From Thecamonas trahens ATCC 50062 (Eukaryota; Protista; Apusomonadida), in assembly GCF_000142905.1 (NCBI RefSeq), contig NW_013657677.1:1-64000 (forward strand): 64,000 nucleotides of DNA. The letters are read 5' to 3'. Position 1 is the stretch's first letter. Every line of letters begins with the position of its first letter. Made by a program: the position numbers and the translations under genes. This document shows positions 1-64,000 of this stretch, one piece after another. Below the pieces are notes generated by a model. The model did not search any database. It worked only from the letters and a program-made list of their open reading frames with translations, and was not told the origin of the DNA.

Positions 1-911
1 TCCCCCCACATCGTTCATTTGAGCAAATAATGGTGAGCACTGCCAAATGTCCTCACAAGTCGCCACCCGTGTCTCCCATTCCATCACTTGCCAACCTTTC
101 GGAGCCTGCACTTTGATACGCCCTGCTCGCCCCAAGCTAGCAGAGAGCGTTCACAGCTAGCAAAACCTCCGACAGGCACCCTCTTTCACATAGAACACTC
201 CCTTGTGTTTCTCTGTGTTGTGTGTGCTTGCTCTTTCCCTGGTGTTGTGTTCTTTCCTCTGACCTGGGCCCTTCCCTACCCCCCCCAAGCTTGTTCCGCA
301 TTCGTGTCTGCGCTTTTCCCTTTCAGCAGCTTCGTTTCGCGACTCGCTCCCCCCCCCCTCCTCCCCCTGGAAGACCCTCCCTGTACCTCCTCAGCACAGC
401 TACTCCTTCCCGAGTACTTGCTTGACCTACACGGGTACCCTCTTTCCCCTCCACAGCCCCTCCAAAGTACGTCACACCCCCCATGCTCCCTCCTTCCACA
501 CCCCCTTCCCCGCCCCCTCCCATACCGAACCGCTTCCCACGCGGATCTCGTCTGATCCTTCCTTATCCGCATTATTGCATGACTGTATCATTGCTGTCAT
601 TGCTGTTTATCAATATCTCCCGCAAGCGCCACCACCACAGGCGCCAACCGTTAGATTCTTCGTCTCTCCAGTCCCCCCCCCCCCCCCCCCCCCTTCCCCA
701 CACACTCACCCACCGCCCCTTCCCCTACCTCGGTACGCATGCATGCACTTCAGGGCTCCTTCCCCCCGTTCCTCCTTTCCCGGAGAACACCTGTGCTTCT
801 CTCTGAGTGCGCCCGATTCCGTGCGTCCACTGGTTGGCTAGGTACTCTCCCACCCTCTCCCCCCCCCCCCCCCTTCCCCCGAGTTGCCCTTCTTTCCCTC
901 TCAAACCGACG

Positions 912-995
912 ATGCGCGTTTCGCTGACTTCGGTCGGGCTCTCGCTCCTCGCCCTAATGCTTGTTCTTTCGGTGTTCACCCCCCAGGTGGAGGCC
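912..995 (+). other. Signal peptide of the giant protein
   Basis: Basic N-region (MR), hydrophobic core [15 protein letters not shown] and a V-E-A cleavage motif, followed by GKKKKKG. Confidence 0.85.
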
Positions 996-3900
996 GGCAA
1001 GAAGAAGAAAAAGGGCTCGTCGTCGGCGTCGCAGCCAGGCTCGTGCACCACATGCCCTGCGCTCCCTGGCTCGACGTCGAATGACTACCCTACTGTGCCG
1101 ACGGCCGAGTACGTCGAGCACCTCAAATCGCTCTTCCCTGAGCGGTCGTCTCCGGACCCTGCGCTCATTGCGCCGGGCACAGACCCCAACCTCTACCTTA
1201 CCTCGGCTGGTACGGTCTCGATCACGTTCCTCCACGAGGGCGCTGGGTACCACAACCAGCTGGGGTACTACCTGTTCGACTCTGCGACGCCGGCCAACAT
1301 TGTGCCGGGCTCAGAGCGGCTTGTCTGGGCCGACGCCTCGATGCACAAGTGCATCCAGGTAGGGACCAAGACGGTGCTGAACAACGGCAACCCGTTTCCG
1401 GCGGGCACGCGCCTCGGCTTTTTCCTCGTCGCCGACGGCCACTGCACCACCGGCGGCAAGGCCACTTTCTACACCCACGACCACCTCAACCCGGACGGCA
1501 AACGCCACATCGGCATTGTGACCAACCGGGCCGGGACGTTCTCGTCGTCGACCACCTACACCGTCGGCTTTGAGGATCTGGTCAACCTTGGTGATCGCGA
1601 CTACAACGACCTCATGTTCTACATCACCACGACGGCTACCGTCGACGAGTCGAACCTGCCGGTCGAGTGCTCGCCGGACTGTGTGCACGGGACGTGCAAC
1701 TACGAGACCGGCGTGTGCGAGTGTGAGCCCGGTTTCTCGGGCACAACGTGCGAGGTCAAGGGCTGCGTTGACGAGCCATGCGCCGCCGGCGCCGCCTGCT
1801 CGGCGGTGACTGGCCGCTGCGAGTGCGTCAACGGCAAGTACGGCCCCGCGTGCGACCAGACCGACAAGTTCTTCTCGTGCTCGTACTCGGACGACCCCAA
1901 CTCATCTGGGTCGTACAAGTACCCTGTTTGTCACGCCACCAACTCGCTCACTAATCCCTACAATCTGCTCCGGCTGCCCAAGTCGGGCTACCTCAACCAC
2001 CTTACCAACAAGGCCCACAATGGCAAGCGCTTCCCGGACATCCAGCCGTTCCAGCTCGGCCGGGACTGCTTTGTCTACGACTGCGAGTGCAACCGCATCG
2101 CAAAGAGTCAGCTGAAGCTCGGCTCGCTCGCTTACCACACCTGGAACAATGTGCCCGGCAACAACGTGGCGGACCTCACTGCGCTCGCCACCTTCCCGGC
2201 CTCGCCCGACGCCGCTTCGTCTCTTTCTTCCTTTGACATCCCGCGCTCGGGCTCGTCGTTTGGCGGCAAGCTTGCCGGCTACCTCGTTCCCAAGCGCTCC
2301 GGCACCTACACCTTTTACATCTCGACCGACGACGCCGGTGAGCTCTACCTCTCGCCGTCGCCGCTCGCCCAGGACGCGGTCCTCATCGCATCCAACCCAG
2401 GCTGGACCTCGGCCAACCAGTGGAACCGCTACGCTTCGCAAAAGTCGGCTGCGGTCTCTCTGGTTGCCGGCAAGGCATACTACATCGAGTCGCGCTTCAA
2501 GCAGGGCTACGGCGGTGTCTCGCACCGGGTCGCCTGGACTGGGCCCGGCTTTAGGTCCATCACCGTCATTTCTGGGGCGTACCTTGCCCCGCTTGTGGTC
2601 GGCGAGGAGAACTACCCCATGGCCCCGTGCTCCGGCCACGGCTCGTGCACCGAGGCTTCGGACGACGGCCACGCCATGTGCGCTTGCGAGCCGGGCTTCA
2701 ACGGCGAGGCCTGTACCGAGATCGGCCCTATCGACTCGTGCCCGGCCTGCCTCAACGGCGGCGAGTGCAAGAACAACGCGTGCGAGTGCCCGCCGGGCTT
2801 CTCGGGCGACAGTTGCGAGTGCGACACGGCGTGCACCGGCAACTCGGGCTGCTCTGGCCACGGCGAGTGCAACTGCGACGGCTCGTGCACCTGTGAGCCC
2901 GGCTGGTCCGGCGCCGACTGCGCTTGCGCAACCTCGACCGACGCTTGCTCCACTTCGCCCCGCGGTGCCATCACCTTTGAACGCTGGAACAACGTCGGCT
3001 CATCCCGCTCGGTCTACGCCCTCCTCCGCAACTCGCGGTACCCGGACTCGCCCGACTTTACGGGCACGCTCTCGCTCTTTGAAGTCCCGCACAACGTTGG
3101 TAACTACTATGGCGCCCGCGTCATTGGCTACCTCCACCCCCGACCTCGGGCAAGTACGTCTTCCGCATCGCCGGTAACGACGGTCATGCGCTGTACCTCT
3201 CCTCAGATGCCAGCGATGTCAACCTTGCCCTTCTCGCTGGCAACTGGCGCTACACGCCGCGCCGCAACTACGAGGCAAGGTCGTCGTCGACCTCGCGATC
3301 GGTCAACCTTGTTGCCGGCCGTACGTACAGGATCATGGCGCTGCTCAAGGAGAGCACCGGCTCGGACCACCTCTCGGTCCAGTGGACCCACCCGCTGCTC
3401 GACGGTGAGTATGAGATCATTCCTGGCGCGTACCTCTCGCCCGACTCGAACGACGCCGCGCCCGGCGCCGCCATCTGCTCCGGTCGTGGCTCGTGCTCGT
3501 GCGGGATTTGCGCGTGTACCGGCGGCTACACCGGCGAACACTGCGAGTGCGCCCCGTGCGCGCCTGGGTCGTTCAACCCGTCGACACAGGTGTGTGACTG
3601 CGGCGAGATCAAGTGCAAGCCCGGGTTTACCGGGCCCGACTGCGGCTGCGCCTCCTGCGAAGATGTGACGTGCCAGTACGACAACCAGTTCTGCCAGTGC
3701 GGGACGTGCGCGTGCCTGCCCGGCTACTCGGGCCCGGACTGCTCGTGCGCCTCGTGCGACGACGTCGAGTTTGATCCGGCAACCGCGACCTGCTCGTGCG
3801 GCGAGGTCAGTTGCATCAACGGCTACTACGGCGACGACTGCTCCTGCCCGCCGTGCTCGTCGGTCACCTGTGACGCCGGCTTTACCTGCGACACCTCGTC

Positions 3901-6900
3901 GTGCTCGCAATGTGTGTGTGCATCGGCCATCGACGCCTGTGGTGTGTGCGGCGGCGACGGCTCGTCGTGCTCGGACGTCAACCGGTGCGCCTCGTTTGTT
4001 GACTGCGCCCAGTGCTCCGAAATCGCGTCGTGCGGCTGGTGCCCCGAGCTCAACAAGTGTCTCTTCACCGGCGCAGGCACCCGCCCCTCGGACGTGGTCT
4101 GCTCCGACTGCCCCAACGAGTGCCAGGTCGGTACCTGCGCGCCACGCAATGCCCCGCCCACCTGCACCGACTCGACCTTTGTCATCGCCGAGGACAATGT
4201 CCTCTCCGGCGCGCTCCTCGCCTCGGACCGCGACGGCGATGCCCTGACCCTCACGCTTACGACGCCGCCGTCCTCGGGCACCGTCGTCATCGCGCCCTCG
4301 GGCACGACGTTCACCTACACCCCGGCGCTCAACTTTAACGGCGTCGTCACTTTTGAGTACACCGTCTCGGATGGGACAGCGACGGCGCTCGACGGCGCCT
4401 GCACGGCTACCATCACCGTCGACCCGGTCAACGACCCGCCGATTGCTGTCTCGCCGTCTCCGTGCCTCGCCGGCGCTGAGGACTTTGCCATCACCGGCAC
4501 TCTCACGGCCTCGGACCCCGACCTCGTGTGCGCCGGCGGTTCGTACGCCCTCGGCGACTCGATCACCATCACGGGCACTGTCCACGACATGCGGTCGATC
4601 CACCCCGACTTTGAGGGCGCTATCGCCTTTGAGCGGAACATCGTCAAGTCGCTCCTCGGCGCTGACAAGAAGCCGGTCTACGGCAACCATCCCGACGGGA
4701 CCAAGACAACCAAGTCCAAGGCCTTTTTCGACATGTGGTTCAACGACCACGACGAGTACAACATGGCCGGCCCCATCTCGATCACCCTCAGCAACGACAA
4801 CTCGGGCTCGGCGCGCAAGTTTGGCTTCTGTGACACCTCGTTCTTCCCCATCGACGGCGCCATGCTTGGCAACGAGGGCAACAAGCACAACTACCACTTT
4901 TGCGCCGAGTGGCACCTCCAGTTCCAGCACACCGGCGACGCCGACTCGGTCTTCAAGTTCCGCGGCGACGACGACGTCTGGGTCTTTGTCAACAACCGCC
5001 TCGCCATCGACCTCGGTGGCGTCCACGGCGCTCGTTCGGCCTCGTTTGACCTCAACGAGATCGCCGACGAGTACGGCCTCGAGGTTGGCGGCGTCTACGA
5101 CTTTGACTTTTCTTCTGCGAGCGTCACAAGTCGGCCTCGCAGCTTTGCATCCAGAACACCTTCCCCATTGTTGACTGTGCCCTCGCCTACCGCATCGTCT
5201 CGCCGCCGTCGCACGGTACCGTCACCGTCGCCGGCAACTCATTCACCTACGTCCCCGACGCCAACTTTGCCGGCGAGGACTCGTTTACCTACGTCGCCTC
5301 GGACGGCTCGCTCGACTCGAACATTGCTCGCGTCTGCCTCAACGTCCAGGGCTCGGCCGACCCGCCAACTGCCTACGACCAGGTCTTTACCCTCCAGGAG
5401 AACGCTGTCCTCGACAATCACGCTCTGCTTGCCACCGACCCGGACGGCGCTGCCGACGCGCTCACCTACGAGCTGGTCGACCTGCCGGCCCACGGTGACG
5501 TGACGGCGCTCAACGCCGCCACCGGTGCTATTGTCTACAAGCCTGACCTCGACTACTTTGGCAAGGACTCGTTCACCTGGCGTGTGACCGACTCGACCGG
5601 TCTCGTCTCGCGGCTCGGCACCGCCTCGCTCAACATCATCGGCGTGCCGAACCACGTTCCGCGCGCCCGTGACGCCATCCACACCATCCGCGAGGACACT
5701 GTCCTCCGCGCCACCATGTATGGCTTTGACTCGGATGCCGGTGACCAGTTGTACTTTGACGTTGTCGAGCTCCCAACCCGCGGCAAGCTCGCGTATGACG
5801 GCCTCAAGGGCACCTTTACGTACACACCCAAGGCCAATGACGACACCTCGGACGCCTTTGTCTACACCGTCTCGGACGGCAAGGCCACGTCGAACCGTGC
5901 CACCGTCGAGATCGTGCTCTCTGCCGTCAACGACGCCCCGGTTCCAGCGCCGCTGGCCTTTTCCACCAAGCAGAACACTGCGTACTCGGGCACGCTCTCT
6001 GCACGCGACGTCGACGTTCCGCTCGACGACCTCACCTTTTCGCTGGCGGCTTCGCCGCGGTCGGGCTCGGTCTCGATCGATCCGTCCGGCGACTTTGTTT
6101 ACACGCCGCGGACTGGCTTCTCGGGCCGCGACGCGTTTACCTTTAACGTCTACGACGGCTTTGCCAACTCGGCCTCGCCCGGTCGGGTCACCATCTCGGT
6201 CGTCGACGTCAACGACCCGCCGACGGCCTCAGGCCTCGCCGCCGACACCAAAGAGAACATCCCGGTCTCGTTTGCGCTGCAGTGCGGCGACCCCGATGTC
6301 GGCGACACCGTAACCGGCCGCCTCGTCTCGTCACCGCCGTCCGGCTCGACCGCCACCCTTCGTAGCGGCGGCCTCTCGGTCCGGTACGTGCCCAAGGCCG
6401 GCTTTGTCGGCACCGACAACTTTGAGTACGAGTGCATCGATGCTGCTGGTGCCACCTCGGCGTCGGCACCGATCAAGGTCATTGTGGCAAACGTCAACCA
6501 CGTGCCGACCACGTCGAACGCCGCGTTCTCGGTTCTGGAGAACGCGCCTGTTGCTACCTTTGCTCTCGAGGCTGCCGACGTCGACGTCGGCGAGTCGCTC
6601 ACCTTCCGCCTCGCCCCGTCGACTCCGAACGGCCCGCGCAACGCCAAATCGTTTGCCCTCGACGCCACCGCCGGCACCTTTACGTACGCCCCGCGGACCG
6701 ACTACTTTGGCACCGACTCGTTCTCGTTTGTTGTCACCGACTCGACTGGTCTCACCTCGCGGACTGCCGGCCGTGTGACCATCACCGTCGTCCCACCGGC
6801 CAACCACCTCCCGCGGACTGCGCCGGCCACAGGCACCACCGCCGAGGATACTGAGCTCGTGCTCACTCTTGTCGGCACCGACCAGGACGCCGACGACACC

Positions 6901-9900
6901 CTCGTCTTTTCGATCGTCCGCGAGCCAGTCCATGCCGCCGCGGTCTCGCTCGACAAGGCCAGTGGCCGTTTGTACTACCTCCCGTCACCCGGCTTTGCCG
7001 GCGACGACTCGCTCGCCTACACCGTCACCGACTCGGCGTCGGCGTCGGCAACACCTGCCACCGTTACCATCACGGTGAGCCCGGTCAACGACCCGCCGGT
7101 TGTCGCCGACTCGCGCGTCGAGACCGCCGAGGACACCCCGGTCTCGGCGGCGCTCTCGGGCTCGGACGAAGACTCGGCGGCGCTTACCTTTTCGATCCTC
7201 GCGCAGCCGACCCATGGTGCCGTCGTCCTTGACTCGGCCGCCACTGGCGCGTTCACCTACACCCCAAGTGCGCAGTACTATGGTCCGGACTCGTTCACCT
7301 TTACCGTGGTCGACAGCGACGGCGCCCGCGCGCTTGCACCGGCCAAGGTCTACATCGCCATCACCGCCGCCAACGACCCGCCAGTCGCCATCGACGGCTC
7401 TCTGGAGTGTGCCGAAAACTCGCCTGGCTGCTCTTACACTATGGCTGTCGAGGACGTCGACTCAAAGGTTGTCTCGTGCGTTGTGACCTCGCGCCCGGCC
7501 AACGGCCAGCTCCTCGTCAAGTACGATCCAGCGCTCTTCCGCGCCTCGCGTGACGAGGACATTGCCGCTTTCACTTCAGCACCCAAGGCCGGCTCCGCCA
7601 AGGCCTCCAAGGGCTCCAAGGCCTCCAAGGGCTCCAAGGCCTCCAAGGGCTCCAAGGCCAAGACGGGCTCCAAGGGCTCGGGCTCGCGCGCCAAAAACTC
7701 GGCGGCCTCCAAGGCCAAGTTCTCGTCGCGCAAAAACTCAAAGCGGGCGGGCGACCAGGCCCCGATCTGCCCGACCAACCTCGCATCGATGACCGACGCG
7801 CAAATTCTGGCTTACTTTGCTGACAAGGGCTCGCGCAAGGGTAACTCGGCCGGCTCGTCGTCCAAGAACTCGCGCCAGGCCTCGTACTCGTCGTCCAACT
7901 CGGCGCCAATCCAGTGCAGCAACCCGCCTCAGGCGCACAAGGTCTACGTCTGCCACGCCACGTCGTCGACCAAGAACCCGTACGTCCGGCTCTCGGTCGC
8001 GCGCTCGTCTCTCGAGGCGGGTCACGTCATTGGCGAGTCCCATTCGGGCTCGGGCAACGTCGACCTCCTTCCTGGTGGCGACTCGGGTCTCGACTGCAAC
8101 TGTAATGTTGTTGACTCGCCCAAGGCCAAGTCCTCGGAAAAGGCCAAGTCGAAGCTCAAGGCCAGCAAGGCGGCCAAGGCTGCGCTGCTGGCCTGCCGTG
8201 CCGCCGCGCTCCCGACCCCGACCACGGTCGCGCCGCGGTGCGCGCTCCCTTCGCTCATCTCGAACCGGTTCATCTGCATCGGCACCAACTCGGCGTCGAA
8301 CCCTTACACCAAGGTTGAGGTCTCGATCGACGAGCGCAACGAGCTCCTCGTCGGTTCCGGTGCTGGCTCCGACAAGGGCTCCAACAAGGGCTCCAAGAAG
8401 AGCTCCAAGTCGAAGAAGCCCAAGGGCTCTGGCTCGAAGAAGTCATCACGCGACCGCGACGCCGACGAGGTCGACGCCTCCAAAAAGGCCAAGCGGTCGT
8501 CGGACAAGACCAAGTCCGAGAAGGAAAACTCCAAGTGGTTCAACTCGAACGACAAGAGCTCCAAGCAGAAGAAGAGCGCCAAGTCCTCGGGCTCACGCTC
8601 GCGCAAGGCCAAGTCGAACAAGTCGAACAAGGTCTCATCGGCCAAGACTTCCGGTGAGAAGCGCAAGGCTCAGACTCCGCGGAGCACCCGGTACCCGCCG
8701 GTCCGCCCGGGCACGGCCGGCCTCGACTGCAACTGTAAGCCCATTGCCTGCACCGTCACTTATGTGCCGGACAGCGAGTTCTGCGGCTCTGACGCGTGGC
8801 AGTTTGTTGGCTCGGACGGCGCCGCGTCGTCGCCGTCGGCGGCGACTGTCTCGGTTTCAGTCCCGTGCCCGTCGAACCGGGCGCCGCGCGCACACTCGGC
8901 CTCGTTCTCTACCGCAGAAGACACGCCGCTCGCGGGCGCGGTCGCTTCGGCCACCGACAACGACGGTGATGCTCTCACCTTTGTGGTCGTCTCGCCGCCG
9001 CGCCACGCCGCCGTCTTTAACCTCGCCGCTGACGGCACCATCACCTACACACCGGCTGCCGACTACCACGGCGCCGACTCGTTCCTGTTCAAGGCCAACG
9101 ACGGCTCGGTCGACTCGTCGGTTGCCAAGATCTCACTCACCGTGACGCCGGTCAACGACCCGCCAGTGGCGGCCTCGAACGCGCTCTCCACGCTCGAGGA
9201 TACTCCGATCTCGTCGTCGCTCCGTGCCACCGACGCCGACGGCGACACGCCGCTGGTCTACACCATTGTCACGCCGCCGACCTCTGGTCGTGTCACCATG
9301 GGCTCGCGCCCCGGCGCTTTCACCTACACCCCGTCGGCCGACTACAACGGTGACGACTCGTTCACCTTTACTGCCTCGGACGGGAGTGCGGACTCGGGCA
9401 CCGCCACCGTTACCATCACAGTGGGCCCGGTCAACGACCCGCCCACCGCCGCCGACGCTACGGTCAACATCGACGAGCTCCCGCGAGTCGCGCATGCGCT
9501 CGCGCTCACCGCCGCTGACGTCGACGGCGATGCCCTCACTTTCACCGTTGTCTCGGGCCCGTCGTCTGGCGTCATCGCGTCCTTCGACGCCGCGTCCGGC
9601 ACCTTTGACTACACACCCAACGTGGACTTTTTCGGCAAGGACGCGATCCGGTTCCTGGTCACCGACGCCGACGGCGCGTCGTCGTCTCGCGCAACGCTCA
9701 CCGTCAACGTTGTTCCGCCGGACAACCACATTCCGCGCACCGCCGACGCCTCGTACACCATCGACGAGGACCAGGTGCTCGACGCCAAGCTTGTGGGCAC
9801 CGACCAGGACGCGTTTGATCGCGCCAAGCTCACCTTTGCCAAGACGAGCGGCCCGGCCTTTGCCGTTGTCGACTCGGCGACTGGAAAGCTCACCTTTACT

Positions 9901-12900
9901 CCGCCAGCCCACGTCAACGGCGCCTTTGTGGTCAGCTACGCGGTGACCGACCCACAGGGCGCGACGTCGACAACCGACGGCAACATCGCAATCACGGTCA
10001 AGCCGGTCAACGACCGCCCGACCGCCACACCGGGCTCCGACTCGACCGACGAGGACACGCCCGCTCTTCTCACGCTGGCTTGCACCGACGTCGACGGCGA
10101 CGCCATCGCTGCGTACACCATCACACGCGTTCCGGCGCACGGCTCCATCGTCCGCACTCCGGCAGGCTCCATCGCCGAGTTTACTTACACCCCGGACGCC
10201 GACTACAACGGGGCAGACACGTTCTACTTCCGCTGCTCCGACGGTTCGCTCGCGTCAGAGCCGGCTGCATTTGCCCTTACCGTCACCGCCGTCAACGACA
10301 AGCCGGTCGCCACGCCGGCGACCATGACCTGTGACCAGGGCTCAAACAACACTCTCCAGCTCCTGGCCACTGACCCCGAGGGCTCGGTCCTCACGTACAC
10401 GCTCACCTCGCTTGCGATGATTCCTGACGTCGGCATCGGCTCACTCGACTCGAGCTCTGGTGTGTTCACCTTTAGCTCGGCTGGTGCCAACGCAGACCCC
10501 GCGTCGTTCACCTACACAGTCTCGGATGGCGTCCTTGTCTCGGACCCGGCGACTATCGACGTGACCATCACCAACGGGTTCTCGGCGCCAGTCGGCGCCG
10601 ACGCCTCGGTCTCGACGCCCGAGGACACGCTGCTCAAGACGCAGCTGTCTGGCACCGACGATGATGGCGACAAGCTCTCATTCTACCTGGTTGGTGCGCC
10701 GCGGCACGCTGCCCGCGTCATGGTCAACCGCGACACGGGCGTGCTCTCGTACCTTCCGACAGCCAACTACGTCGGCAGTGACTCGCTCTCATACAAGATT
10801 GTCGATCGCAAAGCAACTTCGGACATCCATGTCGTCTCCATCACCGTCACTGCTGTCAACGACCCGCCGGTCCTCGCCGGTGACGCCTTTGCTACGCCCG
10901 AGGACACGCCGGTCACGCTCGACTTTATTGCCTCGGACATTGACGGCGACGACCTCACCTTTACGCTGGTCACCCCGCCGTCCCACGGTGGAGTCAGCAT
11001 TGACGACGCTGCCGACTCGTACACCTACACACCGGATGCCGACTACGCCGGCACCGACTCCTTTGTGGTCTCGGCCTCGGACGGGAGCGCGACGTCGGGC
11101 AACGCCCGCATTCGCGTCAGGGTCGAGCCGCGCAACGACATCCCGGTCTGCGCCAACGCACACTTTGTGGTGCCCGAAGGCGCGTCCCGTGCCAAGCTTA
11201 CCATGGCGGCGACCGACGTCGATGCTGGCGACCGGCTCACTTACACCATTGTGGCCGGGCCGAACTTTGGCACTCTTACTGGTGTCAACTCAGGCTCGGC
11301 AAACGTCCGCTACACTCCGAACCGCGACTACTTTGGCGCCGACAAGTTCTCGTTCTTTGTCACCGACTCGGACGGCGCGGTCTGCTCGGTCTCAAACGTC
11401 ACTATCGACGTCGACCCGCCGGCCAACCATCTCCCGCGCTGCCTCCCGGCCCAGCTCACTCTGGACGAGGACGAGGACTTTGTCGCCAAGGCCTTTGTCC
11501 TCTCGGGCACCGACCAAGACACCGACCAGACGCTCACCTTTACGCTGACCTCGGCGCCGCCGGCCGGTGTTTCCGGCTTTGCCATCGACTCGGCTGCCGG
11601 CGCGCTCTCTGGCTCGCTGGATGCTGACTACGCCGGCAAGTCGTCGTTCACCTTTAAGGTCTGCGACTCGTTCGCTCCGTCGGCCTGCTCGGCGAGAGAG
11701 TGCAGCGGTGTGCTGCTCGTGACGCCGGTCAACGACGCGCCGGTCGCGGCCGACGACTCGCTCGTGACCAACGAGGACACTGCCGCCCGCGGCGTGCTCT
11801 CGTGCTCGGACGCAGAGGACGGGGACAAGCTTTCCAAGTTCTCGGTTACTGCGGCCGGCTCGGGGACTGTGGTCCTCGGCTCGCGCGGCGGGTACACCTA
11901 CACGCCGAACGCAAACGTCTTTGGCACCGATGCGTTTACCTTTAAGTGCACCGACTCGGCAGGCGTCGCCTCCAACTCGGGCACCATCTCGGTGACGATC
12001 AACTCGGTCAACGACGTGCCTGTTGCGCTTGCCGACACGCTCACGGTGGACGAGAATGCGCCGCCGACGCAGATCACGCTCCTCGGGCGCGACGCGGACG
12101 TGGACGACTCGCTCACCTTTGCCATTGCCTCGCCGCCGGCCAAGGGCACAGCGACAATCGATGCGGCGACCGGCATCCTCACGTACACGCCCAAGGTCGA
12201 CACGTGGGGCGCCGACTCGCTCACCTTTACGGTCTTCGACGGGACGGCCACGTCGGCGCCGGCCAAGTTGGCGATCACCATCGTGCCGCCGGCGAACCAC
12301 ATTCCGCGGTCGGCCAACGCGACGCTTGTTGTCGACGAGGACACGACCGGACGGGTCGGCCTCGTCGGCACAGACCTCGACCGTGGCGACTCGCTCACCT
12401 TTGTCCTCCGCGCCAAGCCGGCGCACGCCTCGCGCGTCGCGCTCAACTCGCGCAACGGCATGCTCCAGTACCGGGCCGCGGCCAACTTCCACGGCTCGGA
12501 CTCGCTGACGTACGTCGTCTTTGACGGCACCGCCTACTCGACCGAGGCCTTTGTCACCATCACGGTGCTCCCGGTCAACGACCGTCCGGTGGCGTCGAGT
12601 GACTCGGCCGCGGTCGATGAGGATGGCGTCCTCTCGGACGAGCTGACCGGCAACGATGTCGACGACCTTCCGTCGGCGCTGACATACACCATCACCAGCG
12701 GCCCGCGCTTTGGCGCGGTGGCGCTCATCGGCTCCGGCCCGGCGTTCAGCTACACGCCCGAAGCCAACTTCCACGGCTCGGACCGCTTCACCTTTAGCGT
12801 CACCGACGCTGCAGGCTCGGTCTCGCAGCCGGCGACGTTCTCGATCACAGTGGTGCCGGTCAACGACCCGCCGACCACGAGCAGTTGCGCGTTCAAGGTC

Positions 12901-15900
12901 AACGAGAACTCGGGCTTCTTTGGCCGCGGTAACCGGCTCGTCCTCCCGGCGACCGACATCGATACCGCCCCGCGCGACACGCTCACCTTTGAGCTCCTCG
13001 ACACCTCGGGTGTCGGCGAGGGCGAGCTTGGCTTTGCCGACGAGGTCCGTGGCCGCATCTTTGCAGCGCGCTCGTCGTGCGGCAAGCCGGCCGACGGCAG
13101 CCGCAAGCTCTTTGTCTGCCGCCCGGTCGACGACGCTGGCTCGGCCTTTACCCGGGTCGCGGTCACTCGCCGCGAAGCGCGCGACTACCAGCGGCTGCTC
13201 AGCACGCCGCCCAAGGTGGCGGAAATTGGTGCGCTGCTCGACCCGTCGGCGACCGACGAGTTTGTGCTCGCCACCGCCGACTCGGACGACGACACCGACG
13301 CTGCCACCTTTGCGTCGCAAGTCGCCTCGCAGGTTGCGCCAGGTACCAACGGCCTCGACTGCAACTGTGACCCGCTGCCTGCCGACGAGGTCGAGACCAC
13401 CGAGCCGAGCAACGCCCGCGCCGGTACGACCTCTCGCAACCGCGGCGTGCTCCGCTTCCGCCCGGTGCGCGAGTTCTTCTCGCCGCCGACGCTCTCGTTT
13501 GTGTACCGGGTGTGCGACGGCTCTGCCTGCTCGCAGGCCACGACCTGTACCATCGAGGTGGTCTCGCGCGGCAACCACCGCCCGCGCGGTGCCAACGCGC
13601 TGGTGTGGACCGATGAGGACACCGCGATTGCGCCGCTGCAGCTGGTTGGGACCGACGCTGATGGCGACGACCTGACCTTTGCGCTCCACCGCGCCGCGCG
13701 CTCCGGCTCCGCTGTCGTGTCATCCAGCGGTGTCCTCACTTACACGCCTGCCGCCGACTTTAATGGTCGTGATCGGGTGTGGTATACGGTGAGTGACGGC
13801 AAAAGACGTCGCGGCCAAAGAAGGTGCTCATCCTTGTGCGCCCAGTCAACGACCCGCCCGTGGCGGTCGACGGCTCGGCGACTCTGGACGAGGATACTGT
13901 CCTCCGCGCTGCCTTTGTGTGCAACGACATCGAGTCGCGCGGCAACCCATGCCGCTGGTGGCGGACTCGCCTCTCCAAGTGGGTCAACGTCACCAACAGC
14001 GCGGGCGTGCCCGAGTGGCGCCGCGTCCGCGCCGAGGCACGCATCGCGCTCTCGGCCTACTTCCGCGCCGCCGACTGCGGCCGCCGCCTCGAGGTCACTG
14101 TCCTCGACGCCCCGAAGAACGGTACCGTCGCTCCGCGGTGGTACGCCGACTGGCTGTGGGAGGGCGACTCGGTGTGGACCAAGTGGGGTTGGGAGAAGAA
14201 GGAGGGCAAGTACTGGCGCGGCCGCTTCCGCTACACGCCGCAGCCACACTTTGCCGGCATCGACACGGTCACCTTCCAGTGCACCGACGGCGATGCCGTC
14301 TCCAACACCGCCACATTTACCTTTAACGTGGCGCCCGTCAACGACCGCCCGGTCGGCGTTCCCTCGCGATTCACCGTGCCCGAGAACTCGGGCCCGGTCG
14401 TCTTCCAGCTCGAGGGCAACGACGTCGACGGCGACGTGCTTAGCTACGCGCTTGTCGCCGGCCCGTCCAAGGCTGCCACCCCGCCGATCCTCGACACGGC
14501 CACTGGCGCACTGACCTACACGCCGGCGACGGACGTGTGGGGCGATGATGGAATCACATTTACCGTCTCGGACGGCGTCCTCACCTCGCGGGTGGTCAAG
14601 GCGCAGATCACCATTGTGCCGCCCGACAACCACCTGCCGCGGACAGCTGACGGTAACTTTACCACATTTGAGGACACCCGCCTTCGCGGTGGCCTCGTCG
14701 GCACCGACCAGGACTCGCAGGACGAGCTCGCGTTTACCGTCGACACGCCACCGAGCCACGCCGCCGAGTTCCAACTCATTCGCGACCGCAAGCAGGGTCA
14801 GACCTTTATGTACAAGCCGAAGCCCGACTACAACGGCGTCGACTCGTTCACTTACCACGTCAACGACGGGACTGCCGACTCGGCGCCCGCCACCGTCACC
14901 ATTCACATCCTGCCTGTCAACGACGCACCGACTGCTTCGCCGGCTTCGGGCTCGACGCCCGAGGACACCCCGCTCTCGGCTTCACTCTCCGGCTCGGACC
15001 CCGAGGCCGACACGCTCTCGTTCCGGCTCGCGCGCGGCATCCGCCCGGCCGCTGCCGGTTCGGTCAGCATCGACGCGGCAACCGGGCTCTACACCTTTGT
15101 GCCGGCTGCCGACTACGTCGGGAGCGCCACGTTTTACTTTACCGTCTTTGACGGTGCTCTCAACTCGGCCCGCGCGCTCGTGACGCTTGAGGTGAGCCCG
15201 GTCAACGACGCTCCGGTGGCTGCCGACTCGACGCTCTCGGTCGATGAGAACGGGCCCATCTCGCGCAGCCGTGTGCTCGCGACGGACGTTGATGCTGGTG
15301 ACTTGCTCACCTACACCGTGGTTGCTGGGCCGAGCTCGGCGGCCTCGTTTGAGCTCAACGTGGCCAACGGCGCGTTTGCCTACAAGCCTGCGGTCGACAC
15401 CTGGGGCACCGACTCGTTCACCTTTACCGCCACCGACGCTGACGGCGCCGTTTCCAACGTCGGCACGGTCACAGTCTACATTGTGCCACCGGACAACCAC
15501 ATTCCGCGCACGCTCTCTGGCCGCCTCCTCCTCGACGAGGACACGACTGCGAGCAAGCAGCTTGTCGGGACCGACTTTGATGAGGACGACGTGCTCTCGT
15601 TCCACATTCAGGAGCCGCCACGCCACGCCAAGGCCTTCCATCTCGACGAGGCCACCGGTGCTTTTCCTACTCGCCGATGGTCAACTACAACGGCGACGAC
15701 AGCGTGACGTACTACGTCAACGACGGGCAGGCCAACTCGCTTGTCTCGACCATCACCATTGCCGTCGAGCCGGTCAACGACGCGCCGGTTCCCGCCGACG
15801 CCTCCTTCCGAACTGCCGAGGATACACCCGTGACCGGGACTCTGGTCTGCGCCGACGTCGAAGGCGAGGCGCTGACCTTTGCCGTCGTGGATGAGCCGGC

Positions 15901-18900
15901 CGCCGGCACCGCGTCGGTCGAGACGGCGCCGCAGGAGGATGGCGCTGTGGTCTTTACCTACTCGCCGGCGCCCAACGCCCACGGCCGCGACACGTTCACC
16001 TTTTCGTGCACCGACGGCTCGGGTGCCGTCTCGGCCTCGGTCGGATCCGTCGTCATCCGCGTCACGCCGGCCAACGACGTGCCGACCGCCGACAACGTCG
16101 AGCTAGTCTTTGACGAGCTTCCTCGCAAGGCCCACGAGTTCCAGCTCGCCGGCAGCGACGTCGACGGCAACGCGCTGACCTACACGGTTGCGGTCGCTCC
16201 GGGCCGCGGCACAGTCTCGTCGTTTGACCCGCGCTCCGGCTCGGGTGTCTACCTCGCCGACGTCGACGTCTGGGGCACCGACACGCTTGTGTACTCGGTG
16301 ACCGATACCGAGGGTGCCACCTCGTCGCTCGCCACGCTCACCATCACCATCGTTCCGCCGGCCAACCACCTCCCGCGGTCGGCCTCGGCTGCGTTTGAGA
16401 CGACCGAAACGTGCCGCTCGCCGCAGGCGCAGCCCTCTACGGCTTTGACGTCGACGCTGACGACACGCTCACTTGGGCCTTTGTCACGCCGCCCTCGCTC
16501 GCGGCGTCGGCCGTGGTCGACCCGGCCACCGGTGCGCTCTCGTACACGCCGGCTGCCGATGCCTTTGGTGTCGACACCTTTAGCTACAAGGTGACCGACT
16601 CGGCCGGCGGCGAGTCGCGCGTGGCGATCGTCACGCTCACCATCAAGCCGGTCAACGACGCGCCAGTGGCGTCCGACGACGCCTTTACCCTCGCTGAGGA
16701 CGCTGTCGGCTTCTCTGCTGGCCTCACCGCCTCGGACGTCGACTCGCCGCGGTCGGACCTCGTCTATCGAGTCCGTAACGCGCCGCAGTTTGGCTCGGTC
16801 GTTCTTCGCGGTGCCAACTTTGTGTACTCGCCTGACGGCGACTACCATGGCGCCGACTCGTTCACCTTTGCCGTCTCCGACGGCATCGCCACCTCGACGC
16901 CGGCCACGATCTCGCTCACCATCACGCCGGTCAACGACGCTCCGGTCGCGACCGACGGCGAGTTCTCGGTTGCCGAGAACGGCGCGCCGGTCGTGTTCAC
17001 CCTGACCGGCACCGACGCCGACTCGGACCCGCTCATCTTTGCGCTCTCCGGTGCGACGCCGATGCGCGGCTCGGTCGTTCTCCTTGATGCTGGTGCCGGT
17101 ATCGTCGAGTACACGCCGAGCACCGACGTGTGGGGCAGCGACTCGTTCGAATTCTCGGTCTCGGACGGCAGCGCCGTGTCGGCCAAGCTCGGCTCGGTTG
17201 CGGTCACCATTGTGCCGCCGGCAAACCACATCCCGCGGTCGCGCCCGGCTGTGGTCTACACTAACGAAGACACTCCAGTCTCGCTCGTTCTCTACGGCAC
17301 CGACCAGGACGTCGACGACGACCTCCAGTTTGTGCTGCAGGACACAGCGTCGCCGCTTGCCGGCGTTGTCTCGCTCGAGGCCTACAACGGTAGGCTCCGG
17401 TTTGTGCCTGACGCCCACTTCCACGGCAACACCTCTATCCTCTACACTGTCGCCGACTCGGCCGGTGGCGTCTCGGGCGCTGCCGAGGTCGTCTTTGTCG
17501 TCGCGCCGGTCAACGACGCGCCGACGGCTACGCCGGGCAGTGCCACCATCGACGAGGACACTCCGCACTCGGACGTGGTGCTCGGCAATGATGTCGACGG
17601 CGAGGCGCCGTCGTATGTCGTCACCGGCGCGCCGCTGTACGGCTCGCTCACCGCGTTTGACGCCGCCACCGGTGCATTCACCTACGTGCCGAACGCGCAC
17701 TTCCACGGCCGCGACGCGTTTGCCTTTGTCGCCCGCGACGCTGCTGGTGCCTTCAGCTCGGCCACCCACTACAGCCTCACGGTGGTGCCGGTCAACGACG
17801 TGCCAGTCGCGTCGCCGCTGGAGATCTCGGTGCCTGAGGACTCGGAGCCGGTCCCTGTCGTCCACTCGGTGGTCGACGCCGACGGCGACGCGCTCTTCCT
17901 TGTCGTCGAGCAGCCGCCGGCCTTTGGTCGCGTCAAGCTCTTCAACACCAACGGCCCGCTCTCGTCGGCACCCAACTGCGCCGCGCCGCCGGCCGCCGAC
18001 TCGGTCTACATGTGTGTGGCCAAGACGGCGTCGACGTCGCGCGAGGCGGTGGCCATCTCGCAGGAGCCGGCGTCGAGCCAGCAGGGCACGGCCTCGCCGA
18101 CCTCGCCGTTCAAGAAGCGGCTCATCCGCAAGTCGGAGCTCGAGTCCGACCGTGCCGCCCGCCGCGAGCGCGACGGCGACACAGGCCTGCCTGACATTGT
18201 GCCGGGCACACTGGGCCTCAACTGCGCTTGCCAGCCAGTCCCGCTCGTCGGCTTCTACAAGCCCAACACCGACTTCTTTGGCACCGACGCGTACTCGGTC
18301 AAGGCCTTTGATGGCACCGCCTGGTCCAACGTGGCCACCGTTACCATCACTGTCGTCCCGCCGGCCAACCACATTCCGCGGACCGCCCCGCTCCGCATCG
18401 GCACGTCCGAAGACACCCCGACCGGCGGCGCGCTTGTCGGCACCGACCAGGACGTCGACGATACGCTCACCTGGAACGTTGCCACCCCCGGCTCGCTTGG
18501 CTCGCTCGCCCTCGACTCGGCAACCGGCTCGTTTGTGTACACCCCGAACTCGAATGCGTGCGGCACCGACAGCCTCAGTTACACTGTCACCGATGGCATT
18601 GCCACCTCGGAGCCGTCGCCTCTGATTGTTGACATTGCGTGCGTCAACGATGCGCCGACTGCCGCACCCGTCGCCGACTCGACGCCCGAGGACACCCCGC
18701 TTACTGGGATGCTCAGCTGCGCCGACATCGACTCGCAAGCCGTCGTTCACACTATCGTCGGCCTCCCGGTCTCGGGCTCGGTCGTGCTCTCGTCGGCCGA
18801 CGGCTCGTCGCCGGCCTTTGTCTACACCCCGACGGCCAACTTTAACGGCGCCGACTCGTTTACCTACAAGTGCTTTGACGGTGAGCGCTACTCGAGCGAG

Positions 18901-21900
18901 GCCACCGTCTCGCTCACAGTGACACCGGTCAACGATGCTCCGGTGGCGTCTTACTCGACTCTCTCGCTCCCGGAGAATGGCCCAGTCACCCTCGGCCAGC
19001 TCGTGGCGTCGGACGTCGACGGCGACGCGCTCACCTACGTCATCTTTGCCGCCAAGGGCGAGCCAGCAAAGGCCAAGGTCTTCACCCTTGTCTCGGCCTC
19101 GTCGGGTACCTTTAACTACCAGCCGGTGGTTGATGTTTGGGGCGCAGACGTGTTCCGCTTCTACGTCGTTGACGCCAGCGGCGCGCAGTCCAACGTTGCC
19201 ACCTGTGCCATCACCATCGTGCCGCCGGTGAACCACCTGCCACGGACCGCCAATGCCACGTTCTCGGTGCCCGAGGAAGAGACCCTGGTCGCCCCGCTTG
19301 TCGGCACCGACCTCGACAACGAGCCGCTCACCTTTCGGTCGTTTCTGCTCCGGCGAACGGCGTTGCCGTCATCGACCCGGTCACCGGCAAGCTGACCTAC
19401 ACCCCGAGCGACAACTTCCACGGCAGTGTCGAGCTGGCGTACACCGTCAACGACGGCATCGACAACGCGGGCATGCCCGGGTACGTCACCATCGCCGTGA
19501 CTCCGGTCAACGACGCCCCGGTCGCTTCTCCCGCCGCCCTCACCACCGACGAGGACACTCCGCTGACTGCTGCCTTTGTCGCATCTGACATCGACCTCGG
19601 CGTCTCTGACTCGGGCGCGCTCTCGTACGCGATTGTGGCGCAGGGCTCGTTCGGTGTTGTCACACTGCCGGCTGGCCCCAACTCGCCGTCGTTTACTTAC
19701 ACGCCGGCAGTCGACTTCCACGGCGCCGACACCTTTACCTACGTTGTCTCGGACGGCGTGGGCTCGTCCAACGTGGCGACGATCTCGGTCACGGTGGTGC
19801 CGGTCAACGACCCGCCGGTCGCCTTTGACGGCATCTTGCTCGTCGGTGAGAACACGGAGTTCCGTCCGGCCAAGGGCAACATGACCCTGGCTGGCCGCGA
19901 CGTCGACGGTGATGCGCTTTTCTTTGCCATTGTCACCCCGCCGGCTTCGGGCACCATCTACGGCCTCGACTCGGAGACCGGCTACGTCATGTACGAGCCG
20001 AACCCCGACCAGACCGCCGCCGACTCGTTCACCTTTACTGTCAGCGACGGCGTCGCCACCTCGGCGGCAGCCACCGTCTCGATTACCATCGTCCCGGTTG
20101 CTAACCATGGCCCGGTCTCGGCACCGGCCAACCTCACCGTGGCCGAGGACACCGTCCTTGTCTCGGCGCTCTACGGCTTTGACCTCGACACCAAGGACGT
20201 GCTCGTCTTTGCCGTCGTCGACGCCCCGACACATGCTGCCGAGCTCTCGGTCTCAACGTCGGGCCAGATGACGTACTCCCCGGCTGCCAACTATGTGGGA
20301 CCCGACTCGTTCACCTACACTGTCACCGATGGCGAGTACACATCGTCGCTCGCCCTCGTCTCCATCAGTGTCACACCAGTCAACGACCCGCCGGTTGTCA
20401 ACGACATTGCGCTCACCATCCAGGAGGACACTGCTGTGACGGCTGCTGCGCTCTCGGGTACCGACGTCGAGGGCTCGTTCCTCACCTTTGCGCTGCTCGA
20501 CACCTCGGGCGCCAACGGCGTGGTGAGCCTCTCGCTCAATGCCGACGAGACGCAGAATGATGTGCTGAGCTACATGCCCGACGCCCACTTTAACGGCGTT
20601 GCCGTCTTCACCTACAACGCCACCGATGACGAGGGCGCCGCCGCTCTTGTCCCGGCCACCGTCACCATCACCGTGGTCCCGGTCAACGACGTGCCGGTTG
20701 CGCTCGACTCGGCGCTCGTCGCTTACGAGCTCGACCGCTCTCCGGTCTCGCACAGCTTCACCGCAACCGATGCTGATCTTACCCGCGAGGGCGACGTCCT
20801 CACTTTTGCGCTTGTGAGCAAGCCGAGCCACGGCTCCGTCTCCAACTTTGACGCTGCTGCCGGTACCTTTGACTACCTGGCGGCCCGCGACTACTTTGGC
20901 AACGACACCCTGACCTTCCGGGTCACCGACGCGGCCGGCGCCATCTCCAACGTCGGCACCGTCGTCATCGACGTCATCCCGCCGGCGAACCATGTTCCGC
21001 GCGCAGTGCCCGAGTCGTTCACCGTCGCCGAAGACACCCAGCTCTCCGAGCCGCTCCGGGGCACTGACCAGGACGCCGCCGACAGCCTCACCTTTACCCT
21101 CGCTGATTCTCCCGCGCACGGCGCCGCCGCCATCAGCGCGTCTGGGCTCCTGACCTACACACCCGACGCTGACTATGTCGGCGACGACGTGCTCACCTTT
21201 ACCGTGAGCGACGGTTCGGCCACATCGTCGGCCGCAACCGTGGCCATCGTCGTGACGCCGGTCAACGACGCGCCGGTCGCGTTCTCGGGCTCGGGCTCGC
21301 TCGCCGAGGACACGCTCTTCTCGGGCGCGCTTCTTGCCACCGACATCGACTCGCCGGACGCGAGCCTCGTCTACAGCCTTGTCTCGGCACCGTCGGCGGG
21401 CACCGTCTCGCTCGCAGCCTCGGCTTCCAGCGGCGGCCTGCCGTTCACCTACACCCCGCCGGTTGACTTCCACGGCCGTGTGGTCTTTGGCTTTGTGGCC
21501 TTTGACGGCGACGCCACCTCGGCGCCGGCCAACGTCACCCTCGACGTGCTGCCGGTCAACGACGTGCCGGTCGCGCATGCCGCCTCGCTCTCGCTCAACG
21601 AGAACGATCCGGCGACAAGGGTCACGCTCTCGGGCTTCGATGTCGACGGCGACACGCTCACCTTTGAGCTCGACGGCGTCCGCTCGCCTCGCAAGGGTTC
21701 GGTCACGCTCGTCGACGCCGCCGCCGGCATTGTTGAGTACACGCCGGCGACTGACGTTTGGACTGCACCGTCGACGCCGGACCTCATCTCGTTTGTTGTT
21801 TATGACGGCACCGCCCGCTCGGCTTCGGCCAACCTTGCGGTCACCATTGTGCCGCCGGCGAACCACCGCCCGCGCGCCGGCGACCAGGCCTTTGCCCTCT

Positions 21901-24900
21901 CGGAGGATGACGGCCCGCTGAGCTTCAAGCTCGTTGCTACCGACCAGGACGTCAACGACATCCTCACCATCCGCATCGACCAGGCGCCGACCAAGGGCAC
22001 TGTCATCCGCTCCGGCCTCGACGTTGTCTACACGCTCGCAGAGGATGCCAACGGCGCCGACGCGCTCGTGTACTCGGTCTACGACGGCGAGCACTTTTCG
22101 GTCACCTCGGGCACCATCTCATTCACCATCGCGCCGGTCAACGACGCGCCGGTCCCGGTCTCGGTCTCGGACGAGACGCTCGAGGACACGCCGCTGGCCA
22201 TCACTCTCGAATGCACCGACGTCGACTCGACCGATGCCCAGGTGAGCTACTCGCTCGTCTCAACGCCGCCGGCGTCTGTTGGCTCAGTCGCCCTCGACTC
22301 GCCCGCCACGGGCGCTGCCGTCTTTACGCCTGCCGCCAACTACAACGGCCCGGTCGCCTTTGACTTTACCTGCACCGACGGCGCGGCATCCGCCGCTCAG
22401 CCGGGCTCGGTCGATCTCAACGTGCTCCCGGTCAACGACGCGCCGGTCGCGTCGCACGACGCGGTCTCTGTGCCTGAGAACGGGCAGGGTGTCGAGATTG
22501 TGCTCGAGTGCGCTGATGTCGACGGCGACGCGCTCTCGTTTGCGCTCGTCTCGCCGCCGCGCCTTGGCGCCCTCTCCGGCTTCTCGGCCCGCCGCGGTGT
22601 CGTCACCTACACCCCGCTGGTCGATGTGTGGGGTGCCGATGCCTTTGGCTTTGTCTGCTCCGACGGGCTCGCCAGCTCGAACGCTGGCAACATCTCGGTC
22701 ACTGTTGTTCCGCCGGCCAACCACATTCCGCGCACGACCTCGGTCGCGGTCACCATCGATGAGGAGGCCACGCTCAACTACGACCGCCTCACCGCCACGG
22801 ACCAGGACGTCGGCGACTCGCTCGCCTTTGTCCTCAAGTCTGGCCCGGGGTCGGCGGCTTCGTTCAGCCTCGCTTCCGACGGCACCTTTGCCTACACCCC
22901 AGTCGCCGAGTTTAACGGCGTTGACTCGTTCACTTTTGTCGCTTCCGACACCATCGACGAGTCGGCTCCTGCCACCGTCACCATCACCGTCGTCCCGGTT
23001 AACGACGCCCCGGTCCCGACTCCGGGTGCGTTCATCACCAACGAGGACGAGGCGTACACCGGCGCCCTCGAGGCTGTCGACGTCGACTCGGACGCCAGCT
23101 CTCTCTCGTATGCGGTCGTCACCGGCCCGAGCTCCGGCTCGGTCGTCCTTGTCGGCGGCAGCTCGTCGGGCGTCTCGGGCCCGGTCTTCACCTACGTCCC
23201 GACTCCGGACTTCCACGGCACCGACTCGTTCACCTTTGACGTCACTGATGGCGCCGCGAGCTCGTCGACGCCGGCCACCGTCTCCATCACCGTCCTCCCG
23301 GTCAACGACGCGCCGACTGCCGAGCATGCCGCGTTCTCCGTGGCCGAGAACGCCGGCCCGGCCGTCTTTGGCCTTGTCGCTGACGACGTCGACGGCGACG
23401 CCCTCACCTGGACCGTTGTCTCGCCGCCGGCCCGCGCCAGCTCGTTTGTCTTTACCGGCCCGTCGTTCAGCTACGCGCCGGCAACCGATGTGTGGGGCGA
23501 CGACTCGTTCACCTTTGAGGTCACCGATGCCTCTGGCGAGTCGTCGGGCGTCAAGACCGCGCGGGTCACCATTGTGCCGCCGGCCAACCACGTGCCGCGC
23601 GGCAACGCCGCGGCCTTTAGCATGTACGAAGACACCGCCCTCGTCTTCCGGCTCAACGGCACCGACCAGGACACCGCCGACACCCTCACCTTTGCCATTG
23701 TTGACTTTCCGTCGGCCGTCGGCGCTCCGGGTGAGCTTCTCTCGCTCGTCACCGGTGACGTCCGCTACGTCCCGCGCGCCAACTACTTTGGATCGGACTC
23801 GTTCACCTACACCGTCACCGACGGAACCGACACTTCGGCAGCCTACGCCGTCGACATTGTCATCCTTCCGGTCAACGACCCGCCGACGGCCGAGTCGGAC
23901 GAGTTTACCCTCGCCGAGGACTCGGTCCTCGTCGACGTCCTCGTCGGCGCTGACGTCGATGACTCGCTCGCGTCGCTCACCTTTGTCCTTGTTGCGCTCC
24001 CGACCTCCGGAAACGTGACTGTCGACGCCGCCACCGGTGCCTTTGTCTACACCCCGCGCGCCAACTTCCATGGCGCCGACGGGTTCTCGTTCAAGGTGAT
24101 CGACCCGGCCGGCGCCGAGTCGGCGCTTGCCTCTGTTGCCCTCACCGTCGCCTCGGTCAACGACGCGCCGGTCGCCTACAACGGTGGCCTCTCCGTCGAC
24201 GAGGAGTCGCCGGCGACCGCCGGCTCGACGCCGCCGACGCCGTTTGCGCTCCGCGCCACCGACGCCGATGGCGACGACCTCGTCTTTGAGCTCCTCTCGT
24301 CACCGACCCTCGGTGTGGTCTCCAACTTCAACCCGTACACCGGGACCGGCTCGTTCAAGCCGACCGTCGACGTGTGGGGTGAGGACGTGCTGACCTTCCG
24401 GGTCACCGACGCCCACGGCAGCGTCTCCAATGTTGCCTCGTTTACCATCCTTGTTGTTGCCGGAGTTCACGCGCCGCGCTCAGCCGACGCCGTCCTGCTC
24501 GTCGACGAGGAGATGCTCGGGTCTGTCAGCCTTGTCGGTACCGACCAGGACGCCGCCGACATCCTTGCCTGGCGCATTGTCGACATGCCGGATCACGCCT
24601 CGTCGGTCAGCCTCGACGCCGCGTCTGGCGTGCTCAGCTACACCGGCGCAGTCGACTTCCACGGCGCCGACGCATTGACCTACGTCGTCAACGACGGCAC
24701 TTACAACTCGACAGTTGCCACTGTTGCCATCACTGTCCGTCCGGTCAACGATGCACCGGTCGCGTACCCGGGCTCGCTTGCCACCACCGAGGACACGCCG
24801 GTCTCGTCGGTCCTTGTCGGCTCTGACGTCGATGGCGACAACCTCGCGTTCTTTATCTCCCGGTCTCCGGCCTCGGGCGCCATCTCGCGCGACTCGGAGC

Positions 24901-27900
24901 TTGCGCGCGAGTTTGTCTTTACGCCTTCGCTCAACTTTAACGGCTTTGACTCGTTTGAGTACTACGTCTCCGACGGCGAGGCCAACTCGCAGGCCGTCAC
25001 CGTCAACATCACGGTCGCGCCGGCCAATGACGCGCCGACCTGCGCACCGGCCACGTACACGGTTCCCGAGTACAACGCGCTGTACTTTACCGACGACCCG
25101 CGGACACCGCGGACGCCGCTCCTGGTCACGCTTCCGGGCTCAGACCTCGACGGCGACGCCCTCGTCTACTCGCTGCGGACCTCGCCGGTCCACGGCCAGG
25201 TCAAGGCCTTTGACGCCTCGGCGGGTACCCTCGAGTACTGGCCGGCCGTCGACTACTTTGGCGCCGACGAGCTGACCTACGCCACCTCTGACGGCTCGGC
25301 CGCCTGCGACTACGCCACTGTCTCCATCACCGTCGTTCCGCCGGCCAACCACGTCCCGCGCTCGGCTCCGGCCACCTTTACCACGCTCGAGGACACGCCG
25401 CTAGCCGAGAGTCTCGTCGGCACCGACCAGGACGTCGCCGATGTCCTGACCTTTGCGCTTGTCGGCCCGTCACCGCCGCCCTCGGTCGGCTCGGCGGTTG
25501 TTGACGCTGCCTCGGGTGTGTTCACCTTTGCGCCTGCCGCGAACTTCAACGGTGAGGTCAGCTACAGCTACACTGTTTCCGACGGGACGGCCACCTCGCG
25601 GACTGCCGCCATCTCGGTCGTCGTCCAGCCGGTCAACGACCCGCCCACTGCCGACTCGTTCACCTTTGCTGTCGACGAGGACGCCGAGTACTTTGGCCAG
25701 CTCTCTGGTTCGGACCTCGACGTGCCGGCCGACGCCCTCAGCTACGCCATCGCCCGCCCGCCGGCTGCCGGAGCCCTCACGCTGCCGTTTGCCGGCTCGC
25801 CGGCCTTTGCCTACCGCCCTTCGCCAAACTACAACGGCCCCGACTCGTTCACCTACTACGTCGACGACGGCACCGACGTCTCGGCCACCGTCGAGGTTGC
25901 CATCACCGTCAACCCAGTCAACGACGTCCCGGTCGCCCGCGACATTTCATTTGCCGTCGACGAGAACGCGCCTGGCAAGGTCTTCCTCCTCGCCTGCATC
26001 GACATCGACGCCAACGACGGAGCCTTCACCTTTGCGGTCGGCTCCCCGAGCCGCGGCACTGTCGTCGGCCTCGACGCCTCGACCGGCTCGGCCACCTTTG
26101 TCCCTACCACCGACGTCTGGGGCGCTGACTCGTTCACCTACACCTGCACCGACGCCGCTGGCGCAACCTCGGCGCCGGCTACTGTCCGGGTCACCATCGT
26201 TCCGCCGGCCAACCACGTTCCGCGCTCGGCTGCCGCCGCCTTTACCGTCGCCGAAGACACCCCGCTCTCGCCCAAGCTCGCTCTGGTCGGCACCGACCAG
26301 GACGCCGGCGACAGCCTGACCTTCCGCATCTCGGCCGCGCCCGCCCATGCTGCAGCGTTTGCCCTCGACCCTGCCACCGGCATGCTGAGCTACACTCCGG
26401 CCGCCAACTACGCTGGCTCGGACTCGCTCTCTTACGTCGTCACCGACGGCACCGACACCTCGTCGCCGTCGATCGTCTCCATCACCGTGAACCCCGTCAA
26501 CGATGCCCCGGTCGCCCGCGACTCGGCCGCTGCTGGCGCAGAGGACTCCCCAATCTCCTCGGTTATGCTCGGCTCCGACGTCGAGACGCCAGAGTCGGAC
26601 CTGGTCTTCACCGTCAGCCTGGCTCCGGCCAACGGCGTCCTTGTCCAGGACGCGCCTGGCTCGGCGGGCTTCACCTTTACTCCCGACCCGAGCTGGTTCG
26701 GCACCACCTCGTTCACCTTTACCGTCTCGGACGGCGTCGCATCCTCGGCCACGCCGGGCGAGGTGACCCTCACCATCGAGGCCGTCAACGACGTGCCGAC
26801 CTGCAGCGACTCGGCCGTCTCGGTCAACGAGCTCCCGCGGTCGGCTGCCGTCGTCTCGACCACGCTCGTTGCCGCCGATCCGGATCTCGCCACTGGTGAC
26901 ATCCTCACCTACATCATCGACTCGGCGCCGGCCTCGGGCGCAGTCACGTCCTTCGACGCCGCCACCGGCCAGATCACCTACGTGCCTGCTGTCGACTTTT
27001 TCGGCACCGACTCGCTCACGTTCTACGTCCACGACAAGGACGGCGCGAACCCCAACTCGAACGCGCCTGACACCTGCCCGACGCCCAAGTCGTCCAAGAA
27101 GACGTACCTCTGCCACGGCACGTCATCGGACAAGAACCCGTACAACCGCATCCAGGTGGCCAAGGCCTCGCTCAGTGGCCATGTCATCGGCTCGGCGGAC
27201 TCGCCCAACGGTAAGTACCCCGACTACTTCCCGGGCACCAACGGCCTCGACTGCGAGTGCAACGCCTACGTCCCACGCCGGTCCAAGACCTGCACGCTCA
27301 CCGTCACCGTTGTTCCGCCGGTCAACCACGTCCCGCGCGCCGCGCCGGCGAGCCTCACCACCAACGAGGACACCCCGGTCTCGGCGCCGCTCGTCGGCAC
27401 CGACCAGGACGCTGCGGACGTCGCCGGCCTCGTCTTTGCCGTCGAGTCGGGCCCGTCCAACGGCACGGCAGCCTTTGACGGCAAGACTCTGACCTACACC
27501 CCTGCAGCGGACTTCTTTGGCTCGGACACCCTCGCCTACACTGTCTCGGACGGAACCGACACCTCGGCCCCGGCTGAAGTCACTCTCCGCGTCAACCCAG
27601 TCAACGACGTTCCGGTCGCATCGCCAGCCTCGCTCGTCACCAACGAGGACACGCCGCTCCGCGGCGTCCTCGTCGCTTCCGACGTCGAGACCCCGGTCGC
27701 CGCCCTCGTCTACACCATCACCGCTGCACCGGTCTCGGGCACCGTCACTGTCGAGGGCAACGCCTTTGTCTACACGCCAGCGGCCAACTACAACGGGCCG
27801 GACGCCTTTGCATTTGTCGCCACCGACGATGCAGGCGTAGACTCGGTCCCGGCCACGATTACCATCGCTGTCTCGCCCGTTAACGACCCGCCGCGCGCCG

Positions 27901-30900
27901 CCAACCTCGCCTTCTCGCACCCGGAGCTCCCGCGGTCGACAAAGTCGTACTTCCTCGTCGGCTCCGACATCGAGGCCTCGCCGCTCGCCTTTTCCCTTGT
28001 GGCGTCGCCCTCGCTTGGCTCGCTGGTCCTGGTCTCGGCCGCCACCGGCGAGGTCTCGTACCTCCCGCCGGTCGACTTCTTTGGCTCGGTCACCTTTACC
28101 TACCAGGTCTCGGACGGTGCGCTCTTTGCGCTGGTCCCGGGCTCGGTCACCATCGACGTCGTCCCGCCGGCCAACCACCAGCCGCGTGCCAACTCGACGA
28201 CCTACGCGCTCGAGGAAGACTCGAGCCTCACTGTGACCCTGGTCGGTACCGACCAGGACTCGGGCGATGTGCTGAGCTTTGAGCTTGCTCCCGGCGCCGG
28301 CGCCTCCAACGGCGCGTGCGCCGTCGACGCCGCCGCTCGCACCCTCACCTACACTCCGGCCGCAAACTACAACGGGGCTGACGCGTGTACATACGTCGTC
28401 GTCGACGACTCGGGCGAGACCGTCGACATGCCGGCTACCTCGGAGCCTGGCCTCCTCACCTTTAACGTCCTCCCGGTCAACGACCCGCCGCGCGCTCAGC
28501 CGCTCACGGTCGCCACCAACGAGGACTCTCCTGCCGCCGGCCTCTTTGTCGGCACCGACATTGACTCGTCCTCGGCCTCGTTTGTGTACTCGGTGGTCAC
28601 CCCGCCGGCTCACGGCAACGTGGTGGTCTCAGGCCCCGGCCCTGCGTTTACCTACACGCCGGCCGCAAACTACAACGGACTCGACTCGTTCACCTACAAG
28701 GTCAACGACGGCATGCTCTGTTCCAACACTGCCGCTGTCGCCATCTCGGTCGCGCCGGTTAACGACCCGCCGATCGCTGTCTCGGGCACGCTCGCCGTCA
28801 ACGAGAACTCGGCTGACAACACCACCCTCATCGGAACCGACGTCGACTCGGCCCAGCTGTACTACACCATCACGTCGGTGCCGACCAAGGGCACCATCAC
28901 CGCCTTTGATCCGGCGACTGGCTTTGTCGAGTACACCACCAAGACCAACGTCTGCACCTTCCTCTGCTGGGACTCGTTCACCTTTACCGTCTATGACGGC
29001 CAGGACACGTCCAACACCGCGACCGTCAACGTCACCATCGTCCCGCCGTCCAACCGCCTGCCCTACGGCGAGCCGGCGGCATACACACTTGCCGAGGACT
29101 CGTTCACCGTCCAGGCTCTCGCTGGCTCGGACCGCGACCCGCTCGACGTCCTCACCTTTGCCATCAAGACCGACGGTCCTGCCGCCGGCCCCTTCCATGG
29201 CTCTGTTGTGCTCGAGACGCCGACCTCGTTCCGCTACACTCCGGACGCAGACTACAACGGGCCAGACTCGTTCTACTACATTGTGTCGGACGGTAAGGCC
29301 GAGTCGTCGCCGGTCGCCATCTCGCTCACCGTCACTCCAGTCAACGACCCACCGGCCGGCGCCGACGCCACATACAACCTGGCCGAGGACTCGCTCCTCG
29401 CAGGCGTCGCCCTCGTTGGCACAGACATTGACGACGAGACCTCGGTCCTCCGCTACTTCCTTGACTCTTCTGCGTCCCCGTCGGGCACCGTCAGCCTGCC
29501 GTCGGCAACCTCGCCGGCCTTTTCGTTTGCCCCGGACAAGGACTTTAACGGCGTCGTCACCTTTACCTACCACGTCAAGGACGATGACCTTGCCTCGTCG
29601 TCTATCCACACCGTGACCCTCAATGTGGGCCCGGTCAACGACCCGCCCGTCGCCTTCAACTCGGCGTTTACCGCCGACGAGATTGTCGCTGGCGAGGCCG
29701 TGCCGGCCACGGCCTCGTCGTCGTTTGTCGCCACCGATGTCGACGCCGGTGAGACCGCCACCCTGACCTACACCCTTGTCGCCGGCCCGCGCCACGGCGT
29801 GCTCGTCGGCAACTTTGCCTCCACCGGTGCCTTTGACTACGTGCCCGAGACCGACTACGCGGGCGAGGACTCGATGGCCTTCTTTGCCACTGACGTCAAC
29901 GGCGCCGTCTCGAACGTCGCCAACGTCTCCATCACCGTCGTCCCGCCGCTCAACCACCGCCCGCGCGTTGCCGACGCCACCCTCGCCACCATGGAAGACA
30001 TCGTGCTCACCTCGACCCTTGTCGGCACCGACAAGGACGTCGGTGACACGCTCACCTTCTCCATCGTGGCCGATGGCTCGCTTGGCTCGGCCACCTTTAC
30101 CAACGCCTCCACCGGAGTCGTGGAGTACACCCCGAACCCGAACCTCTCCGGCTCGGACTCGTTCACTTACCGCGTCACCGACTCAAAGGCCATGGTCAAC
30201 TCGGCCTCGTTCATCGCCACCGTCACCGTCAACATCGCTCCGGTCAACGACGCTCCGGTCGCCACCTCGCAGCACTTCAACTTCGTCGAGGACGCCGTCC
30301 TCGTTGGCACCCTCATTGCGTCAGACGTCGAGACGGCCTCCTCCGCGCTAACCTACACCGTTGTTGCGCCGCCAGCGCACGGATCGATCGTCGTCACCTC
30401 GCCGGGTGGCGGCTTTGAGTACCGGCCGAATGAGCACTACAACGGCGCCGACGCATTTGCCTTCCGTGCTTCGGACGGCTTGGCTTCGTCGAACGTCGCC
30501 AACGTGACCATTACCGTGACGCCGATCAACGACGCCCCGGTCGCCATCTCGGACACCCTCTTTGTTGACGAGAACTCGGGCGTGACCTCCTTTGCCCTCG
30601 CCGGTTTGGATGTCGAGGACGACTTGGCCATGCTCACCTTTGCCGTCGGCGGCACCTCGCCGTCGCGCGCCTCGGTCTTTACCCTGCATGCCAACGGCTC
30701 TGTCGCCTACGCGCCGGCCGTCGACGTCTGGGGCGCTGACTCGTTCACCTTTACCGTCACCGACTCGACCGGCGTGACATCGGCCCCGGCCACTCTCGCC
30801 ATCACCATCGTGCCGCCGGCGAACCACGTCCCGCGCTGTGTCGACCGCGAGCTCACCACGGCCGAGGACACCCTCGCTTCGATCACCCTCACCGGCACCG

Positions 30901-33900
30901 ACCAGGACGCCGCCGATGCCGGCTCGCTCACCTTTGCCCTCGTCGAACCGCCGCGCCACGCTGTGACGTACGTCCTCGATCCGGCCACTGGTGTCCTCGA
31001 ATACGCCCCGGCACCCAACTTTGTCGGCTCCGACTCGGCCCGCTACACCGTCACCGACGGGACCGACGTCTCGCGCCCGGCCGTCATCGCTATCACGGTG
31101 ACGCCGGTCAACGACGCGCCGGTCGCCTACGACGACACCCTCACCACCGCCGAGGACTCGCCGCTTGCCGCCTCGCTCGTCGCCACTGACATCGACACTC
31201 CTGCGGCCGACCTCTCGTACACTCTACTCTCGACGCCGTCGGCCACCCTCGGCTCGGTCGCCCTTGTCGGCTCCGGCCCGGGCATCGTCTTTACGCCGGC
31301 CGCCGATGCCTCGGGCTCGGACACGTTCACCTTCCGTGTCTCGGACGGCACGCTCGACTCGGGCGTCGCCACCGTCACGCTCGTCGTCGTGCCAGCCAAC
31401 GACGCACCGACTTGCACCGACGGCGCCGCCAGTGTGGACGAGGACGCCGCCGCGACGAGCCTCACCCTCGCCTGCGCTGACGTCGACATCGGCACCTCGG
31501 GCGACGTCCTCGAGTGGGTTCTTGCGCCCAACGCGTCGCCGTCGCTCGGCTCGCTCTCGAGCTTTAACCCGGCCACCGGTGCAGTGGACTACACCCCTCG
31601 CGCCGACGTCTGGGGCGTCGACTCGTTCAAGTTCTACGCCCGCGACGCCGACGGCGTCCAGTCCAACGTCGCCGTCTTTGTGGTCACCATCAACCCGCCG
31701 GCCAACCATCAGCCGCGCGGCGCCCCGGTCGTCTTTACCATTGCCGAGGACGCCGCCGTCACTTCGTCGACCCTCGTTGCCACTGACCAGGATGCTGCCG
31801 ACAGCCTCTCGCTGCAGCTCGGTGCCACCGCTCCCTCGTTCGGCACTGTCTCGTTTGACGGCCTCACCGTGAGCTACGTGCCGAACAGCAACGCCAACGG
31901 CGTCGACACCTTTAGCTACGTTGTCAACGATGGAACCGGCGCGTTGGTCGAACCGGCCCTCTCCGCCGACGCTCTCATCACCGTCAACGTCGTTCCGGTC
32001 AACGATCCGCCGACCGCGGTGCCGTCGGCATTCACCGTCGCTGAGGACGCCCAGCACTTTGGCACAGTCTCGGGCGCCGATATCGACTCGTCGCTCGCCT
32101 CGCTCCGCTACTCGATTGTTCTCGACTCTGAGAACGGCACCGTCCTGCTTGACGCCGACGGCTCGTTTGTCTACACCCCGCGGCCCGACTACAACGGCCC
32201 CGATGCCTTTGTGTTCAAGGCCAACGACGGCGATCTTGACTCGGAGCCGGTCGCGGTCTCGATTACCGTCACCCCGACCAACGACGCGCCCATTGCCGAC
32301 GACATCTCGGTCGCGGTCGACGAGAACGGTGGTGCTATCACCATCACGCTCTTTGCCACCGACATCGACGCCGGTGACTCGCTCACGTACTCGCTCGCTG
32401 GAGCGGCACCGGCGCTCGGCGTCACCTCGGGCCTCGACACCGCCGCGGGTACCGTCACCTACACGCCGAACACCGATGTGTGGGGCATCGATGCCTTTAA
32501 CTACCGCGTCTCGGACGGTTCGACCTTCTCCAACACTGCAACCGTCACCGTCTCGATCGTGCCGCCGTCCAACCACGCGCCGCGCTCCGCGCCCGCCGCC
32601 TTTGTCACCCGCGAGGACAGGACTCTCCGCAACGTCCGCCTTGTCGGTACCGATCAGGACGCCGACGACGAGCTCACCTGGTCGCTCGTCTCGCGCCCGT
32701 CGGTGAGGGGCTCGCGCTACTCGCTCGACCCGGGCTCGGGCCGCTTCACCTACCGGCCGAAGCGCAACTACCACGGCGATGACTACGTCACCTACCGCGT
32801 TTCGGACGGCGAGGCCTTCTCGGCCACCGCCCGCGTCAACATCACCGTGCTCTCAGTCAACGATCGCCCGCGCTGCTTCAACGCTCGCACCCGGACCTAC
32901 GAGGACTCGCCCGGCCTTCGCTACTACCTCTGCGTCGCCGACGTCGAGACCCGCGGTGCTGACCTTGTCTACACCGTCGTCGTCCCGCCCGCCCACGGCA
33001 ACGTCACCATCGACGCCAACTACATGTTCTACGTCCCCGACCCGGACTTTAACGGCATCGACTCGTTCCGCTTTGAGGCTACCGACGAGGGCGGCCTCAC
33101 TTGCGCCGCCCGCACCGTCACCATCACTGTCGCGCCCGTCAACGACGCGCCCGTCGCCCACGATGGCGCCGGCTCGGTCGCTGAGAACGCGCCGCAGCCT
33201 GTTGCCTTCCGCCTCTCAGCCTCTGACATTGACTCGGACGTCGCAGACCTAACCTTTGCTCTTGACTCGGCCCCGACTCGTGGCACCGTCACCCGCTTTG
33301 ACGCCACCGCCGGCATTGTCTACTACAAGCCGAACACCGATGTATGGGGCGCCGACGCGCTGACCTTTACCGTCTCGGACGGCAAGGCCTCGTCCAACGT
33401 CGCCACCTTTGCCATCACCATCGTGCCGCCGGCCAACCATGTCCCGCGCGCCTACCCCGACGAGTTCTCGCTCCTCGAGGAGGCCACCGGTGCCTTTGCG
33501 CTCACCGCCACCGACCAGGACGCCGCCGACACTCTCACCTTTGTCCTCGTCTCGGGTCCGGCCCACGGCTCTGCGTCCATTGACGGCTCCTCGGGTGTCC
33601 TCACCTACACCGGTGAGACCGACTTTAACGGGCTCGACGCGCTCACCTTTGCCGTCGTCGACTCGGGCGTCCCGCAGGCCGAGTCGGCCACCGCCCGCGT
33701 CGTCCTCCGCGTCCTTCCGGTCAACGACCCGCCGGTCGCCGTCGACTCGGCCTTTGCCCTCTCCGAGGACACCCGGATCACCGGCCCTCTTGGCTGCTCT
33801 GACGTCGACTCGACCTCGTTCTCCTTCCTCAAGGCCGCCGAGACACTCCACGGTGCCGTAGAGATCACCGGCGCTTCGTTTGCCTACACGCCGTTTGTCA

Positions 33901-36900
33901 ACTACCACGGCGACGACGTCTTTACCTTCCGGTGCAACGACGGCGAGCTCGACTCGAACAACGCGACCGTGACCCTTACCATCACTAACGTCAACGACCC
34001 GCCGACCGCCGCCGACACCTCGGCCTCGGTCGCCGAAAACTCGCCGACTGGCGTCGTCGTCACCCTCCTCGGCGCCGACGTCGACGACGGCGACGTCCTC
34101 ACCTATCTCCTGCCCTCGCTCACTTCAGCCCGCGGTGGTAGCCTCGTCGACTTTGATTCGGCCTCGGGCAACGTCACCTACATTCCGCCCACCGACCTCT
34201 GGGGCGCCGACGTGTTCGAGTACTCGGTCACCGACGCCGCGGGCGCCTCGTCGCGCCCGGCCACCGTCACCGTCACTATCGTCCCGCCGGTCAACCACAT
34301 TCCGCGGACGCAGCCCAAGACGGTCAATCTTGCTGAGGACGAGCGGGTCACCGTCCAGCTCGTCGGCACCGACCAGGACGTCAACGACGTTCTCACCTAC
34401 GCCATCGTCTCGCCGCCGGTCGCTGCCTCGTTCTACGAGCTCGATGCCGCTACCGGCAAGCTCACTTACCAGCCGACCAAGGACTTTAACGGTGTCGACG
34501 CCCTCGTCTTTGCCGTCTCGGACGGCACCGCCGACTCGGCCTCATCCACCGTCACCCTCCTGGTCGCGCCGGTCAACGATGCTCCTGTCGCCGCTGCACT
34601 CACCATCTCCACCGAAGAGGAGCTGCCTGTCAGCGGCATCCTCCTGGGATCGGACATCGACAACGTTCTCGCCAACCTCACTTTTGCCTACGCCTCGTCG
34701 GTCCCGGCGTCGGTCGGCTCGCTCTCGGCCCTCGTCGACGGCGCTCCGGCGTTTACCTTTGCGCCCGCCAAGGACTTTGTCGGCACGGCCTCATTCGAGT
34801 TTGTCGTCTCGGACGGCTCGCTCGTCTCGGCCAAGGCCGTCGTCACCGTCATCGTCGCGCCCATCAACGACGCTCCGGTCGCGCTCGCCTCGTCGTTCTC
34901 GGTTCCCGAGGACGCCCCGGCCACCGGCGCCCAGCTCATGGCCTCGGACGTCGACTCGCTCGACCTCACCTACACCATCGTCACCTTCCCGGCCCACGGC
35001 ACAGTCTCGCAGCTCGACGCAGCCTCGGGGGCATTTGCCTACAAGCCCGAGGTCGACTACTTTGGCGCCGACGCGCTCACCTTCCGGGTCTCGGACGGCG
35101 AGCTCGACTCGGCCGTCGCCACCGTCACCATCGACGTCGTCCCGCCGTGCAACCACGTGCCGCGTGGTGCGCCGGTCGCACTCACCACCAACGAGGACGT
35201 CGCCGTCTCGACTACCCTCGTCGGCACCGACCAGGACGCCGGTGACGTGCTTACCTGGGCTCTTGTGTCACCGCTGCCTGCCGGCGCGCGCGCTGACCTC
35301 GATGCCGCCACCGGTCAGATCACCCTCACCCCGCCGGCCGACTTTGTGGGCTCGTTCTCGCTCCAGTACACTGTCACCGACGATGTCCAGGGCAACTGTG
35401 GGCCGCTCACCTCGCGCCCGCGGACCATCACCGTCGCCGTCGCCCCGGTCAACGACCCGCCGCTCGCCACAGACCTGACCTTTGCCACTCGCGAGGACAC
35501 GCCGCTCTCGCGTGCCCTCGCCGGCTCGGACGTCGATGCCGGTGACTCGCTCACCTATGCCATCGTCACCCAGCCAACCTACGGCGGAGTCGTCCTCGCT
35601 GCGCCGGGCTCGGCCGGCTTTACCTACACCCCGGCCGCCAACTTCCACGGCAACGACAGGTTCACCTACAAGGTCACCGACGCGTCGGGCGCCACCTCGG
35701 ATACGGCCTCGGTCGCCATTACGGTCTCGCCCGTCAACGACGCCCCGGTCTGCACCCCGGCCGCCTTTGCTCTCCCGGAGAACGCCAAGAACGTCCCGCT
35801 TGTCCTTCCAGCCTCCGACATTGACGCCGATCCGCTCACCTTTGCGCTCTGCTCCTTCCCGGAGCATGGCAAGCTCAAGCTCGACTGCGCCAAGGGCTCC
35901 GGCTCCAAGGGCTCACGCTCGTCCAAGGACTCGTCCAAGGACCAGGCCCGCACCGCCTCGCAATCGGCGTGCCCGGTGCCGAGTGCCTCGGCTTCCAAGG
36001 TCGCCATTTGCCACGGCACCTCCTCGTCCAAGAACCCGTGGGTCCGCATCAAGGTCTCGCGCAAGCGTGACGGCTCGCTCCAGAACGGCCACGTCATCGG
36101 GAGGTTCACGCCTCGTCCGCCAAGTCTGCCACTGGCCCCGTCTACCCAGACTACTGGCCGGGCACCAACGGCCTCGACTGCAACTGCGTCCGCACTACGC
36201 CGTCGACCGCCTCTGGCGCAAAGCCTGCCGCCTGTCGCGCGGAGCTCGTCCGCTACACCCCCGACCGCCGCTACTTTGGCCCGGACACCTTCTCCTTCCG
36301 CGCTCTTGACCCGGCCTCGGCGTCGTGCGGCTGCACCGCCGTCAACATTACGGTTGTCGGCCCGCCGAACCACCTGCCCGAGGGCGCCGACGCTACCTAC
36401 ACCCTGCCTGAGGACACCGTCCTGGAGGCCACGCTCTTTGGTACCGACCAGGACAAGGCTGACACCCTCACCTTTGCCATCGCCTCGCCCCGGCCCACGC
36501 CGCGGGCCCGATCGTCCTCAACCCCGCCACTGGTGAGTTTGCCTACACCCCTGCCGCCGACTACAACGGGCCCGACGCCTTCACCTACACCGTCTACGAT
36601 GGGACCAACTCATCGGCTCCGGCGACCGTGTACATCAACCTCACTCCGGTCAACGACGTGCCGCGCGCGTCCAACTCGAACGACTCGCTCTGCGAGGACG
36701 GCTCGGTCACTGGCGTCCTCCACTGGCTCGACGTCGATGGCTGCGCGCCGTCGACCTCGGTCCGCTCCGACGGCCGCGAGGTTGTCATCGTCGATGCAGT
36801 TGCCCGCGACTTCCGCAAGTCCCACCCCGACATGCAGGCCCGCATCAAGTTCGAGACCGGCATTGTTGAGGAGGAGCTCGGTGCGGATGGCAAGCCTGTC

Positions 36901-39900
36901 TACGCCCACCCTGGCTCGTCCACCCGCACCACCTCGGGCAAGGCTGCCTTTGACCAGTGGTACAACGACGTGCCCGGTGTCAACACCCGCATCTCCATTC
37001 AGCTCGAGCTCGTTGCAGACGCCAGGGACCCTTCGGTCTACACCTACTGCACCTCTAAGTTCTTCCCGCTCGACGGTGCAGGCTTTGGCAACGAGGGCCG
37101 CAGGCACAACTACCACTTTACCGTGGAGATGCACCTCTCGTTTGTCTACACCGGCGTCGGCTTCCAGGACTTCAGCTTCCGCGGCGACGACGACGTCTGG
37201 GTCTTCATCAACAACCGCCTCGTCATCGACCTCGGCGGCATCCATGGGCCCAAGTCGGCCAAGATCGACTTGCCCACCGTCGCTGCAGAGACCGGCATGG
37301 TCGTCGGCGGCACTTACCCCATGGCCATCTTCTTTGCCGAGCGCCACACTTCGGGCTCGAACATCTGCATCCGCCAGACCTTCAAGCTCTTCACCTGCGA
37401 CCAGTCGGTCTCGCTCGTCGCGCCACCGGCCCATGGCACCGTCACCCTTGCCGACACTACCTACACGTACACGCCGAACCCGCACTACACTGGTCCGGAC
37501 GCCTTTTCGTTTGTCGCCAACGATGGCTCGGGCGACTCGAACATCGCTACCGTCTCACTCGACGTCTGCTCCATCAACGACGCCCCTGTCGTCTACGACG
37601 CAGAGCTCGAGGTCGACGAGGACGCCGCCGACACCCCGGTCACCCTCCTCGTCACCGACGTCGATGCCGCCACCGCTCCGGGTGGTGACTCGTACCTCTG
37701 CTCCGTCGTCACTGCCCCGGCCCACGGCACCTTTGTCTTTTCAGACCCGTCGTCGTGCTCCGGTACCTACAAGCCCGACGTCGACTACTTTGGCCCCGAC
37801 TCGGTCGCCTTTGTCGCCACCGACGCCGCCGGCGCTGTCTCGAACATTGGCACGCTCTTTGTCTCGGTCGTTCCGCCGCCGAACCACATCCCACGCAACG
37901 CGCCTGCGTCGTTTGCCACAGACGAGGACTCCCCGGTCTCGGGCACCCTCGTCGGTACCGACCAGGACCTCCCCGCCGGCCAGGTTCTCGCCTTTACGGT
38001 GACGACTCCGCCGACGTTCGGCTCGGTCTCGCTCGACAGTCTCACTGGCGTCTTTACCTACACGCCGGCGAGCAACGCTAACGGGCCTGACGCTTTTGCC
38101 TACATTGTCACCGACTCGTACTCGCCGCCGGCCTCCTCGCCGCCGGCGGTTGTCTCCATCAATGTCGCTCCCGTCAACGACCCGCCGACCTGCTCTCCGC
38201 TGGATCTCGTTGTGGCCGAGGACTCCGTCCTCAACGTCGTCCTCGCCACTGCCGACATCGACACTCTTCCGCACGGCCTCGCCCATGCGCTCGTTTCGCT
38301 GCCGGCTGCCGGCAACGTCTCGCTCACTGGCGGTGCCAACGCGAGCTTCACTCCGGCCCACAACTTTAACGGCATCGTCTCGTTTGCCTACACCGTCCAC
38401 GACGGTGAGTACAACTGCGAGACCGCACTCGTCACCGTCACCGTCACCCCGGTCAACGACGAGCCGGTCGCGCTCGACGCTGCCTACTCGGTCGCCGAGT
38501 CGTCGCCGGCCGTCGTCCTTGACCTGCCGGCCACCGACATTGACACCGGTGACTCGCTCACCTGGTCCATCGAGTCGCCGCCGGACGCCCGCTTTGCCCG
38601 TGTCTTTGGCCTCGACGTCGACGCCGGCACCATCTCGTTCGAGCCGGTCACCGACGTCTGGGGTCCCACTTCGTTCACCTTCCGTGTCGCAGACGACTCG
38701 GGTGCAACCTCGAACGTCGCCACCGTCTCAGTCGAGATCATCCCGCCGGTCAACCACATTCCGCGGACCGCCCCGGCTAGCATCGCCACGCCCGAGGACA
38801 CCCCTGCCGTCATTGCCCTCGTCGGTACAGACCAGGACGTCGAAGACGTTCTCCGCTACATCGTCGTCTCGCCGCCGTCGCACGCCGCCTCATACACCCT
38901 GCATCCCGCCACCGGTGAGCTCTCGTACACCCCGGCTGCAGACTACCACGGCCTCGACGCCCTCACTTACAAGGTCAACGACGGCGCCGACGACTCGATC
39001 GTCGCCACTGTCTCCATCGTCGTCGCCCCGGTCAACGACGCTCCGCTCGCCGCCGACGCCTCCTTTGACCTTGTCGAGGACACCCTCCTCGACGGCGTCC
39101 TCTTTGGCGCAGACGTTGACTGCTGCCCGGCCGACAACCTGACCTTTGCCCTCACCGCCACCTCGCCCTCGGGCGTCGTCGCCCTCACCGCTCCGGGCTC
39201 GGCTTCGTTCACCTTTGCGCCTGCTCCCAACTTTGACGGCTCGACCTCGTTTGAGTACGTCGTCTCGGACGGCGCCCTCTTCTCCTCTCCAGGCGTCATC
39301 ACCATCAACATGCTCCCCGTCAACGATCGGCCCGTCGCCTTTGCCGACGCCGTCGCTGTCTCGGAGAACTCAGTCGACAACGCCATCGCCCTCGATGGCG
39401 CTGACGTCGAGGGCACGGCTCTTGTCTTTGCCCTCGCCTCGGCCACGACCCACGGTTCCATCACTCTCGATCCGGTCTCTGGCGTCGCCTCGTACACGCC
39501 GGACGTTGACTACTTTACTGTGGCAGCCGATCCGGCCCGTCCCGACGACGTCTTCACCTTTACCGTCTCGGACGGCGAGCTCGTCTCGCCGCCTGCAACC
39601 GTCACCATCACCGTCGTCCCGCCGGCCAACCACGTCCCGCGCTCCGCCCCGGCCTCGGTCACCACCTTTGAGGACACCTCGGCGTCGCCGCTCGCCCTCG
39701 TTGGCACCGACCAGGACGACGCCGACGTCCTCACCTGGTCGATCGTGTCCGGCCCGGCCGTCGCAGGGGCCTCGTTTGACCTCGACCCGGCCTCGGGCGC
39801 CTTTGTCTACTTCCCGGCCGCCGACTACTTTGGCTCGGACGCTCTCGAGTACGTCGTCACCGACTCGCGCGGTAACGTCTCGCTCTCTGCCGCCATCTCG

Positions 39901-42900
39901 GTCACCGTAGTCCCGGTCAACGACCCGCCGGTCGGTGCCCCGGCCGCCTTCCTCGTCTCCGAAGACGTCGTCCTCGCCGGGGAGGCCCTCTTCGCTGCCG
40001 ACATCGACGACGCCACCTCGAACCTTGTCTTCAACGTCGAGCGCGACGGTGTCCTCGGCGACGTGGACCTCGACGCCGCCTCAGGCCTCTTCTCCTACTA
40101 CCCGCTCCCGAATGCCAACGGCGGCGACTACTTTACCTACAAGGTCACCGACCCGTCCGGCGCTACCTCGCCCGCCTACCGCGTCAACGTCACCGTCGTC
40201 CCGGTCAACGACGTCCCGGTCGCCGACCCGGCCGTCGTCTCGGTTGCCGAGAACGCCGCCGTCGCCGCAGCAATCACCCTCACCGGCTCAGACGTCGACA
40301 TTGCCCGCGAGGGTGACGTCCTCACATTCTCGCTCACCGTCGTCCCGACCCACGGCAACATCACCCTCGACCCTGCCACCGGTGCCTTTACCTACCTGCC
40401 GCACGTCGACTACTTTGGTCCCGACACCGGGTACTTTGTCGTCACCGACGCCGCAGGCGCTGTCTCGGAGCCGGCCCGCATCCGCATCTTTGTCCGCCCG
40501 CCGCCGAACCACATTCCGCGCGTCGGCGACTATGCCTTTGCCCTCGACGAGGATACCCCGCTCACCCCGGTCTACCTCCTCGGCACCGACCAGGACACCG
40601 ACCAGTCGCTCACCTTTGAACTCGTCAACGTTCCGGAGCACGCCGCAAGCTACGCCCTCGACCCGGCCACCGGCCTCTTCTCCTACACTCCGGCGCTCAA
40701 CTACAACGGGCCCGATGCCGCTACCTACCGCGTTGTCGACTCGTTCTCGTCGTCGCCGGCTGCCTCGCGCGAGGGCTCCATCGTCTTTACCATCAACCCG
40801 GTCAACGACGCCCCGGTCGCGGCTCCGCTGGCCATCACCCTTCCCGAGGACTCGTCGCTCGTTGGCGAGCTTGACTGCTCCGACGTTGACCTTCCGGCCC
40901 AGGGCCTGAGCTACGCCCTCGCCGCCGCGCCCGGTGGCGCCGCTACCCGTGGAGCTGTTGTGCTCTCCGGCACTGACCCGTCGTTCAACTACACCTCGCC
41001 GCCCAACTTCGTCGGCTCGGACCTGTTCTACTGGTCCTGCGCCGACGACGGCACTGGCTCGCTGACTTCGAACGTCGCCCTCGTCTCTGTCACCATCACT
41101 CCGGTCAACGACGCTCCGGTCGCCGCCGACATCTCGGTCTCGGTCGACGAGCGCTCGCTGGAGGAGCCCGGCTCCGGGCCCTTCACCATTGCCCTCCTCT
41201 GCTCCGACATCGATTTGCCCGGCGACGTCCTCTCGTTTGCGCTCACCTCGGCCCCGACCCATGGCACACTCTCTGCTCTGGACTCGGCCGCAGGCACCGT
41301 CGACTACCTCTCGGACATCGACTACTTTGGCGCAGACTCGTTCACCTACACCTGCTTTGACGGCGCCGCCACCTCGAACACCGCCCGCGTCACCATCGCC
41401 GTCACCCCGCCGGACAACCATCCGCCGCGGTGCGCCGACGCTGCCTTTACCGTCGACGAGGACGGCTCGCTTGCTGTCAAGCTCGTCGCCACCGACCAGG
41501 ACGCCGACGACGCCGACAAGCTCACCTACACGCTGGTCGGCGAGCCGGCGTTCGCCGCCTCGGCCTCCCTCGGCTACACGTCGGGCGTCTTTGCCTACGC
41601 TCCGGTCGCCGATCACGACTCGACCTCCGAGTCGCTCGCCTACGTCGTCTCTGACGGCGACAAGTCCTCGCGCGCATGCGCCGTCACCGTCGCCTTCCGC
41701 CCGGTCAACGACGCCCCGGTGGCCTCGCCGGCTGCGTACACCACGCTCGAGGACATTCCGCTCGAGATCACCCTCGTCTGTGCCGACATCGACTCGGCCC
41801 AGTCGGAGCTCTCGTTCACTGTTGTCCAGGCACCGGCCTTTGGCTCGGTCACCCACGCCGCACCGGGCTCAGCAGCCCTAACCTACGCCCCGGCCGCCAA
41901 CTACAACGGTTCGGACGCCTTTGCGTTCACCTGCTCTGACGGTAACCTGACCTCCAACGTCGCGGCTATCTCGCTGAGCGTGACTCCGGTCAACGACGCC
42001 CCGGTCGCCGCAGACCTCGTCTTCTACGTCGACGAGAACTCGGTCGCCAACGCCTGCTCCTCTCGGCCTCAGACCTCGATATCGAGGCCGGCGAGCAGCA
42101 GTCGCTTCGTTTCACCATCGAGTCGACCGCGCGCCTTGGCTCGCTCGCCAACTTTAACCGTGACGCCGGCTCGCTCACCTACACCCCGAACGTCGACGTG
42201 TGGACCGTCAACAACTCCCTCCCAGACTCGTTCACCTACTCTGTCGCCGACTCGGCCGGCGGTATCTCCAACGTCGCCACCGTCACCGTCCACATTGTCC
42301 CGCCGACCAACCACATCCCGCGCTCGGCGCCGGCCACCCGGACCCTGTCTGAGGATACTACCGTCACCATTCCGCTCGTCGGAACCGACCAGGACGTCGC
42401 CGACCTGCCGGCGCTGGTCTTCTCAGTCGTTGACGCCCCGTCGCACTCGGATGGCTCGTTCGCTGTCGACCCCGCCACAGGCGTCGCCACCTACACCCCG
42501 GCCCTCAACTACCACGGCGCCGACACCTTTACCTATCGCGTCAGCGATGGCAAGGACTTCTCGGCCTCGTCGGTTGTCGCGCTCACCATCACGCCCGTCA
42601 ACGACCCGCCGCTCGCCCTCCCGGCCACCTTTACCGGCCCCGAGGATGCGCCCCTCCTGGGTTTCTTCACCGGCTCGGACATCGAAGGCTCGCCGCTCTC
42701 GTTCTCGCTCGTCGGCTCGGGCCCGGCCCTTGGATCGCTCGTCCGCGACGGTGCAGACTTTGTCTACCAGCCACCGGCAGACTTCTTTGGCAATGTCACC
42801 TTTGACGTTCTCGCCTTTGACGGCGCTGCCTACTCGCTGGCCCCGGCTACCATCACCCTCGTCATCACCCCGGTCAACGACGCTCCGCTCGCCCTCAACA

Positions 42901-45900
42901 CCACCCTCTCCGTTCCGGAGAACGCCGGGCCGACCACCGTCCAGCTTCCGGCGTCCGACGTCGACGTCCCGGTCCAGGCCCTTATCGCCTCGCTCGAGTC
43001 GGCGCCGGCTCTCGGCAACCTGACCAACTTTGATCCGCTGGCTCGCACCGTCGACTTTACCCGACCCGCGACGTGTGGACCGACCCGGGTCTCACCGACT
43101 CGTTCACCTTTGCCGTCAACGACGGTCTTGCCAGCTCGGTCACCCTCGGTACTGTCACTATCACCATCGTCCCGCCGGCCAACCACGTTCCGATCGCCTA
43201 TGACGCTGCCTTTACCATTGCCGAAGACGGCGCTGTCCCGGCAGCCGCACGCCTCTCAGCCTCGGACCTTGACATCGACCGCTCACGCGCGAACTTTGCC
43301 CAGGTCCTCGCCTTTGAGGTCGTCACGCCCCGGAGCACGCCGAGCTCTTCCGTCTCGACGCCGATGGCGCCTTTGCCTACGCGCCCGAGGACAACTACAA
43401 CTCGGTCGACTCGTTCGCCTTCCGCGTCTTTGACGGCGTCGACTACTCGAACATCGCCACCGTCGTCATCACCATCACCCCGGTCAACGACGCCCCGGTC
43501 GCCGAGCCCGACGCAGTCGCCACTCCCGAGGACACCCCGCTCGTCGAGCAGTTTGTCGCTTCGGACGTTGAGGACGACCCGCTCACCTATGTCGTTGTCT
43601 CGCCGCCGGCCCACGGCTCTGTCGCCGTCGTCAACGGCTCGTTCTACCTCTACACCCGGCCGCAGACTACAACGGGCCGGACACCTTTGCCTTTGAGGTC
43701 CTCGACACTGCAGGCGCCGTCTCGGCCCCTGCCACCATCGACATCACCGTCTCGCCGGTCAACGACCCGCCGCTCGCCCACGACGTTGCCTTCTCCATTC
43801 CCGAGGACGCCGACTTTGACAATGTCCAGCTCCTCGGCTCGGACGTCGACGCTGGCGCCGTCCTCACCTACTTTGTGCTCACCACGCCCAACCACGGCTC
43901 CCTCGGTGAGCTCAATCGCGACACCGGTGTCGTCGGCTACAAGCCGGCCCGCGAGTACTTTGGATCGGACTCGTTCACCTTCCGTGTCTCGGACGGCGAG
44001 GCCTTCTCCGAGCCCGCCACCGTCACCATTACTGTCGTTCCGCCGGCCAACCACCGCCCAAGTCGGCTCCGGCCAACGCTACCACCCTCGAGGACACCCC
44101 GGTCACCCTCCAGCTCTTTGGCTACGACGTCGACGTCGGCCGCGTCGACCACGACGACGTTCTCACTTGGCACGTCGTGACGCAGCCGGCCCACGCCGCG
44201 AACCTCGCCCTTGACCCGGACACCGGCGTTCTCACCTACACCCCGGTCCTCAACTACAACGGGCCCGACTTCCTCGACTACGTCGTCAACGACAACTTTG
44301 ACCGCCTCGACAACGGCCAGGCCGCCACCGGTGCCCTCTCGCCCGTCGCTCGCGTCTACTTTGACGTTTCTCCCGTCAACGACGCCCCGGTCGCTCGTCC
44401 CTCGACGGAAACCATTCCCGAGGACTCGGTACTCTCCGCCGCCTTTGACGTCGCTGACGTCGAGTCAGGCCGTGCCGGTCTCGCCATCACCGTCACCAGC
44501 TCGCCCTCTGCTGGCGGCCTCGTCTCGGTCGAAGGTACCGGCTACACCTACACTCCGGCTCGCGACTTTAACGGCGCAGAGACATTCTCATTCACCGCCA
44601 CCGACCCGGAGGGTGCCGTCTCCAACGTGGCCACCGTCACCGTCACCGTCACCCCGGTCAACGACGCACCAGTCCCAGTCGACGACGCCTACTCGGTTGC
44701 AGAGTACAACCTCGAGGACGTGCTCAACTCGGCTCCGGCGCCGCGCCTCCGCATCGTCCTCAACTCGACCGATGTCGACGGCCCGCTCCCGGTCTACGCC
44801 CTTGCCTCGTCCGTCGCGCACGGCACCCTCTCCGAGTTTGTGCCGTCGACCGGCGCACTGGTCTACACCCGAACGTCGACTACTTTGGCCCCGACGCCTT
44901 CACCTTTACCGTCTCGGACACCAAGACCCAGTCGGTCATCGTCGGCACCATTGACATCACCGTCGTCCCGCCGGCCAACCACCGCCCGCGCGCCGCGCCG
45001 CGCTCGCTCGTCACCGCAGAGGACACTCCCATCGCCGGTGAGTTCCTCTTTGCCGCCGACCAGGACGCCGCCGACTCGCTCTCCTTTGTCGTCGTCTCCC
45101 AGGCTGCTCACGGCATCGCCGCAATCGATGGCTCCACCGGCGAGCTGACCTACACTCCGAACCCGCACTTCCACGGCGATGACGTCGTCGTCTACGCCGT
45201 CTCGGACGGTGCCCTCACCTCGCGCCTGGCCACCATCGCCATCGCAGTCACGCCCGTCAACGACGCCCCGACCTGCGCTGCCGCCGCCAACGCCACCGCT
45301 GAAGACACACCGCTCAATGACGTGCTTGTCACCAGCGACGTCGACGGTGACTGCGCTGTCGGCTCGGCCGCGCCGGTTCCGGACACCACCATCACCGTCA
45401 CCGCCATCGTCCGTGACTTTACCGACTCGCATCCCGACTTTGAGGCTGCCATCGGCACCGACCGCGGCATCGTCCAGTCGACCCTCGGCCCCGACCGCAA
45501 GCCAGTCTACCAGAACCTGCTGCCGACAACCCCGACTACCACCTCGGCTGCCTCGTTTGCTCAGTGGTTCAACGATGTCGATGGCGTCAACGTCGCCATC
45601 CCGGTCGACATCCCGCTCTCCAACGCAGGTGCCGCAGACCCGGCCGTCTTCTCCTACTGCTCGCCGGCCTTCTTCCCCATCGACGGCGCAGGCTTTGGCA
45701 ACGAGGGCCGCGCACACAACTTCCACTACACCCTCGAGCTCCACCTCGAGTTTACCTACGTCGACTCGCTCGCCACCGTCTTCACCTTTAACGGTGACGA
45801 CGACCTGTGGGTCTTTGTCAACGGTGAGCTCGTCGTCGACCTCGGCGGCGTCCATGGCGCCCAGACCGGCTCGTTCGATCTTGCCACCGTCGCCGCCGAC

Positions 45901-48900
45901 CTCGGCATGGCTCCGGGCGGCACCTACCCGATCGACATCTTCTTTGCCGAGCGCCACACCACCCAGTCGCGCTTCTGTATCGAGCGCATGTTTGCCGCCG
46001 CCCCGTGCGTCCGCGCCCTCACTCTCGTCGACCCGCCGTCGCACGGCGCCGTCCAGATCGTCGGCTCGTCGTACACCTACGTGCCCGACCCCGACTACAA
46101 CGGCCCCGACTTCTTCACCTACACCGCGACAGACGGCTCGCTCTCCTGCAACAGGACCCGTGTCGACATCGAGGTGACCCCGGTCAACGACGCCCCGGTC
46201 GCCGCGCCCTGCGCCTTTGCCGTCCTCGAGAACTCGGTCAACAACCCAGTCTCGGTCTCGGGCACCGACATCGACGGCGACTCTCTCGCCTTTAGTGTCA
46301 CCCTCGACACCGCCCACGGCTCGCTCGCCATCGACGCCTCGGGCGCCGGCGTCTACACCCCGCACGTCGACTACTTTGGTGACGACGCCTTTACCTTTGT
46401 CGCCTCGGACGGCGCCCTCAACTCGGCCCCGGTCACCTGCGCCATCACCGTCGTTGCCCCTGACAACCACATCCCGCGCACCGCGCCCGAGGCCCTCACC
46501 ATGGCCGAGGACACCGTCCTCACCGCACAGCTCGTCGGCACCGACCAGGACATCGACCCTGGTCGCGTCGGCTACGCTCAGGTCCTCTCGTTCTCGCTTG
46601 TCGAGAGCCCGGCCTTTGGCGCCGCCATCCTCGATCCGGCCACCGGCATTCTCACCTACACCCCGGCCCTCAACTACAACGGGCCCGACGCCCTTGTGTA
46701 CATTGTCAACGACGGCCTCGACAACTCACTCCCGTCGCTCGTCAACATTACCGTCTCTCCGGTCAACGATGTCCCGCTCGCCCTGCCCGAGACCCACACC
46801 CTTCTCGAGGACTCGGCCCTGATCCTCGCTGACCTCCTCGGCACCGACGTCGAGTCGGACCCGCTGGCCCTCGCCTACACCCTGGTGAGCCAGCCGGCCT
46901 CCGCGACTACACCCGTCGTTGTCTCGAGCGTCAACAAGTTTACCTACTCGCCGCTCGCCAACTTTAACGGCGTCGACTCGATGACCTTTACCGTCACCGA
47001 CCCGACGGCGCGGTCTCGTCCGAGGCCGTCGTCGCCTTTGTCGTCCTCGCCGTCAACGACGCGCCTGTGGCCCACCCGGGTGCCTTTGCCACCGACGAGG
47101 TCTCTGCCGAAGCGCCCAACGTGCCGCCGACGCCGTTCACCCTTGTCGGCACCGACATCGACTCGCCGGCCCTCACCTACCGCATCGTCACGCCGCCGGC
47201 CATGGGCGTCATCGTCTCACTTGACGCCGCCACCGGCGAGGGCCTGTTCATGCCCAACGTTGACGTGTGGGGCAACGACACCTTTACCTTTGAGGTCTCG
47301 GACGGCGAGCTCGTCTCGGTCCCGGCAACCATCACCGTCTCGATCATTCCGCCGGACAACCACATCCCGCGCGTCAAGCCGTTTGCCTTTGCCACGCCCG
47401 AGGACACCGCCTTTGGCACCGTTCTTAACGGCACAGACCTCGACGCCGACGCGCTTGAGTTCTTTGTCGTCTCTGGTCCGGCACACGGCACCGTCTTTGT
47501 CGACGCCGCCACCGGCGGCCTCGCCTACACCCCGGCCGCAAACTACAACGGGCCGGACGCTCTGCAGTACCGCGCCTACGACGGCAAGGACTTTTCGCTC
47601 TCCAAGGACGTGGCCATCACCGTGATTCCGGTCAACGACGCGCCGACCGCGCTCTCGTTTGCCCTCACCACGGCCGAAGACACCCCGATCGACGCCCTCC
47701 TCCGCGGCGCCGACATCGAGGGCTCGCCGCTGACCTTTACCCACTCGCCGGCGGGCGCCGCTCCGGGCTCGGCCTTTGCCGCCTCGGGCGACGTTGTCAC
47801 CTACACGCCGCCGGCCAACTTTAACGGCGTCACCTCGTTCACCTACACCGCCAACGACGGCGAGCTGACCTCGGCCCCGGCCACCGTCACCGTCACCGTC
47901 ACGCCCGTCAACGACGCGCCGGTCGCCAACGACGTCGCCGCCGCCGCCACCGAGCACAACGCGCTCGGTGCCGCCCCGGCGCCTGTGCCTATCGTCCTCG
48001 ACGCTTCCGACATTGACGGCGACGCGCTGACCTACGAGCTCAACACGCCGCTGGTCGTCGTCTCATCGCCGGCCCCGGCTCCGATCGCCACCTCGCCGGG
48101 CACGCTCTCGGCCTTCAACCCGGCTACAGGAACCGTCAGCTACGCGCCGGCCGTCGACTTCTGGGGCGTCGTCTCGTTCACCTACGTCGTCACCGACGGC
48201 GCGGCCTACTCGAACGTTGCCACCGTGACCATCACCGTCGCCCCGGTTCCGCATCCGCCGCGCGGCGCAGACGCCGCCTTTACCATGGATGAGGACTCGA
48301 CCCTTATCCGCGTCCTTGTCGGCACCGACCAGGACGCCGGCTCGACCCTCACCTTTGCCATCGAGTCCCCTCCGTCCAACGCTGCTGCTTTCTCACTTGA
48401 CGCGGCCACCGGCACGCTCTCGTACACGCCAGCCGCAAACTACAACGGCGCCGACTCGCTGACGTACTCGGTCTCTGACGCCACCCTCACCTCGGCCCAC
48501 CACACCGTGTCCATCACCATCACCCCGGTCAACGACGCGCCCGTCGCTGTCTCCGCAGTCGAGATCACCCCCGAGGACACCCTGCTCTCGGCGTCGTCGC
48601 TCTGCAGCGACGTCGACAACACCGCGGCCGAGCTGACCTTTACAGTCATCTCGCCTGCTGCCCATGGCACCGTCTCGACCTACACCGGCGCCTCCTACAC
48701 CTACTCGCCGGCGACCAACTACAACGGAACCGACGCGTTCACCTTTGTGTGCTCGGACGGCAGCCTCGACTCGAACGTCGCCACCACGGCCATCACCGTG
48801 AGCCCGGTCAACGACGTCCCGGTCGCCCTCCCGTGCACCTTTACCATCGACGAGAACGACCCGCCGACCGTCTTTGCCCTCTCGGCAACCGACGTAGAGG

Positions 48901-51616
48901 ACGCGTTCCTCACCTACTCGCTCGGCGCCGTCGCGAGCCCGTCCAAGGGCTCGGTCGCGGTCGCGGACCCGCTGGCCGGCACCGTCATGTACGCTGTCAA
49001 CAGCTGGGTGTGGGGCAACGACACGTTCTCGTTTGTGGCTACCGACTCGTTCGGCGCCGTCTCCAACGAGGTCGTCTGTACCGTCATCATCGTCCCGCCG
49101 GCGAACCACATCCCGTGGTCGCGCAACGACACCTTTACCGTTGCCGAGGACACCTCGGCCGACTTCTCGCTCTACGGCTTTGACCTCGATGTCGACGACG
49201 TGCTCACCTGGTCGCTTGTCGATGTCAACGGCGAGCTGTACACCTCCACGAGTCCGTTTGCAGGCCCGGTCCTCGGCCTCGAGGGCGAGGACTCCGAGGG
49301 CGCGCCGCTCGACGGCGCCGAGTCGGAGGCCGGCGCCGCCGAGCGCGCGCTGGGCGACTTTACCCTCGACCCGGACACAGGCATCCTCACCTTCCAGGCC
49401 CCGGATCACTTCCACGGCACCGTCCACCTGTTCTACCTCGTCGACGACGGGCTCGCCTCGTCGGTCGTCTCGCGTATCACCATCGTGGTCACGTCAGTCC
49501 TCGACTCGCCGGTCGCCCACGCCGCCTTTATCACCACTCCCGAGGATACCCCGGTCTCGTCGGTTGTCTCGGGCTTTGACCCGGACACCCTGCTGGACGG
49601 CGACGTGCTAACCTTTACCCTCTCGACAGGCGTTACCGTTTCGGGCGCCTCGCTCACCTTTGACGGCGTCTCGGGTGCGTACACGTACACGCCAGCGCCC
49701 GACTACGTCGGCGGCGACTCGTTTGCCTTTTACGTCGACGACGGCACGGTGACCCCGCCGTCGTCGCCGCGGACGGTCTCCATTACCGTGACGCCGGTCA
49801 ACGACCCGCCGGTGGTGGCCTCGGCCAACTTTACCACCGCCGAGGACGCCGCCTTTGGCGCCACCTACACGGTCACCGACATCGACTCACCGCTGGGCGC
49901 GCTCTCGTGCGCGGTCAACACCCTTGTGCCCTCGCTCGGCAGCGTCGTCTCGACAGGCACCTCGTTCACCTACACGCCGTTTGCCAACGTTGTCGGCGAC
50001 GACGTCTTCCGCTTTGTCTGCACCGACGGCGCCCTGACCTCGAACACCGGCACCATCCGCATCGAGATCACGCCCGTCAACGACCCGCCCACCGCCCTCC
50101 CGTCGGCCTTTGCCGTCAACGAGAACGACGGTCCGGTGCCGTTTACGCTCCTCGGTGCCGACATTGACGTCACCAACCCGCAGGCCCTCGCCGACGAGCT
50201 CCGCTTCGAGCTCACCTCGCTGCCGACCTCGGGTGTCCTCACCCTCCACACCGGCGAGGCTGCCCTCACCGGCGTCCAGTACTCCACGGGCGCCTTCCGC
50301 TACCAGCCAAATGTCGACGTGTGGGGCGCCGACTCGTTTGACTTCCGCGTCTATGACTCGGAGGACGCTGTCTCGCTCTCGTCGGCCCAGGTCAACGTCA
50401 CCATTGTGCCGCCGGACAACCACATCCCGCGCGCCGCCGATGCCGCCGTCTCGGTCGCCGAGTCGGCCACAGTCCTCATCCCGCTTGTCGGAACCGACCA
50501 GGATGTCGCCGACATCCTCACCTTTGCTGTCGTCTCCACGCCGGCGCTCACCGTCGACTACGCGCTCAACGCCACCACTGGCGTCTTCCGCTACACGGCC
50601 TCGAGCACAAACGGCGTCGACACCTTTACATACGTGGTGAGCGACGGTACCGCGGTCTCGGCCGAGGCCACCGTCACCGTCACCATCACCTCGGCCAACG
50701 ATCCGCCGTCCGTCGCCGACATCGCCGTCTCGGTCGCCGAGGAGGCCACCGTCTCGTCTGTCCTCTCGTACTCGGACCCGGACACCGGCGACGTCGTCAC
50801 GCTGCGACTCAACTCCAACCCGGCCTATGCCGCCGCCTTCTCGTTCGACCCGGCCACCAACGTGTTTGAGTACACGCCGGTCGCCGACTTTAACGGCGTT
50901 GACTCGTTCACCTACATCGCCAATGACGGCACCGTCGACTCGAACGTCGGAACCGTGACCATCTCGGTGACTCCGGTCAACGACGTGCCCATCGCCTTCT
51001 CGGCCTCGTACGAGACCCCGTTCTCCACCGCCATCGCCTTTAACCTTAACGGTACCGACGTCGAAACCGACTGGGCCAACCTGGTCTTTGCCGTCACCTC
51101 CCTCCCCTCGCGCCGCGAGGGCACCCTCACCGGCGGCGCCATCGACAACTTCCTCGGCGTGCCGGGCATCACCGACCTTCACTTTCAGCCGTCGTCGCGG
51201 TTCTCGGGCGAGCTCACCCAGCCCATCGAGTTCACCGTGACCGACGAGGCTGGCGCTGTCTCTTCCGTCGGCGTCATCCAGATCAACGTCGCCGCCCCCG
51301 ACCGCACAGTCATTGGCGGCCTCACCACCGGCGTGACCACTCCGGCCGGCGACGAGGGCTCCCCATCTGGCCCTTCATCGTCGCCGCCGTCACCGTCCTC
51401 ATCGTCATCCCGCTCGCCTTCTTCCTCTACAAGTGGTGCCATCCGGCCAAGCTCAACATGCTCTTCACCGAGGACGAGCTGGACGAGGGCACCTTTATCG
51501 AGAAGTCCGTCCTCTTCAAGAACAAGTACGAGCGCGTCATCAACCCCATGCATCGCTTCGAAGGAGGCGAGGCTGCGGGCATGGACGACGACGCCGCAGG
51601 CATGGGTGGCTCGTAA
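912..51616 (+). CDS. Giant type I transmembrane adhesin/receptor, about 16,906 aa after repairing 16 single-base frameshifts
   Basis: ATG at 912 opens the signal peptide [28 protein letters not shown]. ORFs 807/3335/5500/13824/15677/16411/19473/36628/42198/43073/43875/44177/45322/47067 plus three short unlisted frame segments join with domain motifs running through every junction. Junction runs: 3137-3141, 5108-5111, 13801-13804, 15662-15665, 16407-16409, 19333-19335, 36099-36101, 36488-36491, 42053-42054, 43060-43062, 43328-43331, 43655-43657, 44057-44059, 44868-44870, 47001-47003, 51361-51364. (50705+16)/3=16907 codons, ending at TAA 51614-51616. Confidence 0.88.
1130..1635 (+). other. DUF4114-like beta-sandwich domain of the kind found in bacterial surface proteins
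   Basis: Motifs [31 protein letters not shown] and [19 protein letters not shown]. The last matches the GFED...DxDYNDL signature recalled for DUF4114. Confidence 0.7.
1668..1860 (+). other. Two EGF-like domains
   Basis: [28 protein letters not shown] and [25 protein letters not shown]. Confidence 0.8.
2121..2585 (+). other. PA14 domain 1 (Ca2+/glycan-binding type)
   Basis: [32 protein letters not shown]...[21 protein letters not shown]...VAWTGPG, including the PA14 DD motif. Confidence 0.85.
2628..2930 (+). other. Three EGF-like repeats
   Basis: CSGHGSC...[12 protein letters not shown]; [23 protein letters not shown]; [24 protein letters not shown]. Confidence 0.8.
2964..3440 (+). other. 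PA14 domain 2, spanning frameshift 1
   Basis: Repaired reading [32 protein letters not shown]...[28 protein letters not shown] aligns by eye with PA14 domain 1. Confidence 0.8.
3475..4140 (+). other. Integrin-beta-like Cys-rich EGF repeats, a [13 protein letters not shown] motif and a PSI domain
   Basis: [25 protein letters not shown], then further CxCG-xxx-CxxGY/FxGxDCxC units, [14 protein letters not shown], and PSI-like [25 protein letters not shown]. Confidence 0.7.
4529..5178 (+). other. Fibro-slime (PA14-related, Dictyostelium psi-factor-like) domain 1, inserted inside a cadherin-like domain
   Basis: HPDFE...FFDMWFND...FFPIDG...[16 protein letters not shown]...[23 protein letters not shown]...FFCERH (last motif after repairing frameshift 2). 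Confidence 0.85.
7600..7659 (+). repeat. Perfect 18-bp tandem repeat (AAGGCCTCCAAGGGCTCC, 3.3 copies) encoding (KASKGS)n
   Basis: Read directly from the sequence. Confidence 0.9.
36742..37398 (+). other. Fibro-slime domain 2 (inserted)
   Basis: [11 protein letters not shown]...FDQWYND...[25 protein letters not shown]...[23 protein letters not shown]...FFAERHT. Confidence 0.88.
45352..46008 (+). other. Fibro-slime domain 3 (inserted)
   Basis: [11 protein letters not shown]...FAQWFND...[25 protein letters not shown]...[23 protein letters not shown]...FFAERHT. Confidence 0.88.
51365..51616 (+). other. Transmembrane helix (51365-51430) and 61-aa cytoplasmic tail of the giant protein
   Basis: In the frame after the C4 run at 51361-51364: [83 protein letters not shown]. 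Confidence 0.88.
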
Positions 51617-51941
51617 CCGCCACTCACCGCCGTCACTACAACCCCCCTCTCGCTGCAGCCGGCCTCGTCGGCTGCCGCAACCCCTCTCAAGCCCTGATCG
51701 CCAGCGCACAGTGCAAGGCCCTAGCTCCCCTCTCCGGGGACTCGTGGGCATCCTGTGGACTGTCTGGCCCAGGCAGGAATGCAACTTGCCCTCTCTTTCA
51801 TCTGATCCAATGAACACACCGCATGTCCCAACCACACCCCCCTCTCTCTCTCACTTGCCCCTCTCCCCCTGCTGCACCTCCCTGCTTCCCCACTCTTGTC
51901 ACTTGTCGTTCCCCCTTCCCCTCCTCCCCCTCCCTCCCAAC

Positions 51942-53026
51942 ATGGACGACTCACTGCGGGCATCACTCCTAGGCTCTTCAGGTGTGGGTCTCACCTCCCC
52001 TCTGCGCTCCTCCTACCGCATCTCCTCTACACCCCGTGCCGCCATTGATGTAAGTGAATGAGTATGACTTGGGGGGGGGAGGGGGGGGAGAGGCTGGTGG
52101 GTGGCCGTTGAGTCGTCGGACTGCGGGAGAGGGGCCATGCGAGGGGGACAGAGGGAGGGGGGGGGGGGGATGGAAGCGATGGGAGGGCGGAATGGGGGGA
52201 TGCGGCGGTGGCAGGGCTTGTGGACTCATTATTGGTGGGATTGGTGCGGATTGGCTGGCGGACGGGCTGGTTGGTGGTTTGGTGGCCTGGTGGGGGTGAT
52301 CGATCACGATGGGGATGGCTGCAGGCGCAACGAGTTAACGAGTACAAGAACGAAAACGCGGCGCTGCGGGCTCAGGTGATGCTGCTAGAGGCGCAAGCGT
52401 CCGAGGCGATGGACACGGCGAGGTTGAACAAGCACACGCAGATGATCTCTGCCCTCTGCACCCGGCTCAAGGCGTACAAGGAGGCGAACGATCGGCTGTC
52501 GGCGCGGGCCCAGCAGGACGCCGCAGACGCAGAGGCTGCCCAGGCCGCATGCATCGTGCTGCAAGAGCAGGTCCGCGACGCCGACGACCGTGCCCGCAAG
52601 GCCGAGGATCGCGCCGCTGCTGCAGAGGCCCGCGCTCTCGCCGCAGGCGCTGACGCCGCAGACGCCCGTGAGGCCGCGACTGCCGCCACCCGTCGCGCCG
52701 TCCGCGCAGACGCCCGCGTCGATGAGCTCGAGGATGCCCTGCGCAAGGCAAGCAAGCGCGGTGACGCAGAGGCCAACGACGCCACGGCCGCCAAGGAGGC
52801 CGTCATTCGCCTCCAGGCCGAGGTCGCCGAGCTCCAGGCCGAGGTTGCCGCAAAGACGCAGGAGTTTGAGGCGCTTGCCTCGGCCTCGGCCGACCACGAG
52901 TCCACCATCGCCACCCTCTTTGCCGCCAACACGGCCAACAAGAAAAAGGCCGAGGCCCTCACCGCCGAGCTCGACGCCTACCGCACCGAGTTTGATACCA
53001 TCATGACCACGCTTGGCCAGCTGTAA
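51942..53026 (+). CDS. Coiled-coil protein of unknown function, about 269 aa; join(51942..52049,52325..53026)
   Basis: Exon 1 reads MDDSLRASLLG...RAAID, followed by a GTAAGT donor at 52050 and a TGCAG acceptor ending at 52324. The phase-0 join continues into AQRVNEYKNENAALRAQ, an Ala/Glu/Lys-rich heptad sequence. Confidence 0.75.
52050..52324 (+). other. Spliceosomal intron (275 nt), very G-rich
   Basis: GTAAGT...GCAG, frame-preserving, with many G runs. Confidence 0.75.
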
Positions 53027-53041
53027 TACACACGCTTGCCC

Positions 53042-55084
53042 TCACTTGAACAGGTACCGCTTGCGCTTGGCCGTCGGCGATGTTGCCGAGCCGGGCGACG
53101 CCGTGCTTGCCGTCGCCTCGTCGTCGTCAGACTCGCTTCGCGCGCGCTTGCTGTTGCTCGACGGTGGCGTCGCCAGCATCGACGGGCTAGATGCTGCCAC
53201 GCTCGCTGCCCGCGAGCCGGGCGGTGCGTTGAGGAGCGCCGAGAGGTTCGGCACACACACTGTTCGCTCGATGGGGAACGGGAGCGGGTCCGCCGCCGCC
53301 GCCGCCTTCTCGCCACTACTCTCGCTCGCCGCGCTCATCGCCTGCGTCGGCTGTGTCGGCTGCGTCCTCCGCGGAGGCTGCGGCGGTGCTGCTGCTGCCC
53401 GCCGCGCCGTGCCTGGCTGCGTCGCCGATGCCATGACAATGACCCGGATCGCCGAGTCTGCCACAAGGACGCCGGCGGCCGAGTTGTACGACCCGCAGTA
53501 GTGCGAGGACGAAAAGACGGTGATGACCCGGGCAGACTTTTGGTAGGAGACTCCGAGCGACGGCGGCTGGTGGGCCCGGACAAGGAACGAGCATCCAGTC
53601 TTGGCCAGGAACGAGTCGACGGCCTCCGAGCCAAAGACCACCGTCCGCCCGCCGCGCGAGTTGAAGCCAAAGCCCGGCGGGAACGCCGGCTGCCGCGCAA
53701 GGACCGCCTCTTGCGCCTCAGTCGCCGGATCCGCCCACAGCAAGTCGGACAGCAGCGCAGACTCGTCTTCGTCGAGCTCATTATCATAGATCGGCCGCGG
53801 AAACGTGGCCAGCCGCTCCGCCACCGTCGGCGCCTGCCGGTTGGTCGACGACACTGCCGCCAGCTCGTGCACAATCCGCGGAATACCGCCGTGGACGCAG
53901 AAGATCTCCTTGTCCACAATCGCCGCAAACGGCATAAACGCAAACGCAAAGTTGACCGACCGCCACACCCGCTCGCCATCGACACGCACCTTGTCAGTCA
54001 TCTGCATGCACTGCGCAAGGAACGACGACGCCCCGTACAGCTCTGCGTCAGAGTTGACGCTCGCCATCTCGTGGTTGCCACGCAGCAGAAAGACCTTGTT
54101 CGGCGCAAGGATCTTGAGCGCAAGCAGGTATCCGATCGTCTCCAGCGAGTGCGCCCCGCGGTCGACGTAGTCGCCCAGAAACAGGACAGACGCCGGACAA
54201 AGCTTGATGCCCAGAGGCCAGAACCGGTCCTCAAACAGCCGCAAGTCGCGGTAGTTGCCGTGCAGGTCGCCCAGAATGTACGTCGGCGCGCTCACAGAGA
54301 GCAGGATCCGGTCGCGCTTCACCACTCTGCTCGCCCGCTCCGCAACCTGGCACAGCTCGCTCACAAACTTGAGCCGCGCCGCGCGGCTCACCCACTTGTG
54401 GCTCGGCTGTAGCACTGCGTCCATCTCGTGCACAGCCTCGCTCCCGTCCCGTGCCACAAAGCTCGAGTTCAGAATCGCCAGCAGCGACTCGGCCAACATC
54501 ACATCCTGTGCATCAATCTCGTCGTCGTCATCATCGTCATCGTCATCGTTATCGTTACTACGAGTCTCGCCGGCTGCTGTCCTGCCCCTCCTGCCGGCCT
54601 CGCCACTTCCAGCAGCAGTGCCAGAGGCGCGCGAGCCTCTGCCCGGGTCCAAGCTCGCAGGCTTGCCCGCCCGAGCCCGCCCAGGCGGGAAGAGCGCCGA
54701 CCACGAAGCCGAAGTCAGCATCCGCTCCGGGAACGGCGCCGAGGTCACCACCTTGCCATCACGAGTCACGTCGAGATAGTCCGGGTCGACAGCATACTTT
54801 GTCCGCCCGGCCGCCGCATGCCCGCACCGCGAGCACACTGCCTCAGTCTCAGACGAACCACCAGCCGAGCTTCCTGACATTGGATCTGCTCTACTTGTCG
54901 CATTCTCCGCATTCTCCGGCTTTGTACCCTCGCCCACGACCACCTGTGTCGCTGACGACGCCACGTCGGTCCCGGTCTCCTCCGAGTCGGAGACCGAGTC
55001 GGTGAAGAGCGGCTGCGACGACATCAACTCTGTCCTTCCGAGCTCCTCTGCAGCCTCGAGTTCCACACGCCCTTCTCGGGCCAT
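53042..55084 (-). CDS. PPP-family Ser/Thr protein phosphatase, about 680 aa, with long low-complexity N- and C-terminal extensions
   Basis: Intact motifs GDLHG, GDYVDRG, LRGNHE, HGG, WADP, RAHQ and TVFSSSHYCG. The start at ATG 55084 (MAREGRV) is inferred; the ORF-track start at 55249 is a non-ATG codon. Confidence 0.92.
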   Translation of the reverse strand: MAREGRVELEAAEELGRTELMSSQPLFTDSVSDSEETGTDVASSATQVVVGEGTKPENAENATSRADPMSGSSAGGSSETEAVCSRCGHAAAGRTKYAVDPDYLDVTRDGKVVTSAPFPERMLTSASWSALFPPGRARAGKPASLDPGRGSRASGTAAGSGEAGRRGRTAAGETRSNDNDDDDDDDDDEIDAQDVMLAESLLAILNSSFVARDGSEAVHEMDAVLQPSHKWVSRAARLKFVSELCQVAERASRVVKRDRILLSVSAPTYILGDLHGNYRDLRLFEDRFWPLGIKLCPASVLFLGDYVDRGAHSLETIGYLLALKILAPNKVFLLRGNHEMASVNSDAELYGASSFLAQCMQMTDKVRVDGERVWRSVNFAFAFMPFAAIVDKEIFCVHGGIPRIVHELAAVSSTNRQAPTVAERLATFPRPIYDNELDEDESALLSDLLWADPATEAQEAVLARQPAFPPGFGFNSRGGRTVVFGSEAVDSFLAKTGCSFLVRAHQPPSLGVSYQKSARVITVFSSSHYCGSYNSAAGVLVADSAIRVIVMASATQPGTARRAAAAPPQPPRRTQPTQPTQAMSAASESSGEKAAAAADPLPFPIERTVCVPNLSALLNAPPGSRAASVAASSPSMLATPPSSNSKRARSESDDDEATASTASPGSATSPTAKRKRYLFK

Positions 55085-55567
55085 GACTACTTGTTTGCGT
55101 CGAGTGAAGACGAGTATGTACGGGGGGGGTCTGGGGGGAGGCTGTTCTTCCCCCCTGTGGCTCTTGTCTCTGCGTCCACTGATCAGCCGCGTTTGCCAGA
55201 TCGCACCAAAAGGTCGTGAAACGGACAAAAAAGGTCGCAAAGTGCGCACACTTCACAAAGATAATAGCAAACGTCCCATGGAACACTCTCTATGAGACTG
55301 GGGGGGGGATCGGGATCGCGTGCGATGGATACGCAAGAACGATGTGTGATGTGGGTGTGGAGCTAGAGATGGCGTAGGTACACGATGTGTGTCTAATGCG
55401 GTCGTACCACGCTGGAGGTAGGCTCTTGAGCTGGTATGTGTGTTGATCAGGTGTTGGTAAGGAACTCTACAGCAGGTGTGTACTCTGACTGGGATCAGGC
55501 AACAAAGATAGGGAGGGATAGGGATATGGATAGGAGTGAGGGGAGGGCCAGGGTGGAGAGCCACGGC

Positions 55568-56416
55568 TCAAACACGCGAGTCGGCAACATGTGGCATGGG
55601 CGGAACATACTCGCCCTTGACGATGAGAACGTCTGCGCCGGCATTGACCGCGACGTACTTGGCGGTCGAGCCGAGCGCCTTGCGACGGAAGCCAACGAGC
55701 GCCCGCGGGGTGCGGGCAAGAACAATTAGGTCGATGCCGTGGCCCTCGGCCGCGAGGCAGATGAACTCGCCGAGGTGATACGACCGCCCGACAAGTCCGA
55801 TGACATTGTCGATGCCGGCAGAGCGCGCCGCGTCGACGTAGTACGCCACCACTCGCTTAGCCCGATCAAGCGCCACCACATCCTGCCCAGCCCGTGACAG
55901 TTCGTTTGGCACCACCGAAATCACATGCAACATGTCGCTCTCGGCATCCATCAGCCCAGCCGCAGCCACAAACGCCGCGTAGCAGCCGACAGACTCATCC
56001 ACGGGAATCATGAGCTTCCGCTGCTGTCCGCCTGCTGCTCGCCCGCCTCCACCCATTGACGCCGCAATGATCATCGAACCCGGCGAGCTGTTGATCGAGG
56101 AGTTGGTTGAGCGGCGGGAGACCACCGCATCACCTCCATCGTCGTCCTGCTCCGATCCAGGAGGACCAAGGGCAGCTTCTGCAGCGGCGGCCTCCCTCTC
56201 TGCCCGAGCAGCGCGCGATGCAGCAGCAGCATCAGCAGCCTCTCCGGCTGCCCGAAAGGCATCCAATGAGAGATCGTCATCAAAGCGAAGAACAATGACA
56301 TCGTCAAGCGCAGCATCAGGCACGGCATCGATGAGTGCTGCCAGTCCGGCCGTAGCAGGGTCGTCTGCTCCTGTCACCGCAGCCCAAGCCGACGAAAGAA
56401 ACGACTTGACAGCCAT
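55568..56416 (-). CDS. Universal stress protein (UspA-domain) protein, 282 aa
   Basis: KLMIPVDES...DMLHVISV...ICLAAEGHGIDLIVLA...LGSTAKYVAVNAGADVLIVK fits the Usp fold pattern, preceded by an N-terminal extension. Confidence 0.85.
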   Translation of the reverse strand: MAVKSFLSSAWAAVTGADDPATAGLAALIDAVPDAALDDVIVLRFDDDLSLDAFRAAGEAADAAAASRAARAEREAAAAEAALGPPGSEQDDDGGDAVVSRRSTNSSINSSPGSMIIAASMGGGGRAAGGQQRKLMIPVDESVGCYAAFVAAAGLMDAESDMLHVISVVPNELSRAGQDVVALDRAKRVVAYYVDAARSAGIDNVIGLVGRSYHLGEFICLAAEGHGIDLIVLARTPRALVGFRRKALGSTAKYVAVNAGADVLIVKGEYVPPMPHVADSRV

Positions 56417-56713
56417 GGCTCTTGCTATCCTCTGTCTCTATATGGCTACGTGTCCTCGTTGCAGATTGACTTGGCCAGGCGTGCGGTGTGGTCGTCCCCG
56501 CTCACTGCGCCTGTCCGTGCCAAGAACGTGACCTCGTCCCCCACCATCGGTGTCAGAGTCGTATCGCTGTCATGTGGGCCACGCCAATCTGAGGAGCAGA
56601 GGCGGCAGGCCGCCACTCTTCCAAGTCTGACTCGGCACGTTACACGTTCATTAATGCTATTCTGCCCTTTGGTCGTCGTCCAAGACATTGCTCAGTCTCG
56701 AGCTCGTCACGAT

Positions 56714-58159
56714 CTACGAGGTAAAGCCGTAGGCATTGGTCCTTCTCCCGTTGCCGCCTGACCGCCCGCCGCGGCCACGGCCTCGGCCTCCGCCGCGGCG
56801 GTTGCGGTTGCGGTTGCGGTTGCGGTTACGGTTGCGGTTGTTGTTCGACCGCTGTGCCGTCGACGCCGTCGTGCCAAAGGTCTCCGAGTCGAGCTCGGCC
56901 TGCTTGGCCCGCATCTCACGGCCGGTCACGCCGGCCTGCGCCCGCTTGGCCCGATCCGACGCGTCGTTGGAGATGGTGTCAAAGAACGACGACTTCTCGT
57001 ACTTGCCCAGGTCATCGTCGAGATCGCCCGTCGCCACCGTTGCCGCCGCCGCAAACCGCTTGTTTGCCGCACCAAAGTCAAACTCTGCGTCAGGCACCGC
57101 CGGCGGCGCGCGCGACGCAGGGTGCGCGCTCCCTTGGCTCCGCCGATTCCCTTCCTGGTTCCCGCCCTGATTCCGGCTCTGGTTCTTACCACGTGCGCCT
57201 TGCCGCCCACCGTGCTTCTGCGCGCCGCCCTTGGGCGCCAGAGACCGCCCGCCGAGTGTCGGCAGCGATGTCTGCGACGGTGGCAGCAGCGACGTCGGCG
57301 CGGCCGATTGCACCGGCGGATGGACAAGCGGCTGGGCCGGGAGGCGAGCCTGAGCAGCCTGTGCTTGAGCAGCCTGCGCCTGTGTCGCCGCCGCCGCCTG
57401 CGCCTGTGTCGCCGCCGCCGCCTGCGCCTGCGCCTTGACCTGTGCCGCCTGCGCCGCCACCAGCTGCTGATGATACAACATCATCTGCTGCTGCTGGTAC
57501 ATCTGCTGCTGTTGCTGCGCGTACAGCACCTGAGCCGTCTGCTGGCTCGGCTGGCTGGCATCGGTTTGCGCCGGCGTCGCCAGCCCGCCCCACCCAGCGG
57601 GCGCAGGCGCAGGCGCAGTCGTAGGCGCAGGCTCAGGCACAGGTGCAGGCACAGGTGCAGGCGCAACAGCCTCAGGTGCTCCCGCCACGGCCGCCACCCG
57701 CAAGTCGGCAATGTCCGAGCCCTTGAAGATGAGAAAGTCGTCGACCTTGGCCGAGGCTGCGACCTCATTGGCGCCACCTGTGCGACCCTCTGTTCCAAAC
57801 GACCGCACTGTCCACCCACACCCATGTACAATCATATCCACCCATACCAACCAACCATGTCAGTCATGTCATCTCTACCTTCTCTCCCCCCCCTCTTTCG
57901 TCCCATACTCCCACCATGCACTTTGCCTGCCCCCTCTTACCCCTCGCGCCACGTCGCGTCTGTCGCTTCAAAAAACCCCTCTTCGAGGTCCGAGGGGGGG
58001 GAGGTGGGGGGGGGTACACACAACGCGTGTATGGAGGCACGTACCGTTCTGGAGAGCTACTGTGTGGTTTTGAGCATCGATAGAGTACAGAGTACCCACA
58101 TACCGGACCTGGGTCTTGCAAAGAAGCTCGATTTGTGAGCCGAAATACAACTGGTCCAT
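56714..58159 (-). CDS. LSM14: LSM14/Scd6/RAP55 mRNA decapping activator, about 402 aa; complement(join(56714..57807,58045..58159))
   Basis: The LSm domain MDQLYFGSQIELLCKTQVRYVGTLYSIDAQNHTVALQN/VRSFGTEGR is completed by splicing (GTACGT donor, ACAG acceptor). FDF (EFDFGAANKRF), FFD (SFFDTIS) and TFG (SETFG) boxes and an RGG tail follow. Confidence 0.93.
56798..56839 (+). repeat. (GCGGTT)n hexamer microsatellite encoding (NR)n in the LSM14 tail
   Basis: About 7 copies with one mismatch, read directly. Confidence 0.85.
57808..58044 (-). other. Spliceosomal intron of LSM14 (237 nt)
   Basis: GTACGT...CTGAC (candidate branch point)...ACAG; splicing restores the conserved QNVRSFGTE. Confidence 0.9.
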
Positions 58160-58375
58160 CCTGCCCGCGTAGAGAGGAAGGTGTGTGTGGCCGGTCACAA
58201 TCCGCAGCCACCGCCCGCAGCCCGCAGCCCGCAACCAGCCGAGTCGCTCTGCCACCCATCAACTACGACCTTTTTTCCCCATCAACCACGACCTTTTTCC
58301 CGCCCACCTCTCACCGCTCCTCCCCCTCCCCCCCTCCCCCCCAACCCACCTGGCTCCTGCTTGCGAGTATTCACC
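58160..58375. promoter_or_regulatory. Probable bidirectional promoter region (216 bp) between LSM14 (-) and the Pro-rich gene (+)
   Basis: Head-to-head start codons at 58159 and 58376. No specific element identified. Confidence 0.5.
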
Positions 58376-60366
58376 ATGGAAGGCCTCGCTGCCGAGTTTC
58401 AAGCAGCGCGGGCACGCCAACGTCAAATGGATGGTATGCTTACAATGCCTCCAACCTGCACCTTGCCCGTCCCCCCCCCCCCCCCCCCCCCCCCCCCCTT
58501 CCCCCCTTCCCTTGCCGCCCAACGTGCGCATGATCGCGATCTTGGCGCCAACCCTCCCCCACCTCCTCACAGCCCGCCCTCCCCTCCACCCCCCCCTCCC
58601 CCCACACACCCTCGAACATCATAGACATTGTTGGGCTAATCATGCAGCGACGTGGGGCTTCTCGCACCGATGAGGCGAGCACGGCGCCCGACAGCAGCCG
58701 CCCGGACATGCAAGCGGCGGGCGAGTTCGCGACCGAGTCGGCACAGAAAGGCGGCAAGAGCAAGCGGGCGAGCAAGGCAAAGCCAAAGAAGAAGAAAAGG
58801 ACGTCCAAGAGCGGCAAAAAGGCAAGCAAGAAGAGCGCCAAGACAAGAGCAACAAAAGCCGCTGGCAGTTTGCAGCCTCCTTCCGACAGCTCCGGCCCGA
58901 CTGAAGCATCAGCTGCTCGCCTAGCTGATGCACTTGCTCCAGCAGCTTACCAGCGGAGCAGAGGAGAGGGCGCGTTGGTGGCTGCCGCCCGGACGGCGGA
59001 AAACATGGCGGAAAGCGTCCAAGTTCCGGTGGTGGCGGGCGTCATGGAAGCGATGGCCGAGCTGGCTCGGGTGGCGCATGGTGCCTGTGTTGTATTCGTG
59101 CAGGATGAGCCGCCGCAGCCCGACGACACTCAGTATGCGGTGTCTGTGGTGGATGCTGCTGCTGTGACGGTGCTCAAGGCCGCTCAGGGCCTCGCCGATG
59201 CTGGTGGTGGTGCCGCCGTTCTCGACGCCGCCGCCAACCTTGTCCGTCTGGCCAAGCATCTCAACGGTGCCGTCATCACTCTGGCCGCAAACCCCGGCTC
59301 CAGCCTTGCGCTCGATGCCCTCGACGCATCTGCCGTCACCCTTGCTGGTGCCTTGATGTCGTGGATGGGTGTTCCCGACTCGGATCCAGAGCCGCAGCCG
59401 AGTTCTTCCGTCACGCCTGCGCCTGCGCCTACGCCTGCGCCCACGCCCGCGCCTGCGCCCGCGCCTACGCCTGCGCCTGCGCCTATGACTACACCTGTGC
59501 CTATGACTACGCCTGCGCCTGCGCCTGCGCCTGCGCCTGCGCCTGCGCCTATGACAACACCTACGCCTACACAGGCTGCAGCATCCCCTGCACCTGCACC
59601 TTCGCCGCCTGCGCCGGCCATCACCGCCACTCCTGCGCCCGCGTCGTCTACGCCGGCCACCCCCACCACCCCCACCCCCACCACCCCCACCCCCATCCCC
59701 ACCACTCCCACCTTCCCCATCCCCAACACCGCCACCGCCACCCCAACCACCCCCATCCCCACCCCCACCCCTTCCTCCATGTCCGCCACCCCCATCTCCC
59801 CCACCTCTCCTACCTCCACGCCTCCATCCCCCTCTCCGCCCCCGCCCCCGCCACCCCACCCACCCCCCGGCCTCGCGCGCGCGCCCGCCGCGCCCACCGC
59901 CCGCCTCTCACTCGCCGCTCTCGCCGGGCTCCCGCCCCACACTCTGACTCGCCGCTGTCGCCCATGGCCCGCCCCACTCGCACCCACTCGCTCTCGCTCT
60001 CGCCGCTCTCGCCAGATTCAATCGCGTCGTACGCATCGCCTCAACCCCAACTCCAACTCCAACCTCAACCCCAATCCGACCCGCAGCCAGAGCTCCACAC
60101 CATCATGCTCGGCCTGCAAAGCCAGCTGGCAAAGCTACAGGCCGACAACGAGGCTCTCCGCTCCGAGCTCACCGCCTCGTACGAGGCCAAGCTTGCCTCC
60201 ATGGAGGCCACCCTCGCCACAGAGCGCAGCTCCATGACCTCGCAACTCGAGTCGCTGCTCGCTGAAAAAGCTCAGCTGCAGGAGAACCATGCCCGCCAGA
60301 TGGCCTCACTCGAAGCCACTCTGCACGCTGTCCAAAACCAGCTCTGCACCCTTGCATCGGCCTCCA

Positions 60367-60397
<31 letters not shown>

Positions 60398-61586
60398 CTC
60401 TGTTCTTCGTGCCCGCTATGCCGCGCCCAACACTCCGGCCTCACCGGCAGCTGTTGACTCACCGCTGGCGCCGCTCAAAGGCATCGGTGTTGTCCGTCGC
60501 CAAACCTCGCTCCCGCCGCCACCTGCCGCGCCTCTTCAGACCACGTCGCCTCCGGCCGACATGGAGATCTCCATGGCCGTTGCCCATGACGACGAGAACG
60601 TCGACTCGACGAACACCCTCGCCGGCCACGCCTATGACAGCGACCTCCGCTCTGACATCGAGGCCCTCATCCAGGCTCAGCTCTACACCCACGAGCACCT
60701 TGCGTCACTGCAGACGCAGCTCGACTCGATTGCCGCGCCTGCGCCGTTCCCGCCCGCTTCCGGTCGCCAGCACGTCTTTGCCCCGGCGCCGCTGCCCGCG
60801 CTGGACCCGGCCGACTCGCCGGTTGTCCCGGCCTTTCTCCGCCAACATCCTCACACCTCCGTCCATCACAACGAGCTCGACATGGAGCTCTCGCTCGCCG
60901 AGGCCACCGCGGCCATGGACCTCGCCTCACCGCCGCGCCACCGTCAAGCGTCGCCCGACTCGGCCTCGCCGCTTGCCTCGCCCATCCTCTCCGACTCGGT
61001 CGTCGATGGCCACGCCAGCACGGCCGAGACGATGCCAGTCGATGCGACTGCCGCCGATCACGACTCGATCGCCGGTCTCTTGCGCCGGATGAACGACCGC
61101 CTGGACGCCATCGAGCAGCGCGCCGCCCTCCGCTCGCCGCCCGGCCGCTACACCTCGCACACCCTCGCCGCCGCCCGCTCCTCCATCCTCGGCAAGGCCA
61201 CACCGTCGCCCATGGCCCACCGCACAGCCGTTCTCCCACCACAAGGTCCGTCGGCAAGCGACCTGCGCTTCCGCTGGGACCGCCGCAGAGCCCGCCTCGC
61301 CGCTGGCTCTAGCGCCCGCACCAGCCGCTCCTCGCGCGCCACGCTCCACGCCGCCCCGCTCACCCCCATCTCCAAGTACGCGCACTTGCTCGACGCTGAG
61401 ACTCCCCCGCTGAGGCGGAGCATCCGCCCCGGCGAGCCGCTGTCGTGGGACGAGCTCGACCACCACCACTCTCACGCTCACTCTCACTACCGCCCGCCGC
61501 CCCGCCGCCCCACCGCCTCGCCGGCCCCGGTTGCTCTCGACATGGCCGCCCTCGCCTCGCTCACCGCCACCCCAACCCACTACTGA
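58376..61586 (+). CDS. Uncharacterised protein of about 1006 aa: Lys-rich segment, helical bundle, Pro/Ala/Thr linker, coiled coil and disordered tail; join(58376..58433,58625..61586) with one frameshift near 59935-59938
   Basis: MEGLAAEFQAARARQRQMD is followed by a GTATGC donor at 58434 and a TAG acceptor at 58624, giving an in-frame join to DIVGLIMQRRG. ORFs 58642 and 59361 join on adding one C (LAGLPPPHSDSPLSP). Coiled coil: LQSQLAKLQADNEALRSEL. Confidence 0.65.
58434..58624 (+). other. Probable spliceosomal intron (191 nt), C-rich with a long poly-C tract
   Basis: GTATGC...CATAG, phase-compatible. The alternative CAG at 58647 leads to an early stop. Confidence 0.6.
59415..59870 (+). repeat. 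(GCGCCT)n and ACCCCC-type low-complexity repeats encoding PA/PT/poly-Pro
   Basis: Read directly: PAPAPTPAP...TPTTPTP...PPPPPP. Confidence 0.85.
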
Positions 61587-61609
61587 CCTACGCTCGCCTC
61601 ATGCTGTAT

Positions 61610-64000
61610 TCATGCCCCGCTGCTGCTCCGCTCCTCGGTAAAGATCTGCAGCGGCCGCTCCTTGGGCCGTGGCCGGTCGACAGTCACAGTGATGAGCCCG
61701 CTTGCGCCGCCAGACGTCCGCCCTCGCGCCCCGCGCTTCCGCCGCGAGCCCGTCGCCGGTCCTGCTGCCGGACCGGCCCCGTCACCGAACGCGACCCGCG
61801 CGTCGCGCACAAGCACCAATGCCCCGTCGGTCACGTTGAGCGGCGGTCCAGAGAGCGTGGCAGACTCCTTGAGCCCCGCCACACGCCGCCACTTGAGTCG
61901 CCGCACGGCAGTCGGCTCAAGCTTGGAAAACGCCGGCGCCACCGCAACCGCGAGCTCGGCGTCGAGCCCGAGCCGCGCCGCCAGCTCGTGCACAACCTCC
62001 ACCGCCTTGGCTGCTCGCTTGAACACAACCTCGCTCCGCGAGCTAGCAATCAGCACGCCAGCGGCTGTCTCCGCCGCCGCGTCCACCGCTTGCACAAAGA
62101 ACACAACGTGCGCAGGCGTGAGCTCTTCCGGCGCCGCAATCGGCTGGACGACAAGCACCATGCCGTCCTTGACCCGCGCCTGGACTCGGAGCGACCGCTT
62201 GCGGAAGAGCACCTTACCGACCCTTTTCGGCCCGGCGAGCGTCCGCAATCGGAGGTGCTTCAGTCGAAACTTGTTCGTCGCATTCGGCGCCGCCGCGAGC
62301 GTCTTCTCTGTCGGCGGATAGTGCTCGTCGATGACCGCTTTGATCGCGGTCTGGATGTCGGCTACAGGCTGGCTGGCGTTGACAACCGCATGCCTCAGCG
62401 GCCAGAGTGCGCGACCCGACGGGTGCAGCGGATCATACAGCACAAGCCGAACCTTGTACTCCCCGACTGCCAGCGGCGTGCCGAGTCGGACAAAGACCGG
62501 CGCCCCATCAAACAAGTGCGCAGCCTCGAGCGAGAGCGTTTCGTCCTTCAGCTGCTCGTCCGTCGGCGACCGCGCAATCGTAAAACCCGACGCTTCCACC
62601 CCGAGCGCCATCGCCATCTTCGCCTTGAGCTCACCGACCGTCCGGTGCTTGGAAAGCGAGACCGACCGCGTGTACGCCACCGGCCCCGAGACCTTTGCAT
62701 CCTCGGCCACGGGCTCGTTGTACTCGAGCACAATCGACGTCACCTTCGCCTCATACACAGTGCCAAATAGACTGCTCGTTGCTGGCTCGACATACACCAC
62801 AGAGCCCGGCCGGATGCCGAGCTCCACCAGCGGTACGCCCGGATGCGCCGCTGCCCGAACATGGACTGCATGCAACGTCGCGCCGTCGACCGTGTACCAC
62901 GCCAACGCGCCGCACGCCTCCAGGCTCGGCACCGCACTTTGCACCGCCGCCGCAGCTTCGTCAAAGTCCATCGTTGGCTTGAGCCACACCCGCGGCATGC
63001 CATCAACTACCGGCATCCGCGCCTGCGCCACAAGCTCGGCCACGTTGTCATGCGTCACGGCAAGTGCCACTACAAGAAAGGCGTCCGGGTCAAACGTCGC
63101 AAACTTCTCGCCGGCCGCCCGCGTCTCAAGCACCACCGTCGCCCGGTGCCCGAGCCCGAGACTCTCCAGCCGCGCCTCCGGCTCGGTGTCCAGCGGCGCG
63201 CCGGCCATGGTCGCTCCCGACGCAAACCGCGTGTAGGCTCGCAGCCGCGCGTCGTCGTCAGCTGGCCGCCCGCCGTCGGCCCCGGCATGCAGCGCATCCA
63301 GCGCCGCAGCCTTGAGCGCCGCCACCGGCTCGCCCTGATCCAGCGCCACTTCTACCGTCTGCGAGCCGGAAACAACCGTGAAACGCATGGTTCGGACCTC
63401 GCGGAGGTGGTTCGCAACCTCTTCGCGCCACGCTGCATCTTCGGCAGCAACCAGGGCGCGGAGCTCGCTTGGTACAGCCGGGACCGGCCCGCTGGCACCC
63501 TGCTTGGCATACAGCAGTAGGTACGCTGAGCCCGAACGAGTGCTGGCGTCCGAGCCATACGCCACTTCCAGCGCTGTCTCGAGGTCGTCGATGGCCCGGA
63601 CAGACGCGTCGTTGAACTCGTGCCAGACGCCAGTCGCCGGGCATTTGACAAACGCAAAGTAGTGGCCAGAGTGCGCCGAGCCCGAGTGAAGAAGCACCGC
63701 ATATGCATCATAGAGCATCGGGGCCTCGCCACTATCGGCCATGTACGGCGCCATGTCGAGCACCAGCGGAAAGGTGAGCTTCTGGTTGAGCTTGACCCGC
63801 CGGTTCGCCTGCCAGTCGTACACAAATCGCTTGAGCTGGAATGAGAGGACCGGCGGAAGATCGCCAAAGGTGAGGCCCTTGTCGGCATCGACCTTGGTCT
63901 CACACCCCGAGCACGCGTACTGGTTGTCGCCGGTCAGCCGCTCCGGCGCCACAAACGCCGCCAGCGCCTGCTCCAGCGACCCGATCGTCGCGTCCATGTA
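61610..64000 (-). CDS. Ubiquitin-specific protease (peptidase C19, USP47/USP40-like) with probable C-terminal ubiquitin-like domains; 5' end lies outside the window
   Basis: ERLTGDNQYACSGC...DADKGL...LPPVLSFQLKRF, His box LLHSGSAHSGHYFAFVK, WHEFNDASV and SAYLLLY. The Cys box is not in the window. Confidence 0.92.
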   Translation of the reverse strand, partial: YMDATIGSLEQALAAFVAPERLTGDNQYACSGCETKVDADKGLTFGDLPPVLSFQLKRFVYDWQANRRVKLNQKLTFPLVLDMAPYMADSGEAPMLYDAYAVLLHSGSAHSGHYFAFVKCPATGVWHEFNDASVRAIDDLETALEVAYGSDASTRSGSAYLLLYAKQGASGPVPAVPSELRALVAAEDAAWREEVANHLREVRTMRFTVVSGSQTVEVALDQGEPVAALKAAALDALHAGADGGRPADDDARLRAYTRFASGATMAGAPLDTEPEARLESLGLGHRATVVLETRAAGEKFATFDPDAFLVVALAVTHDNVAELVAQARMPVVDGMPRVWLKPTMDFDEAAAAVQSAVPSLEACGALAWYTVDGATLHAVHVRAAAHPGVPLVELGIRPGSVVYVEPATSSLFGTVYEAKVTSIVLEYNEPVAEDAKVSGPVAYTRSVSLSKHRTVGELKAKMAMALGVEASGFTIARSPTDEQLKDETLSLEAAHLFDGAPVFVRLGTPLAVGEYKVRLVLYDPLHPSGRALWPLRHAVVNASQPVADIQTAIKAVIDEHYPPTEKTLAAAPNATNKFRLKHLRLRTLAGPKRVGKVLFRKRSLRVQARVKDGMVLVVQPIAAPEELTPAHVVFFVQAVDAAAETAAGVLIASSRSEVVFKRAAKAVEVVHELAARLGLDAELAVAVAPAFSKLEPTAVRRLKWRRVAGLKESATLSGPPLNVTDGALVLVRDARVAFGDGAGPAAGPATGSRRKRGARGRTSGGASGLITVTVDRPRPKERPLQIFTEERSSSGA

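Follow-up and report, generated by a model that had tools for sequence, protein, structure and literature searches.

The 64,000-nucleotide stretch of Thecamonas trahens DNA analysed here (the window) very probably contains, at positions 912 to 51,616 of its forward strand, one intact intron-free eukaryotic gene, whose product is best explained as an intact type-I adhesin-like filament. The gene product has 16,906 amino acids, a mass of about 1.75 MDa and a pI of about 4.1. The gene looks fragmented because the assembly lost single bases in homopolymer runs: the 16 apparent frameshifts are such missing bases, seven of them proven by reads and nine inferred from the homopolymers in which they fall. 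The features of the gene are as follows.

912–51616, + strand: whole gene, a single exon, from the ATG at 912 to the TAA at 51614–51616
912–995, + strand: signal peptide of 28 residues, opened by Met 912 and followed by a Lys run (hydropathy scan)
1395–1631, + strand: DUF4114 domain (55.4 bits, cut-off 27)
1668–1860, + strand: EGF-like repeats (EGF_2, Pfam match)
2112–2606, + strand: head PA14/GLEYA domain 1 (Pfam match) with a TDDAG core motif
2628–2948, + strand: teneurin-type EGF array (EGF_TEN, at 63.4 bits, falls just short of its cut-off of 65; EGF_Teneurin, at 46.2 bits, exceeds its own)
2960–3460, + strand: head PA14 domain 2, crossing frame break 1 (C5 run, 3137–3141)
3476–4132, + strand: Cys-rich EGF-like array, terminating in an 11-residue motif and a CGWC (PSI-like) motif
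4133–51299, + strand: stalk of about 147 tandem-95 (Big_9 / Cadherin_4 / Cadherin_5) domains (family models and repeat HMM)
4451–5176, 7513–8712, 13009–13396, 13938–14214, 35898–36227, 36676–37408, 45352–46018 and 49224–49347, + strand: places of inserts in split stalk domains (repeat HMM)
4451–5176, + strand: fibro-slime/PA14 module 1, in a domain split 2–40 / 43–112; holds frame break 2 (T4, 5108–5111)
7513–8712, + strand: Lys/Ser-rich insert of 400 amino acids in a split domain, with two copies of a CH...NPY...GLDCxC mini-module
36676–37408, + strand: fibro-slime/PA14 module 2, in a split domain (TIGR02148, 104.7 bits)
45352–46018, + strand: fibro-slime/PA14 module 3, in a domain split 1–42 / 47–112
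51365–51430, + strand: transmembrane helix of 22 residues (hydropathy scan)
51431–51616, + strand: cytoplasmic tail of 61 amino acids followed by the TAA, with INPMH and a C-terminal GMGG

The open frames of the forward strand form a chain from position 807 to position 51,616, their ends overlapping. Each of the 16 frame changes within the gene is a −1 step (f3 to f2 to f1 to f3, and so on), in the same direction throughout. A read-through translation with an X at each break was used for counting and for local HMM work; the family searches were run on the separate pieces. The read-through yields 16,906 residues with 16 X and no stop codon, in agreement with the arithmetic (50,705 + 16)/3 = 16,907 codons, of which the stop is one. 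An HMM of the repeat, made from the gene's own copies, runs across the breaks with no gap in the DNA, matching model positions 6–67 and then 63–112 at 15665/15650, and 6–47 and then 43–112 at 19338/19323. Introns at the frame changes were ruled out since the model coordinates continue in this gapless manner and the reads add one base. The in-phase third-position GC is 0.82–0.93 in every insert and in the tail, compared with about 0.6 in the flanks. The frame therefore conceals no retained intron, and the reading of the inserts as introns of that kind was discarded. A hydropathy scan of the whole protein finds only two hydrophobic segments, the signal peptide and the transmembrane helix. An earlier note on this DNA had proposed a single intronless gene for a type-I protein of about 16,900 amino acids, with motifs continuing across every junction and no intron needed, and the absence of stops, the chain of frames, the continuity of the domain models and the two hydrophobic segments all bear this out.

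We compared independent public runs with the interval 41900–47100, which four of them cover. X1 carries the same organism label, X5 and X6 are RNA libraries sequenced by Illumina, and X8, an estuary metagenome, appears from its contigs of up to 190 kb to consist of DNA. The breaks are located as follows.

42053–47003, + strand: seven read-proven one-base (C) gaps, after 42052, 43059, 43327, 43654, 44056, 44867 and 47000
3137–51364, + strand: nine further breaks, placed by inference in short homopolymers of 3–5 bases, namely C5 3137–3141, T4 5108–5111, A4 13801–13804, T4 15662–15665, A3 16408–16410, T3 19333–19335, G3 36099–36101, C4 36488–36491 and C4 51361–51364

All seven breaks of the interval fall in C-runs, and every covering run has an extra C there at full depth, X8 at each of the four sites that it covers. 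Contigs of the RNA-labelled libraries are colinear with the gene in 41900–47100, DNA carry-over being possible. Domain models pass straight through the other nine breaks; relatives of the gene were sought in JGI metagenome contigs as a check on these nine, in a collection that may leave out near-identical records, and none was confirmed. As the extra C is present in every covering run, including the apparent-DNA metagenome, the seven breaks of the interval are homopolymer under-calls of the assembly and not introns or pseudogene lesions, nor, in all probability, the result of RNA editing. The earlier view that they call for polishing rather than splicing is thus upheld in 41900–47100, where one extra C per break in the reads repairs seven of seven.

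It is very improbable that the sequenced strain itself has these frameshifts and that a once-giant adhesin gene is decaying there as a pseudogene. The assembly does carry 16 frame breaks and reads cover seven of them, but all seven vanish in every covering run, one of which has the same organism label. Moreover, each of the 16 breaks lies in a homopolymer and shifts the frame in one and the same direction, and the read-through has no stop and keeps its third-position GC in phase. Even less credible is a recoding scheme, in which the DNA truly lacks the bases and insertional RNA editing restores them or programmed frameshifting gets round them. In its favour, the RNA libraries X5 and X6 have the extra C at each of the seven sites, and the small contig total of X1 would also fit RNA. 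However, X8, which appears to be DNA, has the extra C at four of four covered sites, X8 being a near-identical environmental strain and not the sequenced one, and the homopolymer-inferred breaks occur in A, T, G and C runs alike, as a sequencing artefact would. We give as little weight to a chimera, that is, a bacterial adhesin gene mis-joined into a eukaryotic contig. The best matches of the stalk and fibro-slime modules are bacterial, but the protein has a eukaryote-style signal peptide, EGF arrays, a transmembrane helix and a tail, and no signal for secretion or anchoring of the bacterial kind. In GC and third-position GC the gene agrees with the eukaryotic genes that flank it on its contig, and the same sequence is present in independent environmental contigs.

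Two further alternatives concern the product. Several shorter adhesins could be made by internal promoters, cleavage or ectodomain shedding in place of one 1.75-MDa chain. Assembled contigs do not reveal RNA ends, which leaves room for this reading, but we consider it unlikely: the read-through has no internal stop, signal peptide or transmembrane segment, and the RNA-library contigs of 6–7 kb are colinear with the gene, none of them skipping an intron-like stretch in 41900–47100. The other alternative keeps the single chain and assigns it a different role, as a cell-coat or matrix fibre or as a receptor that captures prey or bacteria for phagocytosis, and not as a substrate adhesin for gliding. 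This is possible, if somewhat doubtful. The architecture suits any use of a long, multivalent, putatively glycan-binding filament, and no role has been assigned to the Cys modules or to the basic insert rich in Lys and Ser, but a conserved cytoplasmic tail favours a signalling or cytoskeletal link over a passive coat.

The reading that we prefer, one adhesin-like filament, is in agreement with the domain composition. In the stalk, the Big_9 model (PF17963, cut-off 23.6 bits) gave summed scores per long piece of 1007.8 bits over 23 stretches in one scan and of 580–1105 bits over 17–29 stretches in another, and tand_rpt_95 (NF012211, cut-off 90 bits) gave 415 bits per 1000 amino acids, which places the stalk in the tandem-95 family. 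The repeats have conserved acidic positions, a PVNDAP linker and a three-domain super-repeat. Their number, estimated previously at about 146, was counted as about 147 (133 full and 20 partial matches). Genome-wide, 139 of the 144 single-copy Big_9 matches over the cut-off lie inside this gene; the other loci (C51, C53, C47, C72 and C25) were rejected as paralogues, being lone weak domains in unrelated open reading frames. The top stalk matches that carry an organism name are all bacterial, with identities of 28–43% and lengths of 3,300–8,000 amino acids, and the ends of the best-matching protein look bacterial.

About nine stalk domains are split: the repeat model breaks off at positions of about 40–65 and picks up again past an insert of 42–400 amino acids. 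The inserts include the three fibro-slime/PA14 modules, several small Cys/His modules and the basic Lys/Ser-rich segment. TIGR02148 scores 104.7, 100.0 and 74.6 bits over the three fibro-slime modules (cut-off 45), and PA14 (PF07691) scores 34.5–43 bits in them (cut-off 24). Module 3 is 50–59% identical to myxobacterial and cyanobacterial fibro-slime proteins, and its organism-named matches are all bacterial. The fibro-slime core was modelled by AlphaFold with a pLDDT of 80–95 (the flanking half-domains have a pLDDT below 50), and the Foldseek matches of this core are the PA14 sugar-binding domains of the MpIBP, Epa and Flo adhesins. Hence, the predicted structure lets us assign the core confidently to the PA14-type fold. 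At least one database protein pairs Big_9 with PA14 and spans 87% of the split module; a search of the ESM Atlas with a small Cys/His module returned no usable match. The split repeat-model matches indicate that the modules emerge from split extender domains, as they do in RTX adhesins, in a putative geometry.

At the N-terminal end, the head PA14 sequence matches solved PA14 domains, the lectin of the Marinomonas adhesin weakly among them. The core motif is TDDAG in head domain 1, presumably placed where the PA14 lectins of yeast and Marinomonas have their Ca-binding Asp pair, and GDDD in the fibro-slime modules. The Ca2+-dependent sugar site of such lectins combines this adjacent Asp pair with a second loop, and sugar binding by the giant protein is putative. 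A sequence search with the whole head gave only three weak partial matches, all on its PA14 part. In a PDB sequence search with the Cys-rich array, a teneurin EGF was best (1.7e-7) and integrin I-EGF followed at 0.007–0.7; a single-sequence AlphaFold model of this region, made with no alignment, had a pLDDT of 40. The lectin/EGF head of the earlier note is therefore found again as DUF4114, EGF_2/EGF_TEN, PA14 and GLEYA, all above their Pfam cut-offs save EGF_TEN (63.4 against 65), and its list of bacterial-adhesin modules (tandem-95/Big_9, DUF4114 and fibro-slime) was likewise matched by family models, TIGR02148 for the last. The animal-type modules that it had named fared unevenly. EGF stands and PSI is a resemblance at the level of a motif, but the integrin-beta-like repeats and tail are not supported, as no integrin family matched at E ≤ 1 and the Cys-rich array is closest to teneurin EGF.

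The comparison with integrin beta can be made within the same genome, which encodes a talin and a single true integrin beta (C30:55564–58371). The Integrin_b_cyt and Integrin_beta models that find the latter were applied equally to the giant gene. The only genomic match of the beta-I domain (PF00362) is at C30:55564–56313, with none in the giant gene, and the only one of Integrin_b_cyt (PF08725) is in C30 as well, with 29.4 bits; the giant gene's tail has no match to it at E ≤ 1. More generally, neither the Cys-rich region nor the tail matches an integrin family at E ≤ 1. The two proteins share type-I topology, EGF-like Cys-rich repeats next to a CGWC motif and a tail of similar length. However, the giant protein lacks a beta-I/VWA domain and has no family match to Integrin_b_cyt, PSI_integrin or I-EGF at E ≤ 1, and its tail has a single NPMH instead of two NPxY/NxxY motifs. 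Compared directly as a single pair, the two tails are 25% identical (E 0.046) and weakly colinear. The tail, in which INPMH is the conserved motif, matches no family model at E ≤ 1 and has no paralogue elsewhere in the genome. Among 1.84 billion cluster representatives its sole true relative is a Tara-Oceans metatranscriptome fragment with 58% identity; a Calx-type match from the same search was dismissed as spurious.

The Dictyostelium Sib proteins are another point of reference. They are about 1,900 amino acids long, so that the giant protein is roughly nine times larger. Both are protist type-I adhesion proteins with bacterial-type Ig-like repeats, Cys-rich EGF-like repeats and a short tail, and the giant stalk has a weak Ig_SibA signal (38.7 bits summed against a cut-off of 27, with no single stretch passing, and 20.8 bits in the C-terminal piece). 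In contrast to the Sib proteins, none of the pieces of the giant protein has a match to the VWA family, NPMH takes the place of NPxY, and the tail is not detectably related. SibA–E are described as "similar to integrin beta" proteins (PMC10880500, citing Cornillon et al. 2006). The giant protein does not classify as a cadherin of the classical type either, as its tail has no family match and PF00028 reaches only 28.2–30.6 bits summed in the stalk, with no single stretch over the cut-off.

The closest parallels are bacterial. The adhesin MpIBP of Marinomonas primoryensis has a mass of 1.5 MDa and more than 130 domains (PMC5550230), the ligand-binding domains of giant adhesins, Aeromonas AhLap among them, project from split extender domains (PMC12077191), and Ca2+ sits in the linkers of such adhesin repeats (PMC7493085). 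The Thecamonas protein shares with these RTX adhesins the megadalton size, a run of Ig-like extenders of about 100 amino acids with acidic linker residues, PA14-type, putatively sugar-binding modules, ligand modules on split extender domains and a marine setting. It differs in being eukaryotic, in ending in a C-terminal transmembrane helix and tail whereas the bacterial proteins have an N-terminal outer-membrane retention module, in the EGF arrays of its head and in bearing ligand modules along the shaft and not clustered at one end. Pfam scans covering every piece found no RTX nonapeptide, HemolysinCabind or type I secretion family. The bacterial tandem-95, VCBS and "large repetitive" proteins have the same stalk family (the 28–43% identity given above), but the giant protein is 2–5 times longer, eukaryotic and of type I with an EGF and DUF4114 head. 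Among animal membrane-tethered fibres, Drosophila Dumpy and the mucin MUC16 likewise cross the membrane once, exceed 14,000 amino acids and use one short domain many times. However, their repeats (EGF/DPY and SEA/mucin, respectively) are unrelated to tandem-95, and the giant protein has lectin modules and a unicellular host. By analogy, then, it would work most like a giant fibrillar adhesin of the bacterial RTX type that has been given a eukaryotic type-I anchor. In our literature searches, no publication described a protein of this kind from a protist.

The bacterial type of the stalk and fibro-slime modules makes it probable that both came from bacteria and multiplied within the gene afterwards. 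The genes next to this one encode LSM14, UCH, Usp and a metallophosphoesterase. The genome measures 28.7 Mb with 66% GC, and its DNA appears in marine, estuary and subsurface samples.

We infer that the giant gene is expressed and that its product is adhesive. In the mechanism that we propose, conserved Asp, Glu and Asn positions together with the PVNDAP linkers would bind Ca2+ and so make the stalk stiff in seawater, as a filament about half a micrometre long. The length of 0.6 µm and the roles proposed in the earlier note are likewise predictions. At the tip of the filament and along its shaft, the PA14-type modules would bind glycans on a substrate, biofilm or prey, by analogy with the bacterial giant fibrillar (RTX-type) adhesins, and the conserved tail would couple the filament to a putative cytoplasmic partner. 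What is known of the families is thus the source of these predictions on Ca2+ and glycan binding, on length and on exposure at the surface.

For annotation, the locus is a caution that an unpolished long-read-style assembly can split a 50-kb open reading frame into 17 pieces, which a gene caller would list as many unrelated genes or pseudogenes. For biology, it indicates that a eukaryotic type-I anchor can carry the design of the bacterial megadalton adhesins, a Ca-type extender rod from whose split domains lectin modules bud. A protist that glides or feeds may hold on to surfaces or prey by such means, for which the gene is a concrete candidate. The INPMH tail, with no known family and one environmental relative, offers a handle for finding a new adaptor link. 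Tentatively, a free-living marine protist that has integrin and talin may also use a 1.75-MDa filament of bacterially derived modules as a working adhesion receptor, linked to the inside of the cell by a conserved tail of its own. The organism would then possess a second, independently assembled system for attachment to substrate or capture of prey, built on a surface protein that ranks, among unicellular eukaryotes, with the largest known.

The long open frames of the + strand overlap at their ends and form a chain from 807 to 51616. A 113-position HMM, trained on repeat copies from the longest of these frames, gave 161 matches when run on the three + frames. Where the frame changes, the following frame takes up the model coordinate with zero DNA in between, and hence there is no space for introns at these points.

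Continuity of the repeat HMM across frame changes
+ strand: positions 6-67 in frame f3 up to 15665, then 63-112 in frame f2 from 15650
+ strand: positions 6-47 up to 19338, then 43-112 from 19323
+ strand: positions 7-52 up to 36496, then 48-112 from 36484
+ strand: likewise at 43064/43058, 43345/43327, 43641/43653 and 44875/44863

All 16 frame changes step in the same direction (3>2>1>3 ...), which is the expectation for 16 one-base losses. With an X placed at each break, the giant gene (912-51616) reads through as 16,906 residues with 16 X and no stops, in agreement with the count expected from the length, (50,705 + 16)/3 = 16,907 codons, stop included. The continuity of the model, the same-direction steps and the stop-free read-through bear out the single intronless gene proposed in the earlier note. 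The giant gene and its size are real.

We compared the breaks with four public sequencing runs placed on 41900-47100, a stretch containing seven of them. X1 (2011) is labelled as the same organism, X5 and X6 are on record as Illumina RNA libraries, and X8 is an estuary metagenome, which is DNA to judge by its longest contig of 190 kb. The inserted-letter table places an extra C behind 42052, 43059, 43327, 43654, 44056, 44867 and 47000, precisely the seven breaks. The insertion is at full depth in every run covering a site (X8 covers four of the seven), and with this one C added in all covering runs each of the seven breaks vanishes. Each of the seven falls in a run of 2-4 C. The nine breaks beyond this stretch likewise lie in homopolymers, of 3-5 bases.

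Homopolymers at the other nine breaks (+ strand, from sequence)
C5 at 3137
T4 at 5108
A4 at 13801
T4 at 15662
A3 at 16408
T3 at 19333
G3 at 36099
C4 at 36488
C4 at 51361

At each of these nine the expected motif picks up in the next frame, e.g. YDFD|FFCERH, TGAF|SYSP and LTF|SVVSAPANG. The alternatives are a pseudogene, or insertional RNA editing or programmed frameshifting. Even taken together they are very improbable, mainly because X8 has the bases in DNA, although X8 represents a near-identical environmental strain and not the sequenced culture. The frameshifts are therefore under-calls of the assembly, as the reads show at seven breaks, and the fragmentation of the gene is an assembly artefact. 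X1 also has single-base substitutions relative to the window, at 43793, 44483, 45196, 46402, 46533, 46723 and 46873; either a different strain or haplotype may be the source of the window, or the window may contain substitution errors. Past the giant gene, the intergenic DNA at 52040-52180 has G-runs of 8-12 bases, and these tracts are likely of the wrong size in this assembly.

The repaired protein has a head, a stalk and a membrane anchor with a short tail.

Architecture of the giant protein (+ strand)
From Met 912: signal peptide of 28 residues (N-terminal sequence)
First 1,074 residues: head, with DUF4114 (55 bits), EGF_2 repeats, PA14, a teneurin-type EGF array and a second PA14 (Pfam)
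After the second PA14: Cys-rich array ending in an 11-residue motif and a CGWC (PSI-like) motif (sequence)
4133-51299: stalk, 133 complete and 20 partial tandem-95 matches, about 147 domains
51365-51430: hydrophobic segment of 22 residues
From this segment to the TAA at 51614-16: tail of 61 residues (sequence)

The signal peptide and the 22-residue segment are the only two membrane-grade hydrophobic segments of the entire read-through. The first head PA14 also exceeds the GLEYA cut-off, and the second extends over break 1. By sequence, the head PA14 has matches among solved PA14 structures (6qdi, 1.2e-6), and the Marinomonas lectin is matched weakly. At 3940-4070 we noted a 12-residue motif (weak ADAMTS-5 match, E 0.1) followed by a PSI-knot-like CxxCxxxxxCGWCxxxxxC, both below every family threshold.

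The stalk domains are named Big_9, Cadherin_4 and Cadherin_5 in Pfam and tandem-95 in NCBIfam. Their consensus has PVNDAP linkers and the near-invariant positions N11 (95%), E25 (97%), D37 (100%), D39 (86%) and D87 (98%). Such acidic positions and linkers form the pattern that binds Ca2+ between the repeats of bacterial adhesins (PMC7493085). The mean identity between copies is 37% and the maximum is 63%; judged by their sequences, the copies are old and diverged. Identity rises to 40-42% at lags 3, 6, 9 and 12 versus 34-37% at other lags, which shows growth of the stalk by three-domain units. The protein, of about 1.75 MDa, is acidic (D+E 12%, K+R 4%, pI 4.1).

About nine stalk domains contain inserts of 42-400 residues outside the coverage of the repeat model. 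The inserts break the model at about positions 40-65, and the model continues past them. Open retained introns were considered and are ruled out by the in-phase third-position GC, which is 0.82-0.93 in every insert, 0.85 in the rest of the gene and ~0.6 in the flanks, whichever of the three phases is read. The RNA libraries gave contigs of 6-7 kb, which constitute neither proof of transcription nor evidence of RNA ends; they are colinear on 41900-47100, and none skips a stretch like a spliced-out intron. The 'joints' listed in their placement are short secondary alignments to sister repeats.

Recurrent modules (+ strand)
4451-5176, 36676-37408 and 45352-46018: complete fibro-slime/PA14 modules (TIGR02148, 75-105 bits, cut-off 45)
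~1960-2110 (head), 7513-8712 (two copies), 13009-13398, 18070-18252, 27048-27305 and 35898-36229: Cys/His mini-module (sequence)

The inserted fibro-slime/PA14 modules show 50-59% identity to stand-alone fibro-slime proteins, of which the organism-named ones belong to myxobacteria and cyanobacteria. One protein found in the database search, P0222, combines Big_9 with PA14, with 87% of the module covered. In the AlphaFold model (40 sequences) the fibro-slime core is confident (pLDDT 80-95) but the two flanking half-domains are not. Foldseek matched the core to PA14 sugar-binding domains (the Marinomonas adhesin, Candida Epa, yeast Flo and glycosidases) with a probability of about 1 and modest TM-scores. 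In bacterial RTX adhesins, projection from companion split domains is the hallmark by which ligand-binding domains are recognised (PMC12077191). These adhesins are the closest working analogue of the giant protein; an example is MpIBP, a 1.5-MDa protein that has over 130 domains and includes a PA14 lectin (PMC5550230).

The remaining inserts comprise the Cys/His mini-module, which recurs in about 50-60 aa with the pattern [VIL]CH[AG]TSSxKNP[YW]xR..V ... GHVIG ... PDY[FW]PGTNGLDC[NE]C, and one insert with Lys/Ser-rich runs. The mini-module matched no Pfam family at E <= 1 and nothing in the ESM Atlas; the family-model search gave no match for the Lys/Ser-rich insert. The latter (7513-8712) is a strongly basic stretch of 400 aa within the otherwise acidic stalk, is coding as its in-phase third-position GC is 0.87, and may bind anionic surfaces.

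The earlier note had also described integrin-beta-like repeats and tail, and the family models do not support this part of it. Even at E <= 1, no integrin family is matched by the Cys-rich region or by the tail. The same models, Integrin_beta (143.8 bits) and Integrin_b_cyt (29.4 bits), detect one gene on another contig, C30, and nothing in the giant gene.

Integrin and talin genes elsewhere in the genome
C30:55564-58371, in a 1,117-aa open frame: the sole true integrin beta, with a beta-I domain and the canonical tail KIFIWKRDKQLWAKF...NPLY...NPIY
C43, around 245,000, in a 3,197-aa open frame: talin

Among PDB sequences, teneurin EGF repeats are the nearest match to the Cys-rich array (1.7e-7), with integrin I-EGF at 0.007-0.7. 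The integrin beta has NPLY and NPIY in its tail, whereas the giant protein has one NPMH. The two tails align colinearly at 25% identity (E = 0.046 in a single pairwise BLASTP comparison), a hint rather than membership. The giant protein contains no VWA domain and is therefore not of the Sib type; its likeness to Sib proteins is limited to the common idea of bacterial-type and EGF-like repeats on a type-I anchor (PMC10880500).

The tail has no paralogues in the genome and one true relative among 1.84 billion cluster representatives, a 118-aa fragment from the Tara Oceans metatranscriptome catalogue. At 58% identity, this fragment keeps PLAFFL-KW-HP, IEKS, INPMH and the C-terminal GMGG. Such conservation suggests that the tail is under constraint and, given the catalogue of origin, a related protein appears to be transcribed in the sea.

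The window comprises the first 64 kb of contig 3 of a 28.7-Mb assembly in 131 contigs, and its GC is 0.61-0.70 over the whole span. Among public runs, this DNA occurs in those of one cultured organism and of estuary, marine, seawater and subsurface samples. Downstream of the giant gene lie ordinary eukaryotic genes for a calcineurin-like phosphoesterase, a Usp-domain protein, an LSM14/Scd6 protein and a ubiquitin hydrolase. Opposite the giant gene, the - strand has long open frames of up to 995 aa (e.g. 16249-19236, 11392-13689 and 20253-22094), which we regard not as genes but as a side effect of the giant gene's codon usage, GC-rich and poor in stops.

The GC and third-position GC of the giant gene are native. 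Of 144 Big_9 matches genome-wide it holds 139; the remainder are single weak domains in unrelated ORFs. The best stalk matches bearing an organism name are all bacterial, as are the named fibro-slime matches. We read the gene as bacterial modules that were probably taken up long ago and then multiplied in place, joined to a eukaryotic head and anchor; the direction and age of the transfer are inferred. Protein searches, whose length windows leave out 16.9-kaa entries, returned no near-identical protein, and literature searches brought up no protist protein of this kind. The giant protein has the design of bacterial giant fibrillar adhesins in a eukaryotic, membrane-anchored form. Its role in adhesion, its stiffening by Ca2+, its length and its link to the cytoplasm are well-motivated expectations, not results: Ca2+ would stiffen the stalk, and the filament would act as an adhesin coupled to the cytoplasm.
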